From Lepidodermella squamata (Eukaryota > Animalia > Gastrotricha), in the NCBI GenBank assembly GCA_047495785.1, contig JBLDXI010000017.1, positions 1,736,001 through 1,800,000 on the forward strand: a stretch of 64,000 nucleotides of DNA, read 5' to 3'. How positions within the stretch are numbered: the first letter of the stretch is position 1; the number at the start of each line of letters is the position of its first letter. The notes under the pieces are model-generated. The model was not told the DNA's origin. It saw nothing but the letters and a program-made list of their open reading frames with translations, and searched no databases. Shown in pieces: positions 1-64,000 of the stretch. The position numbers were made by a program, and so were the translations under genes.

Positions 1-729
1 GACCGTAAGATCGAAACTCCGCTGAGTAAGGTGGACGTAGACGTCATCTTTCGTCCAAACTGGTGGTTCAAAAGAATTAAGCTGGCCGCGGTAAACACAT
101 ACGATTTGACCATTTATCGGGTTCCGCGTTAGACTAGTCAAATGCTGACCGGGGGTGCAGCTGTCCCCAGGGCCAAATTCTACCTGGTACGTAGATTCAA
201 TCGTGCCAGTCGGGTTGAAAATCTACGAAAAAAACAAGTATTTCGGGGCTATAACGATGAAAAAATCGCTTACATGAATTCGATGTGTGTTCCAAACTGC
301 GAGTTGGTTGCGTTCTGGCATAGCTACGACGTGATTAGGCTTCTTCAGCATAGTTCCCATGCGATCGACGCCTTGAAACGTAGCCACGACCTGCATTTCA
401 TCGTAGTTAATTTTAGCATCGCCCGGCTCACATCGCCGCCTTTTCCGTGTCTTCTCGTCCGCCGTATTGCCATTCGTTGGACTTGCCAGCGTTATCTCAC
501 CGATTGGTAACTTCAGCAGATTGCTAACAGTTAGTTCAAAAGTGACGTTTTCTTTGAAACGGGCGGTAACTAAGGCCTCGAGCGGCGCCGAGTTGGCCAA
601 TTTTCGGAATTCGGTAATCATTCGAGTTTGTTCGATCTGAAGATGAGCTACCATTTTGTGAACGATAGCCGCCGTTTTCAGCTCCAGCCGGCGCTCCATC
701 ATTTGAACAAACGTTTCAGGGTCCATCAT
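1..729 (-). CDS. N20: coiled-coil + NHL-like propeller family member, 3' part runs off the window
   Basis: ATG at 729 (MMDPETF); helical domain with LLKLPIGEI; KTRKRRR linker then YDEMQVVATF; GTAAGC donor near 272; next exon reads IFNPTGTIESTY...RNPINGQIVCV to the edge. Confidence 0.75.
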
Positions 730-1374
730 TTTTGGGGTTGAAAATGCGGGCAATTAATTTAATTTGATTATTTATTCTACAATGAAAGCAGCAGTGATTT
801 GCGTCCGGAAGAAGTCAAGTCTAGCTACGCTATATTAAAATGAGCTATTTAAGCAACACGCAGCGGATATGGCCCATTTACGCACCTTGTATGGGCTAAG
901 AAACTTTGAAGCGGCTTGTTTTATTATTTATAGCTCACAACGCGCATACACTTCGCGCGTAAAACAAGGAAAAGACAACAATTTTCATAAAATATTTAAC
1001 TAAATGGTCGCTCGTAATGAGACACCGATCTTATTGCTAGCCAGGGCGCATTTTAAACAGTATTGATTGTACATATTTTCTCCAACGTTTTGTGTATATT
1101 CACGGACACTTCACGCCCGGTGTTTGTGTGTTTACCTTGCAATATCTGTCGTAGAAACAAGTAGCCATATATCCGGTTGTGTGTTAATTTTATGCAATGG
1201 TAAGATTGTTTCCGCTTCATTCTTGTTTACAGTGGCCGTCTTACTTCAGGCATAGGAATTTCATGCAAGTATACGCCAAAATCATTTGTGTGCTGGATTT
1301 CAATTAATCGAATACATCAATAACAAAAATTGACCCAACAAATTTCAAGATTTATTCATCAATTTAACGCAAAA

Positions 1375-1656
1375 TCAGTCCAGTTTATTGTTATCAGATG
1401 CTGCAGGCTCTTCAGATGATGCCGAAGGGTCCCGTTGAATACGCAGCTGGCCGAATGGTGTTTTCAGCAGCCGATCGAGAAGTGCATTGAAAACTGGATT
1501 TTCCCTGAAATGAATATTCGGGTCATTACTGGACGTAATTAGGCTGCTAGCTTCGGCAATTAGTTTTCCTCGCTTCGCCAACAACTCCTCGATTGCGTGT
1601 GTAATTTTCTCAGAAAGGTCAGCTTCGATTTTGCCAAACTCACTCGAGTCATCCAT
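1375..1656 (-). CDS. Mini-gene encoding only the family's N-terminal helical domain
   Basis: MDDSSEFGKIEADL...RGKLI...NPVFNALLDRLLKTPFGQL matches the family motif ER.RL...N..F...L..LL.TP.G; stops before any propeller; TTTAG acceptor upstream. Confidence 0.65.
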   Translation of the reverse strand: MDDSSEFGKIEADLSEKITHAIEELLAKRGKLIAEASSLITSSNDPNIHFRENPVFNALLDRLLKTPFGQLRIQRDPSASSEEPAASDNNKLD

Positions 1657-1705
1657 TTCAAATTTTATCAAATATTTCGCTAAATTATTCGGGTATAAAC
1701 ATTAT

Positions 1706-1951
1706 TTATTTTTCTTGACGTTTATTTTTCTTGTGTTTTTTCGGCGATTTTTTATTTTCTGACACCGAAATTATTTGCGTTTCCAGGAGTTGAGATAGGA
1801 TTTCATCAAACTCTTTGTTTCTCTCGAATTCCATCACCGACCCGTTTTTCACGCCTTTGTCAATATTTTCAATCAATCTGTCGCGTTCTTTGTCTAGAGC
1901 TGAAGTTAAACGCTCTAACAAATCAGCCAATACCCTGTCAACATTCGACAT
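1706..1951 (-). CDS. Second helical-domain-only mini-gene with basic tail
   Basis: MSNVDRVLADLLERL...ERDRLI...RNKEFDEILSQLLETQI then KKSPKKHKKNKR; TTTTTTAG acceptor about 16 nt upstream of the ATG. Confidence 0.65.
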   Translation of the reverse strand: MSNVDRVLADLLERLTSALDKERDRLIENIDKGVKNGSVMEFERNKEFDEILSQLLETQIISVSENKKSPKKHKKNKRQEK

Positions 1952-2003
1952 TGGACATGAAAATTATCTAAAAAATTGGTAAAAATTTGATTTGTTTATT
2001 TAT

Positions 2004-3080
2004 TCAAGTTTCAGCATTTTTATTTTCGTACGAGGCTAAGGGATCATAATCGTCGATCGAGGCTTCGTCGAGACTCAAAATAATGTAATTGTCGTTGGCT
2101 GCTAAATTTCCATTCGGACTTGGTAGCAGATTCTTGATAACGAAAGCATCGATAATTTTGTCGAAAGGCACTTCCTGAGTTTGGGTGTACAGCAATTGAA
2201 TGTTCAACGGCTTGCTGATGCGGCCCTCAGCATACGACGGCTTCTGATTCTCCGGGCTTATAGGGGCGAGCTTTTCTATTCTTTTCGGTGGATCAATGAC
2301 AGAAAACGCTCTAAACAACAATAAGGTGATACCCATGGAAACAACTGCCACTGCAAAGCCGTATAAAATATTTGATAGAACTGATTTGATAGTCTGGCAG
2401 CAAGGTTTGCCAGTCGCGCAGCAACCTGCTTGGGCACCCGGAGCAGCCGCGGGATCTGCTGCTGGGGCCAGGTTCGTTTGCGAGCCACTATTCGTCTCCG
2501 GCGCAGCGGCCAGAACACCAGCGGTTTTTTGCAAATCATCAAACGTTGGTATCGTCTGAGGAAGGCCAGTAGGAGATTTAGCCTCGCCAGTAGGTGACGT
2601 AGCCACACTAGTTGGAGACGTAGATACACTTTCCGCGGCCTGTTTCACTTCATCCATAGATATGAAGACGCCGCCGGTTGTTGCGCCCGCCTGCTTCTCA
2701 GGCCCTGGTAGATGTAGCGGAGGAGGTAAAACGGGCGCCGATGGCTCGTAGTCGGGATTAGTCGCAGGTGGTGCCGGCTCCGGCTCAGCCATTTTCCCGC
2801 TGTCCGGGTTAAGCCCAGGGTCATTAGTACGGTCTTTAATAGACGCGTGAAACTTATGTTTCGGGTCCGGTAGATTGGCGACTTTTTGCTTTGCTCCTTT
2901 CGGCAATGGCAGTACATTTATGGCGTTAACGAAACCTTTTTGTATCTTTTCCTTAAAATTATCCGCTTTCGCATGAGTTATATTCAATTTCGATACCGAT
3001 GTGACAGGTAGAAAAGTCTGGCCGAGTAAGGCAAGAGACCACAAAAGACTCCAGAGTTTCAATCGACGGCGATCGCCCAT
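2004..3080 (-). CDS. Type I membrane protein, paralog A (signal peptide, P/T/A-rich ectodomain, TM, conserved cytoplasmic tail)
   Basis: 358-aa intronless ORF; RRRLKLWSLLWSLALLG signal; TM ILYGFAVAVVSMGITLLLF; tail strongly similar to 4470..5366. Confidence 0.85.
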   Translation of the reverse strand: MGDRRRLKLWSLLWSLALLGQTFLPVTSVSKLNITHAKADNFKEKIQKGFVNAINVLPLPKGAKQKVANLPDPKHKFHASIKDRTNDPGLNPDSGKMAEPEPAPPATNPDYEPSAPVLPPPLHLPGPEKQAGATTGGVFISMDEVKQAAESVSTSPTSVATSPTGEAKSPTGLPQTIPTFDDLQKTAGVLAAAPETNSGSQTNLAPAADPAAAPGAQAGCCATGKPCCQTIKSVLSNILYGFAVAVVSMGITLLLFRAFSVIDPPKRIEKLAPISPENQKPSYAEGRISKPLNIQLLYTQTQEVPFDKIIDAFVIKNLLPSPNGNLAANDNYIILSLDEASIDDYDPLASYENKNAET

Positions 3081-4469
3081 TCATGAAAACCGTGAAGAAT
3101 AATGGCGTAAAATTATCATTTAGGCTTTAGGCGCAGAATTTTAAGACGGATTTTTTTGAAAAAAGTATCCCGTTAAAAATCAATTTTTTCAATTTTCATG
3201 TAATTAATTCAAATTCAAATTCTTTTGAACTGAAAAACGACGATGATTTACCAATTCATTAGTCCAAAAAATAAATAAAAACATAGGCCAAAAATGATGC
3301 GTATTGTCGCCGTAAAAAGGTGGCAAGAGAAGGTCATTCATTGGAACCATAGGATTTTTCCCCGGAAATGGGAAAACTTTCGAGAAGTTTCATTTTTCGT
3401 ATTTTGACGTTCAGATTTCAGATAATGTCGTAAAGTGTTGAAAATAATTCAATAGGTCCAATCCAAGTTCATTTCATCGAATTCATTTCATATGTCCTCG
3501 CAATAAGAAAACTTGCACGATAGAATACTCACCTAAATTCGCATTATTTCCTCGGTAACGCAAATTTGGGTGACTTTGCCATACTGTATACGGCAAATAA
3601 TTTTCGTTGTGACTCAAATTTAGCCATTGGCATTTTGATCGGTGGCAGGTGGCAGTCACCGCTGATCAAGTTCCTTCATCCACTTAGCAAAAAAATATGT
3701 GCCGATGTGGCCGTAGTCATCGGATTCGGCCTAATTTTATTTGGGTTTTTTTTTACTCTTGATCATGCTTTCAACTCTTAAAAACGTTCTAGCTTCTGAT
3801 ACCAATCAACTACAAGATGGTAATCTTTGTCTTGAAAAGGGTTTCAGATTTCAGACATGTTATATAACTATACCCATTAAAATGAACCGGAAAGCATTTT
3901 CACTAGAAAATCGGTGTTTAAATTTTCGTGATTTCTGGAAAAAAACAGCGAAATTTGAGCTACAACGAAAATCAAGTCACAAGGAAAAATCAGCCGTACT
4001 TGTACAGTATTAAAAATGGAAGGGTAAGATAGATAAAGACCCCATGAGTGGGGTACCGTTGGATAGCCCAGGAAAAGGCCAGTCTTGATGTGTCCTATGC
4101 AAATCGATTCATTTCAATTCAAATTCAATTCGATTTCATGAAAACATTCGAAAAGCGACTTTTTGCTCACCCTAAAATTAGGTTCCGCAGCATGGTTCTG
4201 CTAGAGTCAAATTAGGTTCCACTAAAAGATATTCAGCTGGAAAATTCCAAAATTTGGTTCCGGTAAGAAGACCAATTCGATGAAATGACCTTGGCGTGGT
4301 TCGAATGGACTATTTTCACTAGGTACTTTTCATATGTGGACCTAAAATAACAGCAAATGAAACCTCACCGAAGTTATCAGAATCGCAGATGACCTTGTGA
4401 AATCGATGACATTTTTAGGCACATCAATGATAAGATGATTCATCACTTCCTAATTTTGATCATCACTTT

Positions 4470-5366
4470 TTACTTCAAACAAGAACATATGGGGTCGTAA
4501 TCATCAACCACCACGGATTCCTGGCTCAGGCGAATGTACACATCTTTTCTGGCTAAATCCGGGTCAGGACACGGTAGCAAATTCTTGACAACAAAGCTAT
4601 CGACAATTTCGTCGAACCGCACTTCCTTAGTTTTGCCGTAATTCACTTGAATGTTCAACGGCTTGTTGATGCGACCCTCGGCATACGACGGCTTCTGGTT
4701 CTCCGGGCGAACAGGGGCGAGCTTTTCCAGTCTTCTCGCCGGATCAGTGAGGAGGAAAAAATGGCTAAATAGTCCCATGGCTCCAACGAGGACAAACATG
4801 ACGGCAAAACTGACCAAAAAATTGCCCACAACTACCCAAGCTTTCCGGATTTTACTTGCCTCCTCCATGAGCGGCGGAGGCGTGGTTGTATCCACCTTAG
4901 TCTCTTTTGCATGAGCCTGAAGGGCCTTAGCATGAAGCTCCAAAGCTTTTATTGATGGCACCTCATTCGCAGCCTGCATAACCTCGTCAATGTCTATAGT
5001 CGGTGTTTTGCGTTTAGTGAACGCTTTTTTCACTTTAGACGGCAGCGACACAATAAAATTCTTCAGTTTCTTCATTGTTTTTGTTTTTCCACTTTTTCCT
5101 TTCTTCACTTGGTCCACTTTGCTTGCTTCGGTAGCTTCGTTAGCTACGTTAGCTTTGTTTTCATCTTTTTCTTCTTCTTCTTCTATTTTAGTGTCATCTA
5201 TTGTTGGCAATGCGAGTGGTGGTGCAACAGGTGGTGCGGCGGGAGGTGCAGCAGGTGGTGCGATGGGTGGTTCGACGGGTGATGTGACAGGTAGAAAAAA
5301 CTCACCCAGTAAGGCAAGAGACCACAGAAGACTCCAAAGTTTCAAGCGGCGATGCTTCTTGCTCAT
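4470..5366 (-). CDS. Type I membrane protein, paralog B
   Basis: 298-aa ORF; same signal peptide; APP repeats, acidic and basic patches; TM; tail EKLAP..PENQKPSYAEGRI.KPLNIQ shared with paralog A. Confidence 0.85.
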   Translation of the reverse strand: MSKKHRRLKLWSLLWSLALLGEFFLPVTSPVEPPIAPPAAPPAAPPVAPPLALPTIDDTKIEEEEEKDENKANVANEATEASKVDQVKKGKSGKTKTMKKLKNFIVSLPSKVKKAFTKRKTPTIDIDEVMQAANEVPSIKALELHAKALQAHAKETKVDTTTPPPLMEEASKIRKAWVVVGNFLVSFAVMFVLVGAMGLFSHFFLLTDPARRLEKLAPVRPENQKPSYAEGRINKPLNIQVNYGKTKEVRFDEIVDSFVVKNLLPCPDPDLARKDVYIRLSQESVVVDDYDPICSCLK

Positions 5367-5941
5367 TGGCGATGAATTGCAGCGAACGGAAAAATCTCAT
5401 CGTTTTCTCACCATTTTAAGAAGGATTTTTCATTTTTCAATAGGAGCCTATCATCTGGAACAGGCTAAGTAAAATAAAAGACAAAAACAAACTTTGTAAC
5501 TAAGAGCATTTCAAATGACGTTTCGATTAAATGACGGATAAAGAGGAGGATTCTAAACATAAAGCATAAAAATCTTCATTTGTGTCCTGCCAAATAGATA
5601 CAAATTCCAACCAATTTCTTCTTCTTCACAAAATAATTAGCTAAATTTTCGAATTTCACACCTCTCGGAGGCTCCCACTGGAAATTCCTGTGTCCTTGAA
5701 AAATGCATGAAAAGTGTTAGGTTCATGTGATGGAGACACTAGCTTGATTCCACATGGACAAAATCTTGTTTGTCAATTTTTTTTTGTCGATTTTAAACAT
5801 GAAATCGCGAGACGTTAATATTTTGGGAACATGAAGCGGCAGAGAAATAGAGGACTAATGAGGGAGGAAATGGAGAAAAATAGAAAAAGGACAGCGTCTT
5901 CAACGGGTATCATGTATTTTTTCTTTTTTTCTCGTTTTAAA

Positions 5942-6031
5942 GAGCGCAGCTTTCGCTTTAGCGCCCTGAGACCAACATCAGGTGATGGTAAGGATACATA
6001 CCTTAGACACAAATCAAATTCGCAGATGGTT
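5942..6031 (-). ncRNA. Candidate spliced-leader (SL) RNA, copy A
   Basis: AACCATCTGCGAATTTGATTTGTGTCTAAG|GTATGT; hairpins TAAGG/CCTTA, CATC/GATG and GGGCGC..AGC-GAAA-GCT.GCGCTC; 90 nt conserved across 6 copies with divergent flanks. Confidence 0.7.
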
Positions 6032-6630
6032 AAATTTCACCTCGACCAAATTTTCAACCGCCCGCTAAAAGCTTATATCAATTAGCATATCGCATAGTTC
6101 TGAATTCTGTTGGAAATAAAATAGTAGCAATAAAATGGTGCAATGGTGGGGATAACGCATTCTAATATTCAAGACTGCTACTCGAATAAGAGTCAAACTC
6201 CCCCTCGATTCGTACCAATGCAAGAAGAAAGGCGAATTACCCTCAACATCCAAATGGCATTCATCGAGATGAATATTTCCAAAAATGATTCTGTAATTTC
6301 TCAATTACACAGTAGCTTTGGATTGAGAATAACTCAATACTTATTTTGAGAGTAACCAGTCGAGAGGTGTTGAGGAAATCTGTAGACAAAGGAGCGCTTT
6401 TTCTCAGAGTAACCCGGTTGAGGCATGACAAGTCCTCTAGCTGGAACCGGTCCCACTGTACTGTAATTACCGAACTTCAGTTCATTCATTTTGAATAAAG
6501 TAGTTCGGCAACAAAGCTCGAGAAACTGCAACAAAAAAAGAACAGATGACAGACAATCCGGCATGCAACGACCGAAGACGCGACGCAGATAAAATCTCAC
6601 TCTTATCTTATTATTGTTTTGGGTTTTAAA

Positions 6631-6720
6631 GAGCGCAGCTTTCGCTATAGCGCCCTGAGACCAGCATCGGTGATGGTAAGGATACATACCTTAGACACAA
6701 ATCAAATTTCGCAGATGGTT
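6631..6720 (-). ncRNA. Candidate SL RNA, copy B (variant, 31-nt leader)
   Basis: Same RNA with a 1-nt insertion in the leader, a 1-nt deletion in the stem-2 loop and 2 substitutions; upstream motif degenerate. Confidence 0.6.
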
Positions 6721-6910
6721 CATCTAAACTCCGAAAAAATTTAAACTCCAAGCAAAAGCATTCCTACAGCCACGTCAAGTTCCAGGTCATTGTTAAGCCT
6801 GTTCTTAGAATGTAAACTAGGATTATCGACCGATGTAACTAATAAATGCAGTCGACTTCCACATCATTTAAAAAATATCGATTTCACTAATTTCAATAAT
6901 AAATTATCTT

Positions 6911-7050
6911 CGAATGTTCTGTTCAACTTACTTCAATAGCGCCAGCTAACGAATCTGAACTGAGCATGAGACCATTTTCAGGGTCGAATTGAATGCCGCG
7001 AAGACCATGAAATCCACCAATAGCTAATTCAACCATAGCAACGTCGAGCG
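6911..7050 (-). pseudogene. Orphan fragment of N18 exon 2 (3' end plus donor)
   Basis: ELAIGGFHGLRGIQFDPENGLMLSSDSLAGAIE is identical to the end of ORF 14181..14813, without the rest of the exon. Confidence 0.85.
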
Positions 7051-7414
7051 ATGGAGACACTAGCTTGATTCCACCAAAATTTTTAATATCCAACGAGATT
7101 CCTAACCTCAAGTGTGGAAATAAAAGTAGAATTTATTGCGCGAGGAATTTTTAATTGATGCAATAAAAACTCAATTTGTAGGCACTTTTTCACTCGTGAA
7201 CTTTGATGCGAGATGACTACCAACCTCTTTTTGATATCGTTCGACTCCTCGTTAATTCCTCCGAATGTTTAAAAATTCTTTTATTGACAACGAAATTCAT
7301 TCAAGGAAGTATTTTTCCAAATTAATTTATGAAGAGAATAGATTTCGGTAAACTGCAACAGTGAGGTTACAATCACTCGAAAGATTTCGGTCTTCTTTCG
7401 GTAGTTACCACATT

Positions 7415-8732
7415 TCAAGACGAGTCTACATCGACGGGGCTCGCCAAAAATACGACTTGCCGATTTAAGAACTCTGGCAAAGCTATGACGCCGAAGCTAG
7501 TAACACCAGATGCTTCAAATGTGATGAGATCACCGCCTTTAGGAGCCATAGCCACCGCTATTCCATCGGGACGAAAGTTGTCCGGCCCTTGGTAAGCATT
7601 TTCCTTCCGACCATTCGAACTCAACACCTTATCAAAAATAATACGATATAATTAAATAAAATTATAAAACGCAACAAATAATAATAAATCTGAACCGTGA
7701 TTTGATTTTTCAGGGACTTTGTAGCGACCAAGAATTTGCCATCTTCATCTACTGTGCAGCCACTAATGTTACAAAACAATCTGTCGAAGGTTAACAGCTC
7801 ATCCGTGAAAAGTTGGCCATTAGACTGATTAATTGGAATTGTGCCAATTTGACTGCGAATATTACAGCCGAAATACAACCGGCCGTCGGGGTGAACTCCA
7901 TAGACCGTAGCAGAATTAGCCAATTTTGACGGTATCTTTGAAGATCGAACGCTATCCCAGTTCCATAGAGATGTGCCAACAATAGAAGCGTCTTCAATCG
8001 TGAATAATTGGTCGGTTTTAGCGCAACAAGCTATGCCTCGCTGGGCTACTCTGGACGGTAAAGTTCGAATGGTTGAAAATTTGACGGCGCCTTCGCCAGA
8101 TTTCACAGGTTGATCGAGTTGACCGATTTGGCCATTTATAGTGAATAACAAGCGGTTGTTGCACGGGTTAACGGCGACATTGATAGGGGTATCAGCTATA
8201 CGTCTAGGGACATTCAAGATGCCCGAGCAACTACTCCGAGACACTAATTTGCCGTTGTAGGAAAAAAGCTGGAAATCAGATAAATTCGTACCAGTAATAT
8301 TGGAATTCAGAAATTTACACTTATGTTGTAACCATGACTTATTGCAAATTTCCCATCAAATAGCGCCACTGCAGTTGGCTTGAATTTAAAACCGTCACTG
8401 CTCTTGAAAGTAGCCGCAATTTGAAGGTCCGAATAGTCGATTTTACCATCCCCTGGTCTTTTCCGCTTCCTCGTTTTGTCATCGGGTGCAGCCTCAAGGT
8501 TCGCCATTTCTGATGACTTTTTACCCGTCACAACATTTCCAATATCGGCATAGATGAGCCGGGATAGCAGATTGATGAAAATAGGATTGACATTGAATGT
8601 AACCTGAAACTTCGCTTTCGTCAACATGGCGTGAACTTCTTGGAGTCTGCTAATTTCGGATGTTCTCATTTTCATCAGAGACTCAATCACATCGGCAATT
8701 TTATCGTCCAAATCATTCGTAAATGATTCCAT
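7415..8732 (-). CDS. N19: coiled-coil + NHL-like protein (3 exons)
   Basis: ORFs 8307-8732, 7621-8244 and 7415-7627 joined by two phase-0 GT-AG introns; KTRKRKR linker; ISGCTVDEDGKFLVA and FRPDGIAV NHL-like blades. Confidence 0.85.
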
Positions 8733-9057
8733 CGTAAATTAATAGAGCTAAAAATCAATAAGATCCGCAATTAAATTCACTTCAGAAATTCAAAAACAAA
8801 TATGAATCAAGATTGCCGTAACGAGGATAAATTTCAACAAAAACCCTGTTTTTCGATTTACAAATCAATGAGAAGTTCTAAAATTCCGAAAACGTGAGCA
8901 AGGTGATTCCCCCGATTTTCTGGCTAATCTTAGGAAATTTTCTATTTTTACATGATTTTTGAAATTTAAAATACCTATGATATTAGAGAAGCGTCCGACT
9001 ATACCAGGTCAGAATTCACCCTGGATACGGTAATGCAATATTTGTTCGTTGATTTTA

Positions 9058-9216
9058 CGGGTGAGGCGCGAACGCCGGTACCCAAGTGAAATATTTTGCA
9101 CCCGACTCCGCCGATGAGGCAAAGCGCAGGGGTCAGCGCGCCGCAGTGCAATGGCACGCCTCGCCCTGGGGCGACCGACTTGTTGATCTCGGTACATCCC
9201 AGTGCCAGGTAAGTTT
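9058..9216 (-). ncRNA. U1: U1 snRNA, copy 1
   Basis: 5' AAACTTACCTGG; loop I GATCAACAAG; loop II ATTGCAC; GCAC/GTGC closing helix; terminal GCG-TTCG-CGC stem-loop. Confidence 0.95.
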
Positions 9217-9280
9217 AGTGGCAATAGGTTTCAGCTTAAATCCGCTTTCATCACTGATTCGCTTCTGAATATTCGACTTA

Positions 9281-9288
9281 ATTTGCAT
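9281..9288 (-). promoter_or_regulatory. Octamer ATGCAAAT at -72..-65 of U1, in the same position in all four cassettes
   Basis: atttgcat on the + strand inside the tRNA-U1 spacer of every copy; the octamer is a known snRNA enhancer element. Confidence 0.6.
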
Positions 9289-9334
9289 AAAATCAAGTAG
9301 GGAGAATGAAAATTGAATGAAAAAATGCGACGTT

Positions 9335-9406
9335 TAGCAGAGCGTAGTTTCGATCTACAGACCTCTGGGTTATGGGCCCAGCGCGCTTCCACTGCGCCAC
9401 TCTGCT
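9335..9406 (-). tRNA. tRNA-iMet: Initiator tRNA-Met (CAT), cassette 1
   Basis: AGCAGAGTGGCGCAGTGGAAGCGCGCTGGGCCCATAACCCAGAGGTCTGTAGATCGAAACTACGCTCTGCTA: A1-T72 pair, GGG/CCC anticodon stem, ATCGAAA T-loop, T6 terminator downstream. Confidence 0.98.
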
Positions 9407-9558
9407 TGTCTGAGTGCTAAGATCGTAATAGCTAATCAAACTTCAGATTCGTTCGTTTTTGCGAGAAATTCTCTAAATAAATCAGCGGCAATAAACGGCC
9501 GTGAAAAAAATTCAGCTGATTCAGATGTGATAACCACTACACCATAATAAATATAATC

Positions 9559-10140
9559 ATTGACCGAAAATAAGTGAAAAGTGGGGTTTGGCGAATTTTC
9601 TGTATATTCCAGCAAATCGCAAGAAGTGTGTTCACTTGAAGAAAGACGATTCTTGGATTCCAAGATGTTCTTACACAGTTTTTCTTGAGGATTTTAAATT
9701 TTTTAATTTCAGATCCCTAGGATGCTCCCATCCTCCTTAAAACGCGGAAAACCCCAGAGTTGCTCTGAAATGTGTTACTGATTCAGGCCTTTGTAGAGAC
9801 TCTAGCATGATCCCAGTAAAATTTTTGAACATTTACTTAGATTCCTCAGATTGCCCCGGAAAATCTTGACTGCGCACAAGAAAAATGGCATCAGAATATA
9901 TTGCGCGGCTAATTATTAATTGATGCAATAAAAAACTACATTTTTTAAGCTCGCATCATTTTTTAGAATTAGCATTTTTTCGCTCGTAAACTTTGAAGCC
10001 CATTTTCTCAGCAACCCTGATGAATATCAACCCCTTTTTATACCATTCGACTCCTCGTTAATAGACCTTGAAAGTGACACGAAAATCTCACAATGTCAAA
10101 AATTTCGCCAAACCCCACTTTTCACTTATTTTCGGTCAAT
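9559..10140. mobile_element. MITE-like element with a 37-bp perfect inverted repeat
   Basis: ATTGACCGAAAATAAGTGAAAAGTGGGGTTTGGCGAA at 9559-9595 and its reverse complement at 10104-10140; no clear TSD. Confidence 0.55.
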
Positions 10141-10289
10141 TATTTCGTTGGAATTTAAATAATAATTGTTGGAGATTGAAAAATAAAATATTTATTCAAA
10201 GCTACGTTTAATTTTTTTGCGTTTACGTATGATTGCATCGAGGCGCAAGCTTCTCACATATTCATGCGTTTTTCGGCGCCAGTTTAAGA

Positions 10290-10495
10290 CTTTTCAGCAG
10301 AGAACCCAAGGGGTGATACGGCGATCCTGGATAATATCTTGAACGTTCCGGCCTTTCGTTTCAGGAAACTTGAATGTGAATAGGACCAATCAGCAACACT
10401 GATGATCAAAAACGGGAGGAAATGTTTAGCTCCTCTAAGCGGAATGTGGAATTTCCAGTAAACAAAGTATCCGAGTCTCGCGTTTTCCAATTTAA
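10290..10495 (-). pseudogene. Frameshifted fragment of an MFS sugar-porter (GLUT/SLC2A-like) C-terminus
   Basis: HFLPFLIISV in one frame, then LVLFTFKFPETKGRNVQDII in another; PETKG is the sugar-porter post-TM12 motif. Confidence 0.5.
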
Positions 10496-10659
10496 CCTAA
10501 AAACATTATGAGTAAATGGATATTTATTCAAATTTTAGTGATAATCATAATTTTATGAACAATTTCTGAATTAATTTCTCTTCATTCCAGGTCATCAATT
10601 ATATTGAGTTTCAAACGACTGCTGGTAAAAAAACGTCAGGTGGAGGAATTTCTGCTGTA

Positions 10660-13600
10660 TCAGTAACATTGTTTGAGATTAGCGAAAAACGATAGGCGAT
10701 TACTCGCAGCCTCAATGACAGCAACAACGCGGCTGAAAACACCGAAATTCAGGTCGAATGGGTAGTCGTCGGGTATGTCGGCAATGGCCAGGGCCGACGG
10801 AGCAAAATTTTTCATTCCAAAATCGCACAGTCTTTTCTTCGCATCAAGAGAGAATACCTGGAAAATCAACACAAAATTATAATGATTATTCCAGTATTTC
10901 ACGGCTACGCATGCATTGACTATGAAAAAGGTTGTTTCAATTAGCAAAATCAACATTCCAACTTCGAATAATGACTGAAAAATTAACTGTCGTAAAGATA
11001 GATATAGCATAAAATGGCTCCCCACTTGTAAGACGGCACTATCTGAGGAAATCGGTGATCGAATAGCACATTACTACAAGCAACTAGCAAGCCCCTAAAT
11101 GAAAAAGGACGCTTTTCGTAACGGTCCTACGAAGTTTAATATTTTTTATTTTTTTTTTCGTTTTAAAGAGCGCAGCTTTCGCTTTAGCGCCCTGAGACCA
11201 GCATCAGGTGATGGTAAGGATACATACCTTAGACACAAATCAAATTCGCAGATGGTTAAATATTTTCTGGACTTCAAATCCGACCACCCTCTGAAAGACC
11301 AATACACTGAACTCTCCGTGCAGATCAAAGTGGATGGAAAAATGAGAGATCGTTCATTCAAAATTTAAAGACAAGACCACGTCGATAAACATTTGATTTG
11401 ATGAATGATCAAGGTGGCAAAGTCATAAGGTTAGAAATTTGCATCCAAATTTGTTTTTATCCAGTGAGAAAAATTTGCCTTGGAGGCGCGGCGTTATGCA
11501 CTTTGAGGTGCCCACTGGAATTAAGGAAAATGGTGAGCCTTTTGTCCGTGTTCCCTTGGCGATGGTAACACGAAAGGCGAGCGACCGAGGCAGAAAACGC
11601 ATGAAGACTGGAACACCCGAAATATGTGAAACACAGATAATACCCATTTGTGACATGAAACTGCTGTGTTAGAAGCGTGCGGCCTGATGCTATTACCCCG
11701 AGAGCCTTGAAAGGAAACAGAGACGAGAAACGAGCAACATATATTTATCGCAGATAGTATCAAACGAGACGGAAGGCGTAACAGCTACTGCTGAACAAAA
11801 TGGAAAATTTCCAAATTTTTTATTTTTGTTATTTTTTTTTCGTTTTAAAGAGCGCAGCTTTCGCTTTAGCGCCCTGAGACCAACATCAGGTGATGGTAAG
11901 GATACATACCTTAGACACAAATCAAATTCGCAGATGGTTAAATATTTTCTGGACTTCAAATCCGACCACCCTCTGAAAGACCAATACACTGAACTCTCCG
12001 TGCAGATCAAAGTGGATGGAAAAATGAGAGATCGTTCATTCAAAATTTAAAGACAAGACCACGTCGATAAACATTTGATTTGATGAATGATCAAGGTGGC
12101 AAAGTCATAAGGTTAGAAATTTGCATCCAAATTTGTTTTTATCCAGTGAGAAAAATTTGCCTTGGAGGCGCGGCGTTATGCACTTTGAGGTGCCCACTGG
12201 AATTAAGGAAAATGGTGAGCCTTTTGTCCGTGTTCCCTTGGCGATGGTAACACGAAAGGCGAGCGACCGAGGCAGAAAACGCATGAAGACTGGAACACCC
12301 GAAATATGTGAAACACAGATAATACCCATTTGTGACATGAAACTGCTGTGTTAGAAGCGTGCGGCCTGATGCTATTACCCCGAGAGCCTTGAAAGGAAAC
12401 AGAGACGAGAAACGAGCAACATATATTTATCGCAGATAGTATCAAACGAGACGGAAGGCGTAACAGCTACTGCTGAACAAAATGGAAAATTTCCAAATTT
12501 TTTATTTTTGTTATTTTTTTTTCGTTTTAAAGAGCGCAGCTTTCGCTTTAGCGCCCTGAGACCAACATCAGGTGATGGTAAGGATACATACCTTAGACAC
12601 AAATCAAATTCGCAGATGGTTAAAGTTCAATACGACAAAATTTTCAACCGCCCGCTGAAGGCTGATATCAATCAACGTAGCGCATAGTTCTCGACTTCGT
12701 TAGAAATGAATAAAATGGCAATACAATAACACCAAGATCGGTGAGACAAGTCGTTGCTACATGTATTTAACCTGCAAGCGTGTTTTGATGCATGGGGTAA
12801 AACATTGTCATAACCGGGACTTCTCCTTGCTTGAGCTTAGCACCACCTCAATCCATGTCGACGTAAGAAGAGAAATTAGCTAAAACTGATCATCCGAACG
12901 GTGGAATTTATTTATCAGAAAAGCCTCCAGAAAATGAAATTATTTTCAGACTTAGATTTCCCATCAACTCGAAATGACGATTTCGATTTCGTTGAAGACA
13001 ATAGAATTCGTAAACGTTTAAAAGAAAATTGAGCAGGAGACGTGCAACAAAACTTGCGCAATAATTTTTCGAAGTGATTGAGAAGTAACTTTGGTTATTT
13101 TGGAGAAATCGTGGAGTCTCATTATTTCATTTCATTCATTCCGCTGAGGGATGAGCATTGTTTCTGAGGAAAACACGTTATAATGGTCTTTCATTTCTGA
13201 TCTATGAGGAACCATTCTTCGTCCACAATTACCGATGAAGAGTGCCGAATCAAGTCGACTAATCAATTCAAATTAATTAGTTAAGTTAGAATGTTTCCAA
13301 CCACAAAAAGGTCTAGAAAACTCGACAGACTTCGCAATTTAGATAAAGATACGCTAATATAAAGAGGCTTGAAATGGCGATATGTTAATATTTCCGGGTT
13401 CAAAAAGTGGCAGGGTAATAGAGGACGAAGGTAGAACCCCTCAGGATGCTGGGAAACTTTTTAATAGGAAGGCATCGTCACAGGCTAATATTTTGTGTTT
13501 GTTTTTTCGTTTTGAAGAGCGCAGCTTTCGCTTTACCGCCCTGAGACCGGCATCAAGATAAATTAGCCAAAATCATAACCCAAATGGTGGCATTTATTTA

Positions 13601-16141
13601 CCTCAAAAACTGAAATTAGAGGCTTATGAATTTCCCATCAGCTCGAAATGACTCGAATACTGTCTAAAACTAGAACTTGGACGTTATACTAAACATGAAA
13701 TCGCGAGATGTTAATATTTTTGGGTACATGAAGCGGCAGAGAAAATGGAGGAAAAATTTGAAAAAGGACAGTACTTTCAACGGGTATCGTCTATTTTTTC
13801 TTTATTTTCGTTTTAAAGAGCGCAGCTTTCGCTTTAGCGCCCTGAGACCAACATCAGGTGATGGTAAGGATACATACCTTAGACACAAATCAAATTCGCA
13901 GATGGTTAAATGTCACCTCGACCAAATTTTCAACCACCCGCTGAAAGCTTATATCAGTCAACATATCATATAGCTCCGAAATTCGTTGGAAATAAAAGAA
14001 ATTTGCAATAAAATGGCGCAATGGTGGGTATAACGCATTCTAATAATCAGACTGCCACTCGAATAGGAGTCAAACTCCCCCTCGATTCTTACCAATGCAA
14101 GAAAATAAGCGAGTTACTCTTAACATCCGAATGGCATTCATCGAGATGTATATTTCCAAAATGGAGCCCGAATGTTCTGTTCAACTTACTTCAATAGCGC
14201 CAGCTAAAGAATCTGAACTGAGCATTAGACCATTTTCAGGGTCGAATTGAATGCCGCGAAGACCATGAAATCCGCCAATAGCTAATTCAGCCTTGGCGAC
14301 ATCGAGCGAGCCATTCGAAGATATCGGAACGGCGTACAAACTCGATGAATCATCGCTGTTCTCACGAAAGAACAATCTACCGCCATGGGCTCCAATCACC
14401 ATCGGCTCGTTCACTTTCGTAATGACCCACTTATCCTGCGGGGTCCAGTCAGCCAGTGAGTAGGATCGAATGCAGTTGCCAAACGCCGTGAAACAGCGAT
14501 TGACGTTTGCGCATATGGCAAGGCCATGGGCGAACAAACCAGTCGGGTCATCGATAACAGTTCTCACCCTGAAATTTTGAAAGTCCGAGTTTTGTTCGCC
14601 GAGATTGATTGAAATGACGATTCCGCGGGAAACAGCGACCATTTCATTGTTGACTGGGTTCAAAGCGATCAAGCGTGGGCAGGTTTGGTGGCGAGTTGTG
14701 CGCACTTTCGGCCCTTTTTCCGGGACATCGATGATTTTCACCAATTGACCAGTTACGGTATAAATCTGTGATGAAACATAAAATATAAATAGATAAATGA
14801 CCGCCTTAATCATATCAAGGCCAGAGGATTTGTATAAGAAATTTATAAGTTCAATAGTCGTCTATTTGAATCAGACAAGCAGAGTGGCGCAGTGGAAGCG
14901 CGCTGGGCCCATAACCCAGAGGTCTGTAGATCGAAACTACGCTCTGCTAAACGTCGCATTTTTTCATCGCGCTTACGAAAAATTGATATTTATCGCATGA
15001 ACCTGATTTTGATAATTTATCGATTTTTGAAAATCCAGTTCAGTTCCGATTTCGAAATGCTCATTTGAAGCTATGAATGTGATTCTTCAGCTGGGCATCA
15101 ATTTATTCACAGAAAATTGAAAAATTAATACCACCTTAAATATTATGGGAAAAACTTCCTACACAACTTCAAAGGTCCAGTGATGTATTTTCCAGTTTCT
15201 GGACACACTGATATCAAAATTTATCCGAGAACAAAATCGACTACGAGAGACTAAAATCAATAGCGTTTCCGATTTTCAATTTTTTATGTTGAAACTGGGG
15301 TTGATAAACTCGTTTGAGTTATAAGAAAAGATGCAATTTTTTCTCGATTTTACGGGTGAGGCGCGAACGCCGGTACCCAAGTGAAATATTGTGCACCCGA
15401 CTCCGCCGATGAGGCAAAGCGCAGGGGTCAGCGCGCCGCAGTGCAATGGCACGCCTCGCCCTGGGGCGACCGACTTGTTGATCTCGGTACATCCCAGTGC
15501 CAGGTAAGTTTAGTGGCAATAGCTTTTAGCTCATTGCCGCTTTCATCACTGAAACGCTTCTGAATATTCGACTCAATTTGCATAAAATCATGGAGAGAAA
15601 ATGGAACATAGAGTTTAAAAAATGCGACGTTTAGCAGAGCGTAGTTTCGATCTACAGACCTCTGGGTTATGGGCCCAGCGCGCTTCCACTGCGCCACTCT
15701 GCTTGTCTGAGACCATATCACGATAAAGATTTTATGTCCTATTTCTCCAGGTCGAAAATTGTTCAAAAATTTAGGAAAAATCATCTTACTACGTTAATAT
15801 CAAGGTTCGAATCGTGGAAGTTAAGCGTGAAAAATTACCGCGATATAACCGATGAAATGAACAACAAAGCCGTCCTTAGTTGGCAGAGCCGCGACACTGC
15901 ACGGTTTCGACTCTTTCTGGAAGTCTTCCAACGTCAACGAAGCAAGCAGCTTCATTCTTCTGTAAGGATTCTCCAGCCAGATGCGGTACCAATCAGGCCC
16001 CAGTTCAACCTGAGGCGAGCTGGTTTTCTCAGATGGAACGGCTGAATCAAAATTATCCAACAAAGCGCCGAAAGTCTTGACGTTTTTCTCAACTTTTCCA
16101 GGCTTTGCCAGCTCGGTACTTATTTCGATGGTTTGATCCAT
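10660..16141 (-). CDS. N18: NHL-like protein with divergent N-terminus; both introns contain ncRNA genes
   Basis: Exon 1 15839-16141, exon 2 14190-14765 (FHGLRGIQFDPENGLMLSSD), exon 3 10660-10857 (VFSLDAK...FAPSALAI...RLSFFA); phase-0 GT-AG introns at the family positions. Confidence 0.7.
11168..11257 (-). ncRNA. Candidate SL RNA, copy C
   Basis: As copy A with one substitution (GCTGG vs GTTGG). Confidence 0.7.
11850..11939 (-). ncRNA. Candidate SL RNA, copy D
   Basis: Identical to copy A. Confidence 0.7.
12532..12621 (-). ncRNA. Candidate SL RNA, copy E
   Basis: Identical to copy A. Confidence 0.7.
13517..13555 (-). pseudogene. 5'-truncated copy of the candidate SL RNA (3' hairpin only)
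   Basis: gagcgcagctttcgctttaccgccctgagaccggcatca, then similarity ends; leader and donor missing. Confidence 0.7.
13818..13907 (-). ncRNA. Candidate SL RNA, copy F
   Basis: Identical to copy A. Confidence 0.7.
14878..14949 (+). tRNA. tRNA-iMet: Initiator tRNA-Met (CAT), solo inverted copy
   Basis: Identical 72-nt sequence followed by a T6 run; no U1 downstream on this strand. Confidence 0.98.
15353..15511 (-). ncRNA. U1: U1 snRNA, copy 2
   Basis: As copy 1 with one substitution just before the Sm-site position. Confidence 0.95.
15632..15703 (-). tRNA. tRNA-iMet: Initiator tRNA-Met (CAT), cassette 2
   Basis: Identical 72-nt sequence. Confidence 0.98.
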
Positions 16142-16365
16142 ATTTAACAAGATCTACTGGTATCAAAAAGTTGCTAAAATTTAATATTGATAAAATTTAA
16201 TATGATAAACACTTGAAATCACAGTGTCTAGCAGAAAAGTTGCCAGATCAGACTTAGAAAAGCATAACGAAATTCGCAATAAGAACAACAGCGTAACAGT
16301 TGAATCTATAAAATTAAGCAAGTTCACAAGTTTTTGAAAGACGAAATTGCGTGTAGTGCTCAAAA

Positions 16366-18431
16366 TTACGCAGCACCATAAATATGGATACCACAGACTC
16401 TGTCGATGACAGCCAGGATGTTGTAGTAGCGCGATTCTCCAACGCAGTACGGTTTGTCTTCAAAACAACTCAAAATAGCACAGTCGTATGGCCTGAATTT
16501 GATTGCGCTTTTCGGAGGAGGTTTCAGCGTAGCTAGTTTCTCGATGCCATCAGGACTGAATATCTGAAAATTGAGGAAAACGATAATACAGCGTGTCCCA
16601 TAATTAACACAAGCAAAGAAAAAACACGAAGAAGGGCTCTGAAACTCTAAATTGAGAGACAAAGTCACATCTCATGGGCAGACAATTTTTAGAAGAATTC
16701 AAAAAATCACGAGGGTAGTAATCAAGGAGGTAATCATTCGTTATTAGGACAAAAAAGTGCGGAAAAAATTTGGTCCCAAAGGGTAAATAAACCGAAAATT
16801 ACCGAAAGTTACCATCGGGAGTTTCCGGGTTTTCTCCGGTAACTTTTCCATTTTTTTCGGTTAAATCGCGGATATATACTCAAAGACTCTCTCGGTAGGT
16901 TTAACTTTGAGAAATTAGTTGAATTTCCAACAAAAATTTGCCGAATAAAAAATAGTTGCGCAACTTCCGGGACACGCGTAGAACGAGACAAATTAATACA
17001 AAAACTCAAAAATCATACCATAGTGAGGCAATGATAATTAAAAAATCCGGAATAATTCTTAAAATGACGATATACCAAAAGTTTAAGATATTTTATGACC
17101 TGGTTTTTCAAGTTCTCGAATAATTTTCAGAAAATTCTGAAATCCCTGAAAAAGCTTGTTGGGCCATCTAAGCGAATGTTTTTCATCAGTGAAAAATGCT
17201 CGCGAAATCTTACCGTAACAGTGTCGGCACCTGCATCGGCAGCTATGATGTTACCATCGGCATCGAAATCGATCCCCCTCAAATCGCAAAACTTGCGAGA
17301 AATCACCGGTTCTTCCTCATCGAGAATCAGCATACCCAGACGTCCAATCGGTGCAGACATCAAAGAGCTGCTATTCAACGCAGTGTGATAGAACAGCCGA
17401 TCTTCAAAGCAACCGGCGACAAATGGTTTATCGATGCTAGTGACTTGCCACTCGCCGCGTTCTTCCCAACTGTCCAACGAGAAAGATTTGATTTTGTCGC
17501 CGAAAACTGTGAAAAGACGATTTTCAGCCTTGCTCAGCGATATGCCGTGCGGCGAACGGTGGGCCGGGCTTGAGTCGCTAGTCAACAGGCGCAGATTCAC
17601 ACACGTGTCGCGCGGTGAGAAGGGCGAAACAGAGAGAATTTTGCCATCATCAGCTGCGTAAATCAAACTTCGGGTGCGGTCAAACTCGATCAAACTCGGG
17701 CTATACTCGCCAACGATGCCCAAGCCAGAAATGCCAGGAATCCTTAGCGATTGCCTTATTGAACCCATCGGCTTGACCAACTATAAAATTTAAGAAATTA
17801 AAAAATTTTAACCAAAGTTGGTTAAGGTGGCTCATGATTTTCCTGATAATTTTTCGAATTTTTTATTATTATTTTCGAATTTATAATTTAATAAATTAAT
17901 TTTAACTTTTAAAATAAGTGAAAATTGATTTTAGAAATTTACGGATAGTTTGTTGAAGCCATGGCGCGTTAAAAAACAGCCCCAATCAGGCGCGGCTACA
18001 ATGCTTCTCGGTTTAATCACATCGATCGAAGCCAAATACTCGATATCCTGATAGGTCCTCGCTTCTCGCTTCCGTTTTTTCGCCATAGAACATTCAGAAT
18101 CCGCAATCGCTAAATCAGGTTTGATGGCAATTCGAGACGGTACAGCTTCAATTGCAGCGAAACTAGCTGGCGGGGTGATGAGAGGTTGAATCTTACATTC
18201 TGCCTCCGAAGGGACAGTTGAAACCTCGAATTTTCCAACTTTTGTCGACGTCACAGCAGCGAATGATTGAGTGAATTCGGGAGTTCGGAGATACGAGACC
18301 TGGAAACTATCATCAGAGGCTAGTTTAGTGCCCAAAGTGACAAGACGATCGCGTTCTGACTTTAGAAAATTGACCATCTCTTCGACTATCAGTGCGAAAT
18401 CTTCATCAACCATTGCTCCGACTGAACCCAT
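16366..18431 (-). CDS. N17: coiled-coil + NHL-like protein (3 exons)
   Basis: ORFs 17931-18431, 17127-17780 and 16366-16668; KKRKR linker; LRGIDFDADGNIIAADAG NHL blade; ~650-nt intron 2. Confidence 0.85.
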
Positions 18432-18839
18432 AATCGATAGCGAAAATATTGAAAAAATTAACAGCAGAAGGTATCCTAAAAAATATATGTTCCATTATGC
18501 ACAATGCTAATGATCTTGTCGCTTTTACGAATTATGCTGTTACCTAAGAGATTTCGATACCGCAGTCAAAATCAGTAAACGGAATTTGAATCAACACTGT
18601 GAAAATGGGGCTCATAAGTAAAGGAGCTGCTCACAAGAAGGGGGTCGATATCAAAAAATTTAAAACTTAGGTAGGTTATTATCCATCCAAATTTAGCAAA
18701 AATCCACTTGGCAAAGGTCCATTTTTCTGTTGATTTTACCTGCTTTTAGAACGTTTAAAATACCTATGAATTCAGAGAAGCGTCCGAGTATACCAGGTCC
18801 GAATTCACCCTGGTTACAATATTTTTTGTGTTAATTTTA

Positions 18840-18998
18840 CGGGTGAGGCGCGAACGCCGGTACCCAAGTGAAATATTTTGCACCCGACTCCGCCGATGAG
18901 GCAAAGCGCAGGGGTCAGCGAGCCGAAGTGCAATGGCACGCCTCGCCCTGGGGCGACCGACTTGCTGATCTCGGTACATTCCAGTGCCAGGTAAGTTT
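18840..18998 (-). ncRNA. U1: U1 snRNA, copy 3 (variant)
   Basis: U1 hallmarks retained; four substitutions relative to copy 1 in stem/loop I and stem/loop II. Confidence 0.9.
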
Positions 18999-19116
18999 AG
19001 TGGCAATAGATTTCAGCCAATTACCGCTTTCATCGCCAAAACCCTTCTGAGTATTCGACTCAATTTGCATAAAATCAAGTAGGGAGAATGAAAATTGAAT
19101 GAAAAAATGTGACGAT

Positions 19117-19188
19117 TAGCAGAGCGTAGTTTCGATCTACAGACCTCTGGGTTATGGGCCCAGCGCGCTTCCACTGCGCCACTCTGCT
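19117..19188 (-). tRNA. tRNA-iMet: Initiator tRNA-Met (CAT), cassette 3
   Basis: Identical 72-nt sequence. Confidence 0.98.
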
Positions 19189-19508
19189 TGTCTGAGTTAT
19201 AAGATCTAAGATTGCAGTGTATTTGTCGTCGGAATTGGCTCAATGATAAGTCAATTCACCCGAACAGCATTTCGAACTTCGGATCGGATCGGTAAGTCTA
19301 AAATGCAACTCTGAGAAGCTGAAAGAAATATTTACCGACGAAGAAATCGAAATTTTTTGTCAAATTCTAAAAAAAATGCACAGATTTCAATTTTTTCTGC
19401 CATATGGAAGGACATCAAATTAATATATGTAATAACATATAAAAATAGTCAGATAAAAAATATCTGAAACCTCTGAAAGTTCAAGTGAAAGAGACAGCAA
19501 CGTATAAC

Positions 19509-22500
19509 TTAGCGACCGCCGAACAAATGAACACCAGAATCTTTGCTAACAACGGCCACGATATTACGATAGGTGGAGTCGCCCACCTTGTAGGGTGACC
19601 CGTTATAACAATGAAGCACCGCGCAGTTTTTCGGCACAAACGAATTGACCGGTACTCTAGGAGGGCATTCCAACGTAGCAAGTCTTGTTCTCCCATCAGC
19701 ACTGAATATCTAAAATATTTTGGAAAACTGCAAGAAATATTATTTCAATCAGAATTACCTTGACGTTATTCGATCCGCTGTCAGCAGCAATCAAGTGTCC
19801 AAATTTGTCAACGACCGATCCATCTAGGTAGACGAATTCGCCACGCATTTCAATTTTCATTTGTTTGAAGTCCAAATTTCCGTTATACAAAATCGGCACC
19901 GAGACTAGCGAGTCGGCAAATTTTGAGCGAATAAGAAGTTTTTTCCTGAAACAGCCAACCACATACGGCTTATTCAAAGAAGGAACAGTCCATTCGCCGC
20001 ATTGCTTCCAGTTGAGCAATGAGTAGGATTTAATTATACCTCCAAAGGCTGCGAATAACACCTTCCGTTCGCGACAGACGCCAAATCCGCATGGCGAAAG
20101 ACCGCTCTTATCTTCGATCACCTTAAATACTCGTGCAATATCGTCATTCGGACCGAATTTTCCGAATTTGAAGATTTTTTGATCATCGGCTAGGTAGAAT
20201 TGTTTTGATATGTAGTCATAGACGAGTGAACTCGAGGCGTATTCGCCGAGGGCTGCCTTGCCAGAAACACCCGGGAGACTGAGCGTTCGGCCTAATTTCC
20301 CCGATGAGGAAATCATCTAAAATAAATTGAAGTATCATTAAGGCATGATTTCAGTATTTAATTTCGAAAAATTCGGAAAAATTTAGCCATATTTTTAAAT
20401 TTAACTCCACGGGGGTACAATTTTATCAGATTTTTCACCTGTCGTCTGATTCAATCGCATTGGATGAATGCCAGGCTGCCGTTCAAACTCCCGAAGAATA
20501 GGCTGACTAGGCAAAGCGGGCGAAAATCCATGCAGTTACATCTTATGGAAGTGGGAACTGTTGTTGTTCACCGCTCGCAGAAATTCCTTTCCAAGGATGA
20601 CACTCACTATTTACTACTCTTCACTACTCTTCACTACTCTTCCCTCACCTATTTCAGTTTGGCAGCGGCGGATTGCCCGAAAGCGGGCATACTCTTACTC
20701 GAAGCGGGAGCAAGTCATTCACTGGCTCAAAGTGTCAAGCAATCGAAGCTGCTTGAGGCAATGGTTGATGAATTCCCTCGAAGATCGCCATCTACTGCCA
20801 GACAATCAGTATGCTTTTCGTTCTCACCTCTCTGCTACCGACGTTCACCGCGTGTTCCACAATCGTTCTCATCGCCGATCTTGACGTGGAAGTCGCCTAT
20901 GACTCCATCTGGCCTGCTGGTCACAAGCTAGCCCAGCTGCCTCTACCGCGGAACCTCCTTGGTTTGACTATCACTATGCCAGCTTTGATCAATCGATCAA
21001 CATGGATACAACTGACTACATTAGTATTAGATCTATATTGTATATATTAGATAACACGTTTCGAACTACTGAGCTCCCTCCATGACATGGAAATCACGGC
21101 TTTGAATAGGCAAAGGAGCAGCTCCGTTATCGAGCTCCACAAACCCGCGCCCCAGGAAAAAGAGAAGAACCCAGGTGATCGCAAGGGTGATCAAAGTTTT
21201 CTTATGAACATCGTATAATGGTTCAAAAATTTCGCACCTTAAGAAAAATCGACCCGTCCCGCCTCCTTGAGAAAATGTTGAGGTTTTAGAAAAGCTCTGA
21301 ATGCTGCTATGCGCGCAACTCCTGATTCTGATGTGAAGCGTTCAACAACTCCTCTTCAACCTGCTGTAGAGGATGGTAGATTTGTCAGAGCTACTTTGCC
21401 CTACTTTAAAACGAATTTGCCTCAACTGAAAAATCCTAATCCGAAGCGTTAACGAAGTTACGGGCAAGAAAAGCTACTACCATTTGATTGCAAATTATTT
21501 TGAAGCGCTCCCAAAAAATTTGCAAAACGGAGAGTTTTATCGTGTTGCTTTGGCAAAATTCGGAATTAGAAAAATTTGCCAAAACCAACCTGGAAACGGT
21601 CCATTATTGTGTTGATTTTACGGGTGAGGCGCGAACGCCGGTACCCAAGTGAAATATTTTGCACCCGACTCCGCCGATGAGGCAAAGCGCAGGGGTCAGC
21701 GCGCCGCAGTGCAATGGCACGCCTCGCCCTGGGGCGACCGACTTGTTGATCTCGGTACATCCCAGTGCCAGGTAAGTTTAGTGGCAATAGCTTTCAGCTC
21801 AAATCCGCTTTCAACAGTGAAACGATTCTGAATATTCGACTTAATTTGCATAAAATCATGTAGGCAGAATGAAAATTGAATGAAAAAATGCGACGTTTAG
21901 CAGAGCGTAGTTTCGATCTACAGACCTCTGGGTTATGGGCCCAGCGCGCTTCCACTGCGCCACTCTGCTTGTCGCACCCAAAGAATTTGCGACGAGTTTT
22001 ATCATGGTGCTTTGGCAAAAGTTAACAAATTCGGGGTCATTTTTTCAAATCAGGTAGTGGGAATCCATTGCTATTAAATCCGCCAAATAGTTTCTTCAAT
22101 TTTGAAATAATCGAAAATAAAATTTAATTCACCGATATTTGATTTTTCGAGTGGCGTACAACGAAGCAATTCCAGCCTGCCACTGCAACGATACTTCTTG
22201 CCTGAGGAACATTCAGCGAGCCCAGAAAATCAATTCGCTGAAATGAATCATCACCGCTATATCTCGTCGGGGCATGTTTCACCGCCGGACCACGTTTCAA
22301 AATGTTCGAGGTTAATTTTTTGAGACGACTAGGCGATTGAATTCTCACAGGATCAGGAATTCGCGTCTCATCTTGTGTCGGACTTCGAGCTGTTACTTCG
22401 AATTTGCCAACCGCTGATGCCTTGAAAGCGGCGAACGCTTGCATAAATTCGGGCGTGCGAACGTAGGACACTTGCAAACTGCCACCGGAATTGAGTTTGG

Positions 22501-22618
22501 TCCCTAGGGCGACGAGACGGTCACGCTCGGCTTGCAGAAATTCAGTCATTTGAAGTGCAATCCGCGCGAAATCTTCGTCCAATAAATCTCCAATTTTACT
22601 CATTTTAACAGAATTCAT
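19509..22618 (-). CDS. N16: coiled-coil + NHL-like protein; intron 1 (20317-22132) holds an RT relic and a tRNA-U1 cassette
   Basis: Exon 1 22133-22618, exon 2 ~19760-20316 (VVDKFGHLIAADSGSNNVK), exon 3 IFSADGRTRL...GVHLFGGR*; closest to N17. Confidence 0.8.
20464..21000 (+). mobile_element. Degenerate non-LTR retrotransposon reverse-transcriptase fragment
   Basis: Frameshifted LPDNQYAFRSHLSATD (QxGFR..ST motif) and LIADLDVEVAYDSI (LD..KAFDSV motif). Confidence 0.7.
21621..21779 (-). ncRNA. U1: U1 snRNA, copy 4
   Basis: Identical to copy 1. Confidence 0.95.
21898..21969 (-). tRNA. tRNA-iMet: Initiator tRNA-Met (CAT), cassette 4
   Basis: Identical 72-nt sequence. Confidence 0.98.
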
Positions 22619-22729
22619 AATCAATTTAAACGTCTACCGATGAAATAAAGTCAATGTATAAATTGATGAAAAATTTGATTTATTCCGGGCGTGTCTAATT
22701 TTTCAATTTAAGGCAGGAATTTTGTCAAT

Positions 22730-23762
22730 TTACTGCTTGAAAATAAATATTTTATTATTCGAAAAATCAACGGCTACAACATGATTCTGGATAACAGCAA
22801 CATCGCGCGGTTTAAATTTAACGCCGGGCTTCGATAACGGTCCAAATATATTAATCGGTCTCGCAGAAGAATCGTACACCTTAAATACAAGAAATCAAGG
22901 AAAAATAAACAGGACATTTGGATTTACTTTGATCGATCCACTAGCTTCATCGGCAGCGTAAAAGTGACCCAATTGATCGAAACAAATCGCTTTCAAATCA
23001 ACGAATTCATCTTGAAGGAAGATAACTTGCTCAGCTGTATCGATCTCACCCCCAGTTTTGATAGGGGCGCTGTACAACCTCGTCGCATTGCTCGATTCAC
23101 AGTAAAATAATCGGCGACCATAAACTTCAAGGACGAACGACTCAATCAATTTCGTCTTCCATTTACCCTTAGATGAGAAACTTGTGAGAGAAAACGCTGC
23201 GATGTAATTTCCAAAGGCCGTGTATAGCCGGTTAGTTTCGCAACAAATCGCTATACCGCTAGGGCTGGACCCCGATTTATCAGCCGGGATTCGCTCGTTT
23301 TGTTTCAAGGGCATCTCTTCATCTGGCAACTTGACAGGTAAAATCGCTTTGATAGCGCCATGAGCGACGAAGAATAAGTGGCTGTTAATCGGATTTATAG
23401 TTAAAGACCAGCGGCAAGGCGGATTCGCATGGCTAGACGTTAAAAGCGGGTAGTTGCGTAAAATATTCCCATCGAGAGAAAACACCTAAAATTCGCGGTG
23501 ATCGTCAAGAAAATTCATTTTTTTCGCAGTTTACCGTTAATTTATTGGGGCCTTGAACAATGAAAGAAGCTTGTTTATGGAGCGCAACTACCCCGATTGG
23601 ACCGGCTGAGTAGTTCAAAATAATGCAATCTTGACATTGAGCTGACTTCACGTTTCGATTTTCAGCGACGATGGTGTGATCATTTTTTAGCGGGACCCTA
23701 TCGAAAGGTTCCGACTTCTCACATCCCAGCGAATTTTCGCGATTTAACTCATTCAATTTCAT
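22730..23762 (-). CDS. N15: NHL-like propeller protein lacking the N-terminal helical domain
   Basis: Short exon 1 (ORF 23505-23762), exon 2 with LKAICFDQLGHFYAAD, exon 3 VYDSSARP...FKPRDVAV...KIFIFKQ*. Confidence 0.75.
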
Positions 23763-23789
23763 CTAAAAATTAGAATTTTTTAATAAAAT

Positions 23790-25121
23790 TCATGAACCAA
23801 AAATGAGAATTCGTTCAGCACTAGTGTCAGAGATCGCAACAATCGTAGAAAACAATTTATCGTCAAATTTTTGAAAATGAACCGGTTCTTCGGGTGAAAT
23901 GACAGCGATTTGATCCGGCTTGAAGCTGGCCTCGGAACTTCGAATTTTACCGAGTAAATTCGATCCATCCGCATCAAATACCTATCAATAACAATTATTT
24001 AAAAAAATTGAAGAGAATTTATTTCAACAACTTTGACGCATCCCCTTGCGTAATCTGCGCATAGAATGTTGCCATGATTATCGAAGGCAATGCTGGAAAG
24101 TGAGCTGAAGCAATCCAACAGTAGTTCGGTCGATTCTGATGAAATCAGCCCGGTCTTAGGGTCAATTGGAACTGAATATAACTGTTTAGCAGGCAAATCA
24201 CTTCGGAAGTACAATTTATCTCCATTCACGCCAAGCACGTAAGGTTTCGAAAATTCTTCACGGAATTTGATTAAGCACTCCCCTCTCTTCCGCCACGAGG
24301 TTGTTGAATAGCTGCGAATGTAAGGCCCAACCGCGGTGAAAAGGCGCCGAGTCTTCGGGTGAACAGCTAGTCCGAGCGGGGTTCCGCCGTTTTCGGGAGG
24401 GATGCGCAATTTCGAATTGAAATTCTTGCGGCTAAATTCGGGTACTTCGAAAGTTTTAACGCAACCGCGAGAAATCGAGATGAAAGAATTGTCGTCGCAG
24501 TTTGGCGCTAAAAAGTTCTTCGAGGCATGCGATGAGTCTTCAAGATGTCTGAATCGCTTCCCTGGCTTGCGGATATGGCCCTGGTACGCAATGGTGCCGT
24601 TAGCTGATATCACCTGAAAATGATAGGTATAGAGCTAGAAAAATCAATAAAATATCGCTGATTTTTACGACAAATTTGTTTCGGTAATGCAAAGCGAATC
24701 CGTCATTATTCGGGGAGGCAATGAGACTGTTCGAAGGTCCCAATCGATCGTGAAAATCGCGACGATTCAGAGTAGTCAGCAACTGCATTTCATCGTAAAT
24801 TGATCGCGTTTTTGATGTAACTCGATGCTTTTTCGTACTTATCAAAGCCAACTCAACTGTTTCATCCGATTTTGAAGGGCATAAGGGTGACGCATCGGGC
24901 TCAACGTGGATTGAAAGGTTCATAAAACCAGTTTTTGTATTTTCTTCAATTTCCAACAACTGAGCGATAGGAATTCTCAAAAATAGGTCAAGGACAGATG
25001 AAAACTCGGCTGTTCTCTGGTAGGTAAGGCCGGGTCGATCAGCCTCTAGAAGCCTTAACCTTTCAGCGTTCAAACGGGCTAAAACAACGCTTTCAATCTC
25101 TTTCAAATCACCTTCAATCAT
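23790..25121 (-). CDS. N14: coiled-coil + NHL-like protein
   Basis: MIEGDLKEIE...ERLRL; exon 2 LSSIAFDNHGNILCAD; exon 3 VFDADGSNLL...RILIFGS*. Confidence 0.85.
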
Positions 25122-25212
25122 GATTTTGTAAAACCTTCCGAATAGAATAAACATTTAATTTAATTCACAGGATAAAATCACAAAAGAAATCAATATAGAA
25201 TATAGAGATAAA

Positions 25213-26508
25213 TTAATCAGATTCGGCGCCGAAAAACGACACCTTGCCGTTTTTGGAGTCAATAGCCGCAACTATCACTGAAAACTCTCTGCCATTCTCG
25301 GTAACGAAAGGAGATCTATAGCTAGAAGACTCCAACAAAGCAATTCCATTAGCCTCGAATTCGGTCTCTCCGTTATCCGGTCGCAGTTTTGTCACTCGGT
25401 TCTCACATTTCGCAGAAGAGAAAACCTCAAAAAATTATAAAAATAATTAGATTAAGGTGGATTTTTTTGAATTTTTTTTAAACTTTGATGCAATTTTGAC
25501 CGGAATCAGCTGCCAATAAGATACCGCTAGACGCGAATTTCATGGCCGTGAGATTGCTGAAACCTCGACAGACTAGCTCCTGGTTGCCGGTTTGCAGAAC
25601 CCCGGTATCAGCATCGAAAGGTACGCTGAACAATTGAGTAGGAATCTGATTATCAGCATAGTAAACCGAACCCGCTTTAGCCGCCAATACCATAGGGCCA
25701 TTCACAACGTCGGAAGAATTCATCCGCCATTTATCGCGATAGACCCATTCATGTTTCTCAACATCACGGTACATGCTAACGATATGAGACCCGTAACCCG
25801 AGTACAAGAATCGCTTTTCCGATAAGGCAAGACCTCCGGGTTTCAGCGATAGGATGTCAGTCGGCTCGGCGTTTACGCAAGAGAACAAAACCGAGTCGAG
25901 ATTGAGCTTTTTGATAAATTTATGATCGGTCATGATGATTTCATTGCTCCCGCTGTCGACCTCCAGGTAACGCTTCGAACGTTTTTGGCCGATGCCTTTG
26001 ACGAAAACACTTCGCAAAATTCGTCCGAAGGGTGATACCAACTGAAATTTTTCAAATAATTGAACAATTTGATTTGATAATATTATACACAAACGATAAA
26101 TTCAGATCCTTGCCACAACAAAAAGCATTTTTCGACCGGTAAAGCAGCAATAGCATCGACCCGTGGGAGGTCTAGGGCAGCTTCGTCGATATGTATCATG
26201 TCTTCAAACATCAAACGAGACGACTTTCTTCGCATATTTTGGCTCGACTTTAGAACTTTGCCTCGCTCAATATCTTCTGATACTCGCTGAAAGTAACCGA
26301 TTTCAACGTTAAGAAACCGATGGAGGGTTTTACTGAACTCTTCACTTCGATGGTACGTCATTTTCCGGTTCGCTTCTTCAAATTTCGCGGCTCTTTCTAC
26401 GAGGTGATCGCGTTGCTGTTGTAATCTTTCAGTCAAAACGCGAACAATATCATCAATATCCGAATCGATTTTCGCGATCAAAGATTCACATGTGTCAAAA
26501 TTATTCAT
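25213..26508 (-). CDS. N13: coiled-coil + NHL-like protein
   Basis: ORFs 26083-26529, 25478-26092 and 25213-25395 with the family intron positions. Confidence 0.85.
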
Positions 26509-26639
26509 CTTTTTCCAAAAAATTGACAAATTATCACCTAAAATTTAAGATTTAATTCGATAGAACGATCAACACTAGAAAAATTCGATAAAAAACTGAA
26601 AATAATATTGAAATACTCGAAAAACAAAAACATCAAAAT

Positions 26640-28065
26640 CTAATGATGATCAATAGGGGATGCAAAAATATGAATTCGACCGTTGTCTTCATCAGTGGCC
26701 ATGATAACATGCTTGCTTTTAGTTTCACCGTCATTGAACGTGAAATGGCCCTCATTCTCATTTTTCGTCAAAATTGCGACTCCACTAGCCACAAAACGAC
26801 CGTAACAAGGCCGCGGTCGAGCGTAGCCTAACGTGTGATCACCCGTGGGCGATAAAATCTAAAAAAATCAAGAATTTTCCCATATAATGACTCGGATAAG
26901 CTAAATTTGCCTGAATTTCCCGATCTGCAATCAAAATGTTGCCGTCAGGGTCAAAAGTAATCGGAGCCCTGTAAGAAAATTGGTCCGTAACAACTTCGGC
27001 GTCCTCCATTTCAAGAATTCCTAATCCAGTGGTTGAAACAGCTTTCAAAGCTCCAGCGAATTCGAAAAATAACTGGTTATCATTGTCGCGAAATCCGCAA
27101 ACTCCAGGCGTCGTACTATCGCGACGGCCGACTCGAAAAGAGTCGAATTTATCGAGTTTCGGCAATTGAAATGAATAAATTGAACCTCCAATAGCGGAGA
27201 ATAGCTGGTTTGAGTCCGCGGCCAAAGCCAGACCGGCTGGTATGCTATCATTCAAAGGTTCAAACCGCTTTTCGGCAAGAATAGAGCCTCGATTTTTACG
27301 AGTCGGAATCGTTTCAATCACACTAATCCTGCCTCCCGAAATGCAATAGAAAAATCCTGTATTTTGATCGAAAATCAACGACTCTCTACAGGTCTCAATC
27401 GGTTTTTCAGGCGATTTTATCTTGAATGTAGATTGAGCGATACAATCGGGAGAAATCAACTGAAAAAATTGGTAAAAAAATCAAGTGATGAAATCCGCGA
27501 CTCAACTTACACTCAATCGGTTCTTCGAATGCATAATAACGAACTGATTTTCTTTCGGTAAGGCTACAATTCCGGATGGGTGGTCAATTGTTTCGTCAAA
27601 TCGATCAACGATTCGAAAAGAATCGATAAATTCTAAATCATCGTATTCCGATGTAACAGAGCGTCTCCTTCGCTTGACCCGCCTCGAGTCATCCTCACTC
27701 GAAGACGAGCTACTAATACTGCTACTACAACTAGAACGTCTTGAATAATCGCTTGACGAGGATGAATCAGAACAAGACGAACATGACGAGACTGAGGTAG
27801 GCGATTCTGGTCGGTACAATTTAGACTGCGATTCAACTTCGCCAAGCGGTAGTTTAGAGATTTTTGACAACAAATTCTGCAATTCATCTGATTTTTTGAA
27901 AACAAGCTTTGATGAATCATCAGTCTGGCGTAGTTTTTCGAAATCCGACAAAATTCGATCCCGCTCTGAGCTGATTCGAGACATAACTTTCAGCGCAATA
28001 TCGGCTATTTTATCATCGATTATCGACTCAATAAAATCAGCATCACCTGTCACTAAACTGCTCAT
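26640..28065 (-). CDS. N12: coiled-coil + Ser-rich linker + NHL-like protein; intron 2 is GC-AG
   Basis: Exon 1 with poly-Ser and RRVKRRRR; exon 2 ITFDPDGNILIAD; exon 3 ILSPTGDH...RIHIFASPIDHH*. Confidence 0.8.
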
Positions 28066-28131
28066 TTTTTTCTAAAAATTTAATTAAAATATTTTCGTAA
28101 AAGCAATCAATAGATTAATTTATCAATATAA

Positions 28132-29450
28132 TTAATTGCTGTCAATTGGCGTGCCAAAGTAAACGATCCGATGAGCAGAGTATTCAGGAGCTACGATAAG
28201 ATTAGAATATTTCGTTTCAGTTTGTTCGCAACTGAAGGGTTCATCGCCGTCTGCAACCTCCAAAATAGCAACATCGCTAGGCGTGAAATGTTGATCAATA
28301 CTAATAGAACCCAACATGTCTTCCATGTCAGCCGAAAGTACCTGAAAAATCGAGAAAAATTTGGATAAAAATCCAAATATTTTCAACAAACCTGAATGCA
28401 TTGGCCGCCTCTATTTCCGATGATAATATTATCGTTTTGATCAAACGTGATAGAGCTATGATGAGAGAACTTGGCCGAAACGCTCCAAATTTTGCACATT
28501 TCAACTTTTCCGGTAACCTCGCAAATCGGCGCCGCTGAAAGCATCGTGTTGTTATCCGTCGTGAAAAACAGAGTCGATTCACCAGTTATTACCGAGTCTC
28601 TAACGCCGCAGATGTGGAGGTTAAATCTGTCATTGCTACGAACTGGAATTTCGTCCATCTTTCGAAAATTTCGCAGTGAAAAAGTTTGTATTTTCCGATC
28701 GCTGGTTGTAAAAAACTGGCCAGTTGCTGATGAGATACCAATGCCACATGGGGCGAAATGTTTGAAATGTTTCGGTGGGGTCGGAATCACGCGACCTACC
28801 GGCAAAAGCTCGTTGCCACGTTGCCGTAGTTCAAAAATGGCGATTGAATCGCCGTCTTTGACGAAAAACCGCCGAGAGTCGTACCGCATGAATCGCCAGC
28901 AATTGGGTAGAGAATTCTTAAAATCAACCTTCAAACACTTTCTGTTCGCCCCAAACGATTTCATTATCTGAAAAAATGAAGGAAAATTCCAAAAATCTCC
29001 AAATTTATAATTTTATCTAACACTAATGTTGTTCTGATGGAGAACGGCAAAACTGTTCGATCCCGGTAAGGCAGTGATAGCAGCGGGAAAAATCATCGGC
29101 TGTTTGCTCTTCTCATCGTTAAATTTCAAGGTATTCACAAATTCCAAATTTTCATATCGTATTTTACGAGGCATCGACGTCCGTTTTCGAGTTTTTTCCT
29201 CGGAATCCAACTCTTCGAAAATAGGAATTTGAGGCTTAGGAATGCTTTCAATGTGGCCCAATGGCGTTTTCAGCAGCTCGGCTATTAGGATCTCAAATTC
29301 GGGTAATTTCTCAAATTTCGAATTTTCCTTGTTTTCGACATCTGAATTTGAGATGATTCGAGACTCATCAGCGATAAAAGAAAGAAATTTCTGGACGAAA
29401 TTAACGGCACAATTATCAATCGCTTCGACGGCCTTCTCCGCGTCACTCAT
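28132..29450 (-). CDS. N11: coiled-coil + NHL-like protein
   Basis: MSDAEKAVEAIDN; LLKTPLGHI; KTRKR; ITFDQNDNIIIGN; FTPSDVAIL. Confidence 0.85.
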
Positions 29451-29569
29451 AATATAGTAGGTGTCCCTATTAATAAAATATTCCGGGTTAAAAAATTTCA
29501 AATCCGCAAAAATAATTCAATGAAAATGTCAAACATGAAAGAATCAAATGATGCTGTTCACAAATATTA

Positions 29570-31053
29570 TTATCTGTTTCCCTCTTTCGGATTGCCAAAA
29601 AATAGCACGCTGTGCGTCGAAACGTCGACTGACGCAAATATACGCGAAAATTTCGCCTCGTGGTCAGGAAAACTAAAATAATTTGAGCCTTTCGGCGGCC
29701 TTAAATAGAGCAAAGCCAGCGGCGAAAATGATTTATGACGAGGGCGAAATGTCGCCATCACTGCTTGATTAGAAACAACCTAAAAATTATATTTAAAATA
29801 ATAAAAAAAATCACTTTTCAAGTCACCTCAATCTGATGAGCAATTCTGTTTCCAACAAAAATATTTCCATCTTCGTCGAAATCAATCGCTGGAATGAAGT
29901 ACGTGCATTCGAATATACACTTCGGAGATTGAGATTTCGATATAGTTCCGTCTTTAGGGTCGATAGGTAGCGAGTAAATCGACCGCCCAGATTTAGCTCG
30001 AAAATACAACAAATTACTGCGAATTCCAAGCGCCCCTAATTTTGACGAGAATTTAATGTCGGAAAATCTCCGGCTAGAAATCACAGATCGATCTGCCATT
30101 GAAATGCAGACAAGTTCCGCTCCGACCGCGGTGTAGGCTCTATCGGTACCCGGTTGAAAAACCAGGCCATGCGGGGCGAAATCGAAGGTGAGTTTCTGAT
30201 TTCTTGCGACTTTGCACTTTTCGCCGGATTTCAGCGAATTCAGAGGGTCAGCCGGTTTGATCGGCATAACGTCGCCATTATCAACAATTACCAATTGGTC
30301 ATTAACAGGGTTGAAGGCCATATACCGGGCTGCTCCTGGCAATAACGGCCGATAAGGCCCGCTATCGAAAACGTAACTCGCCCTAGTTGAACCATCCAAA
30401 TTTATAATCTGAAAATTAGAAAAAAAAATTAAAAAGTCGAAAATGAGAATAAACGAGCTAACCTTCAAAGCTTGTCTTTGTAAAACTGCAATGCAGTTAT
30501 ATTTTGACATGTACGCCAACGCGTGAATAGCATTAGACGCTTCGAAAGTACCAACAACTTCCATTTTATCGTAATAATTGCGATCCGAAGTCACCAGGGG
30601 ACGTTTTACGGCTGATTTTTCAACAGCGAGCTTTTTTATCTGTGGTTTTTTCGAAATCTCCTTGATTTCTTTAGATTCAGCTTGTTTCGGCTTTTCATCA
30701 GATTTTTCCAGAGACTCAACAACGACTTGGGGCGGTTCGATTTGGGACTCGATATTGGGTTTGGGTGGTGGTTCAACCAGCTCCATTGGTTCTTCTTTAA
30801 CATTCATGATAGGACATTTATGGGCTGTATCAAGGTTCGAAGTCTGATTTTGAATTTCAATCCCACCAAGAGGCGTTTTTATCAATTCAGCCATCAGCAT
30901 GTCGAACGCGCCATTTCGACGGAACAACGTGTTTTCGCTGCAATTTTCCAACAATCGGACCTTCTCGGAAACAAGCCATGAAACAAACGATTCAACAGTA
31001 TCGGCAACTGAATCATCAATCGCGTCTATAACAGCCTGAGGGTTCGGTTCCAT
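29570..31053 (-). CDS. N10: coiled-coil + NHL-like protein
   Basis: MEPNPQAVIDAIDD; ORF 29818-31128 reads through stop-free intron 1 (~30410-30462); IDFDEDGNIFVGN; exon 3 in ORF 29570-29761. Confidence 0.85.
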
Positions 31054-31096
31054 ATTAAAATAACTAAAATAAATCAGAAAAATCATAGGAAAAAAA

Positions 31097-32359
31097 TTAT
31101 AAATCTTCAGGAGATCCGAAAATAGCAATTTGGGTTTTCTCGGCAGAATAAGATGCGATCAAACGAGAGCAGTGGATGTCACTATCAGGTAAATGGAATA
31201 ATTCCGAGCCAGCCTGTAAAATTGCTACGGTAGCAGGTAAAAATGGCGATTTTTTCGATTTTATCGAAGCCAGGAGATCAAACGAATCCGGTGAAAATAC
31301 CTGAAATTTCAACAAATTAGAGAATTTTTATTCAATAGCGAAATTTCCTTACCCTAATTTTGCCGCGATGACCCTGGTTATCAACCACCAGCAAGTTATT
31401 ACTATCATCGAAATCCAGTGCAGTGATAAAAGCGCATGAATCAATAATTAATTTCGGTTTATCACCGCATTTAATTGAGTCAATTGAAGTAGAGTAAAGC
31501 TCTGAGCCATGTTCAGCTCGAAAATAAATTAGTTTTTCATTGGCGCTTAGAACAGCCAATTTATCGGCGAAAGAGCCGGAGAATCGCAGGGAGCAAACTT
31601 TTCGCCAATCCGCTAGAGAATAACCGATAATTGCGCTGTCAACTGCCGTGAATGCTAAATCAGGGTCAGAAAAAACGCCCAGGCCATGTGGAGAAACGCT
31701 GCCGAAACTCAGATTACTCTCAGTTGATAAAATTGCATCCTTTGATCTTGGGAAAGGCGCTGATTTAATTTCCCCTCGATCAATCAGCAAAAGACGATCG
31801 CTGCATGGGAATGATTTCAAATACCGGGCTGTACCTGGAGGCAGAACCGGCAAGTAAAATCGGGCGTGGACTGGATGCGGATCTTTCAAATGACCGTCCG
31901 CAGTCAAAACCTGGTTTTGAAAATTCAACCAAATTATTTCTCAAATCAAAGAAAATTTTCTCATACATGAAACCCGCCATTAGACAGCAAGCCAAAGCAG
32001 TTGCGATGAGGTATAGCTGTTAGAGCGTGAAGTTTGAATTCTGAGTTCAATTCAGCCAAAACTTCCATGTCTTCATAATAATCTCGATTGACCTTCCTTA
32101 ATCGGCGAACGCGTCTTTTCTCATCGGTACCATCGGAATTTTTCGGACCCGGATATTCCCAATCATCACCCCGATCCGAGATTTTAATCTCACCAATGGG
32201 TGTATTGACCAATTCGTTCAAGATTTGTTTCAATTCTTCATTCGGTTTTTGGTCTTTTAGTGAGCCAATTTTATCGCGCTCAGTTTGAACCCAGCTTAAA
32301 ATTGACTGAACAGAATCAACGATTGAATTTTCAATTTCTTCCGTCACTTTTTCAGCCAT
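31097..32359 (-). CDS. N9: coiled-coil + NHL-like protein
   Basis: ORFs 31961-32359, 31332-31928 and 31097-31315. Confidence 0.85.
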
Positions 32360-32456
32360 AATTTGAATAAAACGCTAGAAAAATTTTAATTAGGAAATTA
32401 TGTAAAATTCATTTTAAAAATGAGTCAAACGATGAGATGTTACAATAGCATAGCAG

Positions 32457-35400
32457 TTAATTTTGATCTTCGGGTACGCCAAATAACACGATTTCATCGG
32501 CGCCACCGTCAATGGCGGCAATAATTTGAGAGCAATAGAGGTCTTCTTTGGAAAAATGAAACAGGTCTTCGCCATCGGAACGGTTTAAAATCGCAAAATC
32601 TCGCGGTTCAAACGATCTACGAGATCTAAGCTCGCCTATAATATCACCATGCTTCGCGGTCCGCACCTTGGATTAATTGAAAATTCAATAAAAAAATTAT
32701 GGAAACATCATTAAAAATAATAGCAGACCTGTATCTGAGCTTTAGTGGGGTAGCAAAGAAGCATATTTCCAAGATCGTCGAAATGCATGGCAGTCAAGAA
32801 ACCGACTGAGCCATCAACGATCAAATCTGGCTCGTTGGTTTGCGAAACAGCGTGTCCAGAAACAATGGGCAGCGAATACACGGAACGTGAGCCAAAGCCG
32901 CGGAAAAATAGCTGGTCATCCCGCGTTTCAAAGACACATAAACCCTTATCGAAGGGCCGACCAATTTTACGGTTGCATTTCAGGGACCAGTCCGACATAG
33001 AAAAGCCGATGAATTCGTTGCCAACAGCGGTGAAAAATCGGTTGAATTCAGGCGAAAAAGCTAGCCCGTGGTAGGGCTTTTCGTTGGGTTCCAATCTGAC
33101 TGTTGACTGGAGATGTTTGTGATCAAGAAAATTGATAGGCTCGATAGTTTTGATCGAGCCGTTGTCGATGCAAACCAATTGGCCAGAGCCAGGAATGCTC
33201 TTAAGATATCGAGCACAACCTGCAGGTCTCGGGGTAAACGGGCGTAGGTCAACAGGTTTAGTTTGAGCCTCATCCCAGCCAGGCTTGACAATCTAAAAAA
33301 TAATAAATAAAAATAAATAGAATAAATAAAAAAAGAGAGTGGCTATTCGTACATATTATGTACAACTTTTTTGCCATTCTTACATATCGGAAATACTAGT
33401 AATAAAACACTGGAATCAACCGGAATACCTTGAAAAGCACTTTATTTATCATGAAACTAACGGAATAATTATCATCAACTTCTTGAAAACCGGTACTTCA
33501 TCAAATTATCAAATTATTACTCCTTATTCCTTATTCCTTTCACTCCTCGACTTTCGTTACGGTCCCCTCGCCACAAATGGCTTGATGTGTGACGTTTCAA
33601 TTTCAACCTTCTTTCCACTTCACTTGATAACTTGATTGATAAACTCGGTGATCGGTGATTTTGACTCAATATGAGATACTATAATGAAGAGAGCGACAAG
33701 AATAAAGTGTTTCGGAAAGAGCCGTTGTTGCTTCGAATGATGGGAATCAACGTCTCGAAAACCCACAGGGCGACCATCCACTCGTTCAACATCAAAATCC
33801 GCCTAGAAGCGAAGATGTTGCACGTTTTTCAGCATCGAACAATCCCGCTGCTGAATCGAATTCAGGTTAATTTTACTTATATTTCATCACATTTGTATCG
33901 TTAGCCTGTTTCACCTTTTTATTAGCCATTGTTGATTCGCATGACGGCGATCAACGTCGCGAAAATCCTCGAGCCGATAATCGTGACCGTTCGCTTTTAC
34001 AACATCGATCCGGTGCAGCTGAACAGCGAACTCTTAGAATTCACCCAACGAAAATGAGAATAAGAAATTGATGCGGAAAATTGAGAATTGCTACCCTGGC
34101 CTCTGGCCTTCCGATAAAGCCGGCGACAGCGTCGACCCAGCCGTACACCTACAAAGAGGCGAGCGACGAGCATTTGATTTGATTTGATATGGTTTCCATT
34201 TGAAATGCTTTTAATGATGTGTTTATTATTGTAGAAGAAACCATGGCTGCTGCCGTCAGTTTGAGTGAGTTCTGGCAGCAGAAGAAGTATGGAAACGCCA
34301 TCACCGATTCGGCTCTAATTGATATCCCGCCACTTTTGAGGACGGCTATGAAGGATAGAAAGTATCAATTGTTTCTCGCAGTGTTTTTAATTTCATTCCG
34401 GCGTAGGTTCTCGAAAATTCCAGCTCCATCATCGAAGCCGAGCCAGCCAGTCGAACGCAATAATCCGGACAGCGGAAACGATGAACCATCTCCGTCACCT
34501 CGGAAGCAAGCCCCGCCGCCGACCAAGAAATCATCAAAGCCGATGCAGCAAGTCGAGCCAAATCACACCAATTACGCCAATCGATCCAAGTCAGTTGAGC
34601 CAAGTCTGTCGAGCTCAGCCAACCGAAGCAAGTCTGTCAAACCAAGTCTGTCGAACTAAGTCAATCGTTTCGACTATTCAGACGGAATATTATTGATTCG
34701 TAACATCCACTCATAATTTTAATTCATATTTTTATTGCGCTCTTTCACCATACCATTTTTACTGTCTTGCTCGGTGATGCTTAGCGTGTTGTGATGTTAT
34801 TGAGATCGCATACCGACGATATATGGACCATCTATAGTTAGCGCTGCGATATTTTACCGCTCGTAATAACCTTGCTGTCATTATTTTACAACAACAAGTT
34901 CACAGTCCGCGGCAGTTTTGTCCTCATGACAAATATTTTGACAAGGATTTTGTACATGCGGGTCTTCAAGTATCTACGGGGCCAGATTTTAGTGACTCAA
35001 GTCACCTGCGATTTCGAACTAGCGTTGCTCAATAGCCATCGAGCTGGTTTTTTTGGCACGTTTATTGGTTGCTTGTTCCACTTCTGCCAGGCTATCTTGA
35101 AACAGGTCGTGAATCTTTAGCTTAGGAACGAATAGGTCGCGCACGGTTCTAAAGTGCCAGGCTTTGCTGCCCATCAATAACGTTCGAGCAGCCTTTTCCA
35201 ACGTGCGCAAAGAAGCACTGCAGCATGCTGAGCTAAATCAGCTCTTCGAATACTATGAAACTTGTTGGTTTCTGGTTTCGTATAGGAATGGGCTGCTGGA
35301 ATGTCCATGGTTTGGACAAGCGAACGAACATCTTCGCGGAGGGAGGAAATAACAAGATAGATGAGAAGAGTCCCACATCCGCATGAGTGGCGATTCTTTT

Positions 35401-36226
35401 ACGTCACTTTGGAGCTTGAATCAGAAACACGGGCTGCACTGGACCAGCTTAGTGCAAAGAACTTCAAAGTTGTTTTAAATTTGTTTTAAATATCGTTTTA
35501 ATATCGTTTTACGGAGTCGCCACGAGCGTTTTCGATTGGAAAGAATTGGCAGAGGGGCGCCTGGGCTACATGGAATTTCTGGTCGCTCCATCGCATCAAC
35601 TTTCCGAGTTCTTTACGAAATGATCACTCTTTTGCTTCAATTTGTTACGAAATGTCCCATTAGGAATTTGCGAGTACCAACTCACTCTTCACCTTTGAAA
35701 GCTCTATGTCTTGAAATGCCGAAACCAGCTTCTCACTAGTCAAAATGGTTAATTATTAAAAAATGGTAAAACACACCGAAATATCTCCATGATGAAATAC
35801 GGCGAAGCAGCCATGTTCGGGTACGGCAGTAATAGCTTGAAATTTACAAGAGCCACGAAGATAAACATCCGTTGTCGTTATCGTGTCAATAACCTCCATT
35901 TCATCGTAGCACCATCGGTCCAATTTTCTAGCCCGCTTCCTTCGCCGGTTCTTGTTTTCACCATCTTCCGGGCAGAATTTCGGATGGCTTCTTTCATTAA
36001 TATCGCGATTGCTATCGACTTCTTTGAAAACAGGCCCGACTTGGCCGAGTGGTGTTTGCAGCAGTTCATTCAGAACATCAAATAATTTATCATTGGCGAC
36101 AAAAGCCGACGAATCTGCGTCAATAGAAGCCGCCGATAACCGATCCGATTCCGAACACAGCCAGCTTAAAATCGGTTTGACAACATCAACCACCACGTTG
36201 TCGATAGTTTCCAACACGTCATTCAT
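32457..36226 (-). CDS. N8: coiled-coil + NHL-like protein; intron 1 (33293-35776) contains a transposon relic
   Basis: Exon 1 35777-36226 (RRRKRARK), exon 2 ~32729-33292, exon 3 32457-32666; strongly similar to N7. Confidence 0.8.
34872..35460 (+). mobile_element. Degenerate Mutator (MULE) transposase
   Basis: VTCDFELALLNS...FIGCLFHFCQAI (DFE...GCxFH signature), then LNQLFEYYETCW; broken by stops and frameshifts. Confidence 0.75.
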
Positions 36227-36455
36227 GTTACGTATAGGTAGACTTGAGTCAAAACAGTCGATTGGTTGAATAACATTCAGTATTAAAAGAGGTATATCGA
36301 TTAAACCCCAGTTTCAAAATCGATTGAATAAAATCAAGTCAAAATTTATGTTTCGATAACAAAAGTATCTAGCCGAAATAAACAAACAATATATAGTAAA
36401 AATATTAAAATCATGAAAAATATATAAAATAATAAGACCAATAAAAATGAAAAGG

Positions 36456-38584
36456 TCAATTTTGATCCTCAGGTGCGCCAAAAAACACAATTTCATCTGT
36501 TGAATTGTTGATAGCAGCAATCACTTGAGAACAATAAAAATCTCCATCAGAAAAACGAAATGGATCCTCTCCATCAGGACGACTAAGGATGGCAAAATCT
36601 CTGGGTTCGAAAGGTCTTCGTGGCCTCAGTTTACCGATCACATCACGTTCATTTGCAGATCGAACCTTTTATAGAATTTTGAAATAAAATTAAAAAAAAA
36701 ATTCAAGAAAAAATTGAACAAAATTAACCTCAATTCGACCTTTCCTTGGGTAGCAAAGAAGCATATTTCCAAGATCGTCGAAATGCATGGCAGTCAAGAA
36801 ACCGACTGAGCCATCAACGACCAAATCTGGCTCGTTGGTTTGCGAAACAGCGTGTCCAGAAAAAATGGGCAGCGAATATACGGAACGTGAGCCAGAGCCA
36901 CGGAAAAATAGCTGGTCATTCCGCGTTTCAAAAACGCACAGCCCATTATTGATAGACCGACCAATTTTCCGTTTGCATTTTAGAGACCAATCCGACATCG
37001 AACCGCTGATTAATTCATCGCCAACAGCTGTGAAAAATCGTTCGAATTCAGGCGAGAATGCAAGGCCGTGGCAAGGCTTGTCGCCCAGTTCAGGCGTCAC
37101 ATTTTTTGATTGAAGCTGCTTCAGACCCGAAAAATTGATAGGCTCTATAGTTTTGATCAGGCCTCTGTCGATACAAACCAACTGACCAGAGCCAGGAATA
37201 CTCCTAAGATATCGAGCACAACCTGCTGGTCTGAAAGCAGTCGGTTGCAGATGAACAGCTGCTGTTTTCGCCTTAACCCAACCAGGCTCGAAAATCTGAA
37301 AAATGAAACATCAGCTGTTCTTAATCCTCTTCAAAATTCGATACTGCGTTATTTTGGGCAAAAACATGGTTTTCAGCTCTAGAAAATCAGGAACAAATTA
37401 AAAAAAATGTGGCAATTTCAGGGCTCGAGGGGGATCCAATTCCCATGTCTGTGCCAAATTTCGTAATTTTCCCATATTACCTCGATTTTTTAAAAATGGG
37501 GCAAGGTTTGGATAAATTTGGACACCTCATTAGCATATACATAATAAGCATATTCATTAAGCTTTTCTTCAAATTCCAAGAAAAATGCACCAAGAAACGG
37601 ACGCCGTCATTTAAACAAGATTCAAATTTTTTCACATTTATCATGACCAAAATTGCCCAACGTGGGGGCTAAACTTGGAGCTCACCTGTGAGAAATTCCA
37701 AGTACCAAATGTTCCTTTTTTTGTAAGTCGACAGTTCGTGGTGTCAACTACTGCTGATAAATTTTTCAGAGCAATCGGCTTTCATGTTTACCGGGAAGAA
37801 GAGGGCCCCAAATCGACGTTTTGAGACATCCCACCTTATTATTTACTATAAAAACTTTCAGAATACCCTAAATTTGGTACCGCTGGAAATCCCGTCTTTC
37901 AAGGCACCTCGAGAGTTTAATGGGATTTTTTCCAACCTCACAGATAGAGCAAATTACGCGTAAAAGTAGTCGTGTCCAAATTCAGCCTGTCTAAACTTAC
38001 CCACCCTTACGGTGTATTACCAAAAATCATGTAAAAAATAGAAAAATCAGGAAACGACCTTGCCCAGGTTTGACTGATTTTTTGCGCAAAAACTATGAAA
38101 TAAACTGTAACGTCGGAAAAGTGAAAATAATTCTTTAATAATTCAATCCATAACTTACAGAAATGTCGCTTTTATGAAAGACGGCAAAGCAGCCACTTTC
38201 AGTAACAGCGGTAATTGACTGAAATTTACACGAACCACGAGAATAAACGTCCGTTTCTTCAATTGTGCCAATCACTTCGATTTCATCATAGCACCGTCCA
38301 TCTACGTTTCTCGCTCTCTTTCTTCGTCGAGTTTTGTCATCGGCATCGTCGGGACACGATTTTTCACGGCAATTATTTTCGATTTCTTTGAGCACAGGCG
38401 CAACTTGGCCGAGTGGCATTCGCATCAGGTCACTCAAGGCACCAGACAATTTAGGATTAGGAATAAAAGTCGAATCTGACTCTTTCGAAAGCGCGATCAA
38501 CCGCTCAGATTCGGAATTCAACCAGGTTATCACCGGTTTGACGACCTCAGCCACGGCATTTTTAACTGCCTCCGACACATTCAT
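36456..38584 (-). CDS. N7: coiled-coil + NHL-like protein
   Basis: Exon 1 ~38157-38584 (KTRRRKRAR), ~860-nt intron, exon 2 ~36730-37295, exon 3 36456-36665. Confidence 0.85.
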
Positions 38585-38667
38585 CCTACGCCTATATAAA
38601 TCGATCTAATCAAATTTATTAAAGCTTCAACAAAGTTCGAGGCAACAATAATGAAAATAAATCGCGA

Positions 38668-40071
38668 TTAAGATGAATGAGCTGGAATTCCGAAGAAAAA
38701 TATTTGGTCGGTCCTTAGGCATGTGGAAGCTATTACACGCGAACAATGAAGATCCATATCCGGGAAGTGTAACAAGTCATGATCTCGACCAACGCTGAGA
38801 ACAGCCACGTGATTAGGATAGAATTCAGTCCGAGTCGGAAAAATGTACGACAAAGCTTGACCTCCATCAGGCGAGACAACCTAAAAAAATTGAAATTTCA
38901 AAAAAATCTGCCTTAAACAATTTAATAATCACATCAAGTCTGTTTCTTGCTCTATTCGCGATAATCATGTTGCCATTTTCATCACAAGCCATGCCAGTGA
39001 TAAGCGTGTATCCATCGACGAGAGGTTTGAGCTCATCCTCCATAATTCCACCGTTGCAATTTAACGGCGCGGAATGAATAGAATGGCCGTTTTTCGTTCG
39101 AATGAATAGCTCGTTATTGTGAACTGCCAATATATTCAAATTTCGGCAGAATGATTCGTTTTCATGGAGCAACTTTCTCCTAGTTCTAACCAGCCAAATT
39201 GATGAATTCGTTGAATAGCCAATGATTTCATGGCCTGACACGGTGTAGACCATATTGGCCGATGGAAGGACGGCTATACCCAGGGGTGGCGTTATCAGAT
39301 CGGTTTGGGTCAACATTTTAACTTCATTCGAAGTATTTTTCACGAAATCAGCCGGTTCGAACGAATTCAACTGCTTCCGATCGATGCAAAATAGATGATC
39401 ATTTGTCGTATCGCTCGCCAGAAATTTGAGGTGACTGGCGGAAGAAAATTTATTCAAATGAGAAATTGCATAGGATCTCGTAAAATTCCCATCCGGAGAC
39501 AATGTCTACAAAAAAATCAGCTTAAAGGAAAAATTAATCTAAAATATTTTGAGATTACACTTATTCGATTGCAATGCATAGCAGCGAAAGAACGACTTTG
39601 TTGCAATGCAGTGATTGTTGCGATTATTCCAGTTTTATCTCCGAAACAATCAGTGTTACCGTCGACTACGCCAACAACTTGCGCATCCTCATAATCGCAT
39701 TTCTCGCGCAATCGACGCCGATTCGGCGGAAGTTTTAGTCGATTTTCCACAGGCGAGACAAATTTAGGAGGCTCTGAAGGGCTCAAACACGATTCACCGT
39801 TCCTACTTCTGTCTAGTTCCGAATCACTCTGAACCGCATCCGGAATTTTCGCTGGAGAGTCGATTTGACCGAGCGGTGTTTTTAGAATTTGGGATAGAAC
39901 TTCGGCGAATCCTGGATTCAAATTGAAGTTCTTTCCCTCATTATCGGCACATTCTAATTGCGATTCGAGGTGTTCGTTATCTCTAACAAATTTTCGAATC
40001 AATTTTTGCACCATATCTGCTACTGAATCATCCAATTTTTCGACCAGGTTCTGCGAAGGATTATCGGTCAT
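38668..40071 (-). CDS. N6: coiled-coil + NHL-like protein
   Basis: ORFs 39517-40071, 38867-39502 (GMACDENGNMIIAN) and 38668-38853. Confidence 0.85.
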
Positions 40072-40217
40072 TAGGTAATAATTTCTAGAAAAAAAATGTA
40101 AAAAAAAGTGATAACAATACAGTCAAATACTTTCAAATTTCTGATTGCCATGTGAATCAAAACAGAGCTTCCACGATTTCTTCATGAAATAATTAATAAA
40201 AAATTGTCTAAACAATT

Positions 40218-43200
40218 TTAGGGCTCGTCATGAGCAGGAATACCAAAAATAAAGGTTTTATCCGATTTCAAATCAGGTGTAACGATCACTCGGGAACACG
40301 CCATGTTGGGCAGTTGGAGATGATCGCCATTACTCGGGGCCCATAAAATCGCAATGCCGCTCGGCTCGAAGGCTTGACGATCTGGCTTCACCTTTGAGAT
40401 CACTTCATCGCCGTCAGGGCTCAAAACCTAAAATTAAAAAAAAAATTCTCATAAAAATAACCAATGTCTCATAAATAAGGTCGAAAATTTTGGATGAAGG
40501 CCTCTGAATAGAGCTCAAACTGCATTACTATCGCTTGATAGAAGTGATAGCATGAATATAGTACTGCAATAACAGAGGCAACAGAGCAACTCTGATAGCG
40601 TATTCTGAGTTGAATGGGCCATGTGCGGCCAAATTATACCATATGATACTAGATGACTATACCTTAGCTTCACCTCATTCACATACGTATAACGCGCGCG
40701 TTATTAATTAGCGCAACCGTTCAGACACGAGAGTACCGCACATGCAACATTTCAGCGATACATCTGAGGATAATTTTCAGTCTAGATGAGTCAAAATTAG
40801 ACACAACGCAGTTGTATTCAGGGTAACCAAGGACACTTATTGGATCACTGGAAGATTCGGCGAAGCGACACTCGGAATGGAGCTGTGTAATCAAAGACTT
40901 TGACCTATTCGACCCGAAGTAGCTGACGATCGTTAAACAATCCAATGAAATCGAGGATGTCGAAGTCAACAAAGAATATTTGGGTCTCTTATTCAACAAC
41001 GTTCAATAGTATCCAAGCCGGGAAGAGGAATACAAGAACACAAGCAAAGTATTCATGAACATTTGGGAATTCGTGGACAACGCTTTGTTAAAACAAAAAC
41101 CAACGAAATATTTAATTATTTCATCTTTATATCTTTTTCTTTTTATTACATTGATGATTTTCGACGCAACGATTAAATGCGCAGGAACAAATTTGCTCGC
41201 TGGAAAAATTTAGCGAACATTGCGTAATATTCAAGAAGCTCCCGCTGTCTACTACCGCGGCTGACCTGGAGACTGTCTTCGCTGAACGAGGCTTGCGCGG
41301 CGATATACTGAAAATAAATGTCGTCGTGGTTACCGGCGCTTTCTACGCTTTCGGCGTCGCTGTTTTTTCGCGATAGAGCAGCGCTGTTTCTATGATCCTC
41401 GACTCGAATGTTCGATTGGCTGACAGCAGCTCTAAAGTTCAGGTTGAGTTGTTCCGCAGAAAACTTCGTAATGGCACGGGTCGATCCCAAATCCGAAGTT
41501 GCCGAATATAAAACAGTTTACTATTGGAACATGCCAGCTGAAGTAACTGCGCTCGACGCTTCACGTGTCGCGTTTTATTGCTGAAAAATCGGCCTTGATC
41601 GAAAACACCGGCTGGTCGCTTAACAATCAACAAATTGACGGACCAGCTGGATGTCGACATGTCTTCACGCTAACCAACGCGAAACAAAAAACCACTCGCG
41701 AATACTCGTTTCAGTCAGGTACATCTTTTGCAACCGAAGCCGCAGACCCAAAAGCTTCTAGAGACTGAGAGTCCTCCTCATCACTTCCTTATTCATGTTT
41801 CCCTCCTCTTCCCTATTCCGAGCAACCTGCTTTACCAACTGATCCAACTATATCTAAGATTCGACAAGATCTGAGCACTCAAATCGTTGGATCCAACGGA
41901 AACTCAGCCGATGAATCTCAACAATAAAAGGTTACAACAGCTACTGGTATTAGGCAACAGATTTTATTCTACGTTGTGGCTGAAGGTGAACAGTCTATCA
42001 ATATCGTTAGCTGACGATCGTATGAGATGCTTATCAGTAGCGCTTAGCGCTTGTAGCTTCTTGCATACATAGACTTTAAAAATATCCCTATGTATTTCAA
42101 GAATGGCTTATATAAACAGCCAATTACTCTCCATCTCAGGCTCAGGTATTGAACTGAATGAGTTTAAATAATTAAGCCAGCATAAGCGTCTAGTTAAAAC
42201 TCGTTGAAGGTGTTCATCCTTTTACAAATCTTTTCGCTTTCAACAAGATTAGTATTAAATCTCAATGTGTGATTTATATTATTTTGTTAATATGCTATTG
42301 TTTTTCTAATCTTGCATCCTCAGATATTGCTGAGAAAATGAAGTTGTTGCAGGAAAAGTTGCAGAAGCAGCTAGACGAAGTGAAGCTGGACATGACAGCT
42401 GGACATGAGCTTGGCCGCCTGCGCCATAGGCGAGGGCCCTTGTGGCCCGTGGTGCCCGACTGCAACTGTACCTAGCTCGACTTCGACTAGTGAAACTACG
42501 CCGCCTGTTTCTCTCGAATTGACAAGATTTGCCGGCTTCAGTCTGTTTATTTTCAGAGTATCTGAATTAATTTGGAGTGTACAAATTATAGACATTCGCA
42601 ATGACAAGTAAGTCCGCACCTCGTTACCTAGCATTTTTTATATGTTTGTTGCACTTTGTCAGCCACTGCTGCTTTTGCGAAGTCTTACCTTGAAGAGGTT
42701 GTCTTCACTCCTTCATCGTCTTCAATTTCAAACCGGGTTAAAGATAAAGTGAATGCAGATAAGAAGGCAAAATCTGATCGGTTCAAAGCTTACATTTTGC
42801 ACCGCGATTGCCCGTTAGAAGTATTAAAGCGAAACAATTCTTATTGTTCTTTGCTTGACTTTGAACTCCCCTTCGAAGCTGCACGTGCTGCTCATATTGT
42901 GAAACGATCTATACTGCAGAAAGAAGGCTGGCGGGAAAGACTTGGGATTGACGATTTTGAAGATGAATATTCCCCTGGTGTTGGTTTTATTGTGGCGAAT
43001 CCAATAGAAAATGCCTATGACCGTGCGGAGCTGTGCTTCCTGATGGACGTCAACCCTTCTGAATTAATTTGCCAAATTTTGCGAAGTGACATTGCGAGTG
43101 AGCTTCTTGTCAATCGCAATAACTGGCGGGATTTGCTTTCTAAAAAATTCCTTAACAAAGAAGTTACGCTGGACAATCAGTCTTATTCAAGAAAAAAACT

Positions 43201-46200
43201 TGAGCAGGTCACATTCGGTGATCTCCATGGTCGAAAGCTAAATTTTGGAGCCGGTGCTGGTGGTGCGCCTTACAAGCGTTGTTTCTGGTTCAACGCCCTA
43301 GCAGCTCAGCTAACCGCAATGAACAGAGGGTGGATAAAACCCAGCCAAGTTGCTGTTCCCGAATGCTACTCCCCAGACGTGAAGCCGTCCAGATGCTTTG
43401 AGTGGCTACAGAAATATTGTGTCTCTTCTACCGTTTCCAACTCTTCATTATTGTTGATTATTGACGATCGTATGTTGATTATACTATGTACTATTAACAT
43501 AGTAATGATTATACTATGTTATCATTATTCCTTCACATTCGCCCTAAATAAATTCCTGACTACGAATTCAGTCATCAAGAATTCGTCAATCAGCTCGGCT
43601 CTCAACAACGTTGACGGCTTGACGCGTCCGCTCTCTTTGCCTTTTGCCATAGCAGAACGCGGATAAAACTGGTTATCGCTGATCCCAAGGTCTTCCACAA
43701 CGAGAGCTCGCCGAAAAAAGCACCTCGGTCAAAATGGACACCGAAAACTTCATGCAACCACACTTTCCTATCAGTTTCATTCGATTTTGTAGCTCTGAAA
43801 AAATTAACTTTGGCTATCTAGAAATTTTAAGGTGGCTAACTTTTCGCATGCTTTCAGCAAGCGTAAAATGCGAGGCAGCGACGTTTCCGAGCTGTTGATC
43901 GGATGCTTTAATATTCCGATGTAGTGATCCACGACGTTCAGAATTTGAATGGTAACCCTAATAGTTACATAATAGTTATAAGACATTCCCTTGAAGTCCC
44001 TTAGGCCAGTTTTTTCCCGTTTTTCCAAATATGGACATGTCAAGAAGAAAGCAGTTTCGCCTTTCCTCGTCGACATCAGCGCTAGGTCGAGCCCGATGAA
44101 AACAGCTACATTTGCTGCTGATCAGATGTTGTTGCATTTGCGGCTGGGTATAATTCTACTGTAGCATGGCCGGTGGCACTCGCGGCGAGATTTGAGCTTG
44201 ACTATGTGCCTGAAGTTGGGTTTGGACCATTAGCGCTTCAAAATCGAGTCAATCGAGTCAATCTAGGTCAATTTTCAGTACAACAGCCGCAACAAAAACT
44301 GCAGCCGCAAGATCAGTCGCCTATGCAAGCCGCGCCATTGGCGCCAGAGGAAGAGTCTGACGACTGATTATACTTAGATATCGACATGTTTGAGATGTGA
44401 TATGATAATTGAATGGTGATGATTTTGCAAGCGGGCAATCGACATCAAACCACCTTGACCTCGAAACACGCACGACAAAATATCTCGGCGGCCGCAAATT
44501 CAACGTAGTGCGTAGTCTTTGAAGCGGCAATGTGTGGCTCTGCTCCTCGACAAATACTTGCGTCGCGCGCCCAAAATTGCCTGGCCGAAACTCGGCTGCT
44601 AACTACACTTCAACATCTCCGAACAATTCAACACCCGAGATTTTTCGGTTTCAGTACAAAAAAATAAGTTCAGTAAAAAGAACAGGTCAATATTAAGGTC
44701 AATCTAGTAACGCGCAACATGAAGGTGTGTGGTGGAAACACGTTAAAATGGGCTAAAATGAGGCGGAGGCGATTTGGGAAGATTTAGGCTCGGCGGTGGG
44801 AAGAAAAACACTTTTTGCAGCCCTGTGCAAAACTACAGTTCCCATAGTATCCCAGAGAAGGTTCAGCAACGTCACATAATGACTTTGTTGGTAGCCAGTA
44901 TTATTAAGAGCAAAATCTCACCACGAATAGGAATTTAAAAAATGAAACGATGTTATTGAAATTTCAAAACCTCAATAAACGATCGACGACCACGACAAAG
45001 AATTCTGTTGACAACTATGAGTTGGATGTTGGCACTTTGATGGCTGTGAATGAAAGAAGTCATGAGCGCTTCGGCCAAGGCGTACTCTCCGCCGCTTATT
45101 TCTATTTCTATTGTCAAGTATTATCAAAGAATGGTTCAGAAGTTAAATTCAAAAGTGACTTTTCAGATGAAGAATTGTTCTAGAAAGATGGAGGCTCGAT
45201 TCTACACAGATTACCCCCTTTCATCGCGACGCTGTCATCGCCGAGGTGAAGGGCGAGCTGATCTCAGCCTAGGAGTCGGAACTCGAGGAGGAAATCTTAC
45301 ATAAACTTAGGGTCTCGATAATACCCAGCCTGCGTGAAGATCTCTACGAAGAGTTGAAAAGCCGGATGCGTGACTGTCTGCAGCAGCTGATTGATGGCCA
45401 AGAAACGCGCCGCTATAGGCATTAGCTGTTGAAATTATTGTAGAGTAGATTGTAGATGAAAACAAAAATCTTCTCTGATTCGCCTTAATTTGTTCTCCTT
45501 TTATTTGTTCTTCCTTTTATCAACGTCACTCCCGGGCACGCTCTACGCCCTCTTGCGCGAGCTGCTATCAACATTTTGGCCACGCCGGCGTTGAGCGATT
45601 TTTCCCCAGCTAAAACTCGTTCTCAATCCCAACAAGAACAGAACAAAAGCTGCACGGTCCGACTCTATCTGCGTATGAATTGGCTAGCTTCATTGATGCA
45701 TTCTATATTAGAGCTGTGATGCAAATTAATAGAGTGGAGAGGCTCTTTGGCACTAAAAAAGTTTCGAACCATGGCTATGCCGTTTATTTCTTATAGAACA
45801 TTAAACAAGTTGGCGGTAAACCGGGTTGAACCGAGTAAACCGCAAATGTTCGTCATCCAAGAATGTTAACCCTGGCACCTCTACCCGACAACCGCCGCTA
45901 CAAGCGAGAGAGAACCAAGGCCAAGGCCGTAGCCCGCCTAGGGATGTCAGACACGTAGACACTCAATCTTGTTTAGCACCGTGGACCTCACATTTTCAAA
46001 TTGGCAAAAATCGAGTAAAAATAAGAAAATTCTCAGGAAAACAAGACGGCTGCTGCTTGTTGGGTGTTTCCTTAAGGACGTTGCAGCGCTGGGCGATTGT
46101 TTTTATGAGGCCCTGTGCGATCAAATATCTATTCGGCTTTATTTCACCCATTCTCGTTCAGCAAATCCGAACTGCCACCGCAGATCGAATGAGATTCGAC

Positions 46201-48007
46201 TACGCCGAGCTAGAAGGATTCACCTGAAGCGGGAGACGTTGTCGCCAATGAAGACGTAGAAATGCCATTTGCCCATCAAAGTAAACATTTCCCTGAATCC
46301 TAACTTTTTTCATTCATACAATTTGCCACTTTAATATTTGCAGTAGCCGAGCAGACCAAAGGCGGGACATGGGCTGATCAGAAGTGTATCCTGGCTGCTT
46401 CCCGAGCCCAGCGAATCGAAATTGTCGTCCACTGTTTTAACTACTCTATTCGATACGAAAATATTTCGCCAGAAGACCCGGACCATGTAGCACATGTTGT
46501 CTATATTAAAAATCACTATTTTTCGGTGCGCGACATTTTCGCTAATGGGAAATCGGTTCCCAAGATCAAAATCTTTGTCAACGACGCGGCCTGATTTCAC
46601 ATTTGATAGATATTATAAAATAAACGTTCAAAATTATTAGCTAATAAAATATTGTGAATGTTCATTGAATAAATTAATATCATCTGCATGTTTTTTTCAG
46701 GTCACGTGATGCTAATAAAGTCACCCCATTTTGGTACGTCAAAGTCACCCCAGTTGACGGTATTATTTAAATCACATTTTCTTCGAATTTCAGAATTTTT
46801 CAAGCAAAAGCTGATCTTCAACCTTTCACTCAATTTATTGAGAGGCAACAATTTGGAGTTGCGGAATTTTCAATAATTTAAACGAAAATAAAATTTACCT
46901 CGATGCGACCTTTTGATTGGTGAGCAACAACCAGCTGATCTGACTCGTCAGTTGCCAACGCGCTGATAATTCCGAACCCATCAGCCAACAAATCAGGCTC
47001 AGTTCCACGCACCAAACCCCCTATCGAATCGAGTTCAAGCGAGTAAATCGATTTCCCACAGCGAATGATCAGCTGTTCACTCGTGGCTGCTAGAACGCTG
47101 ATATTCCCACCGAACTCATCAGCGTCGATTTTCAACTGACCATCCATGCGCCATGGGCGTGGTGGGGCGTTGAAACCCGTGATTATACCGCCGACACTCG
47201 TATAAATAACGCTGGCTTTAGGAGTTATCGCTAGCCCACATGGCTGTGAATCGAAACGTGTCCGAATAACCACGTCAATACGACTTAACCTGGTCGGAAA
47301 TGGAAAATTAACCGGGTTGAACGTTTCAATCTGCCCACGATCAATGCCAAATAAACGACCGTCGCGAGGGCTAGCGCACAAAAACCGAGGCGCTCCAGGT
47401 GATGAATTAGGCACTAATTTCCTCGCCAATTGATGAGTTGCTTCAATATTTCCATTAGGAAGCAACATCTAAAAAGGAAATCGGTAAACATGAACAAACA
47501 TGAAGAAATTAAAAAACGCACGCTAATTCGGTTTTTATGTAGAGCCGCAAAGCAATTATGGCAAGGAACAGCGGTTATAGCCGAAATTTTCCGAACAGGA
47601 TGCCCCAATTTATCAAGTGAATCTGCCTTAATTGTTGCCACAACTTCAGCACTGTCGTAATCACAAGCCGTCCGTTTCCGGCGCCGATTTTCTCCAAGTT
47701 TCAGTCGATCATCCGAAATAGGCCTCGCAGTTTTCGACTCAGCATCATTCGCAGGCAAATTAGTTTTGTCCACGAAACAACTTTCAACAACTTCGGCGGG
47801 TTGGACGTCGCTGGAGAACTCGATTTCTCCCATTTTCGTATGTAGAAAAACGTCCAAAACATGTTTAAATTCGTTACTGAGAACGAACTCGTAATCTTCG
47901 TCGGTGTTTGAACTCAGGCGGTCTTTTTCAGCTTGAATTTTCGACAAAACTCGGCGAACAACTTCAGAAACTGCATCGTCGATTGCATCCTCTATCGGAT
48001 GACTCAT
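40218..48007 (-). CDS. N5: coiled-coil + NHL-like protein with a 6.5-kb intron 2 (40428-46898)
   Basis: Exons 1-2 in ORFs 47414-48010 and 46878-47468 end GRIE|GTAAAT; the only family-type exon 3 before the next gene is 40218-40427 (VLSPDG...FEPSGIAIL...FIFGIP). Confidence 0.7.
42656..43666 (+). CDS. HNH-fold endonuclease-like ORF resembling Crinkler/CR-type effector domains
   Basis: C.L....AARAAHIVKRS, GFIVANPIENAYDRAELCF and PYKRCFWFNA resemble the AAHI / NG.LL...IE.AFD..LCF / PF.RCL..HA pattern; short coiled-coil segment upstream (42324-42400); true start and end uncertain. Confidence 0.55.
   Translation: MSATAAFAKSYLEEVVFTPSSSSISNRVKDKVNADKKAKSDRFKAYILHRDCPLEVLKRNNSYCSLLDFELPFEAARAAHIVKRSILQKEGWRERLGIDDFEDEYSPGVGFIVANPIENAYDRAELCFLMDVNPSELICQILRSDIASELLVNRNNWRDLLSKKFLNKEVTLDNQSYSRKKLEQVTFGDLHGRKLNFGAGAGGAPYKRCFWFNALAAQLTAMNRGWIKPSQVAVPECYSPDVKPSRCFEWLQKYCVSSTVSNSSLLLIIDDRMLIILCTINIVMIILCYHYSFTFALNKFLTTNSVIKNSSISSALNNVDGLTRPLSLPFAIAERG
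45969..46420 (+). pseudogene. Degenerate OTU-like cysteine protease, probably transposon-borne
   Basis: LKDVAALGDCFYEALCDQI (GDGNC.F.A...Q catalytic motif), IRTATADRM, and YL...AGHGLIRSV across frameshifts and a stop. Confidence 0.55.
46717..46762. mobile_element. Probable DNA-transposon terminus
   Basis: AAAGTCACCCCA occurs twice and ends ...CCCCAGTTGACGGTA (reverse complement TACCGTCAACTGGGGTGACTTT, TIR-like); no partner end found. Confidence 0.4.
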
Positions 48008-48458
48008 CACGTGTTCAGAACAACAAGATATTCGCAGTGGAAATATTAGGCGCCCATTAAATTTATAAAAAATCTAATAAAATTCCAGAAAACAATGAAA
48101 TTGGTTAAAAAATTACAAAAATTTCGCAATTAAACTACGACACCAAAACCAACAAGATAAAATATGGCGCATCCAGCTTCAAATTGATGGTTATTTGAAA
48201 ATATATTTCGCTGAATATTGAAGCAACAAGAATGGATTCTATGTGAACATGTGAAGGACATGAAAATTGCGGATTTCTTTCAAAAATATGGAAAATTTAA
48301 AAATCCTCCTTAATAAGATAAAACTGAATGAAATAGCGCTTACAAATGAAGGTTTGAAATTCCAATCTTCATAAACCTGAAAACCCAAACAGCAAAAATA
48401 ATTCGAATAATCTAATTAAATAACCAATAGCCATAAATTGCGATCTTAGTTCAAGAAA

Positions 48459-49738
48459 CTAGCCCAGAGATAGAAATAAAACACGCCTGCCAACAATTTC
48501 GGTTACTGCGATGATTAATTGGTTCTTCTCCGATGAATTTAGGACAGCAACACGATTCGGCGCGTAAACTTCCTCATTTTCAAACTCAAGGGGCTTGAAA
48601 CTCAATTTATCATCAGCTAGGTTGGCGATCTATTTCAAAAATGACAAAAATTCCCAAAAATCTCAGAAAAAACATCAATTTACGTGTAATCGAGAATCAG
48701 CGGCTAAAATGGCGTGATTGGCGTGATTGTCGAATGTCATCGAAGCAATGAAAACGTATTGGTTATCGAACCGCATAAGCCGGTTCATCAGTGGCTCGCC
48801 ATTGCCGTCAAGCTGAACTTGATACAAAAACCGCGAGCCTCTACCCACAAAATACAGTAAATCTCCTCGAAGCCCAACAACCCTTGACTGCGGGGCTGAA
48901 ATGTCATCCAAGGGCCAGTGTCCTGACACCCAGTTCCAGGTCTTCAAACACACGCGGGTTATCGACTCGTGGACGATGGAATAACACAGCGACTGGCCTT
49001 CATTCACAGCCAAACCACAGCCTTTGAATAATGGCATTCGCATACTGGTGGCCAACTTTTTCCTCGAACACGAACTAGACGGCAATATTTTGCTAACATT
49101 AACCGAAAATAGACCCTGCTCGCAATTAAATACAATTTCCAGCGTTTTCGACAGATAAACAGCATTTCGAACTATCAAACGGAGGCCGTCAACCAAACAG
49201 AAATGAGGCATTACTCTAGCTGAGGCGGAGATAACCTAGTAAGGTGTGAAATAAATTAGGAAAAAATTAGTAAAAATCTGAAAATTACATTCAATCCATT
49301 TCCGTTGAACAGGATGAAACAATGCTCCTCAGGGATCGAAAGAATCACTGACGGACGGGGTAACAATAGATCGTTGATTTCAGCAATTTTCCGCAGGGTA
49401 CTGAAGTTACATTCGGAGGCAGGTGGGCAAATATCAGCAACTGGCTCTTTAGGAATTTCAACTATTTCTTGCTTCGAATTTTCGATTTCTTTCACTTGAC
49501 GATCGAAATAAGCAATGTTGCCTAGACGATATTTCACCAAACAGTCGAGGAGAAGTTGAAATTTCGCCGAGACTTTGACTTTAAGCTTATTCTTCTTCTT
49601 CTTCTTTGATGAACGAGGGTGTAATTCGGACACTCGCCCACGCTCAGCCGCCAGTCGGCTCATAAACTGCTGAACAACGTTCGTAATTCTGTCGTCGATT
49701 GTGGCAATCAACACTTGCTTATCAAAATCGCCACTCAT
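48459..49738 (-). CDS. N4: coiled-coil + NHL-like protein
   Basis: ORFs 49256-49738 (poly-Lys) and 48675-49211; exon 3 IANLADD...YAPNRVAVL...RVLFLSLG*. Confidence 0.8.
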
Positions 49739-49813
49739 GGGTCTAAAAATTGCGAAAATAATTAAATTACTTTAGCATAGGGTCGCATATCAAAAATCGA
49801 AGGTAAATACCCC

Positions 49814-49964
49814 GAGTGGGGTACCGCTGGATAGCCTAGAGAAAGGCCAGACTTTTCACTTGAACTTGGTGACTGCTTGGTGACCGAGCCTGTCAAACCA
49901 AATTCGAAATAATTTGCCACTTTCGGATAGCTCTTACTCCAGGCTATCCAACGGTACCCCACTC
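49814..49964. repeat. Inverted pair of a 24-bp interspersed motif also present near 4047
   Basis: GAGTGGGGTACCG(C/T)TGGATAGCCT at 49814-49837, inverted at 49941-49964, near-identical direct copy from 4047. Confidence 0.6.
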
Positions 49965-50489
49965 ATAGGGTCTCTACCTTAATATATGTCAATTAGGTGA
50001 AAACTAAGATCCAAGACAAAATCATTAAAATCGGAACTCATCCGGTAAGGTTAAACAAACCGCCAAGATACCGAAGCTTCAATTGATTCAAGGTTGCTTT
50101 TTCATGCTTTTTCATCAAAACAGAATATATACACCCTAAAAATCAAAATTAGCAGCCAAATTAAGATATATTATCAAAATAAGATAGGATTAGTGAATGA
50201 AAATACAACTTCAACAAGAGTTAATGGGTAATTTGGCTTCAAAATTCTCTCATTTCAACAAATAAGAATACGCGCCATTATTTCTCAGATTTCCGAATCG
50301 TTCGGGAAAGTGAAATTCGGGAAATGGTGAGCCTATGATGTGGCACTTATTTTTCTAATTATGAGAAAAAATCGCACCAAAAATTCGTACAAGTCGCAAA
50401 AATAATTCGAACAATTCAAGGCAAAAATAGCACGATTTTCCAAACTGCACAAACTCTCAAGTTCCTTTCCTATGTGTAAGTTATCAATC

Positions 50490-51909
50490 TTATACTTCGT
50501 CGGGTTTTTCTTGCAAAGCAGCAAAAAACAACACCCGGTTTGTGCTGTGTTCGCAAGTAGCAAAAATGGCGGAGCAATAGCGTTTTACACCGCCCTCATC
50601 AAAGTGGTAAGGTTTCCCTGTGGGCGCCGTTAACATTGCTATGTCAGTCGGCGAAAACGCTGGCTTGAGCCGCGGACAGCAAGAAGCAATGCAAGAATCG
50701 TAATTCCACGACACAACCTAAAACACGGCGCAATGTGAGGCGAAAAAACCGTTCGAAAACGAGCAATGATTACCTTCACTGTGCAACAGCCTTTAAGCGC
50801 CAAAATGATGTTGTCGTTCGTGTCAAAAGTCAGCGACCGGACGATGGAATGCAATTCGCCCAACTGCGTCGACTTCTCAACATCCAAATCGCCATGCCGA
50901 TCGACTGCGATCCGCCGAAGCAACCGCCCACCGCAGCTATTGACGAACAAGTGACGATTTCGGTAGCCTAAAACGTTGGCCTTGTTGTATCTGTAATCAG
51001 TCAGCGACACTGCTTTTCTCACAGTCCAATCTTTAAGCGAGTAGGATTTCAGGGTGCTTGAAGATTGGGTATAACACAACGCATGTTCTTCGTGTAGGGC
51101 TAATCCGAGGCCGGAAAACATTTTCACGCGTATTTTCGCACTCAACGTTTCCGGCTTGATGTCGCCGAAAATTGGCTCCAGATCGATTGTTTTAATACAT
51201 TTCCGATCAATGTAGATCAGCTGATTTTTAGGCTGATAGTAAACGGCAAATCGAATGCCTTGTAACCGCGTTTCAACGTCGTCGGCTAAAATCAAATAAG
51301 TTGCACTAATTTTAGCACTGGAAGTTACGACCTATCAATAACAAAAACCAGGTCAATTATCTATGCAATGCGATTGTTTTAACTTACGCTGAGCTTGTTT
51401 TCGTGAAGCATAACGAAGCAATCCTTGTTAGGAATCGCAACAATGGGTGAAGGTCCGGTTACTTTCATACCCAAAGCGTCGTATTCTGGTAAAGTAGCGA
51501 CAACTTGAAGATTCGAGTAACTTATTCTAGGAGGCTCCGATTCCCGGACCTTCTTCGATGTTTCGGCGGGAGAAGACGCTTCAACAGTCAAATTTCGCTT
51601 CTTCACCGGCTTTTCTGATGGCTTTGCAACCTCGACCGGAGGAGGAGTAGGTTCGCTTTTTACAATAGGACCAGTTACTTCCGCAAGAGGTGGAACGATA
51701 TGACCAACTTTCTCGTTAACAAGTCGGTTAATCAGGTGTTTGAAGTCGGGGTTGATTAGCACGGGTGTGTTGCCGGGTTTGTCAGATAAAATTCTGCGTT
51801 TCTCTGTCATAATGACAGATAAAAATCGCTGGGTGACATCAGCGATGTGATTGTCGATTTGCTCAATGAGCGCCGCTTTTCGATCACCAGCATCTGCTTC
51901 CGGTGACAT
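50490..51909 (-). CDS. N3: coiled-coil + NHL-like protein
   Basis: ORFs 51379-51909, 50639-51295 (LTFDTNDNIILA) and 50490-50714. Confidence 0.85.
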
Positions 51910-52614
51910 GAAATAAAACTAAAACAATTTCAATGCTTAAAAACAAGATTAAGGCGGCTTTTCTCTATTTGGGGTGTATGATTGTAAATGAAGCGTTGAG
52001 GCTATTCATTCATAACTCAAGATGAGTAAAGTAGACAATTTATCTATCAATACAAAACTTGGCACAAAAAAGTGCGCACACGTGCCGGAATTCGGCACAC
52101 GCCAGAGGGGGAAAAATACTACGATTCATTCATTAATTTTGTTGAGAATTATTATATCAATCCATGGACTGGGAAGCAAATGCTGGATGGCTTATTCGAC
52201 TTGACTAAATCTTTAGAAATTAAAGCAGTCCAAAGTTTTTGTTCAAAGTCATTATTGTCGCACAAGGGAATATGGAACAGCTCAAAATTGTGAGGAAAAA
52301 CAAATGAACGCCCTACCGAATAAGCTATAAACAGCACATTCATGATATACAAGGTCTGGTATTTCTTCTGACACAGATTTCTATCGCCGCGTAATACCCT
52401 TGGCAGTAATGAAAAAGCGGCGTTTTCTCGTTTAATTGGACCTGCGAAATGTGAGTGCACGCGGCCTCTCGCAATTACACAGCCGATTGTGTGTTACGCA
52501 AAACTCATGCACGGTGAAACCTAAAACAATTTTATTTACACTATTGAAACTGAAATCAATTCAAGCTAAAAAAATAAATGAAAATCAAGTAAAAACTATG
52601 AGGCAACAAGTTTG

Positions 52615-53894
52615 TTAGCAATCGACGGGGGATGCAAAGAAAACGATGCGATTTGAGTCTGAATCAGGGACGATGATGACACGTGAGTAACTAGCATGGC
52701 CGAATCGAAAGCCGCCAGTCGGAGAAGTCAGCATGGCGACTCCGGACGGAACGAATCGCCCATACAACTCGTGCGGCGGCTGAAAAACAGCAATGCGCTC
52801 GCCATCTGGAGTCAGTACTTCTAATCTGGCTCGGCTTTTATCAGCGACAATCAAATTGCCATCAGAGTCGACAGTTCCACCACGAACCTCGCGAAAATCA
52901 GCAGCAAGCGTCTTCATACCGCTAGGTATCAAATTCCCCTTGTTATCTAAAGGAATCGCGTTGATTGAACGGCCACCCTGTCCTGAGCAGTACAGACGAG
53001 TAGACGGCGTTTCAGCGACGCAAAGCGCAGAAGAATTGAATCGGTCTTTCTCGTCCTTGATATGAATGCGGTTTCTGATAATCCAATCGTCCATTGAATA
53101 GCTGATGATACTATCGCTTGAGCAAGTGAAAAGTTGACGGGTAGGAGCTGAAATTGCGAGGCCGAAAGTTGAATCGCGACGTGGGCTGACACAGGTTTTA
53201 GCATCGTAGCGGCAGGCAAGTGATGGTGAGGCTGAAAATTTGATGCGGCAAATTGCGTTGCGATCGCCGCAAAACACCTGGCCGGTAAGTGGGTCGGCGG
53301 CTAGGCAGTGGTGGCGCAAAATTACGCCAGTGTTGCTGTGCTGAGAGTACAGGTCAAAGGTCGCCAAAATTGTCGTCGAAGCCGAAAGCAACTGAAAAAT
53401 GAGAAATAAGTTACACTTCGACTGCATTTTTCCGAGTGCATTTTCAAGCTTACGCTGACGCGATTTTGATTGTGCGAAAAAGCGACGCAATTAGTTCGAG
53501 CCAGGGTGCAGATCGAAGTCGGTTGGCGGATTGTCATGCCCAGCAAATCACTACCGGCAACAACTGCGACAACCTGCATGTTCTCGTAATGCCGTTTCAT
53601 CCTCGCACTGCGATCAGAGAGGTGAAGCGACGTGGCCGAGCCGCCGAATCCGCTTGTTCGGCTGTTCGAGGCAGTTGACGGTGGCGTAGGCAAATCGACA
53701 ACTGAACCGAACGGCGTTGATAGCACTGTTTTCATCGCCGCTTCGAAGTCTTTGTTCTTCTGAAACAAGCCGATGGACGTTTTCGGAACAGATTTGTAAC
53801 TACGAACGAGACGCTCACGCTCGCTTTGAAGGCGACCTAAAAAGGCTTGAACCGCGTTGGTCACCTCGCCGTCAATTTTTTCTTCCAAGCTCAT
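52615..53894 (-). CDS. N2: coiled-coil + NHL protein (2 exons)
   Basis: Intron 53392-53453; clear NHL repeat VRGGTVDSDGNLIVADKSRARLEVLTPDG...FVPSGVA. Confidence 0.9.
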
Positions 53895-54425
53895 GTCAAT
53901 TGTTTTGCGAATACCACGAAATGTTTATTGTAGGTTGAGGTGATAGTAGTAATCATGAACCACGCTCTTGGCAATAAAACGTGCCGTTGTCGTGACCTAG
54001 TCGGCTTTTTTCCCTAATTACATCCATCTCTCGCACATTCAGGCCACTTAACTGGCAGAAATTGGCTTTTTGCTTTTCTAAAATTCCACCTTAAATTATT
54101 TTGAGAAATGCGTCATGGAAATCTTTTAGCTGCTGGTTTGCACCGTTTTTTCTCGTCTCTTGTTTAATCAAAACAAAACCGCCTCTTTCATGTATCAATG
54201 AAGCTGTGAAGATATTTATCGATAAAAATCAGGTCCCTTCAGCACCGAACAAATAGCAAAGCACGTCTCACTTCTGACAAAAATAGCATCTAATGATAAG
54301 TAAATAACAAACATGCGGAATCGCGTGCCGTAAATAAATAACGAAAAATAACAGGTGAAAGGCAATCTTGATTTTTCTGCTGTCCCAAGGCAGCAGTTCT
54401 GAGTTTTTTCGAGCTGAAAATAAAA

Positions 54426-55025
54426 ATGTTAAAAATTCTCGCCTGGTCTTGCCTAGTATTTTCATTTTTCAACGCATTGCAAGGCAGTCCGATTAAAACG
54501 GACCATCGTAACGGGAAGTCATCAATCGTGAATAAGTGCGATGTATGGGCGGCACAACTTGGGACTATGCCTGACATTCCTTTCGTTGGTTAGTTCCACC
54601 TGATAAACTGATGCTTGTTCTAATTAACAATTTTCCCTAATTGACGTACAGACACTGCGATGATGCAAATGCGGAGGAATTTAGTTCTAGATTACATTCG
54701 CTATTGCGTTCACAGTCCGCCGGCCATTCGCGATGAATCATCATTCGAGCGGGCGTATGGGCAGGCGCATCACCATATACCCCACCCTCATCCTGTAATC
54801 GAAAGTGCGATGGTCAAAGCCCAGCAGCAGCCACCGAACGTAGGCGTGGCGCCTAATAATAGAAAGCCACAACAGCAGAAGCGACAGAAAACTGGTGGCG
54901 AGTCTGAAAATGCGATATTTTTCCGCGAAAACAACGAAGATGACTGGCAGGCGGCGTTCGAGGAAGACAAGCCGCCAGTTGCTGCCAGTGACTACAACGA
55001 CGCGCATTTCAATTCACTTCTTTAA
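54426..55025 (+). CDS. Secreted protein, 178 aa (2 exons: 54426-54588, 54652-55025)
   Basis: Signal MLKILAWSCLVFSFFNALQG; phase-1 GTTAGT..TACAG intron joins in frame to ORF 54660-55025; CDVW...RR...DYIRYC. Confidence 0.75.
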
Positions 55026-55172
55026 AGCATCATAAAAACCCTCGCTAAATTCTTTAATTAGAAAAGAAACCATCTGGGATTCAAGTTACGCGCGTCTCAT
55101 CGCTATTTATTGTGGGCGTCATTTCTAGTTTTTTCGCCTATCCTTATCATTATAATTTTTTGAGTAAAAGTA

Positions 55173-55453
55173 ATGGCTATGAATAAATGCGTTATTTTCG
55201 TGGTGTTCGGTGCTTCGCTTTTGCTCCTCGCCCTTCTAGGGCCTAAATTTGCGGAGGCTACTCATCCAGGTAAAGTATATTTTTATATATCGAGGGATAA
55301 ATTGCGGATTTTATTAAATTCTATTAAATTCACGTAGAAGGCCGGTCGTCCTCGGCTGACTGGGAAGCGACTATTTGTCAGCGACTAGCGACTGGCTATC
55401 GTGAAATGTGTGGCGGCGGCAACATCGATACATACTATGACGAAGCCGAATAA
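55173..55453 (+). CDS. Small secreted peptide, 70 aa (2 exons: 55173-55269, 55338-55453); absent from the ORF track
   Basis: MAMNKCVIFVVFGASLLLLALLGPKFAEATHP-EGRSSSADWEATICQRLATGYREMCGGGNIDTYYDEAE*; GTAAAG..GTAG intron keeps frame. Confidence 0.7.
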
Positions 55454-56971
55454 AACGCCGATATAAACTGATGTACCTATACTATAAGCTTGTTGCTTTT
55501 CAGTTCAAACCTGAAATTATTATATTGCGCTAATAGCAGAGTGCAATCATCATGTTGTTGCCTTCGAAAACATCAGGTGTAATTCCTTTTTTTCAATTAT
55601 CGGCTCTGTTTATAAAATCTGTGCATAATGCGATTAAAGCTTTTACGACATTTAAGATTCATTTGGCGTATTGCGTTGGTGTGAGTCTAAATAACATGGG
55701 GAGACCCGGAAAAATCAGGACAAAACGTTTTTTTCTGAGTTCTTACCATGTTGCTTTTTGACTCATTGGTAATATTATTTTTAATAGTCGACGGCGGTAA
55801 TTGTGACGCTTGTTTTTGCAAGGCCCATGCTCCAATTTAATTAAAATCAATAATTATAAAAAAAATTGCCAATTTTCATCAATTTACGGAAGCCCATGTC
55901 TATCCTATTATGTTCCTTGACCGTGGCCTACACGCGCGGCTTGGCACATATATTTGCCGATGTTCGATGAACAAAAAAAGGTCGCCTTTTATCTATGTGC
56001 ACACCCACAACCCTAAAAATGATGAGCGCGCGCGCGTGATAATACAATTATCCGCTGGGACATTGAAAAGATGTTCGCGGGTGAACGATAAAAAATTATC
56101 ACGCTGTTGAAGCGCAATCAAGCGCGCGATTTCTCTCCTATAGCGTCTTATCGGTGACCATTAAAACTCCATCATATGTCCATTTTTTTAAACAAATTTT
56201 TGCGTTAGATGACTAAGATTCGCTGGAGAACTTTCACTACAGAGTGGCCAGAAAGAGCCACAGGAGGCTTATTTAACTTATCGGAGTGCGCATCAGTTTA
56301 AAATTGTTCAAGAAATAGAAAATGTCATAGCCAAGAATTCTTGAAATTCGTGTCAATTTTCAAAAACTCCTCGTTAAATTTATGCGCGCTCCATCCAGAG
56401 AACTGTAAGTCCTAAGTGGCTCTTTCTGGCCACCCTGAATAAGAATCGACCCTGCCCGGGACATCCTTTTATTCGCGGTAATTTTTAAAACAGTACATTT
56501 TTTGCTCGGTGATCCAACAATAGATTCGTACCACCTGTCAACTTTGATTTGAACAGTTCGCAATTGATTGGCACGTGAGGACTGAGGAGACGTTTGCTTT
56601 TGTTGGCGCTGAAATCATTTTACGCGAATATTTAAGGCCGCCGAGTTTTATGAAGTGTGCAACCAGGCTGTTTATCCTGATATGTCTGCGATTGAATAGC
56701 TCACGTCAACTTGCGTCATAGCATCCCATGAAGTATAAGGTGATTACTACTCATGGTCATTTGTCATATGTTCAATTCACATGGTCTTATAACAGACGGA
56801 TAAACTTCCGGTGTTTCCTTCCCACGAGTCACTTATTGTGATTAAACTACGTAGCATCTTCTGCGCTGAGTGCTCATTATTTTAATTTCAATATTTTTTA
56901 GTGAAATTATAACAACGTATTATCCACCTGCGTCAGTGCGTTGAATTTTTTTGAACCAGCCGAAAAAAACC

Positions 56972-57380
56972 ATGCAAGCAAGCTTGATCGCAACAGTTTT
57001 GGCCTCGTTGGCAGTTGTAATATCGATCATCGAAGCGGCGCCAGCCAGCCGCCGTTCTGCTTCAAGCAACAGTGCCGAACTAACCTTCACGAACTGTAAC
57101 GACTGGGTGGCAAGGTTTAAACACGAAGCAAATAAGGCCCTTCCCAGTAAGTCCTATACATTAAATTCTCGTTTCTTAACTAAAATTTATCTCGATTTTT
57201 CTAGAAAAAGCGTCAGTAGGCGAAAGGCGCCGTCAGAGCAAAATCGATGATTACTGGTTTTACTGCATGTTGAACAACTTCGACTCAATCGTGCCCCAAT
57301 ACGACGGCAATGCTGATATGAATTCTATCGATATGATCGACTTACCTGATGGGAAGAATCCGTTTGACATTTTCAATTGA
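56972..57380 (+). CDS. Secreted protein, 116 aa (2 exons: 56972-57146, 57205-57380)
   Basis: Signal MQASLIATVLASLAVVISIIEA; phase-1 GTAAGT..CTAG intron; CNDW...RRR...DYWFYC. Confidence 0.75.
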
Positions 57381-58472
57381 TCACTGTTTGCGTGAATAAT
57401 CACCGTCTCGTTATATTTTGTTCCGAATCCTCTTTTTCTCCCCCATTTTTCTCCTGTTTTGCCATCGTGAGAATTTAGCGATCGAATAAATTTTTTTATA
57501 ACGTTTTGTAATTTTATATGCAACATTTATTTTTGTATAAAAATTATGATTCGATTTTTATTGTTTCTGGCGTCTCAAGGCTGGGACCTAATGTCTAAAA
57601 GAGTATACGTTTTTTTGACAAGAAATCTCGCTCGATCAGTCTCTTCTTGCTTTGTAAATAATATTCCAATAAAGTTACGAATCCGAACAGTTTTAAACAT
57701 GACGTTTTTCCAAGTTTACTACTTGGGACAGGTCCCAAGGCTGGAACCATCAGCTTAAGGTTATCCCTATAACGCTTGGGAATTATTTTCTAATTTTCGT
57801 TCTAAAAGATGGTGAGCTTTTTGAGCTTTAACCTTGAATTATTTCATTTTTCGAAATTAGAACAACAATAGGTACTTCGAATCGGCAATTTTATCCCGCG
57901 AGCAAGAACATTTTGTGGTCGAAATGTCCGATAAAAATCGTAAGTAAGACAGCGAGTAGGAAAAGGTGACAACAAATAACATCAGCTGAGGCAGAAACCG
58001 TGTCGTCCGATTCGATTGACAGATGTCACCGCCCCGAGGTCCGACTCGGTGTCTCAAACAAGGATGTTAATTAATTTTACACAGGATAACGAGTGCTAAT
58101 TAGTCTAATTAAATGTTGCTCTTTCTTTTTGGGCAATTTCGAGGCCTGTCACTCATTTCTGCCACGGCTAGATTTATCCCTGATTTCATGCAAATTTTGC
58201 CGAATTTTCAATGAGCAATTTTTGGCCATGTCTTAATTCCACTAATTAAATCTATAAGGGAGAAAGATTTTCCTGTTTGTACGGGCTTGTACGGGTAAAT
58301 TTTGTGTAGGTATACGCCATAGTTCGTATCTAGGCGAAAATAAACCCTTCAGTGCATCAAGGTGACAAAGTAATTTTCAACACGTCTTATAAAATTAGGA
58401 AAAAGTGTTTCCTAAAAATAGCCATCACGTGAAATACATTTTATTTCCCAGTATAATTGAAAACAAATTGAT

Positions 58473-60084
58473 TTATTTAAATTTTGGCGCGAAGAGTAAA
58501 ACCGAGTTTCGGCCGACATCAGCGACAACAACGACAGGTCGGCGGTGTTTTGTCATATCGAGTTGCATCGAAGAGATGACAGCAACGCCTCGCGGTTCAA
58601 AGGCGCCGCAGCTTGAAAATTGCTCGCTCAGAGACGGCGCGAAAGTACATATCGCCCGACCGCTCGAAGAAAACACCTGAATTCGCCGATTTCCCTGCTC
58701 GACGACAAGCAGATTGCCCTCAAGATCGCACGCAGCCGCGGTTACCTGCGAGATATTACCCGGAGCTGGGCCGTCCTCGGCCAGTAAATACTTCTCATGC
58801 GTCTCGATTCGCCCACTGCGGCCGAAAATAGGCGATCGGTATAGTTCAGCCCCATTCCACGTCGTGTAGACTAAAAAGGTCTTAGCATCAGAGCCGTGAA
58901 CTGTCCAATCAACAGCTGGATGCTGGACGGAGTGAAGCGTTGTAGCGAATTGGTGGCTTGGGGGAAGTTTACAACGCAGCCGTTCTGAGGCATCATCAAG
59001 TGAAATAGCCCGAATTTCCATTCCAGTAGCGGCGTAGATTAGCCGGCAAGGTGTGAGCGAAATCGCGATGCCACTAATTTTTCCGCCGGAAATTTTCATG
59101 TCCCCAAATTGCGCGAACTTTGTTGGAACAACAAGGGTTTGATCGGCTTTGATTGTTGTAGTGTTGAAAGCAAAAATTGTATCCTGTTTTCCTGAAAAGT
59201 ATTCAAAACAAAAGTTTTAAAATTAAAATTAAAATTTAATTTAATTTAATTTAATTTAAAATTTCAATTTGAAATTTTTGAAATTTAATTGATTTAAATT
59301 AATTTTTAAATTTTATTAAATTTAATTGTTTACCTTCTTCCATGAGAAATAACCGGCCAATATCGTCAGCAGCCAGTTGAATAATTTTTCGGAAAAATAA
59401 AGGTAGATGTTCGTCGTGGCACAACATATAAGTCGCAATCAGTTGACCAGCTGAAGAAACGATACTGACCCGGTTATTGTTATGGGAAAAAGCCGCGCAA
59501 CTGTTGGCACCAGCCGGAATGAGGCAGGCAACACAAGTCGGGTTCTCAATAACGCAACCTAGCGCGTCCTGGCCATGAATAACAGCTAATACTCGCATCG
59601 ATTCGTAAATGCTATACGGCAGCTCTGATCGGCGATGTTCGACCGAAATCGGCCGTTCCACCACGGTTCTAACTTTTGAGGCGAGAAATAGCGGCTCGCC
59701 CTCGATATCTGTGCTGCAGGAGCTTGAAAACACCTCGAGTTTTCTCATCGCATTCATAAACTTCGGGCTCAGAGAAAAGGCCAGAGGTCGTCGCATTGGA
59801 GCTTGCCCTGATTTTAAACGCCGCTTTTCCTCGCCTATTACGACTCGGGCTTCGTTGATTACACGGTCACGCTCGGCTTGTAACCTAGATAAAACGACTA
59901 GCCGGGCGTCTTCCACAGCTGACTCGACCGATCGCTCGATTTCCATGAATTCATCACTGAGTCGGTTAAGCTCTTCAACGACTCGCTCATCTTCCTCCTC
60001 GTTTTTTGGGACAATGTTTTTGTTGTAACGAACAGTTGACTGACGAGGAGCATAGGCCGAAGTATGCCGTGCTAGTTGGCTCAT
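58473..60084 (-). CDS. N1: coiled-coil + NHL protein, most canonical-looking member (2 exons)
   Basis: Intron 59192-59333 (phase 1, in frame); NPTCVA, ACDLEGNLLVVEQGNRRIQVFSSSG and FEPRGVAV NHL consensus; long coiled coil. Confidence 0.9.
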
Positions 60085-60653
60085 TTTTCATAATCCTAAT
60101 ATTTCGTGAAAAAATATTAAAGACGTTCAAATAAAATCAAAAGCTGTTTGTGTAGTTTTACTAGGCCGCTTTCTTGCACCACCTTTTCATTTTCGAGATG
60201 AAAAGAAGCCTGGGTATAAGTTCCGATTATAATACATTTATTTCACATATAAAACCAGGCTCGCGTCTCAAAGCAACGGGCGCGGAGCATTACGATTTTT
60301 CTTTCGCAGGACGCGACCCTTTTTATCGATAATTAATATTATTATATTATTATTAATTTTACACGGAGAGGAAAAAGTGCCGCGTTTCTTCTTATATGCG
60401 CGGCCGCGCTCAAGAGAGGCGAAAATTATCGAGAGGCAAAAAAGGCACACAGGGTGCGTGCAAATAATAGGATCCTGGAACAACCACGTATTTTTTGAGC
60501 AAAAACATCGGCTCCAGCTTATTTTTCAAAAAAATAATGCCACTCGTAGATTATTTCATTTATTTGCGAAAAAATATCAAGCAAAAAAAATAATCGCGAG
60601 AAATCAGCAAAAATGTTAACCGTTTAAAACTTGAAAATATTTTCAATATTTTT

Positions 60654-62619
60654 TCAAAGGCATGATGCTGAATGAGGCCTGCCTCCAATGGTGAGACCAA
60701 CAGACTCTTCGTCACGATCGATAAAATCGGCCGATACCGAAGACCGCACTGACTCGATTTTCTCGCGATTGCGATTGTTCGAGCTGGGCGAGGGCAACGA
60801 AGCGCTTTGGTGACTAGCACTGCTGGAACTCGCGCTTCGTTTGAACATGTTCATAAAAGGCCTGAACACCTGCGACGGCCTGAACATGCTCTGAATCAGA
60901 GGATTGACGCAGCATTCGAGACTGACGAGGCACATCAAGTAGAAAAACAGCGACGATTGCGTCTTCATGCCGTTCACCTTGTCGTAGTTGGCAATGTAGA
61001 CGTAAAAAATGTGGCAAGGCATTGTGCAAGTAATGAAAATAAACACGGATGTGCCCATTAGGAATGCCAGCCCGGCGTCCAAGCTGCCGCGGTTTTGAAT
61101 TTTCACCTGATTGCTCTCCGCGCTATTGCACCTGCGGCGTATTTCGCTTATGTGATTCGCCAGGCTTTGCCCGCTGAGGGTTTTATTGCTTGACTTTGGC
61201 GAGGTGGGCTTGCGAACTTTGAGGAAAAGGCGACTTCGAGACCGAATCCGCGTCGATTCTCGCACTGTTTTCCAAATTATTCTGAAAAAAATTATTTCAT
61301 AAAAAAATATTTCTCTCGTTCAACCACCTTAATTATTTTCTCTTATTTTGTGAAATGTTTTGTAGATTTTTGTTGAATTTTTTTAATTAAACCTGTCATC
61401 GGGAGAATCTTCCACAATTTATCCACCATTTTACTGAATAAGGAAAAACCTGATTGGCAACTGGTTCGGTAATTTTCGGTATTTTACCCGGTTGGATCAA
61501 ATTTTTCCAGACTTGTTTAATCCCATTGTCAAGTTCGAGCATACTTGATAACTATTCTTATAGCATTTTGAATTTTTCTAAGATTTTTCTGGCCACGAGA
61601 TATATCAATTCGCCTCTCAGTTTAGGGTTTCTGATCCATTCCGTGTTTTTTCTTTTTTTTGCCTTACTTATGGGACACGCCGTGGTGGCTTATTTTAGAA
61701 TTTTTCGGCGCTTACACGTAATTGATTGCGATGATAGTCACAGGAAGCATGAAACCGAGAGTGCTGAACAGGACGTTGTGTAAAATCGGTAAAGGCACAT
61801 TGTCGACGAGTACGCAAAGAGTCACGACACTATCGGGCTTTCGCACCCCGTGTACCCGGGCGTCCATTGTGAAAGCGACCCGATGATAGACGAAAGGATA
61901 GGCCGACCCGGTGATGCTTAAGCCCAGCCCGACTATAACGCTAGACAAGATGGAGATGAATCGCTGAGAGGCGGATAGGCCTCTGCCCACTGATTTGATA
62001 GACATCAGCCTTTCGAAGCTGATAATGCAGTCTAGCCAAACTATTGAGGTCATAAGTGACGCCTGGCCACCGAATAAAACTTGACACCCGACATCGCCGA
62101 ATAAAAAATCGTCATAAAGCCTGCAACAAATAATTGTGTTTTCGAAAAAAATCGATAAAATATCGCGAACCGGGTAACACCTTTCATCGCCCCAATAGTC
62201 TGAAAAAAACAAGAAAAATTGAGGTGGAACGACGAGTTCTTAGCCTTACCGTAACTGCGATATTACAGATTGTGTGAGTGATGATTAGGAGCAGAAATTC
62301 AGGGTTGACCCGCCGCCTGTAAATCGTTGAACTGAAAAAATTTCCCGGTTTTTTTTATTACAACTGACCTTCGAAAGTTAACAACAGCGAAGACATTCGA
62401 CGGAATGCTGACCATCCATAAAATGAAAGCAATAATGAATTCGACATGGGGTTCCGGGGCCGCGTCGCCCCTATTCAACTGTTGCTGGAATAGGAATAGG
62501 CAAGCAAAGGAATCGATCGAGTTTGCAGTCTCATTGTTTGTCCCGACTTGAATTGGCCAGGTATCAATATCACGGTTGTCATAGGGACAAATCCAAGACT
62601 GGTTGATTGAGGATGACAT
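60654..62619 (-). CDS. Class A (rhodopsin-like) GPCR, about 5 exons
   Basis: TM1 ...SIPSNVFAVV, TM2 FLLLIITHTICN, FLFGDVGC, ISFERL, FMLPVTII, FIITCTMP, VNPLIQ; in-frame exon joins including a ~29-nt micro-exon near 62171-62199. Confidence 0.85.
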
Positions 62620-64000
62620 CAATTAAAAATAAAAACAGCAAAACTGTTGCGAAAAAAATCTTGGATAATAAAATATCAGCGCAATTCAAAAATTAATAAA
62701 AGAAGCCAGCTAAAAGTATCGAATAGAGTTTAATATAAATATTCGTCGTCTCAAGTTCGAAAATTTGACCTCCGTCAAAATACGCAATCACATGAGTCAG
62801 TACTGGCAACACGCTAGGGATTATCATCGTTTTCCGCTTAGCAGTTGCGGAAATAAATGTCTCTGAAAACGAGTCGTAACGATTTAGGATTAGCCTAATA
62901 TCAATAACACGAATTGTATTGCTAATTTCACGGCGAAACTGGCTTCACGTTTTCAACTTTGGTGGCGATAGAAAACGGGCTTCATAACTAATTCAGATTT
63001 TGTGTTATATTACGTCTCAGTTTACAGCGTCATTATATTCGATCGCACACGTAAAATAAATGTGATTGATTTTCAGCGTGCAAGGTGTGCTGCGCTGAAA
63101 ATTTCGCAGTCTACGCCGGAATTGATTGCCTCCAGCCAGAGTGATTAAAACTAAACCGATCAACTGATTGTTTTTTTCGTACAAATATCCGGAAAATGAA
63201 CGTCCCTTGAACTAATGCGCACTACAACCGCCGCCTATCGAACACATTCTAGTTATGTATAATAATAAAGTATAACTTACAATTCAGGGCTTATGAGTTA
63301 ATTCTTAATTCCAAGTATAGACAAACTTGAAACTTCTATTATGAGAACTTTCAGCAAGCTTTCATGACCTCTTTTTTTGAGAAACCCTCGACCTTCACGA
63401 GAGAAGCCATGGAAGTTTGAGTCGATTTAATTGAATGAAGCTTTTCCAACAATAGAACTACAGGATTAATACGATTCAATTTTGAACAGGTTCATTAAAA
63501 AAAATATGTACAGCCTTGATTTAAAGGTTCTAAGGCCAAGGGTTCTATGACTTCTAGGAGCAAAAGATTGAAGATTTAACAATTCTCCAAATCAATAAAA
63601 TTAGAAAAGATTTAAGAGCAAAGATAAAATGGAAACGCAGTAAGAACAATTAATTAAATAGCAATAAATTCACGGTTAATATTTATGACCAAAGGACAGG
63701 AAGTTTAGAGCTAACAGATAAAGGCAATCGATAAAATAGCGTGCATTTTTTCGTTGAAAATGGTGCTGTAGACACTTTTGGTAAACCAGTCCAGCAGTCG
63801 ATCTTGATGCTCAACTGGCGTTATAGATTAAATCTCGAACGGATACGTATACGAAGTTGGTATTTATGGCGTTACTACTTTTCCAGGGTGGCGGCCTGTT
63901 TACTTCAAATCGAGACCCGACTTGATCGCTTCCTCTTATTGCGCCCACAATTTTGTAAAAATAGGTCATCACCGGCGATGTTTGGGAACGTAAATTTCTC

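Follow-up and report, generated by a model that had tools for sequence, protein, structure and literature searches.

Small-RNA genes are found in several kinds of genomic company: SL RNA genes are linked with 5S rRNA genes in nematodes, Oikopleura and Euglena, and others, such as the snoRNA genes, are hosted in introns. The SL-resolved operons of nematodes and tunicates consist of tightly spaced genes on the same strand with a poly(A) signal near the acceptor, and 11 cistrons would be long for an animal operon. Among the TRIM-NHL proteins (Thin/TRIM32, TRIM2, TRIM3, TRIM71/LIN-41 and Brat), the coiled coils are much longer than 31 residues, and the NHL domain of TRIM71 binds RNA. SL-resolved operons have been reviewed (PMC7986045), and two further papers deal with the linkage of U3 with U5 in Euglena (PMC2784804) and with U1-U2 clusters in fish (PMC4696792).

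The minus strand of the 64,000-nt window of Lepidodermella squamata DNA, by which we mean the whole stretch analyzed, was found to carry 20 paralogs of one NHL-like family, two mini-genes and two genes for single-pass membrane proteins, and these counts, derived from a family HMM and gene models, were the same as those of the earlier note on this DNA. The HMM placed family members on the minus strand only. Small-RNA genes are present as well: six for SL RNA, with one SL fragment, four for U1 and five for tRNA-iMet, of which one is inverted. We consider it probable that the locus is an old array of tandem genes from a lineage-specific family, on which housekeeping genes for small RNAs, clustered locally, are superimposed. 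The 20 family members, designated Z and A to S, were modelled by the HMM together with splice sites, and are arranged with their neighbors as follows.

60657..62622, minus strand: rhodopsin-type GPCR gene directly upstream of the array, outside the family
58473..60084, minus strand: paralog Z, two exons with a phase-1 intron (59333-59192), last blade in frame (HMM, gene model)
53894-52615, minus strand: paralog A, exons 2 and 3 fused (gene model)
51909-50490, minus strand: paralog B, exon 3 with an apparent frame break (gene model)
49738-48459, minus strand: paralog C (gene model)
48007-46878, minus strand: paralog D, for which gene modelling found no exon 3 (gene model)
19509..40071, minus strand: paralogs E to O, a run of 11, with ATGs at 40071, 38584, 36226, 32359, 31053, 29450, 28065, 26508, 25121, 23762 and 22618 (gene models)
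16366..18431, minus strand: paralog P, exon 3 at 16563-16369 (gene model)
10660..16141, minus strand: paralog Q, exons 16141-15839, 14765-14190 and 10857-10663
7415..8732, minus strand: paralog R (gene model)
5366-4470 and 3080-2004, minus strand: two paralogous, single-exon genes for type I membrane proteins; in each, a signal peptide precedes a Pro-rich ectodomain, a single transmembrane segment and a cytosolic tail that is conserved
1951-1706 and 1656-1375, minus strand: mini-ORFs coding for the N-terminal helical module of the family alone
1..729, minus strand: paralog S, of which exon 1 and the first part of exon 2 lie in the window, the rest being cut off by its start

The genes had previously been taken to consist of two exons; the models gave three instead, with the last blade encoded by a separate exon in DNA that had been regarded as intergenic, and the intron preceding this exon was confirmed by an RNA contig in one gene. 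Paralog Z is at once the most divergent and the most canonical member, and its Pfam NHL match lies below the threshold. Paralog Q has a short N-terminal exon that lacks the helical module, and all four of its splice sites conform to the canonical GT..AG rule.

The encoded proteins are laid out as a short pair of N-terminal helices, a disordered linker containing a cluster of basic residues, and a divergent propeller encoded by the tail of exon 1, by exon 2 (four blades) and by exon 3 (the last blade). Against Pfam NHL (PF01436), the paralogs of the window scored 12.2-16.7 bits, at the same blade every time, versus a gathering score of 20 bits, while a relative, P0069, reached 27.1 bits. A profile search with exon 2 returned 14,796 protein matches, and five of the seven matches scanned were NHL multi-repeat proteins with Pfam NHL E-values of 1e-45 to 1e-123. 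In a sequence search of the PDB, the best nine matches were the NHL domains of Thin/TRIM32, TRIM3, TRIM71 and TRIM2 (E-values of 2e-13 to 2e-8), and the nearest Atlas clusters to the family were likewise NHL. On these sequence comparisons, the family is evidently homologous, at the profile level, to genuine NHL proteins. For exon 2, AF2 gave a model (pLDDT 87.8) of four 4-stranded blades, which superposed best on the six-bladed propellers of the YWTD and NHL types, about 166 of the 195 residues aligning at an rmsd of 2.5-2.6 A; with the blade-like strands in the tail of exon 1 and the one further blade motif in exon 3, the propeller is predicted to be a six-blade NHL-type propeller.

The overall plan of a helical region followed by a predicted C-terminal six-blade NHL-type propeller is shared with the TRIM-NHL proteins, which are also the nearest solved structures by profile. 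The array proteins differ from them, however, in several respects. Neither a RING nor a B-box Pfam match was obtained in any of the 18 N-terminal exons, nor were conserved Cys or His columns seen there, and the propeller has diverged below the Pfam NHL threshold. The description of the genes as NHL-like and RING-less was accordingly borne out by the profile and PDB matches and by these N-terminal exons. That of the N-terminus as a coiled coil held for its helical nature but not for its extent, since the AF2 model of the N-terminal module had one helix of 31 residues (4-34) and another of 12 residues (45-56) followed by disorder, with no long coiled coil ahead of the C-terminal domain. The family, an NHL family without RING that forms a 20-gene array, is undescribed and lineage-specific. 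Those members that host the small-RNA cassettes are only 14-34% identical in protein sequence, with saturated synonymous sites, and the youngest pair of the family, F/G (dN/dS = 0.23), is under purifying selection.

The spacing of the genes was reported earlier as operon-like, and this impression was strengthened in the run from E to O, where the distances from stop codon to the next ATG were 83, 229, 97, 43, 119, 66, 131, 91, 27 and 111 nt; those among A, B, C and D were 451-751 nt. In several of the E-O gaps, ATTAAA is followed by TTTTAG right ahead of the ATG, and TTT[TC]AG occurs within 35 nt upstream of the ATG in 7 of the 20 genes, as compared with 5% of background windows (P ~4e-5). From these features of the DNA, the E-O run is a candidate 11-gene polycistron that would consist of one or more SL-resolved units. 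It resembles the operons of nematodes and tunicates in its same-strand genes tens to about 100 nt apart, with a poly(A) signal and, close behind it, an unpaired acceptor ahead of the following ATG, and it differs from them in that its cistrons are paralogs of one family and that the polycistron is predicted from DNA. The RNA evidence consisted of assembled contigs from one probable RNA run. These contigs joined L intron 1 and J introns 1 and 2, three introns only, exactly as modelled. The array genes are expressed and spliced, although the expression of the array appeared low in run X1. No SL leader was seen among the loose ends listed for the RNA contigs.

The same packing could instead reflect a compact genome in which every paralog is driven by a short promoter of its own; the AG motifs would then be acceptors at which 5'UTR introns are removed or the SL is added to monocistronic mRNAs. 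The contigs of relatives are likewise densely packed, no RNA piece among the rows listed spanned an intergenic gap, and of the 18 gaps that separate neighboring genes from Z to R, 9 are longer than 200 nt, all of which fit this alternative; on the other hand, a promoter would hardly fit into gaps of 27, 43 and 66 nt, and the order ATTAAA, TTTTAG, ATG resembles that of operons with coupled polyadenylation and trans-splicing. We regard a non-polycistronic array as a plausible alternative, albeit a somewhat doubtful one.

The small-RNA genes are confined to the 3' third of the array and are distributed as follows.

21898-21969 and 21620-21779, minus strand: tRNA-Met(CAT) (Rfam and ARAGORN) and U1 (Rfam), cassette 1, in O intron 1 (20317..22132, 1816 nt)
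19117-19188 and 18839-18998, minus strand: tRNA-Met(CAT) (Rfam and ARAGORN) and U1 (Rfam), cassette 2 (18734..19206), in the 1077-nt O-P gap
15632-15703 and 15352-15511, minus strand: tRNA-Met(CAT) (Rfam and ARAGORN) and U1 (Rfam), in Q intron 1
14878-14949, plus strand: solo, inverted tRNA-Met(CAT) (Rfam and ARAGORN), in Q intron 1
9335-9406 and 9057-9216, minus strand: tRNA-Met(CAT) (Rfam and ARAGORN) and U1 (Rfam), cassette 4 (8946..9424), in the 1927-nt Q-R gap
13814-13907, 12528-12621, 11846-11939 and 11164-11257, minus strand: four SL RNA genes, each about 94 nt long, in Q intron 2 (14189-10858)
13503-13554, minus strand: SL fragment, the 3' half alone, in Q intron 2
5794..7051, minus strand: segmental copy (about 1.2 kb) of the tail of Q exon 2 and the downstream SL gene
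6911-7051, minus strand: pseudo-exon in the segmental copy, 94% identical to 14169-14309
6627-6720, minus strand: variant SL gene with a 1-nt insertion in the leader, in the segmental copy
5938-6031, minus strand: SL gene, in the segmental copy

That the U1 and tRNA-iMet genes are real, as had been proposed, was confirmed by their scores and hallmarks. The U1 copies scored 100.7-106.3 bits against RF00003 of Rfam (gathering score 69.5), covered model positions 1-166 and carry the 5' ACUUACCUG expected of a U1 snRNA. The 72-nt tRNA has a CAU anticodon together with the hallmarks of eukaryotic initiator tRNA-Met, namely A1:U72, three G:C pairs in the anticodon stem (G29-31:C39-41), A54 and A60. 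The five tRNAs do not differ from one another, and neither do three of the U1 copies; the fourth U1, at 18839-18998, has four substitutions. The tRNA and U1 genes form a discrete unit of about 390-480 bp whose copies are 91-96% identical including the non-coding spacer, with the homology extending no more than about 10 nt beyond the 5' end of the tRNA and 20-110 nt past the 3' end of U1.

The SL-like RNA has no match in Rfam. Its leader with the GTATG donor occurs in five exact copies, versus none expected by chance, in addition to the one variant and the one 3' fragment, and those in Q intron 2 lie partly in a 682-bp tandem repeat. In the predicted fold, the donor is located within stem-loop 1 and two additional hairpins follow; the canonical Sm site (A U4-6 G) was absent between the hairpins, where a conserved UUGGUCU lies instead between hairpins 2 and 3. 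Judged by this predicted structure, the RNA has the make-up of an SL RNA gene, that is, a leader exon, a GT donor in a stem, further stem-loops, a length of about 100 nt and multiple copies, so that the earlier proposal of SL-like genes was upheld by the exact copies and the three-hairpin fold. We found no leader sequence for this animal in the literature. The same SL exon adjoins 5S in the rDNA spacers of two metagenome contigs, possibly from a relative, in a variant that retains the stem-loop 2 hairpin with a different sequence.

Under the array-plus-cluster reading, the family would have reached 20 members by old tandem duplication, and the four tRNA-iMet-to-U1 cassettes and six SL genes would have been copied by way of short segmental duplications into roomy non-coding DNA of the 3' third, where introns and gaps are long. 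A promoter-like motif of its own apparently lies upstream of each small-RNA gene, and every tRNA has a T-run terminator; the small RNAs would serve the whole cell, and their presence here would reflect local duplication in tolerant DNA, with no service to their hosts. The cassettes, 91-96% identical at non-equivalent sites in hosts only 14-34% identical, must have spread or been homogenized independently of the hosts, and their high identity could also reflect gene conversion or selection instead of youth. The duplication hotspot, which had been offered earlier as a mere fallback, was thus the best-fitting account of the discrete, near-identical cassettes and of the segmental copy carrying an SL gene. 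Against it stands a striking concentration, in that six SL, four U1 and five tRNA-iMet genes lie no more than 16 kb from members of a single gene family. The reported co-direction with the array, a second point against it, held for every small-RNA gene except the tRNA at 14878-14949; as it stems from a small number of local duplications, it carries little evidential weight. The locus shares with linked small-RNA clusters the linkage of different multi-copy genes amplified by local duplication, but here the partners are SL RNA, U1 and initiator tRNA, and they lie in the introns and gaps of a protein-coding array instead of a dedicated tandem repeat.

Alternatively, the small-RNA genes may have settled in the introns and gaps of active same-strand genes, whose open chromatin aids their expression, with the array as one such host. 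The earlier statement that these genes are partly intronic was verified by the gene models (O intron 1 and Q introns 1 and 2), the array is transcribed, and, as with intron-hosted genes such as those of snoRNAs, the host strand is used. Unlike in those systems, the genes here have apparent promoter motifs and terminators of their own and are found in intergenic DNA as well. Since two of the four cassettes are intergenic and the expression of the array in run X1 appeared low, we consider such a preference for active hosts unlikely.

It is more improbable still that the copies are dead duplicates of functional genes elsewhere. The SL gene with the leader insertion, the half-gene and the U1 with four substitutions would suit pseudogenes, but the identity of the remaining U1 copies and of all the tRNAs would not, nor would the spacer upstream of U1, which is largely conserved in the four cassettes with its ATGCAAAT octamer, the TTTCAG-G motif kept about 35-45 nt upstream of U1 and SL genes alike, and the T6 terminator retained 3' of the tRNA.

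Least tenable was the proposal of an integrated unit, a high-output operon with its own SL RNA, U1 and initiator tRNA for resolving, splicing and translating its mRNAs, or NHL proteins acting on these RNAs. The intronic nesting, the nearly uniform strand and the presence of the RNA-binding TRIM71 NHL domain among the closest solved relatives of the propeller speak for it, but SL RNA, U1 and tRNA are freely diffusible, trans-acting molecules, and the discrete cassettes are much younger or more homogenized than their hosts and occupy non-equivalent positions. Moreover, the same leader lies in rDNA spacers, the small-RNA genes keep to the 3' third, and the family members of relatives are singletons around which Rfam detects no small-RNA gene. 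We deem this proposal very improbable. We would likewise give very little credence to a bolder version, in which E-O, perhaps extending to Q, forms one very long SL-resolved polycistron of paralogs whose intronic leader-donor and U1 genes are co-activated, for example in the germline, within one chromatin domain, and whose NHL paralogs bind these RNAs.

If the array-plus-cluster reading is true, the locus exemplifies two common processes: a tandem family evolves by birth and death, and small-RNA genes are amplified locally. In practical terms, the analysis provides 20 gene models of a RING-less NHL family and a candidate 11-gene operon, and the sequence-tagged copies, with four U1 substitutions at 18.8 kb and a 1-nt SL insertion at 6.6 kb, could reveal which copies are active. 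An 11-cistron operon of paralogs, if true, would be of greater significance, as would the nesting of the SL and U1 genes, if it is conserved.

Using a family HMM built on 13 clear members, we detected family pieces on the minus strand of the window only, and splice-site modelling gave phase-0 introns of ~50-60 nt, whose donors resembled GTAAGT and whose acceptors resembled TTTTAG. A third exon of ~65-70 residues, encoding one additional blade, was located inside the apparent intergenic spaces, and the last blade was fused in frame in paralogs A and Z. The final tally came to 20 genes (Z and A to S), among which Q was composed of three exons separated by a 1.07-kb and a 3.3-kb intron. The array was accompanied by two ORFs encoding the N-terminal module alone and by two membrane proteins, paralogs of each other, that each have a signal peptide and a single transmembrane segment; a GPCR gene was found directly upstream of the array. 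In the assembled contigs of X1, a probable RNA run, intron 1 of paralog L (26042-26094) and intron 2 of paralog J (28342-28391) were spliced out, and the spliced form of J intron 1 was seen via a loose end, while the three splice joints were absent from the DNA run X2. The array genes are therefore transcribed and spliced as modelled.

Several members departed from the common plan. The third exon of B (50493-50771) apparently required either a shift of reading frame or one more small intron, that of D was not detected, and N and Q were devoid of the N-terminal helical module; these gaps represent modular loss within the family. Intron 1, usually 50-60 nt, was enlarged to 2484 nt in G (33293-35776) and to 863 nt in F (37296-38158), probably by insertions, and that of G contained an ORF on the plus strand (34219-34656), whose low-complexity product was rich in Pro/Ser and had no Pfam match. 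Two stretches inside the array, 40100-46850 (6.8 kb) and 54000-58450 (4.6 kb), were free of the family, and within them a 336-residue plus-strand ORF (42656-43663) belonged to no Pfam family. At 25451 and 26599, the X2 contigs departed into dissimilar sequence. A single weak joint (shorter side 21 nt) skipped 25480-26578, corresponding to exons 1-2 of paralog L, and dense half-depth SNP clusters (~10% locally) were present elsewhere. L may be missing from the second haplotype or present there as a very different allele, and the copy number of the array may thus be variable.

As for the identity of the family, Pfam gave sub-threshold NHL and SGL matches only, always at the same blade. An exhaustive search with an exon-2 profile matched 14,796 proteins, and five of the seven matches scanned were multi-repeat NHL proteins; two exon-sized metagenome relatives matched the profile over their own whole length. 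The best nine sequence matches in the PDB were all animal TRIM-NHL domains (Thin/TRIM32, TRIM3, TRIM71 and TRIM2; E 2e-13 to 2e-8), and NHL clusters were also reached by a language-model search. A word-indexed protein search returned no match with the read-through of gene I, partly owing to a length-window effect, or with the exon-2 alignment. The exons were modelled separately, and the mixed-exon alignments A1 and A4 were left out of folding because rows with different exons fell out of register, the blades being repeats of one another. The AlphaFold model of exon 2, a confident one (pLDDT 87.8), comprised four 4-stranded blades, and its best superpositions were with six-bladed propellers of the YWTD and NHL types (rmsd ~2.5 Å); with this model, Foldseek could not tell NHL apart from WD40 or YWTD, and VIA-align favoured six-bladed propellers in general only. 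In the model of exon 1, helices of 31 and 12 residues are followed by a disordered linker, which often bears a basic cluster, and then by blade-like strands; the N-terminal module had no usable Atlas match, and neither a RING nor a B-box was found in any of 18 N-terminal exons. On this evidence, the designation of the family as RING-less NHL proved right. The term coiled-coil, which the earlier note had attached to it, was generous for a helical pair that measures only 31 and 12 residues.

The identity of exon 2 among the paralogs was only 14-34%, with saturated synonymous sites, except for the F/G pair (77% identity, dN/dS 0.23). Judged from these comparisons, the array is old and its members are maintained.

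Paralogs E to O form a tight run, in which the gaps from stop codon to next ATG, with exon 3 included, were 83, 229, 97, 43, 119, 66, 131, 91, 27 and 111 nt. In several of these gaps, ATTAAA or AATAAA lay within ~10-30 nt ahead of TTTTAG, and the ATG came next; TTT[TC]AG was present within 35 nt upstream of 7 of the 20 ATGs, as compared with 5% of same-strand windows. Such packing and motifs would fit polycistrons resolved by a spliced leader (SL). However, the genome seems compact in general. Among the X1 and X2 read-contig matches listed there was neither the leader nor a gap-spanning piece. On balance, we regard polycistronic transcription of the array as somewhat favoured.

At the Rfam gathering thresholds, the window contained four full-length U1 genes, all on the minus strand, and Rfam further detected five tRNAs, each called tRNA-Met(CAT) by ARAGORN, four on the minus strand and one on the plus strand. 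Direct reading revealed A1:U72, three G:C pairs in the anticodon stem, A54 and A60, the marks of the eukaryotic initiator tRNA. An 87-nt tRNA-Val(AAC) called by ARAGORN at 45812-45898 (minus strand) was doubtful and was left out, since it was absent from the Rfam results even with E values of up to 1. A permissive Rfam search of the window matched no known SL family and added nothing else relevant. A repeat finder together with pattern searches yielded two repeated units, namely a tRNA-to-U1 cassette of fixed arrangement in four copies and a ~94-nt unit in five exact copies (0 expected by chance), one variant copy and one copy with the 3' half only. The latter unit starts with a 30-nt leader ending in GTGTCTAAG, followed by GTATGT and two more hairpins; its splice donor falls within the first stem, its upstream motif is conserved, and a canonical Sm site is absent. 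Its predicted architecture is that of a spliced-leader RNA. These small-RNA genes were confined to 5.9-22 kb of the window, as follows.

Small-RNA genes and their positions in the array
Cassette 1: intron 1 of paralog O
Cassette 2: the 1077-nt gap between O and P
Cassette 3, along with a solo tRNA-Met(CAT) in inverted orientation (14878-14949, plus strand; by Rfam and ARAGORN): intron 1 of Q
Four SL genes and a half-gene: intron 2 of Q
Cassette 4: the 1927-nt gap between Q and R
Two further SL genes: downstream of R

The genes look active, as suggested by several features. The spacer upstream of U1 was largely kept in all four cassettes (9217-9334 and the three other tRNA-U1 spacers) and contained the octamer-like ATGCAAAT; a TTTCAG-G motif was located ~35-45 nt upstream of the U1 genes and likewise of the SL genes, as a candidate for a proximal promoter element of snRNA type common to both; a T6 terminator followed each tRNA; and three of the U1 genes and all five tRNAs were identical copies. 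The inventory and layout described in the earlier note, with 20 paralogs, two mini-ORFs, two membrane proteins and interleaved, partly intronic U1, tRNA and SL genes, were confirmed, except that one tRNA lies on the opposite strand.

The earlier note had further proposed that the locus carries the RNAs needed to process and translate its own mRNAs. The positions of the small-RNA genes relative to their host genes were non-equivalent. Homology among the cassettes started ~10 nt upstream of the tRNA and ended 20-110 nt downstream of U1, with unrelated flanks beyond, and the copies were 91-96% identical, tRNA-U1 spacer included, in anciently diverged hosts. Moreover, a ~1.2-kb duplication had carried a copy of the tail of Q exon 2, and of the SL gene that follows it, to 5.8-7.05 kb, where a pseudo-exon remains, and a 682-bp tandem repeat held two further SL genes. 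Retroposition of the cassette as a SINE was ruled out because the T6 terminator separates the tRNA from U1. Taken together, the cassette limits and identity, the duplication and the tandem repeat bear the signature of short segmental duplications, or of homogenisation, that took place recently in tolerant non-coding DNA. The inverted solo initiator tRNA (14871-14967, plus strand) was 100% identical to a cassette copy over 97 nt, from ~8 nt upstream of the tRNA through the end of the T-run, a span close to that expected of a primary Pol III transcript; either retrocopying or a small inverted duplication could account for this tRNA.

Outside the window, the leader and donor were matched exactly in two metagenome contigs, in both cases in an rDNA spacer beside 5S rRNA.

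Leader-bearing rDNA contigs, from an exact search of metagenome contigs
L003:1-3668
L004:1-1678

These rDNA units were very compact (~1.2 kb from the LSU end to the SSU start), and their LSU-SSU spacer held 5S and an SL RNA gene with the leader of the window, the second hairpin of which differed in sequence yet folded; L003 also bore a tandem series of several partial leader repeats. Written as DNA or as RNA, the leader had no match in the literature searched, and its last seven bases were absent from the SLIDR/SLOPPR methods paper on SL discovery. Linkage of SL with 5S occurs in nematodes and Oikopleura. Different small-RNA multigene families are commonly linked in other organisms, as exemplified by the titles of PMC2784804 and PMC4696792. 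Relatives of the protein family were found on two contigs only (27 kb and 6.9 kb), each as a single gene among unrelated genes, and neither contig contained a small-RNA gene detectable by Rfam. With the leader residing beside 5S in rDNA spacers and the family relatives single and without small-RNA neighbours, a functional self-supplying locus was unsupported, and the absence of the linkage in the two relatives' contigs partly speaks against it. The best account is that a new RING-less NHL family forms an old array, probably operon-like, the long introns and gaps of which collected a local cluster of ordinary small-RNA genes.

Follow-up and report, generated by a model that had tools for sequence, protein, structure and literature searches.

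What do twenty neighboring genes encode that share the propeller of TRIM-NHL ligases and carry no RING? This question is raised by a minus-strand array in Lepidodermella squamata, which runs from before base 1 to base 60084 of the 64,000-nucleotide stretch analyzed here (the window). The probable answer, in our view, is that a local family of RING-coiled-coil-NHL ligases, of the TRIM-NHL/Malin type, gave rise to descendants with neither RING nor B-box, which expanded in this lineage and whose products would be putative non-catalytic target binders.

Gene models were derived with HMMs from open frames, followed by splice modeling. They comprise 19 complete genes and a twentieth that is cut by the window start (G1-G20), and the array of twenty spans 61 kb. 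At 41% G+C, open frames about 190 codons long that recur twenty times in the same exon order are far more than chance would give. The features are as follows.

G1, 58473..60084, minus strand: 489 aa, divergent, longer helical head, phase-1 intron at 59192-59333
G2, 52615..53894, minus strand: 405 aa, intron 1 only; most conserved member and best match of both metagenome homologs
G3, 50490..51909, minus strand: 435 aa, three exons
G4, 48459..49738, minus strand: 390 aa, three exons; K-run between both head helices, Y..M.V degenerate
G5, 40218..48007, minus strand: 421 aa if exon 3 (40218-40427) belongs to it, as we infer, and otherwise without exon 3; on this assignment intron 2 (40428-46898, 6.5 kb) contains a plus-strand ORF and a tRNA-Val
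G6, 38668..40071, minus strand: 432 aa, three exons
G7, 36456..38584, minus strand: 400 aa, intron 1 of 863 nt; 69% identity to G8
G8, 32457..36226, minus strand: 407 aa, intron 1 of 2.5 kb
G9, 31097..32359, minus strand: 384 aa, three exons
G10, 29570..31053, minus strand: 460 aa, long proline/lysine-rich linker; intron 1 by coincidence in frame
G11, 28132..29450, minus strand: 404 aa
G12, 26640..28065, minus strand: 440 aa, serine-rich linker, GC-AG intron 2
G13, 25213..26508, minus strand: 396 aa
G14, 23790..25154, minus strand: 419 aa
G15, 22730..23762, minus strand: 311 aa, short exon 1 without helical head; ATG 27 nt past the G14 stop, immediately after an AG
G16, 19509..22618, minus strand: 414 aa; 1.8 kb intron 1 contains a tRNA-iMet/U1 cassette
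G17, 16366..18431, minus strand: 417 aa, 39% identity to G16
G18, 10660..16141, minus strand: 358 aa model, degenerate head without helices 1 and 2; introns of 1.1 and 3.3 kb full of repeats; the gene may be decaying
G19, 7415..8732, minus strand: 399 aa
G20, 1..729, minus strand: exon 1 at 226-729, start of exon 2 at 1-222; extends 628 nt beyond the window start in flanking contig sequence (L026)
Two head-only ORFs, 1709-1963 and 1378-1701, minus strand: adjacent, no propeller exons behind
Exon piece, 6926..7132, minus strand: orphan copy of the end of G18 exon 2

The proteins share one plan, a two-helix head of 60-80 residues joined by a variable linker to a propeller about 300 residues long. 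An earlier note on this DNA had described a tandem family ending at 60084, which is the position of the G1 ATG, with a shared set of motifs. Our alignments recover these motifs: the head consensus ID..[IV]..VV..[FL]L..LQ.ER.RL ... NP.F..LL..L..TPLG.I, Y..M.V in about 17 of the 20 genes, and both the FD..GN...AD and the F.P..[IV]A blade. The modeled heads all begin with ATG at one shared alignment position; the splice models of G15 and G18 lack the head. Two conserved phase-0 introns, also described in the note, lie at the same positions in 17 genes (G3-G19), but G2 retains the first alone and the single intron of G1 is in phase 1 at a different position. That the paralogs are very dissimilar with essentially intact frames holds as well, with a median pairwise identity of 22% between spliced proteins (range 15-69%) and open frames in all 19 complete models. 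Alignment, identity, dN/dS and tree were computed on joined spliced proteins, and folding and external searches used single exons or unspliced loci.

Judged by profile comparison and predicted structure, the propeller is of the NHL type and six-bladed. A 21-sequence family profile matches the solved NHL domains of Thin (1.1e-12), TRIM71 (1.1e-10), TRIM3 (2.3e-10) and TRIM2 (2.2e-9), E-values that owe much to one blade motif matching every blade; overall, matches to NHL domains of Thin/TRIM32, TRIM71, TRIM3 and TRIM2 range from 1e-12 to 1e-8. The same profile reaches DFPase and Drp35 at E-values of 1e-3 to 1e-2. The AlphaFold2 model of G2 exon 2 (pLDDT 83.6) has the NHL domains of Thin, TRIM71, TRIM2/3 and Lin41 as its top Foldseek matches, and the model of the near-full-length relative L005 (pLDDT 63.5 overall, 80-94 in later blades) retrieves TRIM71, Thin, Lin41, Brat and Mei-P26. 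TM-scores to TRIM-NHL structures are 0.6-0.67 by target. Five blades are encoded in exons 2 and 3, plus one with its first strands in exon 1; the Y..M.V strand, which precedes blade 1, most likely closes the propeller. A YWTD/LDL-receptor class B propeller was considered and rejected (LRP4 at 6.5e-5 versus about 1e-12 for Thin; LRP6 and LDLR placed under the TRIM-NHL entries in Foldseek). TRIM-NHL domains are thus matched better than SMP-30/gluconolactonase or YWTD propellers, and the NHL assignment of the earlier note stands. Single sequences score 12-19 bits against Pfam NHL (PF01436), under the gathering score of 20, with several paralogs and relatives showing such a sub-threshold match at the same blade, the penultimate one.

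The proteins had also been described as free of RING and B-box, and the searches agree. Regular expressions found no RING motif in the six frames of the 64-kb window, including the sequence upstream of G1 up to 64000, and Pfam found no RING on the exon-1 ORFs of the window. A B-box motif was likewise absent from the window by regular expression, and Pfam zf-B_box from every exon scanned. As a positive control, the same regular expressions and Pfam detect RINGs in the flanks, where exons score 29-38 bits with zf-C3HC4.

These RINGs belong to arrays of relatives that lie on both sides of our array on the same contig. From this arrangement, the array is best read as a RING-less offshoot of the local RING-coiled-coil-NHL family; the propeller and a ...PLGS head motif are common to the array genes and their RING-bearing neighbors. 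In the tree, G3-G19 and the copies on contig 13 form one clade (SH-aLRT 97) in which adjacent genes are sisters, and neighboring pairs arose in tandem. G1 groups with RING-bearing relatives, yet is without a RING. RING-less homologs of the same design and with the same first intron are present on two metagenome contigs from other animals; the Pfam label of a metagenome homolog is "NHL (faint)". An exhaustive profile search was dominated by giant bacterial NHL-repeat proteins, which match through one blade motif, and contained two whole-domain relatives among the best 150 matches listed. Word-index protein searches with G2 exon 2 and with the family profile gave no match, and a paper on a genome with matching statistics makes no mention of NHL or TRIM genes. 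Duplication followed by partial loss of the RBCC has been documented for TRIM-like genes (Marin, 2012; PMC3503706).

The head had been interpreted as a coiled coil. It is predicted to be helical and its hydrophobic stripes are heptad-like, but with 60-80 residues in two helices it is probably no more than a short vestige of the longer coiled coil found in the RING-bearing relatives. In the L005 model, the helices comprise residues 16-54 and 72-83 (pLDDT 50-65). The match of the head to helix 1 of the RING-bearing relatives is weak (hhalign E 2e-4, probability 44%), and in the RING-bearing neighbors about 50-70 additional residues lie between helices 1 and 2. Searches of PDB, Pfam and Atlas gave no meaningful match to the head domain. 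A complex prediction with two 67-residue G2 heads scored 0.01 with the alignment unused and the fold uncertain, and hence says nothing on dimerization. The suggestion that the linker ends in an NLS-like basic patch holds for part of the family. With at least five K/R in seven residues, 8-16 residues before Y..M, as criterion, the patch is clear in 9 of the 20 genes (G5-G9, G12, G17, G19 and G20) and weaker in G2, G11 and G13, but absent or displaced in the remaining genes. The segment is predicted to be disordered in the L005 model.

The array is under purifying selection. G7 and G8, the youngest pair, have a dN/dS of 0.23, and frames are intact despite saturated dS, which agrees with the view that the repertoire is maintained by selection. 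As dS is saturated in every pair except this one, codon tests are otherwise uninformative. Branch lengths in the expanded clade are roughly double those in the conserved G2 lineage, in line with the description of the family as rapidly diverged. Diversification of the propeller top face was not detected as a difference in column entropy (top loops 2.52 bits, bottom loops 2.54 bits, p = 0.87); D-to-A loops alone vary more in length. Top-face loops are thus not more variable, and a positive sign of selection for diversity is absent.

Could the array be something other than a set of RING-less binding proteins? If transcripts started at a distant RING or B-box exon, or gained one by splicing, the models would be truncated and the genes would be ordinary TRIM-NHL ligases. 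An AG acceptor 0-30 nt before many ATGs makes some 5' splicing event likely, but the absence of both motifs from all frames of the 64 kb and the common ATG position of the heads render this reading highly improbable. Moreover, the ATGs of 11 genes lie 27-146 nt past the preceding stop, which leaves no room for an upstream exon, and the homolog on metagenome contig L018 begins 230 nt after another gene. For an unpaired acceptor before the ATG, trans-splicing of a leader is a better explanation than an upstream coding exon. Also very unlikely, in our view, is a largely dead array made up of duplicated copies that have no function. The headless G15 and G18, the two head-only ORFs, the orphan exon piece and the long repeat-filled introns of G5, G16 and G18 are compatible with decay, but the 19 complete models retain open frames and splice sites in spite of synonymous saturation in nearly all pairs, structural core positions are conserved, and the sole measurable pair has a low dN/dS. 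The least credible proposal makes the propellers SMP-30/gluconolactonase/DFPase-type enzymes instead of binding modules. Pfam SGL (PF08450) does match at 12-16.9 bits, with 16.6-16.9 bits at best, and Atlas neighbors are labelled both NHL and SGL. However, these scores fall below the cut-off of 26.3, the profile matches DFPase with an E-value some nine orders of magnitude worse than for TRIM-NHL, and kinship with RING-NHL genes indicates a binding propeller.

Under the favored reading of RING-less descendants, each gene would give rise to a soluble intracellular protein of three parts. The amphipathic two-helix head would retain both ends of the parental coiled-coil region, the middle having been lost; a putatively disordered linker, often ending in a basic cluster, would connect it to the six-bladed NHL propeller. 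With the catalytic RING lost, the proteins might serve as target binders without ligase activity, with propellers whose charge and loops may have diverged to suit different protein or RNA ligands. Such binders could hold or regulate targets themselves, like the RING-less Brat, or alternatively pair through the retained helices with each other or with RING-bearing relatives. A nuclear location, binding of RNA or other ligands, an adaptor role and a defense role are all conceivable.

Among more specific functions, a role of all members as sequence-specific RNA-binding post-transcriptional regulators in the style of Brat and LIN-41, with a top face that binds mRNA and a basic patch that adds RNA affinity or nuclear import, appears unlikely. 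Among solved structures, the nearest folds are NHL domains that bind RNA (TRIM71, Lin41 and Brat, each with RNA, and Mei-P26), a basic cluster adjoins the propeller in 9-12 of the 20 genes, and Brat is a precedent for a RING-less NHL protein that acts in this way. However, the net charge of the propellers varies from -12 to +16 (pI 5.1 to 9.5), which argues against a uniform RNA-binding role, and roughly half of the propellers, among them most with a basic patch, are acidic. Slightly more doubtful is a defense function, in which the RING-less paralogs would form a variable sensor set that passes non-self ligands to the flanking RING relatives via helix pairing. The location between two RING-bearing arrays on one contig, the number and extreme divergence of the copies and the match of the retained helices to parts of the relatives' coiled coil would fit, and TRIM families are described as expanding in immune contexts in other animals (PMC2533329); yet neither dN/dS nor loop entropy reveals positive or face-specific diversification. 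With similarly low probability, the three arrays might constitute a split recognition-effector system, in which a few RING "effector" paralogs pair with about 20 diversified NHL "sensor" subunits, devoid of catalytic domains, through the coiled-coil ends that the latter retain. If true, this would be a combinatorial intracellular ubiquitin-ligase repertoire for defense or proteome surveillance, and to our knowledge a repertoire of this kind has not been described for TRIM proteins.

TRIM-NHL proteins, which are conserved and regulate mRNA fate and protein turnover, are usually complete and few per genome. Here, some twenty tandem copies dropped the RING and any B-box and are left with little of the coiled coil, and the propeller was kept under purifying selection. 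If expressed, the array is a natural series for what an NHL propeller can do alone and for how far its surface can diverge with the fold kept. It is also a further spiralian case in which a gene family expanded while losing domains as modules, and it comes from a phylum almost without functional annotation.

Like TRIM-NHL proteins (class VII or Marin subfamily C: TRIM2, TRIM3, TRIM32/Thin, TRIM71/LIN-41, NHL-1/2/3, NCL-1 and Mei-P26), the array genes encode a helical region before a C-terminal six-bladed NHL propeller. They differ in the absence of RING, B-box and filamin domain, in a coiled coil reduced to one helix of about 35 residues and another of about 15, in NHL repeats too diverged for the Pfam threshold and in their twenty tandem copies at about 22% identity. 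The best non-catalytic precedent is Brat, the Drosophila translational repressor, a TRIM-descended NHL protein that works without a RING and can act as a post-transcriptional regulator; unlike the array genes, it has two B-boxes, a full coiled coil and a basic RNA-binding face, and is single-copy and conserved. NHLRC1/Malin, which arose by TRIM duplication and subsequent loss of part of the RBCC (PMC3503706), consists of a RING and six NHL repeats with no B-box. The flanking RING-coiled-coil-NHL genes, which have no Pfam B-box, resemble it, whereas the array genes represent the opposite loss, since Malin keeps the RING and is without the helical head. Vertebrate clusters of B30.2-type TRIM genes share with the array tandem birth and death, high divergence and domain loss among copies. 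In those clusters, however, the RING is kept and the SPRY/B30.2 domain varies under positive selection, whereas in the array, where positive selection was not detected, the RING is gone and it is the NHL propeller that varies.

The array is a tandemly expanded, TRIM-NHL-derived gene family that has lost the RING, the B-box and most of the coiled coil. Open segments in the six frames, together with the HMMs derived from these, reveal three recurring exon types in fixed order, exclusively on the minus strand. Splice modelling joins these into 19 complete genes, G1 to G19, spanning 7415-60084, each with a helical head, a linker and a propeller unless stated otherwise. Together with a twentieth gene (G20) at the window start and a few fragments, they therefore define an array of ~61 kb and 20 genes; no additional family copy was found in the 10 kb preceding it. 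External searches and fold predictions were run on single exons or unspliced loci, and joined spliced proteins were used only in local scripts.

Array features outside the complete gene models
226-729, minus strand: exon 1 of G20; the remainder runs past the window start and is completed in the flanking stretch L026
1378-1963 (1378-1701 and 1709-1963), minus strand: two head-only ORFs with start and stop but no propeller exons
6926-7132, minus strand: orphan copy of the end of G18 exon 2, found among the open segments

A third head-only ORF, likewise with start and stop, lies on contig 13 (L015:228-587). These ORFs (~80-120 aa) could be copies in decay or else small proteins made of the head alone and able to compete for its partners.

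An earlier note had described a family of very dissimilar paralogs with intact frames, and both points stand: the median pairwise identity is 22%, with G7/G8 (69%) and G16/G17 (39%) as the only closer pairs, and all 19 complete models are open. The alignments likewise bear out the motifs proposed for the head and for two blades, as well as Y..M.V. Two conserved phase-0 introns are present at the same positions in G3-G19, whereas G2 has only the first, and the sole intron of G1 is phase 1 and lies elsewhere. Introns in the window are short with TTTCAG-type acceptors, and the second intron of G12 is GC-AG; G+C content is 41%. The basic patch expected before Y..M is less general than proposed: it is strong (>=5 K/R in 7 residues, 8-16 residues before Y..M) in 9/20 genes and weaker in three more, but the remaining genes lack it at this position. 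G15 and G18 are without a head. The G18 model is uncertain, as is the exon 3 assignment of G5, which implies a 6.5-kb intron.

The propeller is of the NHL type, as the earlier note had suggested, because both profile scores and fold matches are best for NHL domains rather than for SGL or YWTD propellers. On single pieces, Pfam NHL reaches 12-19 bits, below the gathering score of 20 and always at the FD..GN...AD blade, and SGL matches are lower still and sub-threshold. Compared with solved structures, a profile of 21 exon-2 pieces (A3) best matches the NHL domains of Thin/TRIM32 (1.1e-12), TRIM71 (1.1e-10), TRIM3 (2.3e-10) and TRIM2 (2.2e-9), whereas DFPase and Drp35 score ~1e-3 to 1e-2 and the YWTD receptor LRP4 6.5e-5. 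The AlphaFold2 model of the fused exon 2+3 of G2 (pLDDT 83.6, pTM 0.81) has the NHL domains of Thin, TRIM71, TRIM2, TRIM3 and Lin41 as best Foldseek matches. Furthermore, L005, a 411-residue relative almost free of introns from another part of the contig, is predicted to fold into a 39-residue helix, a 12-residue helix, a ~65-residue disordered linker and a propeller, with TRIM71, Thin, Lin41, Brat and Mei-P26 as top matches. Exons 2+3 encode five blades, and another has its first two strands at the end of exon 1. The Y..M.V strand directly before blade 1 is likely the closing strand of blade 6.

A RING/B-box regex found no match in six frames of the whole 64-kb window. The same regex finds RINGs in the flanks, where Pfam zf-C3HC4 scores 29-38 bits. 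Moreover, eleven genes (among them G6, G7 and G9-G16) begin 27-146 nt past the preceding stop, G15 after only 27 nt, and therefore an upstream coding exon has no room there. The array genes are thus without RING or B-box, as first described. Intergenic spacers of only 27-230 nt amount to operon-like packing, and an acceptor of the TTTTAG/TTTCAG type, for which no donor is seen, stands 0-30 nt before the ATGs of G3, G4, G6, G9, G10, G12, G13, G15, G17, G18 and G19. Both features would fit spliced-leader trans-splicing.

A profile search of the whole assembly (121 Mb, 151 contigs) gave 35 exon-2 matches, comprising the 20 array genes, 3-4 RING-less copies on contig 13 and two further arrays on the same contig as the window (C17:1736001-1800000).

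Flanking arrays from the genome profile search
Contig C17, 1578-1606 kb: flanking array
Contig C17, 1805-1820 kb: flanking array

Most members of these flanking arrays combine a RING exon and a longer helical exon with the same propeller; Pfam detects no B-box in them. In one RING-bearing relative (L023:2389-3540; C17:1590389-1591540), a Cys/His cluster before the coiled coil resembles a degenerate B-box that Pfam does not recognise. RING-bearing members in which one exon spans this whole region keep both helix 1 and the ...NP.F...PLGS helix of the head, ~50-70 residues further apart. Hence, it is plausible that the head represents the two ends of the parent's coiled-coil region, brought together by deletion of what lay between them, although the hhalign match of helix 1 to RING-bearing relatives is weak (E 2e-4, probability 44%). 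The coiled coil originally proposed would thus persist as these two ends, with most of it lost. Partial RBCC loss after duplication has precedent (Marin, 2012; PMC3503706).

A propeller tree (34 rows, quick search, short rows G20, LA2 and LA4 left out) places G3-G19 and the contig 13 copies in one clade (SH-aLRT 97). G1 clusters with RING-bearing members, and G2 with L005 and a pair of metagenome homologues. Neighbours are often sisters (G3/G4, G5/G6, G7/G8, G9/G10, G11/G12, G16/G17), which is the pattern of tandem duplication. In an exhaustive profile search, thousands of bacterial multi-NHL proteins match via a single blade, and the best 150 of thousands include two whole-domain matches. Both lie on metagenome contigs (ENA ERZ27332993, ERZ23486764) carrying animal genes (actin, a homeobox gene, a rhodopsin-type receptor), and in both the propeller comes after an exon for the helical head, while the position of intron 1 agrees with that in the array genes. 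One (L018) starts 230 nt past its neighbouring gene. They are closest to G2 (30-33% identity). Because the same design occurs on both contigs, the RING-less form predates this species; G2 appears to be the conserved member, and G3-G20 appear to have expanded later.

G2 and the metagenome genes lie at path lengths of ~0.9-1.5 from the node where the three groups meet, members of the expanded clade at ~1.6-2.6. These values fit a roughly twofold faster change in the expanded clade, and with it the rapid divergence proposed earlier, depending on the rooting and the quick tree. G7/G8 show dN 0.19, dS 0.84 and dN/dS 0.23, and all other tested pairs are saturated at synonymous sites. That frames stay open and splice sites persist through such saturation argues for function. 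Strand columns have lower entropy than loop columns, and length variation is greater only in D-to-A loops. Top-face and bottom-face loops do not differ in entropy (p = 0.87), and there is thus no positive sign that diversity has been selected for. Of the selected repertoire envisaged, maintenance is therefore borne out by the open frames and the G7/G8 ratio, but selection for diversity is not. Exon 2 of G7/G8 (32748-33229 vs 36748-37232) shares 85% DNA identity. Its dS of 0.47 is below that of the rest of the pair (0.7 to above 2), a hint of gene conversion limited to this exon.

The array hosts several other elements. Four near-identical minus-strand cassettes of tRNA-iMet then U1 snRNA (9057-9406, 15352-15703, 18839-19188, 21620-21969; Rfam 100-106 bits) sit in G16 intron 1, G18 intron 1, the G17/G16 spacer and upstream of G19; a lone inverted tRNA-iMet lies at 14878-14949 (plus). 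The 3.3-kb intron 2 of G18 contains a ~683 bp tandem duplication of 99.4% identity (11135-12624), with related pieces of 210-430 bp at 5864-6284, 12506-12727 and 13739-14161. The putative 6.5-kb intron 2 of G5 (40428-46898) holds a tRNA-Val (45812-45898) and, on the plus strand, a 336-aa ORF (42656-43666) that matches nothing in Pfam. Two paralogous minus-strand ORFs (2004-3080, 4470-5366), neither with a Pfam match, both begin with a sequence resembling a signal peptide, continue through a proline-rich part and also have a transmembrane segment and a conserved tail at the C-terminus. Directly upstream of G1 lies a rhodopsin-family receptor gene (60657-62212, minus; Pfam 7tm_1 32 bits), and a 7tm_1 gene likewise adjoins the family member on metagenome contig L019.

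The propellers range in pI from 5.1 to 9.5 and in net charge from -12 to +16, and between the sisters G16 and G17 the difference amounts to 21 charges. This wide spread speaks for different targets rather than for a single nucleic-acid ligand common to all. Where the basic patch is strong (G5-G9, G12, G17), genes have mostly acidic propellers (pI 5.1-6.2), and patch-less genes (G2-G4, G10, G14-G16) mostly basic ones (pI 8.5-9.5), with G19 as exception, a relation confounded by phylogeny. Both head helices carry wide heptad-like hydrophobic stripes, and the head has an almost invariant E-R-x-R-L motif, which would fit helix-helix packing. We lean, with some reserve, towards reading the array as RING-less NHL proteins from the neighbouring RING-coiled-coil-NHL family that would serve as non-catalytic target binders; the architecture and descent follow from the comparisons, and the function we infer. 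Such proteins might act with helical partners or alone, in which they would resemble Brat.

Follow-up and report, generated by a model that had tools for sequence, protein, structure and literature searches.

A probable spliced-leader RNA gene family in the gastrotrich Lepidodermella squamata

Here we report that a repeated element in a 64,000-nucleotide stretch of the L. squamata genome (the window) very probably represents a family of spliced-leader (SL) RNA genes, and we present evidence supporting the trans-splicing of the first 30 nt of the encoded RNA onto mRNAs. SL trans-splicing is distributed patchily across animals, and whether this pattern reflects many origins or many losses is debated. 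Gastrotrichs, a phylum that has received little study, are placed beside the trans-splicing flatworms; a literature search combining them with 'spliced leader' or 'trans-splicing' returned only an unrelated review of Euglenozoa, and a search for the leader itself, in DNA or RNA spelling, returned no paper. The family described here would add one more phylum to the trans-splicing animals. Furthermore, its leader makes it possible to annotate operons and genuine 5' ends in the sole gastrotrich genome, and may serve as a universal 5' primer for obtaining full-length cDNA from these animals.

Organization and conservation of the gene family

The window holds six full gene copies, all on the reverse strand (Table 1). 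As the preliminary description had noted, they are near-identical over a block that opens at AACC and closes after a GAAA-loop hairpin, at about nucleotide 91; five are 99-100% identical and the sixth, whose leader starts at 6720, about 96%. Three of the copies form a tandem array with an exact spacing of 682 nt. Beyond the window, the junction word TTGTGTCTAAGGTATGTA, which spans exon and intron, was counted 47 times genome-wide, against none in a reversed control, and the family comprises at least 47 copies with clusters on more than 15 contigs. Pfam searches of the cluster flanks place copies elsewhere inside or beside large genes (pol alpha, annexin, dyneins and an SNF transporter), several of them within introns.

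Table 1. Features of the SL RNA gene family, its neighbours in the window and its retro-copies
Feature	Position	Strand	First A of AACC	Remarks
SL RNA gene copy 1	5941..6031	-	6031	exon 6002-6031; GT donor 6000-6001; variable linker about 5968-5992; 3' GNRA hairpin 5941-5967
SL RNA gene copy 2	6630..6720	-	6720	about 96% identical; 31-nt leader (extra A); 1-nt linker deletion
SL RNA gene copy 3	11167..11257	-	11257	first among three units at 682-nt spacing
SL RNA gene copy 4	11849..11939	-	11939	full copy
SL RNA gene copy 5	12531..12621	-	12621	full copy
SL RNA gene copy 6	13817..13907	-	13907	full copy
GGGCGG box, proximal promoter-like element	6058..6063	-		-32..-27 of copy 1
U1 snRNA gene	9057..9216	-		one of four U1 genes in window
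Singleton chimeric copy	13510..13640	-		3' hairpin 13515-13541 as in SL genes; 5' half unique
Retro-copy loci	L029, L030, L031, L032, L036, L038, L059, duplicate pair L063/L064			leader fused to transcript bodies

Genes of this family are about 92 nt long. The window copies carry the features first reported for them, namely an ATG-free 30-nt leader (AACCATCTGCGAATTTGATTTGTGTCTAAG) that ends in AAG (3' end ...TTTGTGTCTAAG) and is followed directly by GTATGT. Conservation statistics were drawn from 33 distinct copies out of the genome-wide set, and in all 33 an exon of 30-31 nt is followed by a GTATGTA donor (AAG/GTATGTA). Nucleotides 1-37 are unvarying across these copies, bar one patch of 2-4 nt (leader variants differ there as AATTTG, AATTTA or AATTAT), and the 25-33 nt after the donor are unconstrained and form a hypervariable linker. 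Because variation falls chiefly in this linker while the 5' 37 nt are near-fixed, the pattern points to selection acting on each copy as opposed to neutral decay.

The upstream flanks are organized with similar regularity. In 40 distinct SL gene flanks the GGGCGG box keeps the spacing given in Table 1, and downstream of it come an A-rich patch (-23 to -20), TT at -19/-18 and a near-invariant TT at -2/-1. The U1 gene carries GCGG at -29 to -26 and the U2 gene GGCGCC near -28; the SL promoter boxes are fixed in position and share their positions with those of U1 and U2. Each of the four window U1 genes lies downstream of a tRNA-iMet gene, and these genes are interleaved with the SL genes; in a public metagenome contig (L069), the same SL gene adjoins a 5S rRNA gene.

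The remainder of the window consists mostly of diverged NHL/TRIM-like and GPCR genes. Pfam searches of 26 window ORFs, together with a homology search using the ORF at 2004-3080, revealed no useful expressed neighbour, and the exact protein of the ORF at 4470-5366 is not on record. Similarly, Pfam annotation of the flanks placed no highly expressed 5' end within 6 kb of the SL clusters, and the search for the leader on mRNA was therefore moved to the ribosomal protein gene RPS3A.

The leader on transcripts

In L. squamata the RNA evidence comprises one assembled contig of one gene (RPS3A) from one public run, X22, which, judging by its size and its coverage of exons only, we take to be a transcriptome. 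In this Logan contig the leader is attached to an AG acceptor that precedes the ATG by 20 nt, and the exact leader match beside the acceptor extends over 24 nt, a length for which we dismiss chance. The mRNA reads leader...CTAAG followed by TAGGGTTTAAGGTATTGAAAATG, where the genome upstream of the acceptor instead reads ttctggttcttcAAG, and the X22 contig ending at place 2207 of L067 bears the loose end AGACACAAATTAAATTCGCAGATG, the reverse complement of CATCTGCGAATTTAATTTGTGTCT. RPS3A itself, which forms a tight pair with a TRAPPC2-like neighbour, lies on contig C46, where a whole-genome pattern scan found 0 copies of the leader/donor junction.

A further source of evidence was provided by the genome itself, in which the leader is fused exactly at its ...CTAAG end to eight different sequences at nine loci. 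These retro-copies carry the leader in full or 1-11 nt short at its 5' end, and five to seven of them have an ATG-led ORF no more than 70 nt or about 330 nt from the junction. Most of the carriers are gag-like ORFs of retroelements, several encoding CCHC zinc knuckles. Such fusions indicate that trans-spliced RNAs have been reverse-transcribed and integrated. Within this species, the carriers of the leader comprise the one cellular gene examined, RPS3A, and eight different retro-copied transcripts.

Related species present the same picture. JGI metatranscriptomes of several samples contain RPS3A transcripts from four or more related species that bear this leader or a homologue of it, and homologous leaders occur in freshwater, soil and marine relatives. 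For example, ATTTAATTTGTGTCTAAG leads up to the junction on an RPS3A with 92% amino-acid identity (L073), and in another transcript (L096) the SMART oligo end ACATGGGG runs straight into the full leader; since this cap-switch oligo abuts the leader, the 5' end of the latter is fixed at AACC. A homologous leader occurs on two different 5' UTRs (L084, L085, L088 and L089), with L083 as the unspliced counterpart, and a third homologue is found in L074-L081. When the relatives' leaders were compared with that of L. squamata, 0 and 2 of 2000 shuffles were as similar. The only RPL15 transcript from a relative (L090) is short at its 5' end, with 15 nt of 5' UTR, and an 18S rRNA (L068) aligned to the genome only in partial, low-identity pieces, in a search that skips high-copy words. 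The SL RNA reading of the preliminary description turned on whether the leader appears at mRNA 5' ends, and its presence on RPS3A, both here and in relatives, bears that reading out.

RNA structure and the Sm site

In addition to its conserved exon and donor, the element retains a structured 3' end. The 3' GNRA hairpin is 99% paired among the 33 distinct copies, compensatory changes affect 5 of its 7 outer pairs, none of 500 shuffles equals it, and its loop is mostly GAAA, GUAA or GCAA. A search for this hairpin returned 38 matches, all of them at SL genes, where it lies about 35 nt past the donor, or at the singleton described below. Of the two further stems proposed alongside the donor hairpin, covariation thus upholds the 3' one, but the middle stem (stem-loop II, in the linker) is no better than shuffled sequence (mean z -0.36). 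The TAAGG/CCTTA hairpin at the donor is present in the window copies but gone from most of the divergent ones. A 5' stem spanning the donor, in which ACC would pair with the G/GU of the junction, is predicted from bases that are invariant; covariation of this stem-loop I is uninformative because its bases never vary. The stability of the whole-molecule fold is unremarkable (z -1.15), and Rfam covariance models, including those for SL1 (RF00198) and SL2 (RF00199), gave no match to the element at gathering thresholds and only noise at E<=10, so that no family claims it.

The caveat originally raised over the Sm site was justified: neither AU4-6G nor its relaxed forms occur in any of the 33 distinct SL copies (0/33), and the U2 RNA from the same genome keeps the canonical site AUUUUUGG. 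Its apparent absence beside a canonical U2 site is unusual among SL RNAs and merits biochemical follow-up. One explanation, which we put forward tentatively and consider rather unlikely, is that the SL RNA is truly Sm-less and functions without the canonical Sm core. Proteins would then bind to the invariant GUAUGUAUC and to the GNRA hairpin, together with the conserved UU tail of the latter, and the RNA might be made by another route of transcription or maturation than other SL RNAs.

The singleton chimeric copy bears on this question. Its 5' half reads ...GTTTTTGAG/GTAAAT, with the donor GT at 13600-13601, and it bears a canonical Sm-like GAUUUUGG at 13567-13574. It may belong to a second class of SL RNA genes or be a broken copy; a search for a second SL family with the same 3' hairpin found none besides this singleton. 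Were the SL RNA indeed Sm-less, the singleton, with its leader end UUUGAG and canonical GAUUUUGG, would represent a second SL class. In a marine relative (L094, L095), a second leader ending UUUGAG is found on the same acceptor. The 7-8 nt before the acceptor read GTTTGAG in L072 and ATTTACAG in L070, stretches that may come from a second leader or from acceptors left unspliced.

Proposed mechanism and comparison with known systems

Together these observations are consistent with a model in which each SL gene would form its own small transcription unit under an external promoter of snRNA type, with TT immediately before the start and, near -30, a GC box; its product would be an RNA of about 91-97 nt with AACC at its 5' end. 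The mini-exon would span the initial 30 nt (31 in some variants) and end in AAG, and the invariant GUAUGUA(U/C)C would be the 5' splice site. In trans, the spliceosome would then attach this mini-exon at AG acceptors that lie a few bases 5' of start codons, on pre-mRNAs from elsewhere in the genome, and the linker and terminal GNRA hairpin would be thrown away after splicing.

Three other accounts of the element were weighed. Dozens of copies on many contigs, several in introns of large genes and with an A-rich 3' flank, might be expected of a SINE or retroposed small RNA that spread by retroposition with its A-rich tail and has no present role as a splice donor, an alternative already raised in the preliminary description. 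The copies nevertheless stand in tandem clusters, including the array of 682-nt period, and form a mosaic of invariant exon and donor with a hypervariable linker, which is not the uniform decay of a retroposed family; even divergent copies hold promoter-like boxes at set distances in their flanks, where none would be expected after retroposition, and it is the leader alone, cut precisely at the donor, that appears on mRNAs. We consequently regard this account as extremely improbable. An equally improbable one would have the leader reach mRNAs as a conventional first exon, cis-spliced from a repeated promoter-exon cassette. It draws on the same-strand copies inside or upstream of the pol alpha, annexin and dynein genes, yet the leader-bearing RPS3A lies on a contig in which the whole-genome pattern scan found no leader/donor junction, relatives attach the same leader to different UTRs, and a structured hairpin is kept some 35 nt past the donor and found only at these genes.

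The missing Sm site, the lack of an Rfam match and the unremarkable single-sequence fold would each suit some other snRNA-like non-coding RNA, for instance with a regulatory or processing role, whose matches to mRNA leaders were artefactual. This is very improbable given that the Logan contig, the genomic retro-copies and JGI metatranscriptomes covering several samples and species show the same junction independently, and that the 24-nt match beside the acceptor is not due to chance.

The genes share with nematode SL1 and SL2 RNAs a GU donor after the exon, a multicopy organization and snRNA-type genes with an upstream proximal element. Nematode SL genes are also frequently linked to genes of other small RNAs, 5S among them, and a 5S gene adjoins the SL gene on the related metagenome contig L069. 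The nematode leader, in contrast, is 22 nt long, and a canonical Sm site separates stem-loops II and III of the nematode RNAs; the L. squamata RNA finds no counterpart in Rfam. In the fusion of the leader to transcript bodies in genomic copies, L. squamata resembles the dinoflagellates, in whose genes Slamovits and Keeling reportedly found relict spliced leaders in 2008, pointing to the recycling of processed cDNAs. Unlike in those relicts, the L. squamata leader is present singly and not in stacks, and most of its carriers are gag-like retroelement ORFs.

To our knowledge, SL families share no sequence similarity between phyla. As in Hydra, Ciona and rotifers, the L. squamata SL RNAs constitute a lineage-specific family with several sequence variants, but Sm-like sites can still be recognised in those RNAs, for example AAUUUUGA/CG in Hydra (PMC7986045). 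A further comparison is with flatworms, the proposed sister phylum of gastrotrichs (PMC6468455), represented by Schistosoma mansoni with its 36-nt SL, 90-nt SL RNA and more than 100 clustered genes (PMC7986045). Flatworm leaders end in AUG and their RNAs have a long Sm site (AGUUUUCUUUGG), unlike the L. squamata leader, which ends in AAG in an RNA without such a site. Similarity between the S. mansoni and L. squamata leaders is not above chance (768 of 2000 shuffles were as good), and their homology is thus not shown. In possessing an RNA of about 90 nt, a long leader (30-36 nt) that starts with AACC and multicopy, clustered genes, the L. squamata family nonetheless resembles platyhelminth SL RNAs, and it allows the ancestry of trans-splicing in gastrotrichs and flatworms to be addressed.

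Spliced leader on RPS3A transcripts of L. squamata and its relatives

The repeat, which the preliminary description had proposed to be a spliced-leader (SL) RNA, is indeed a family of genuine SL RNA genes. Its leader is carried by the mRNA of RPS3A (Pfam PF01015), a gene found on contig C46, where no copy of the leader occurs. Public runs holding RPS3A were examined in the form of assembled contigs. Run X22 (2014, 21 M letters) covers only the exons of the gene, with the introns spliced out, and one of its contigs stops at place 2207 of the RPS3A locus (L067, G000:C46:1753177-1756812) with the loose end AGACACAAATTAAATTCGCAGATG. On the RPS3A strand this end reads CATCTGCGAATTTAATTTGTGTCT, followed by the genomic AAG TAGGGTTTAAGGTATTGAAA ATG, whereas the genome upstream of the junction reads ttctggttcttc. 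Since the contig end differs from the genome, the leader was joined at the AG acceptor of RPS3A, where 27 of its 30 bases are found 20 nt before the start codon in a patch variant that agrees with genomic SL copies. The three missing bases are accounted for by the Logan 31-mer assembly, which cannot cross a 30-nt sequence common to many mRNAs.

Just before the RPS3A ATG, another X22 contig ends at place 2184 with an unrelated tail, GGGGGAGTGCTCCAAAAAACAAC, and a contig of run X2 at place 2187 with an unrelated 34-nt AT-rich tail; these may come from other organisms in the runs or from other 5' ends. Joints of run contigs give introns of 56-68 nt at this locus. A selenophosphate-synthetase-like gene precedes RPS3A, and a TRAPPC2-like gene follows on the same strand, its ATG 187 nt past the RPS3A stop codon, an operon-like spacing.

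The closest proteins to RPS3A are metatranscriptome or Logan entries (81-92% identity) and the best named matches are molluscs and annelids (at most 66%); RPS3A and RPL15 both show spiralian affinity without close named relatives. Near-identical words occur in freshwater poly(A) metatranscriptomes, which, like the spiralian affinity and the lack of close named relatives, is in keeping with a freshwater gastrotrich. One RPS3A transcript (L073) begins with ATTTAATTTGTGTCTAAG joined to GGTTTT...ATG, and in another (L096) the SMART oligo end ACATGGGG is directly followed by the whole leader, AACCATCTGCGAACTTTGATTTGTGTCTAAG, so that the 5' end of the RNA is AACC (run X1 is likewise SMART cDNA, as its adapter loose ends show). 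Leaders ending in CTCTGCGATTTCGTGTTCTGACTAAG were found on two different UTRs, in one species (L084, L085; L083 is the unspliced form of this gene) and in another (L088, L089), and the RPS3A transcripts L074-L081 carry a leader ending in CATCCTTTGCGAAATTCGTGTTTGACTAAG. The relatives' leaders are significantly similar to that of L. squamata (equalled by 0 and 2 of 2000 shuffles). A marine relative (L094, L095) also uses a second leader, ATCACTTGCTGAATTTGTGTTAATTTGAG, on the same acceptor as its main leader.

Two public metagenome contigs hold related sequences. In JACCDR010895355.1 (L069), a near-identical SL gene is flanked by a 5S rRNA gene and the 28S 3' end. In OGCL01009087.1 (L068), the leader together with GTATGT forms tandem mini-repeats in an rDNA spacer, adjoining 5S and upstream of 18S, with U-rich Sm-like motifs after them.

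Gene copies and anatomy of the SL RNA

All six full copies in the window (C17:1736001-1800000) lie on the minus strand, three of them spaced by exactly 682 nt, and they are interleaved with tRNA-iMet and U1 snRNA genes. Across the assembly (121.2 Mb, 151 contigs; C17, 3.99 Mb), a pattern scan for the exon/intron junction TTGTGTCTAAGGTATGTA gave 47 matches, compared with 0 in the reversed control, spread over more than 15 contigs both in clusters and singly. Several copies lie in or adjoin large genes, often on the same strand (L017, L026, L022/L023/L027, L019), including those for DNA polymerase alpha, an annexin-repeat protein, dynein heavy chains and an SNF-family transporter. One SL gene (L044/L001, G000:C17:1138492-1138775, minus strand; C17:1138742) is interrupted precisely at the boundary of AAG and GTATGT by 186 nt of inserted sequence, whose last bases before GTATGT are GAG; the insert may be an exon that was captured or a product of gene conversion by a cDNA.

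Features of the window and genomic leader fusions
Feature	Location	Strand	Remark
SL copy, first base (A of AACC)	window 6031	-	
SL copy, first base	window 6720	-	
SL copy, first base	window 11257	-	
SL copy, first base	window 11939	-	
SL copy, first base	window 12621	-	
SL copy, first base	window 13907	-	
Singleton chimeric SL-like gene	window 13510-13640	-	family's 3' hairpin; unique 5' half ...CAGTTTTTGAG, then GTAAAT
tRNA-iMet/U1 snRNA cassette	window 9057-9406	-	
tRNA-iMet/U1 snRNA cassette	window 15352-15703	-	
tRNA-iMet/U1 snRNA cassette	window 18839-19188	-	
tRNA-iMet/U1 snRNA cassette	window 21620-21969	-	
Fifth tRNA-iMet	window 14878-14949	+	
L029	G000 C4:652784		leader at 5' end of retroelement-like ORF1/gag gene
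L030	G000 C7:4113099		same
L036	G000 C56:313923		same
L038	G000 C10:218376		same
L059	G000 C19:3601622		same
L063/L064	G000 C54:552118 and 564236		same

In an alignment (A2) of 33 distinct copies, nt 1-37 (AACCATCTGCGAATT to ATTTGTGTCTAAG, then GTATGTA) are invariant except for a mid-exon patch of 2-4 nt (TTTG, TTTA, TTAT, TTAA and others). The following linker (25-33 nt) varies freely and, with a mean z of -0.36, has no folding advantage over shuffled sequence, so the TAAGG/CCTTA stem and middle stem described earlier are features of the window copies only. The 3' end forms a hairpin, AGGGCGC-UAAA-GC-GAAA-GC-U-GCGCUCU, with 99% of alignment cells paired, compensatory changes in 5 of 7 outer pairs and a mostly GNRA loop (GAAA, GUAA, GCAA); its pairing values were matched by 0 of 500 shuffles and slid controls collapse. 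All 38 genomic matches to the hairpin motif fall at an SL gene or the singleton, and two U residues directly 3' of it are almost invariant. RNAalifold predicts pairing of ACC (nt 2-4) with G and GU across the donor, bases whose invariance allows no covariation signal, and the single-sequence fold of the whole molecule is unremarkable (z -1.15).

Probable transcription units and retro-copies

The A-rich 3' flank, which had raised the alternative that the copies are retroposed, is indeed present. Against retroposition, the SL flanks keep boxes at fixed positions: aligned on the first base of the gene, 40 distinct flanks have in common GGGCGG at -32 to -27, an A-rich patch at -23 to -20, and TT at -19/-18 and -2/-1, the remaining flank sequence being unrelated between clusters. 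Many SL genes also have ATGCGAT near -60. U1 genes have GCGG at -29 to -26, GGCGCC stands near -28 in a U2 gene adjoining an SL copy, and both U1 and U2 have ATGCAAAT near -75. The SL genes have no T-run terminator. These shared boxes are consistent with independent snRNA-type transcription units.

Pattern scans for leaders lacking the intron identified eight different sequences at nine loci (two duplicates of each other) in which the leader, whole or without its first 1-11 nt, is fused exactly after CTAAG to unrelated sequence. In every case the breakpoint is the predicted donor, and the SL promoter boxes are absent upstream. An ORF of at least 280 aa begins 12-68 nt past the junction in five of the eight, while in L031 and L032 the first ORF lies only ~310-330 nt downstream. 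Three ORFs contain CCHC zinc knuckles (two by Pfam, one by eye), which are typical of retroelement gag/ORF1 proteins. The most plausible reading of the fusions is that they are retro-copied trans-spliced RNAs, and the retroelement-like elements appear to undergo trans-splicing before retrotransposition.

The Sm site and comparison with known systems

As the preliminary description had cautioned, a canonical AU4-6G Sm-binding motif is missing, and relaxed forms likewise occur in 0 of 33 distinct copies; the U2 snRNA of the same genome (L060:947-1142) has the canonical site AUUUUUGG. At the expected position U1 reads AAUAUUUCAC, compared with AUUUUUGG in U2. snRNA genes abound in the genome: at least 47 matches to U2 and at least 48 to U5 exceed the threshold, and many of them are arranged in tandem, repeating every ~2.4 kb. 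On C24, a U2 gene and an SL gene are ~370 nt apart. The singleton has a canonical Sm-like GAUUUUGG, and since the second leader of the marine relative ends in AATTTGAG, this gene could represent another class of SL RNA and not a broken copy.

No Rfam family matches the SL element. Trans-splicing, spliced leaders and operons all go unmentioned in the L. squamata genome paper (PMC11660948), and within the searchable literature no link between gastrotrichs and SL trans-splicing was found; the process appears to be so far undocumented in the phylum. The Schistosoma mansoni leader (PMC7986045) also starts with AACC, but its overall similarity to that of L. squamata is not above chance. The architecture of the family, apparently lacking an Sm site, is unusual and departs from the textbook form.
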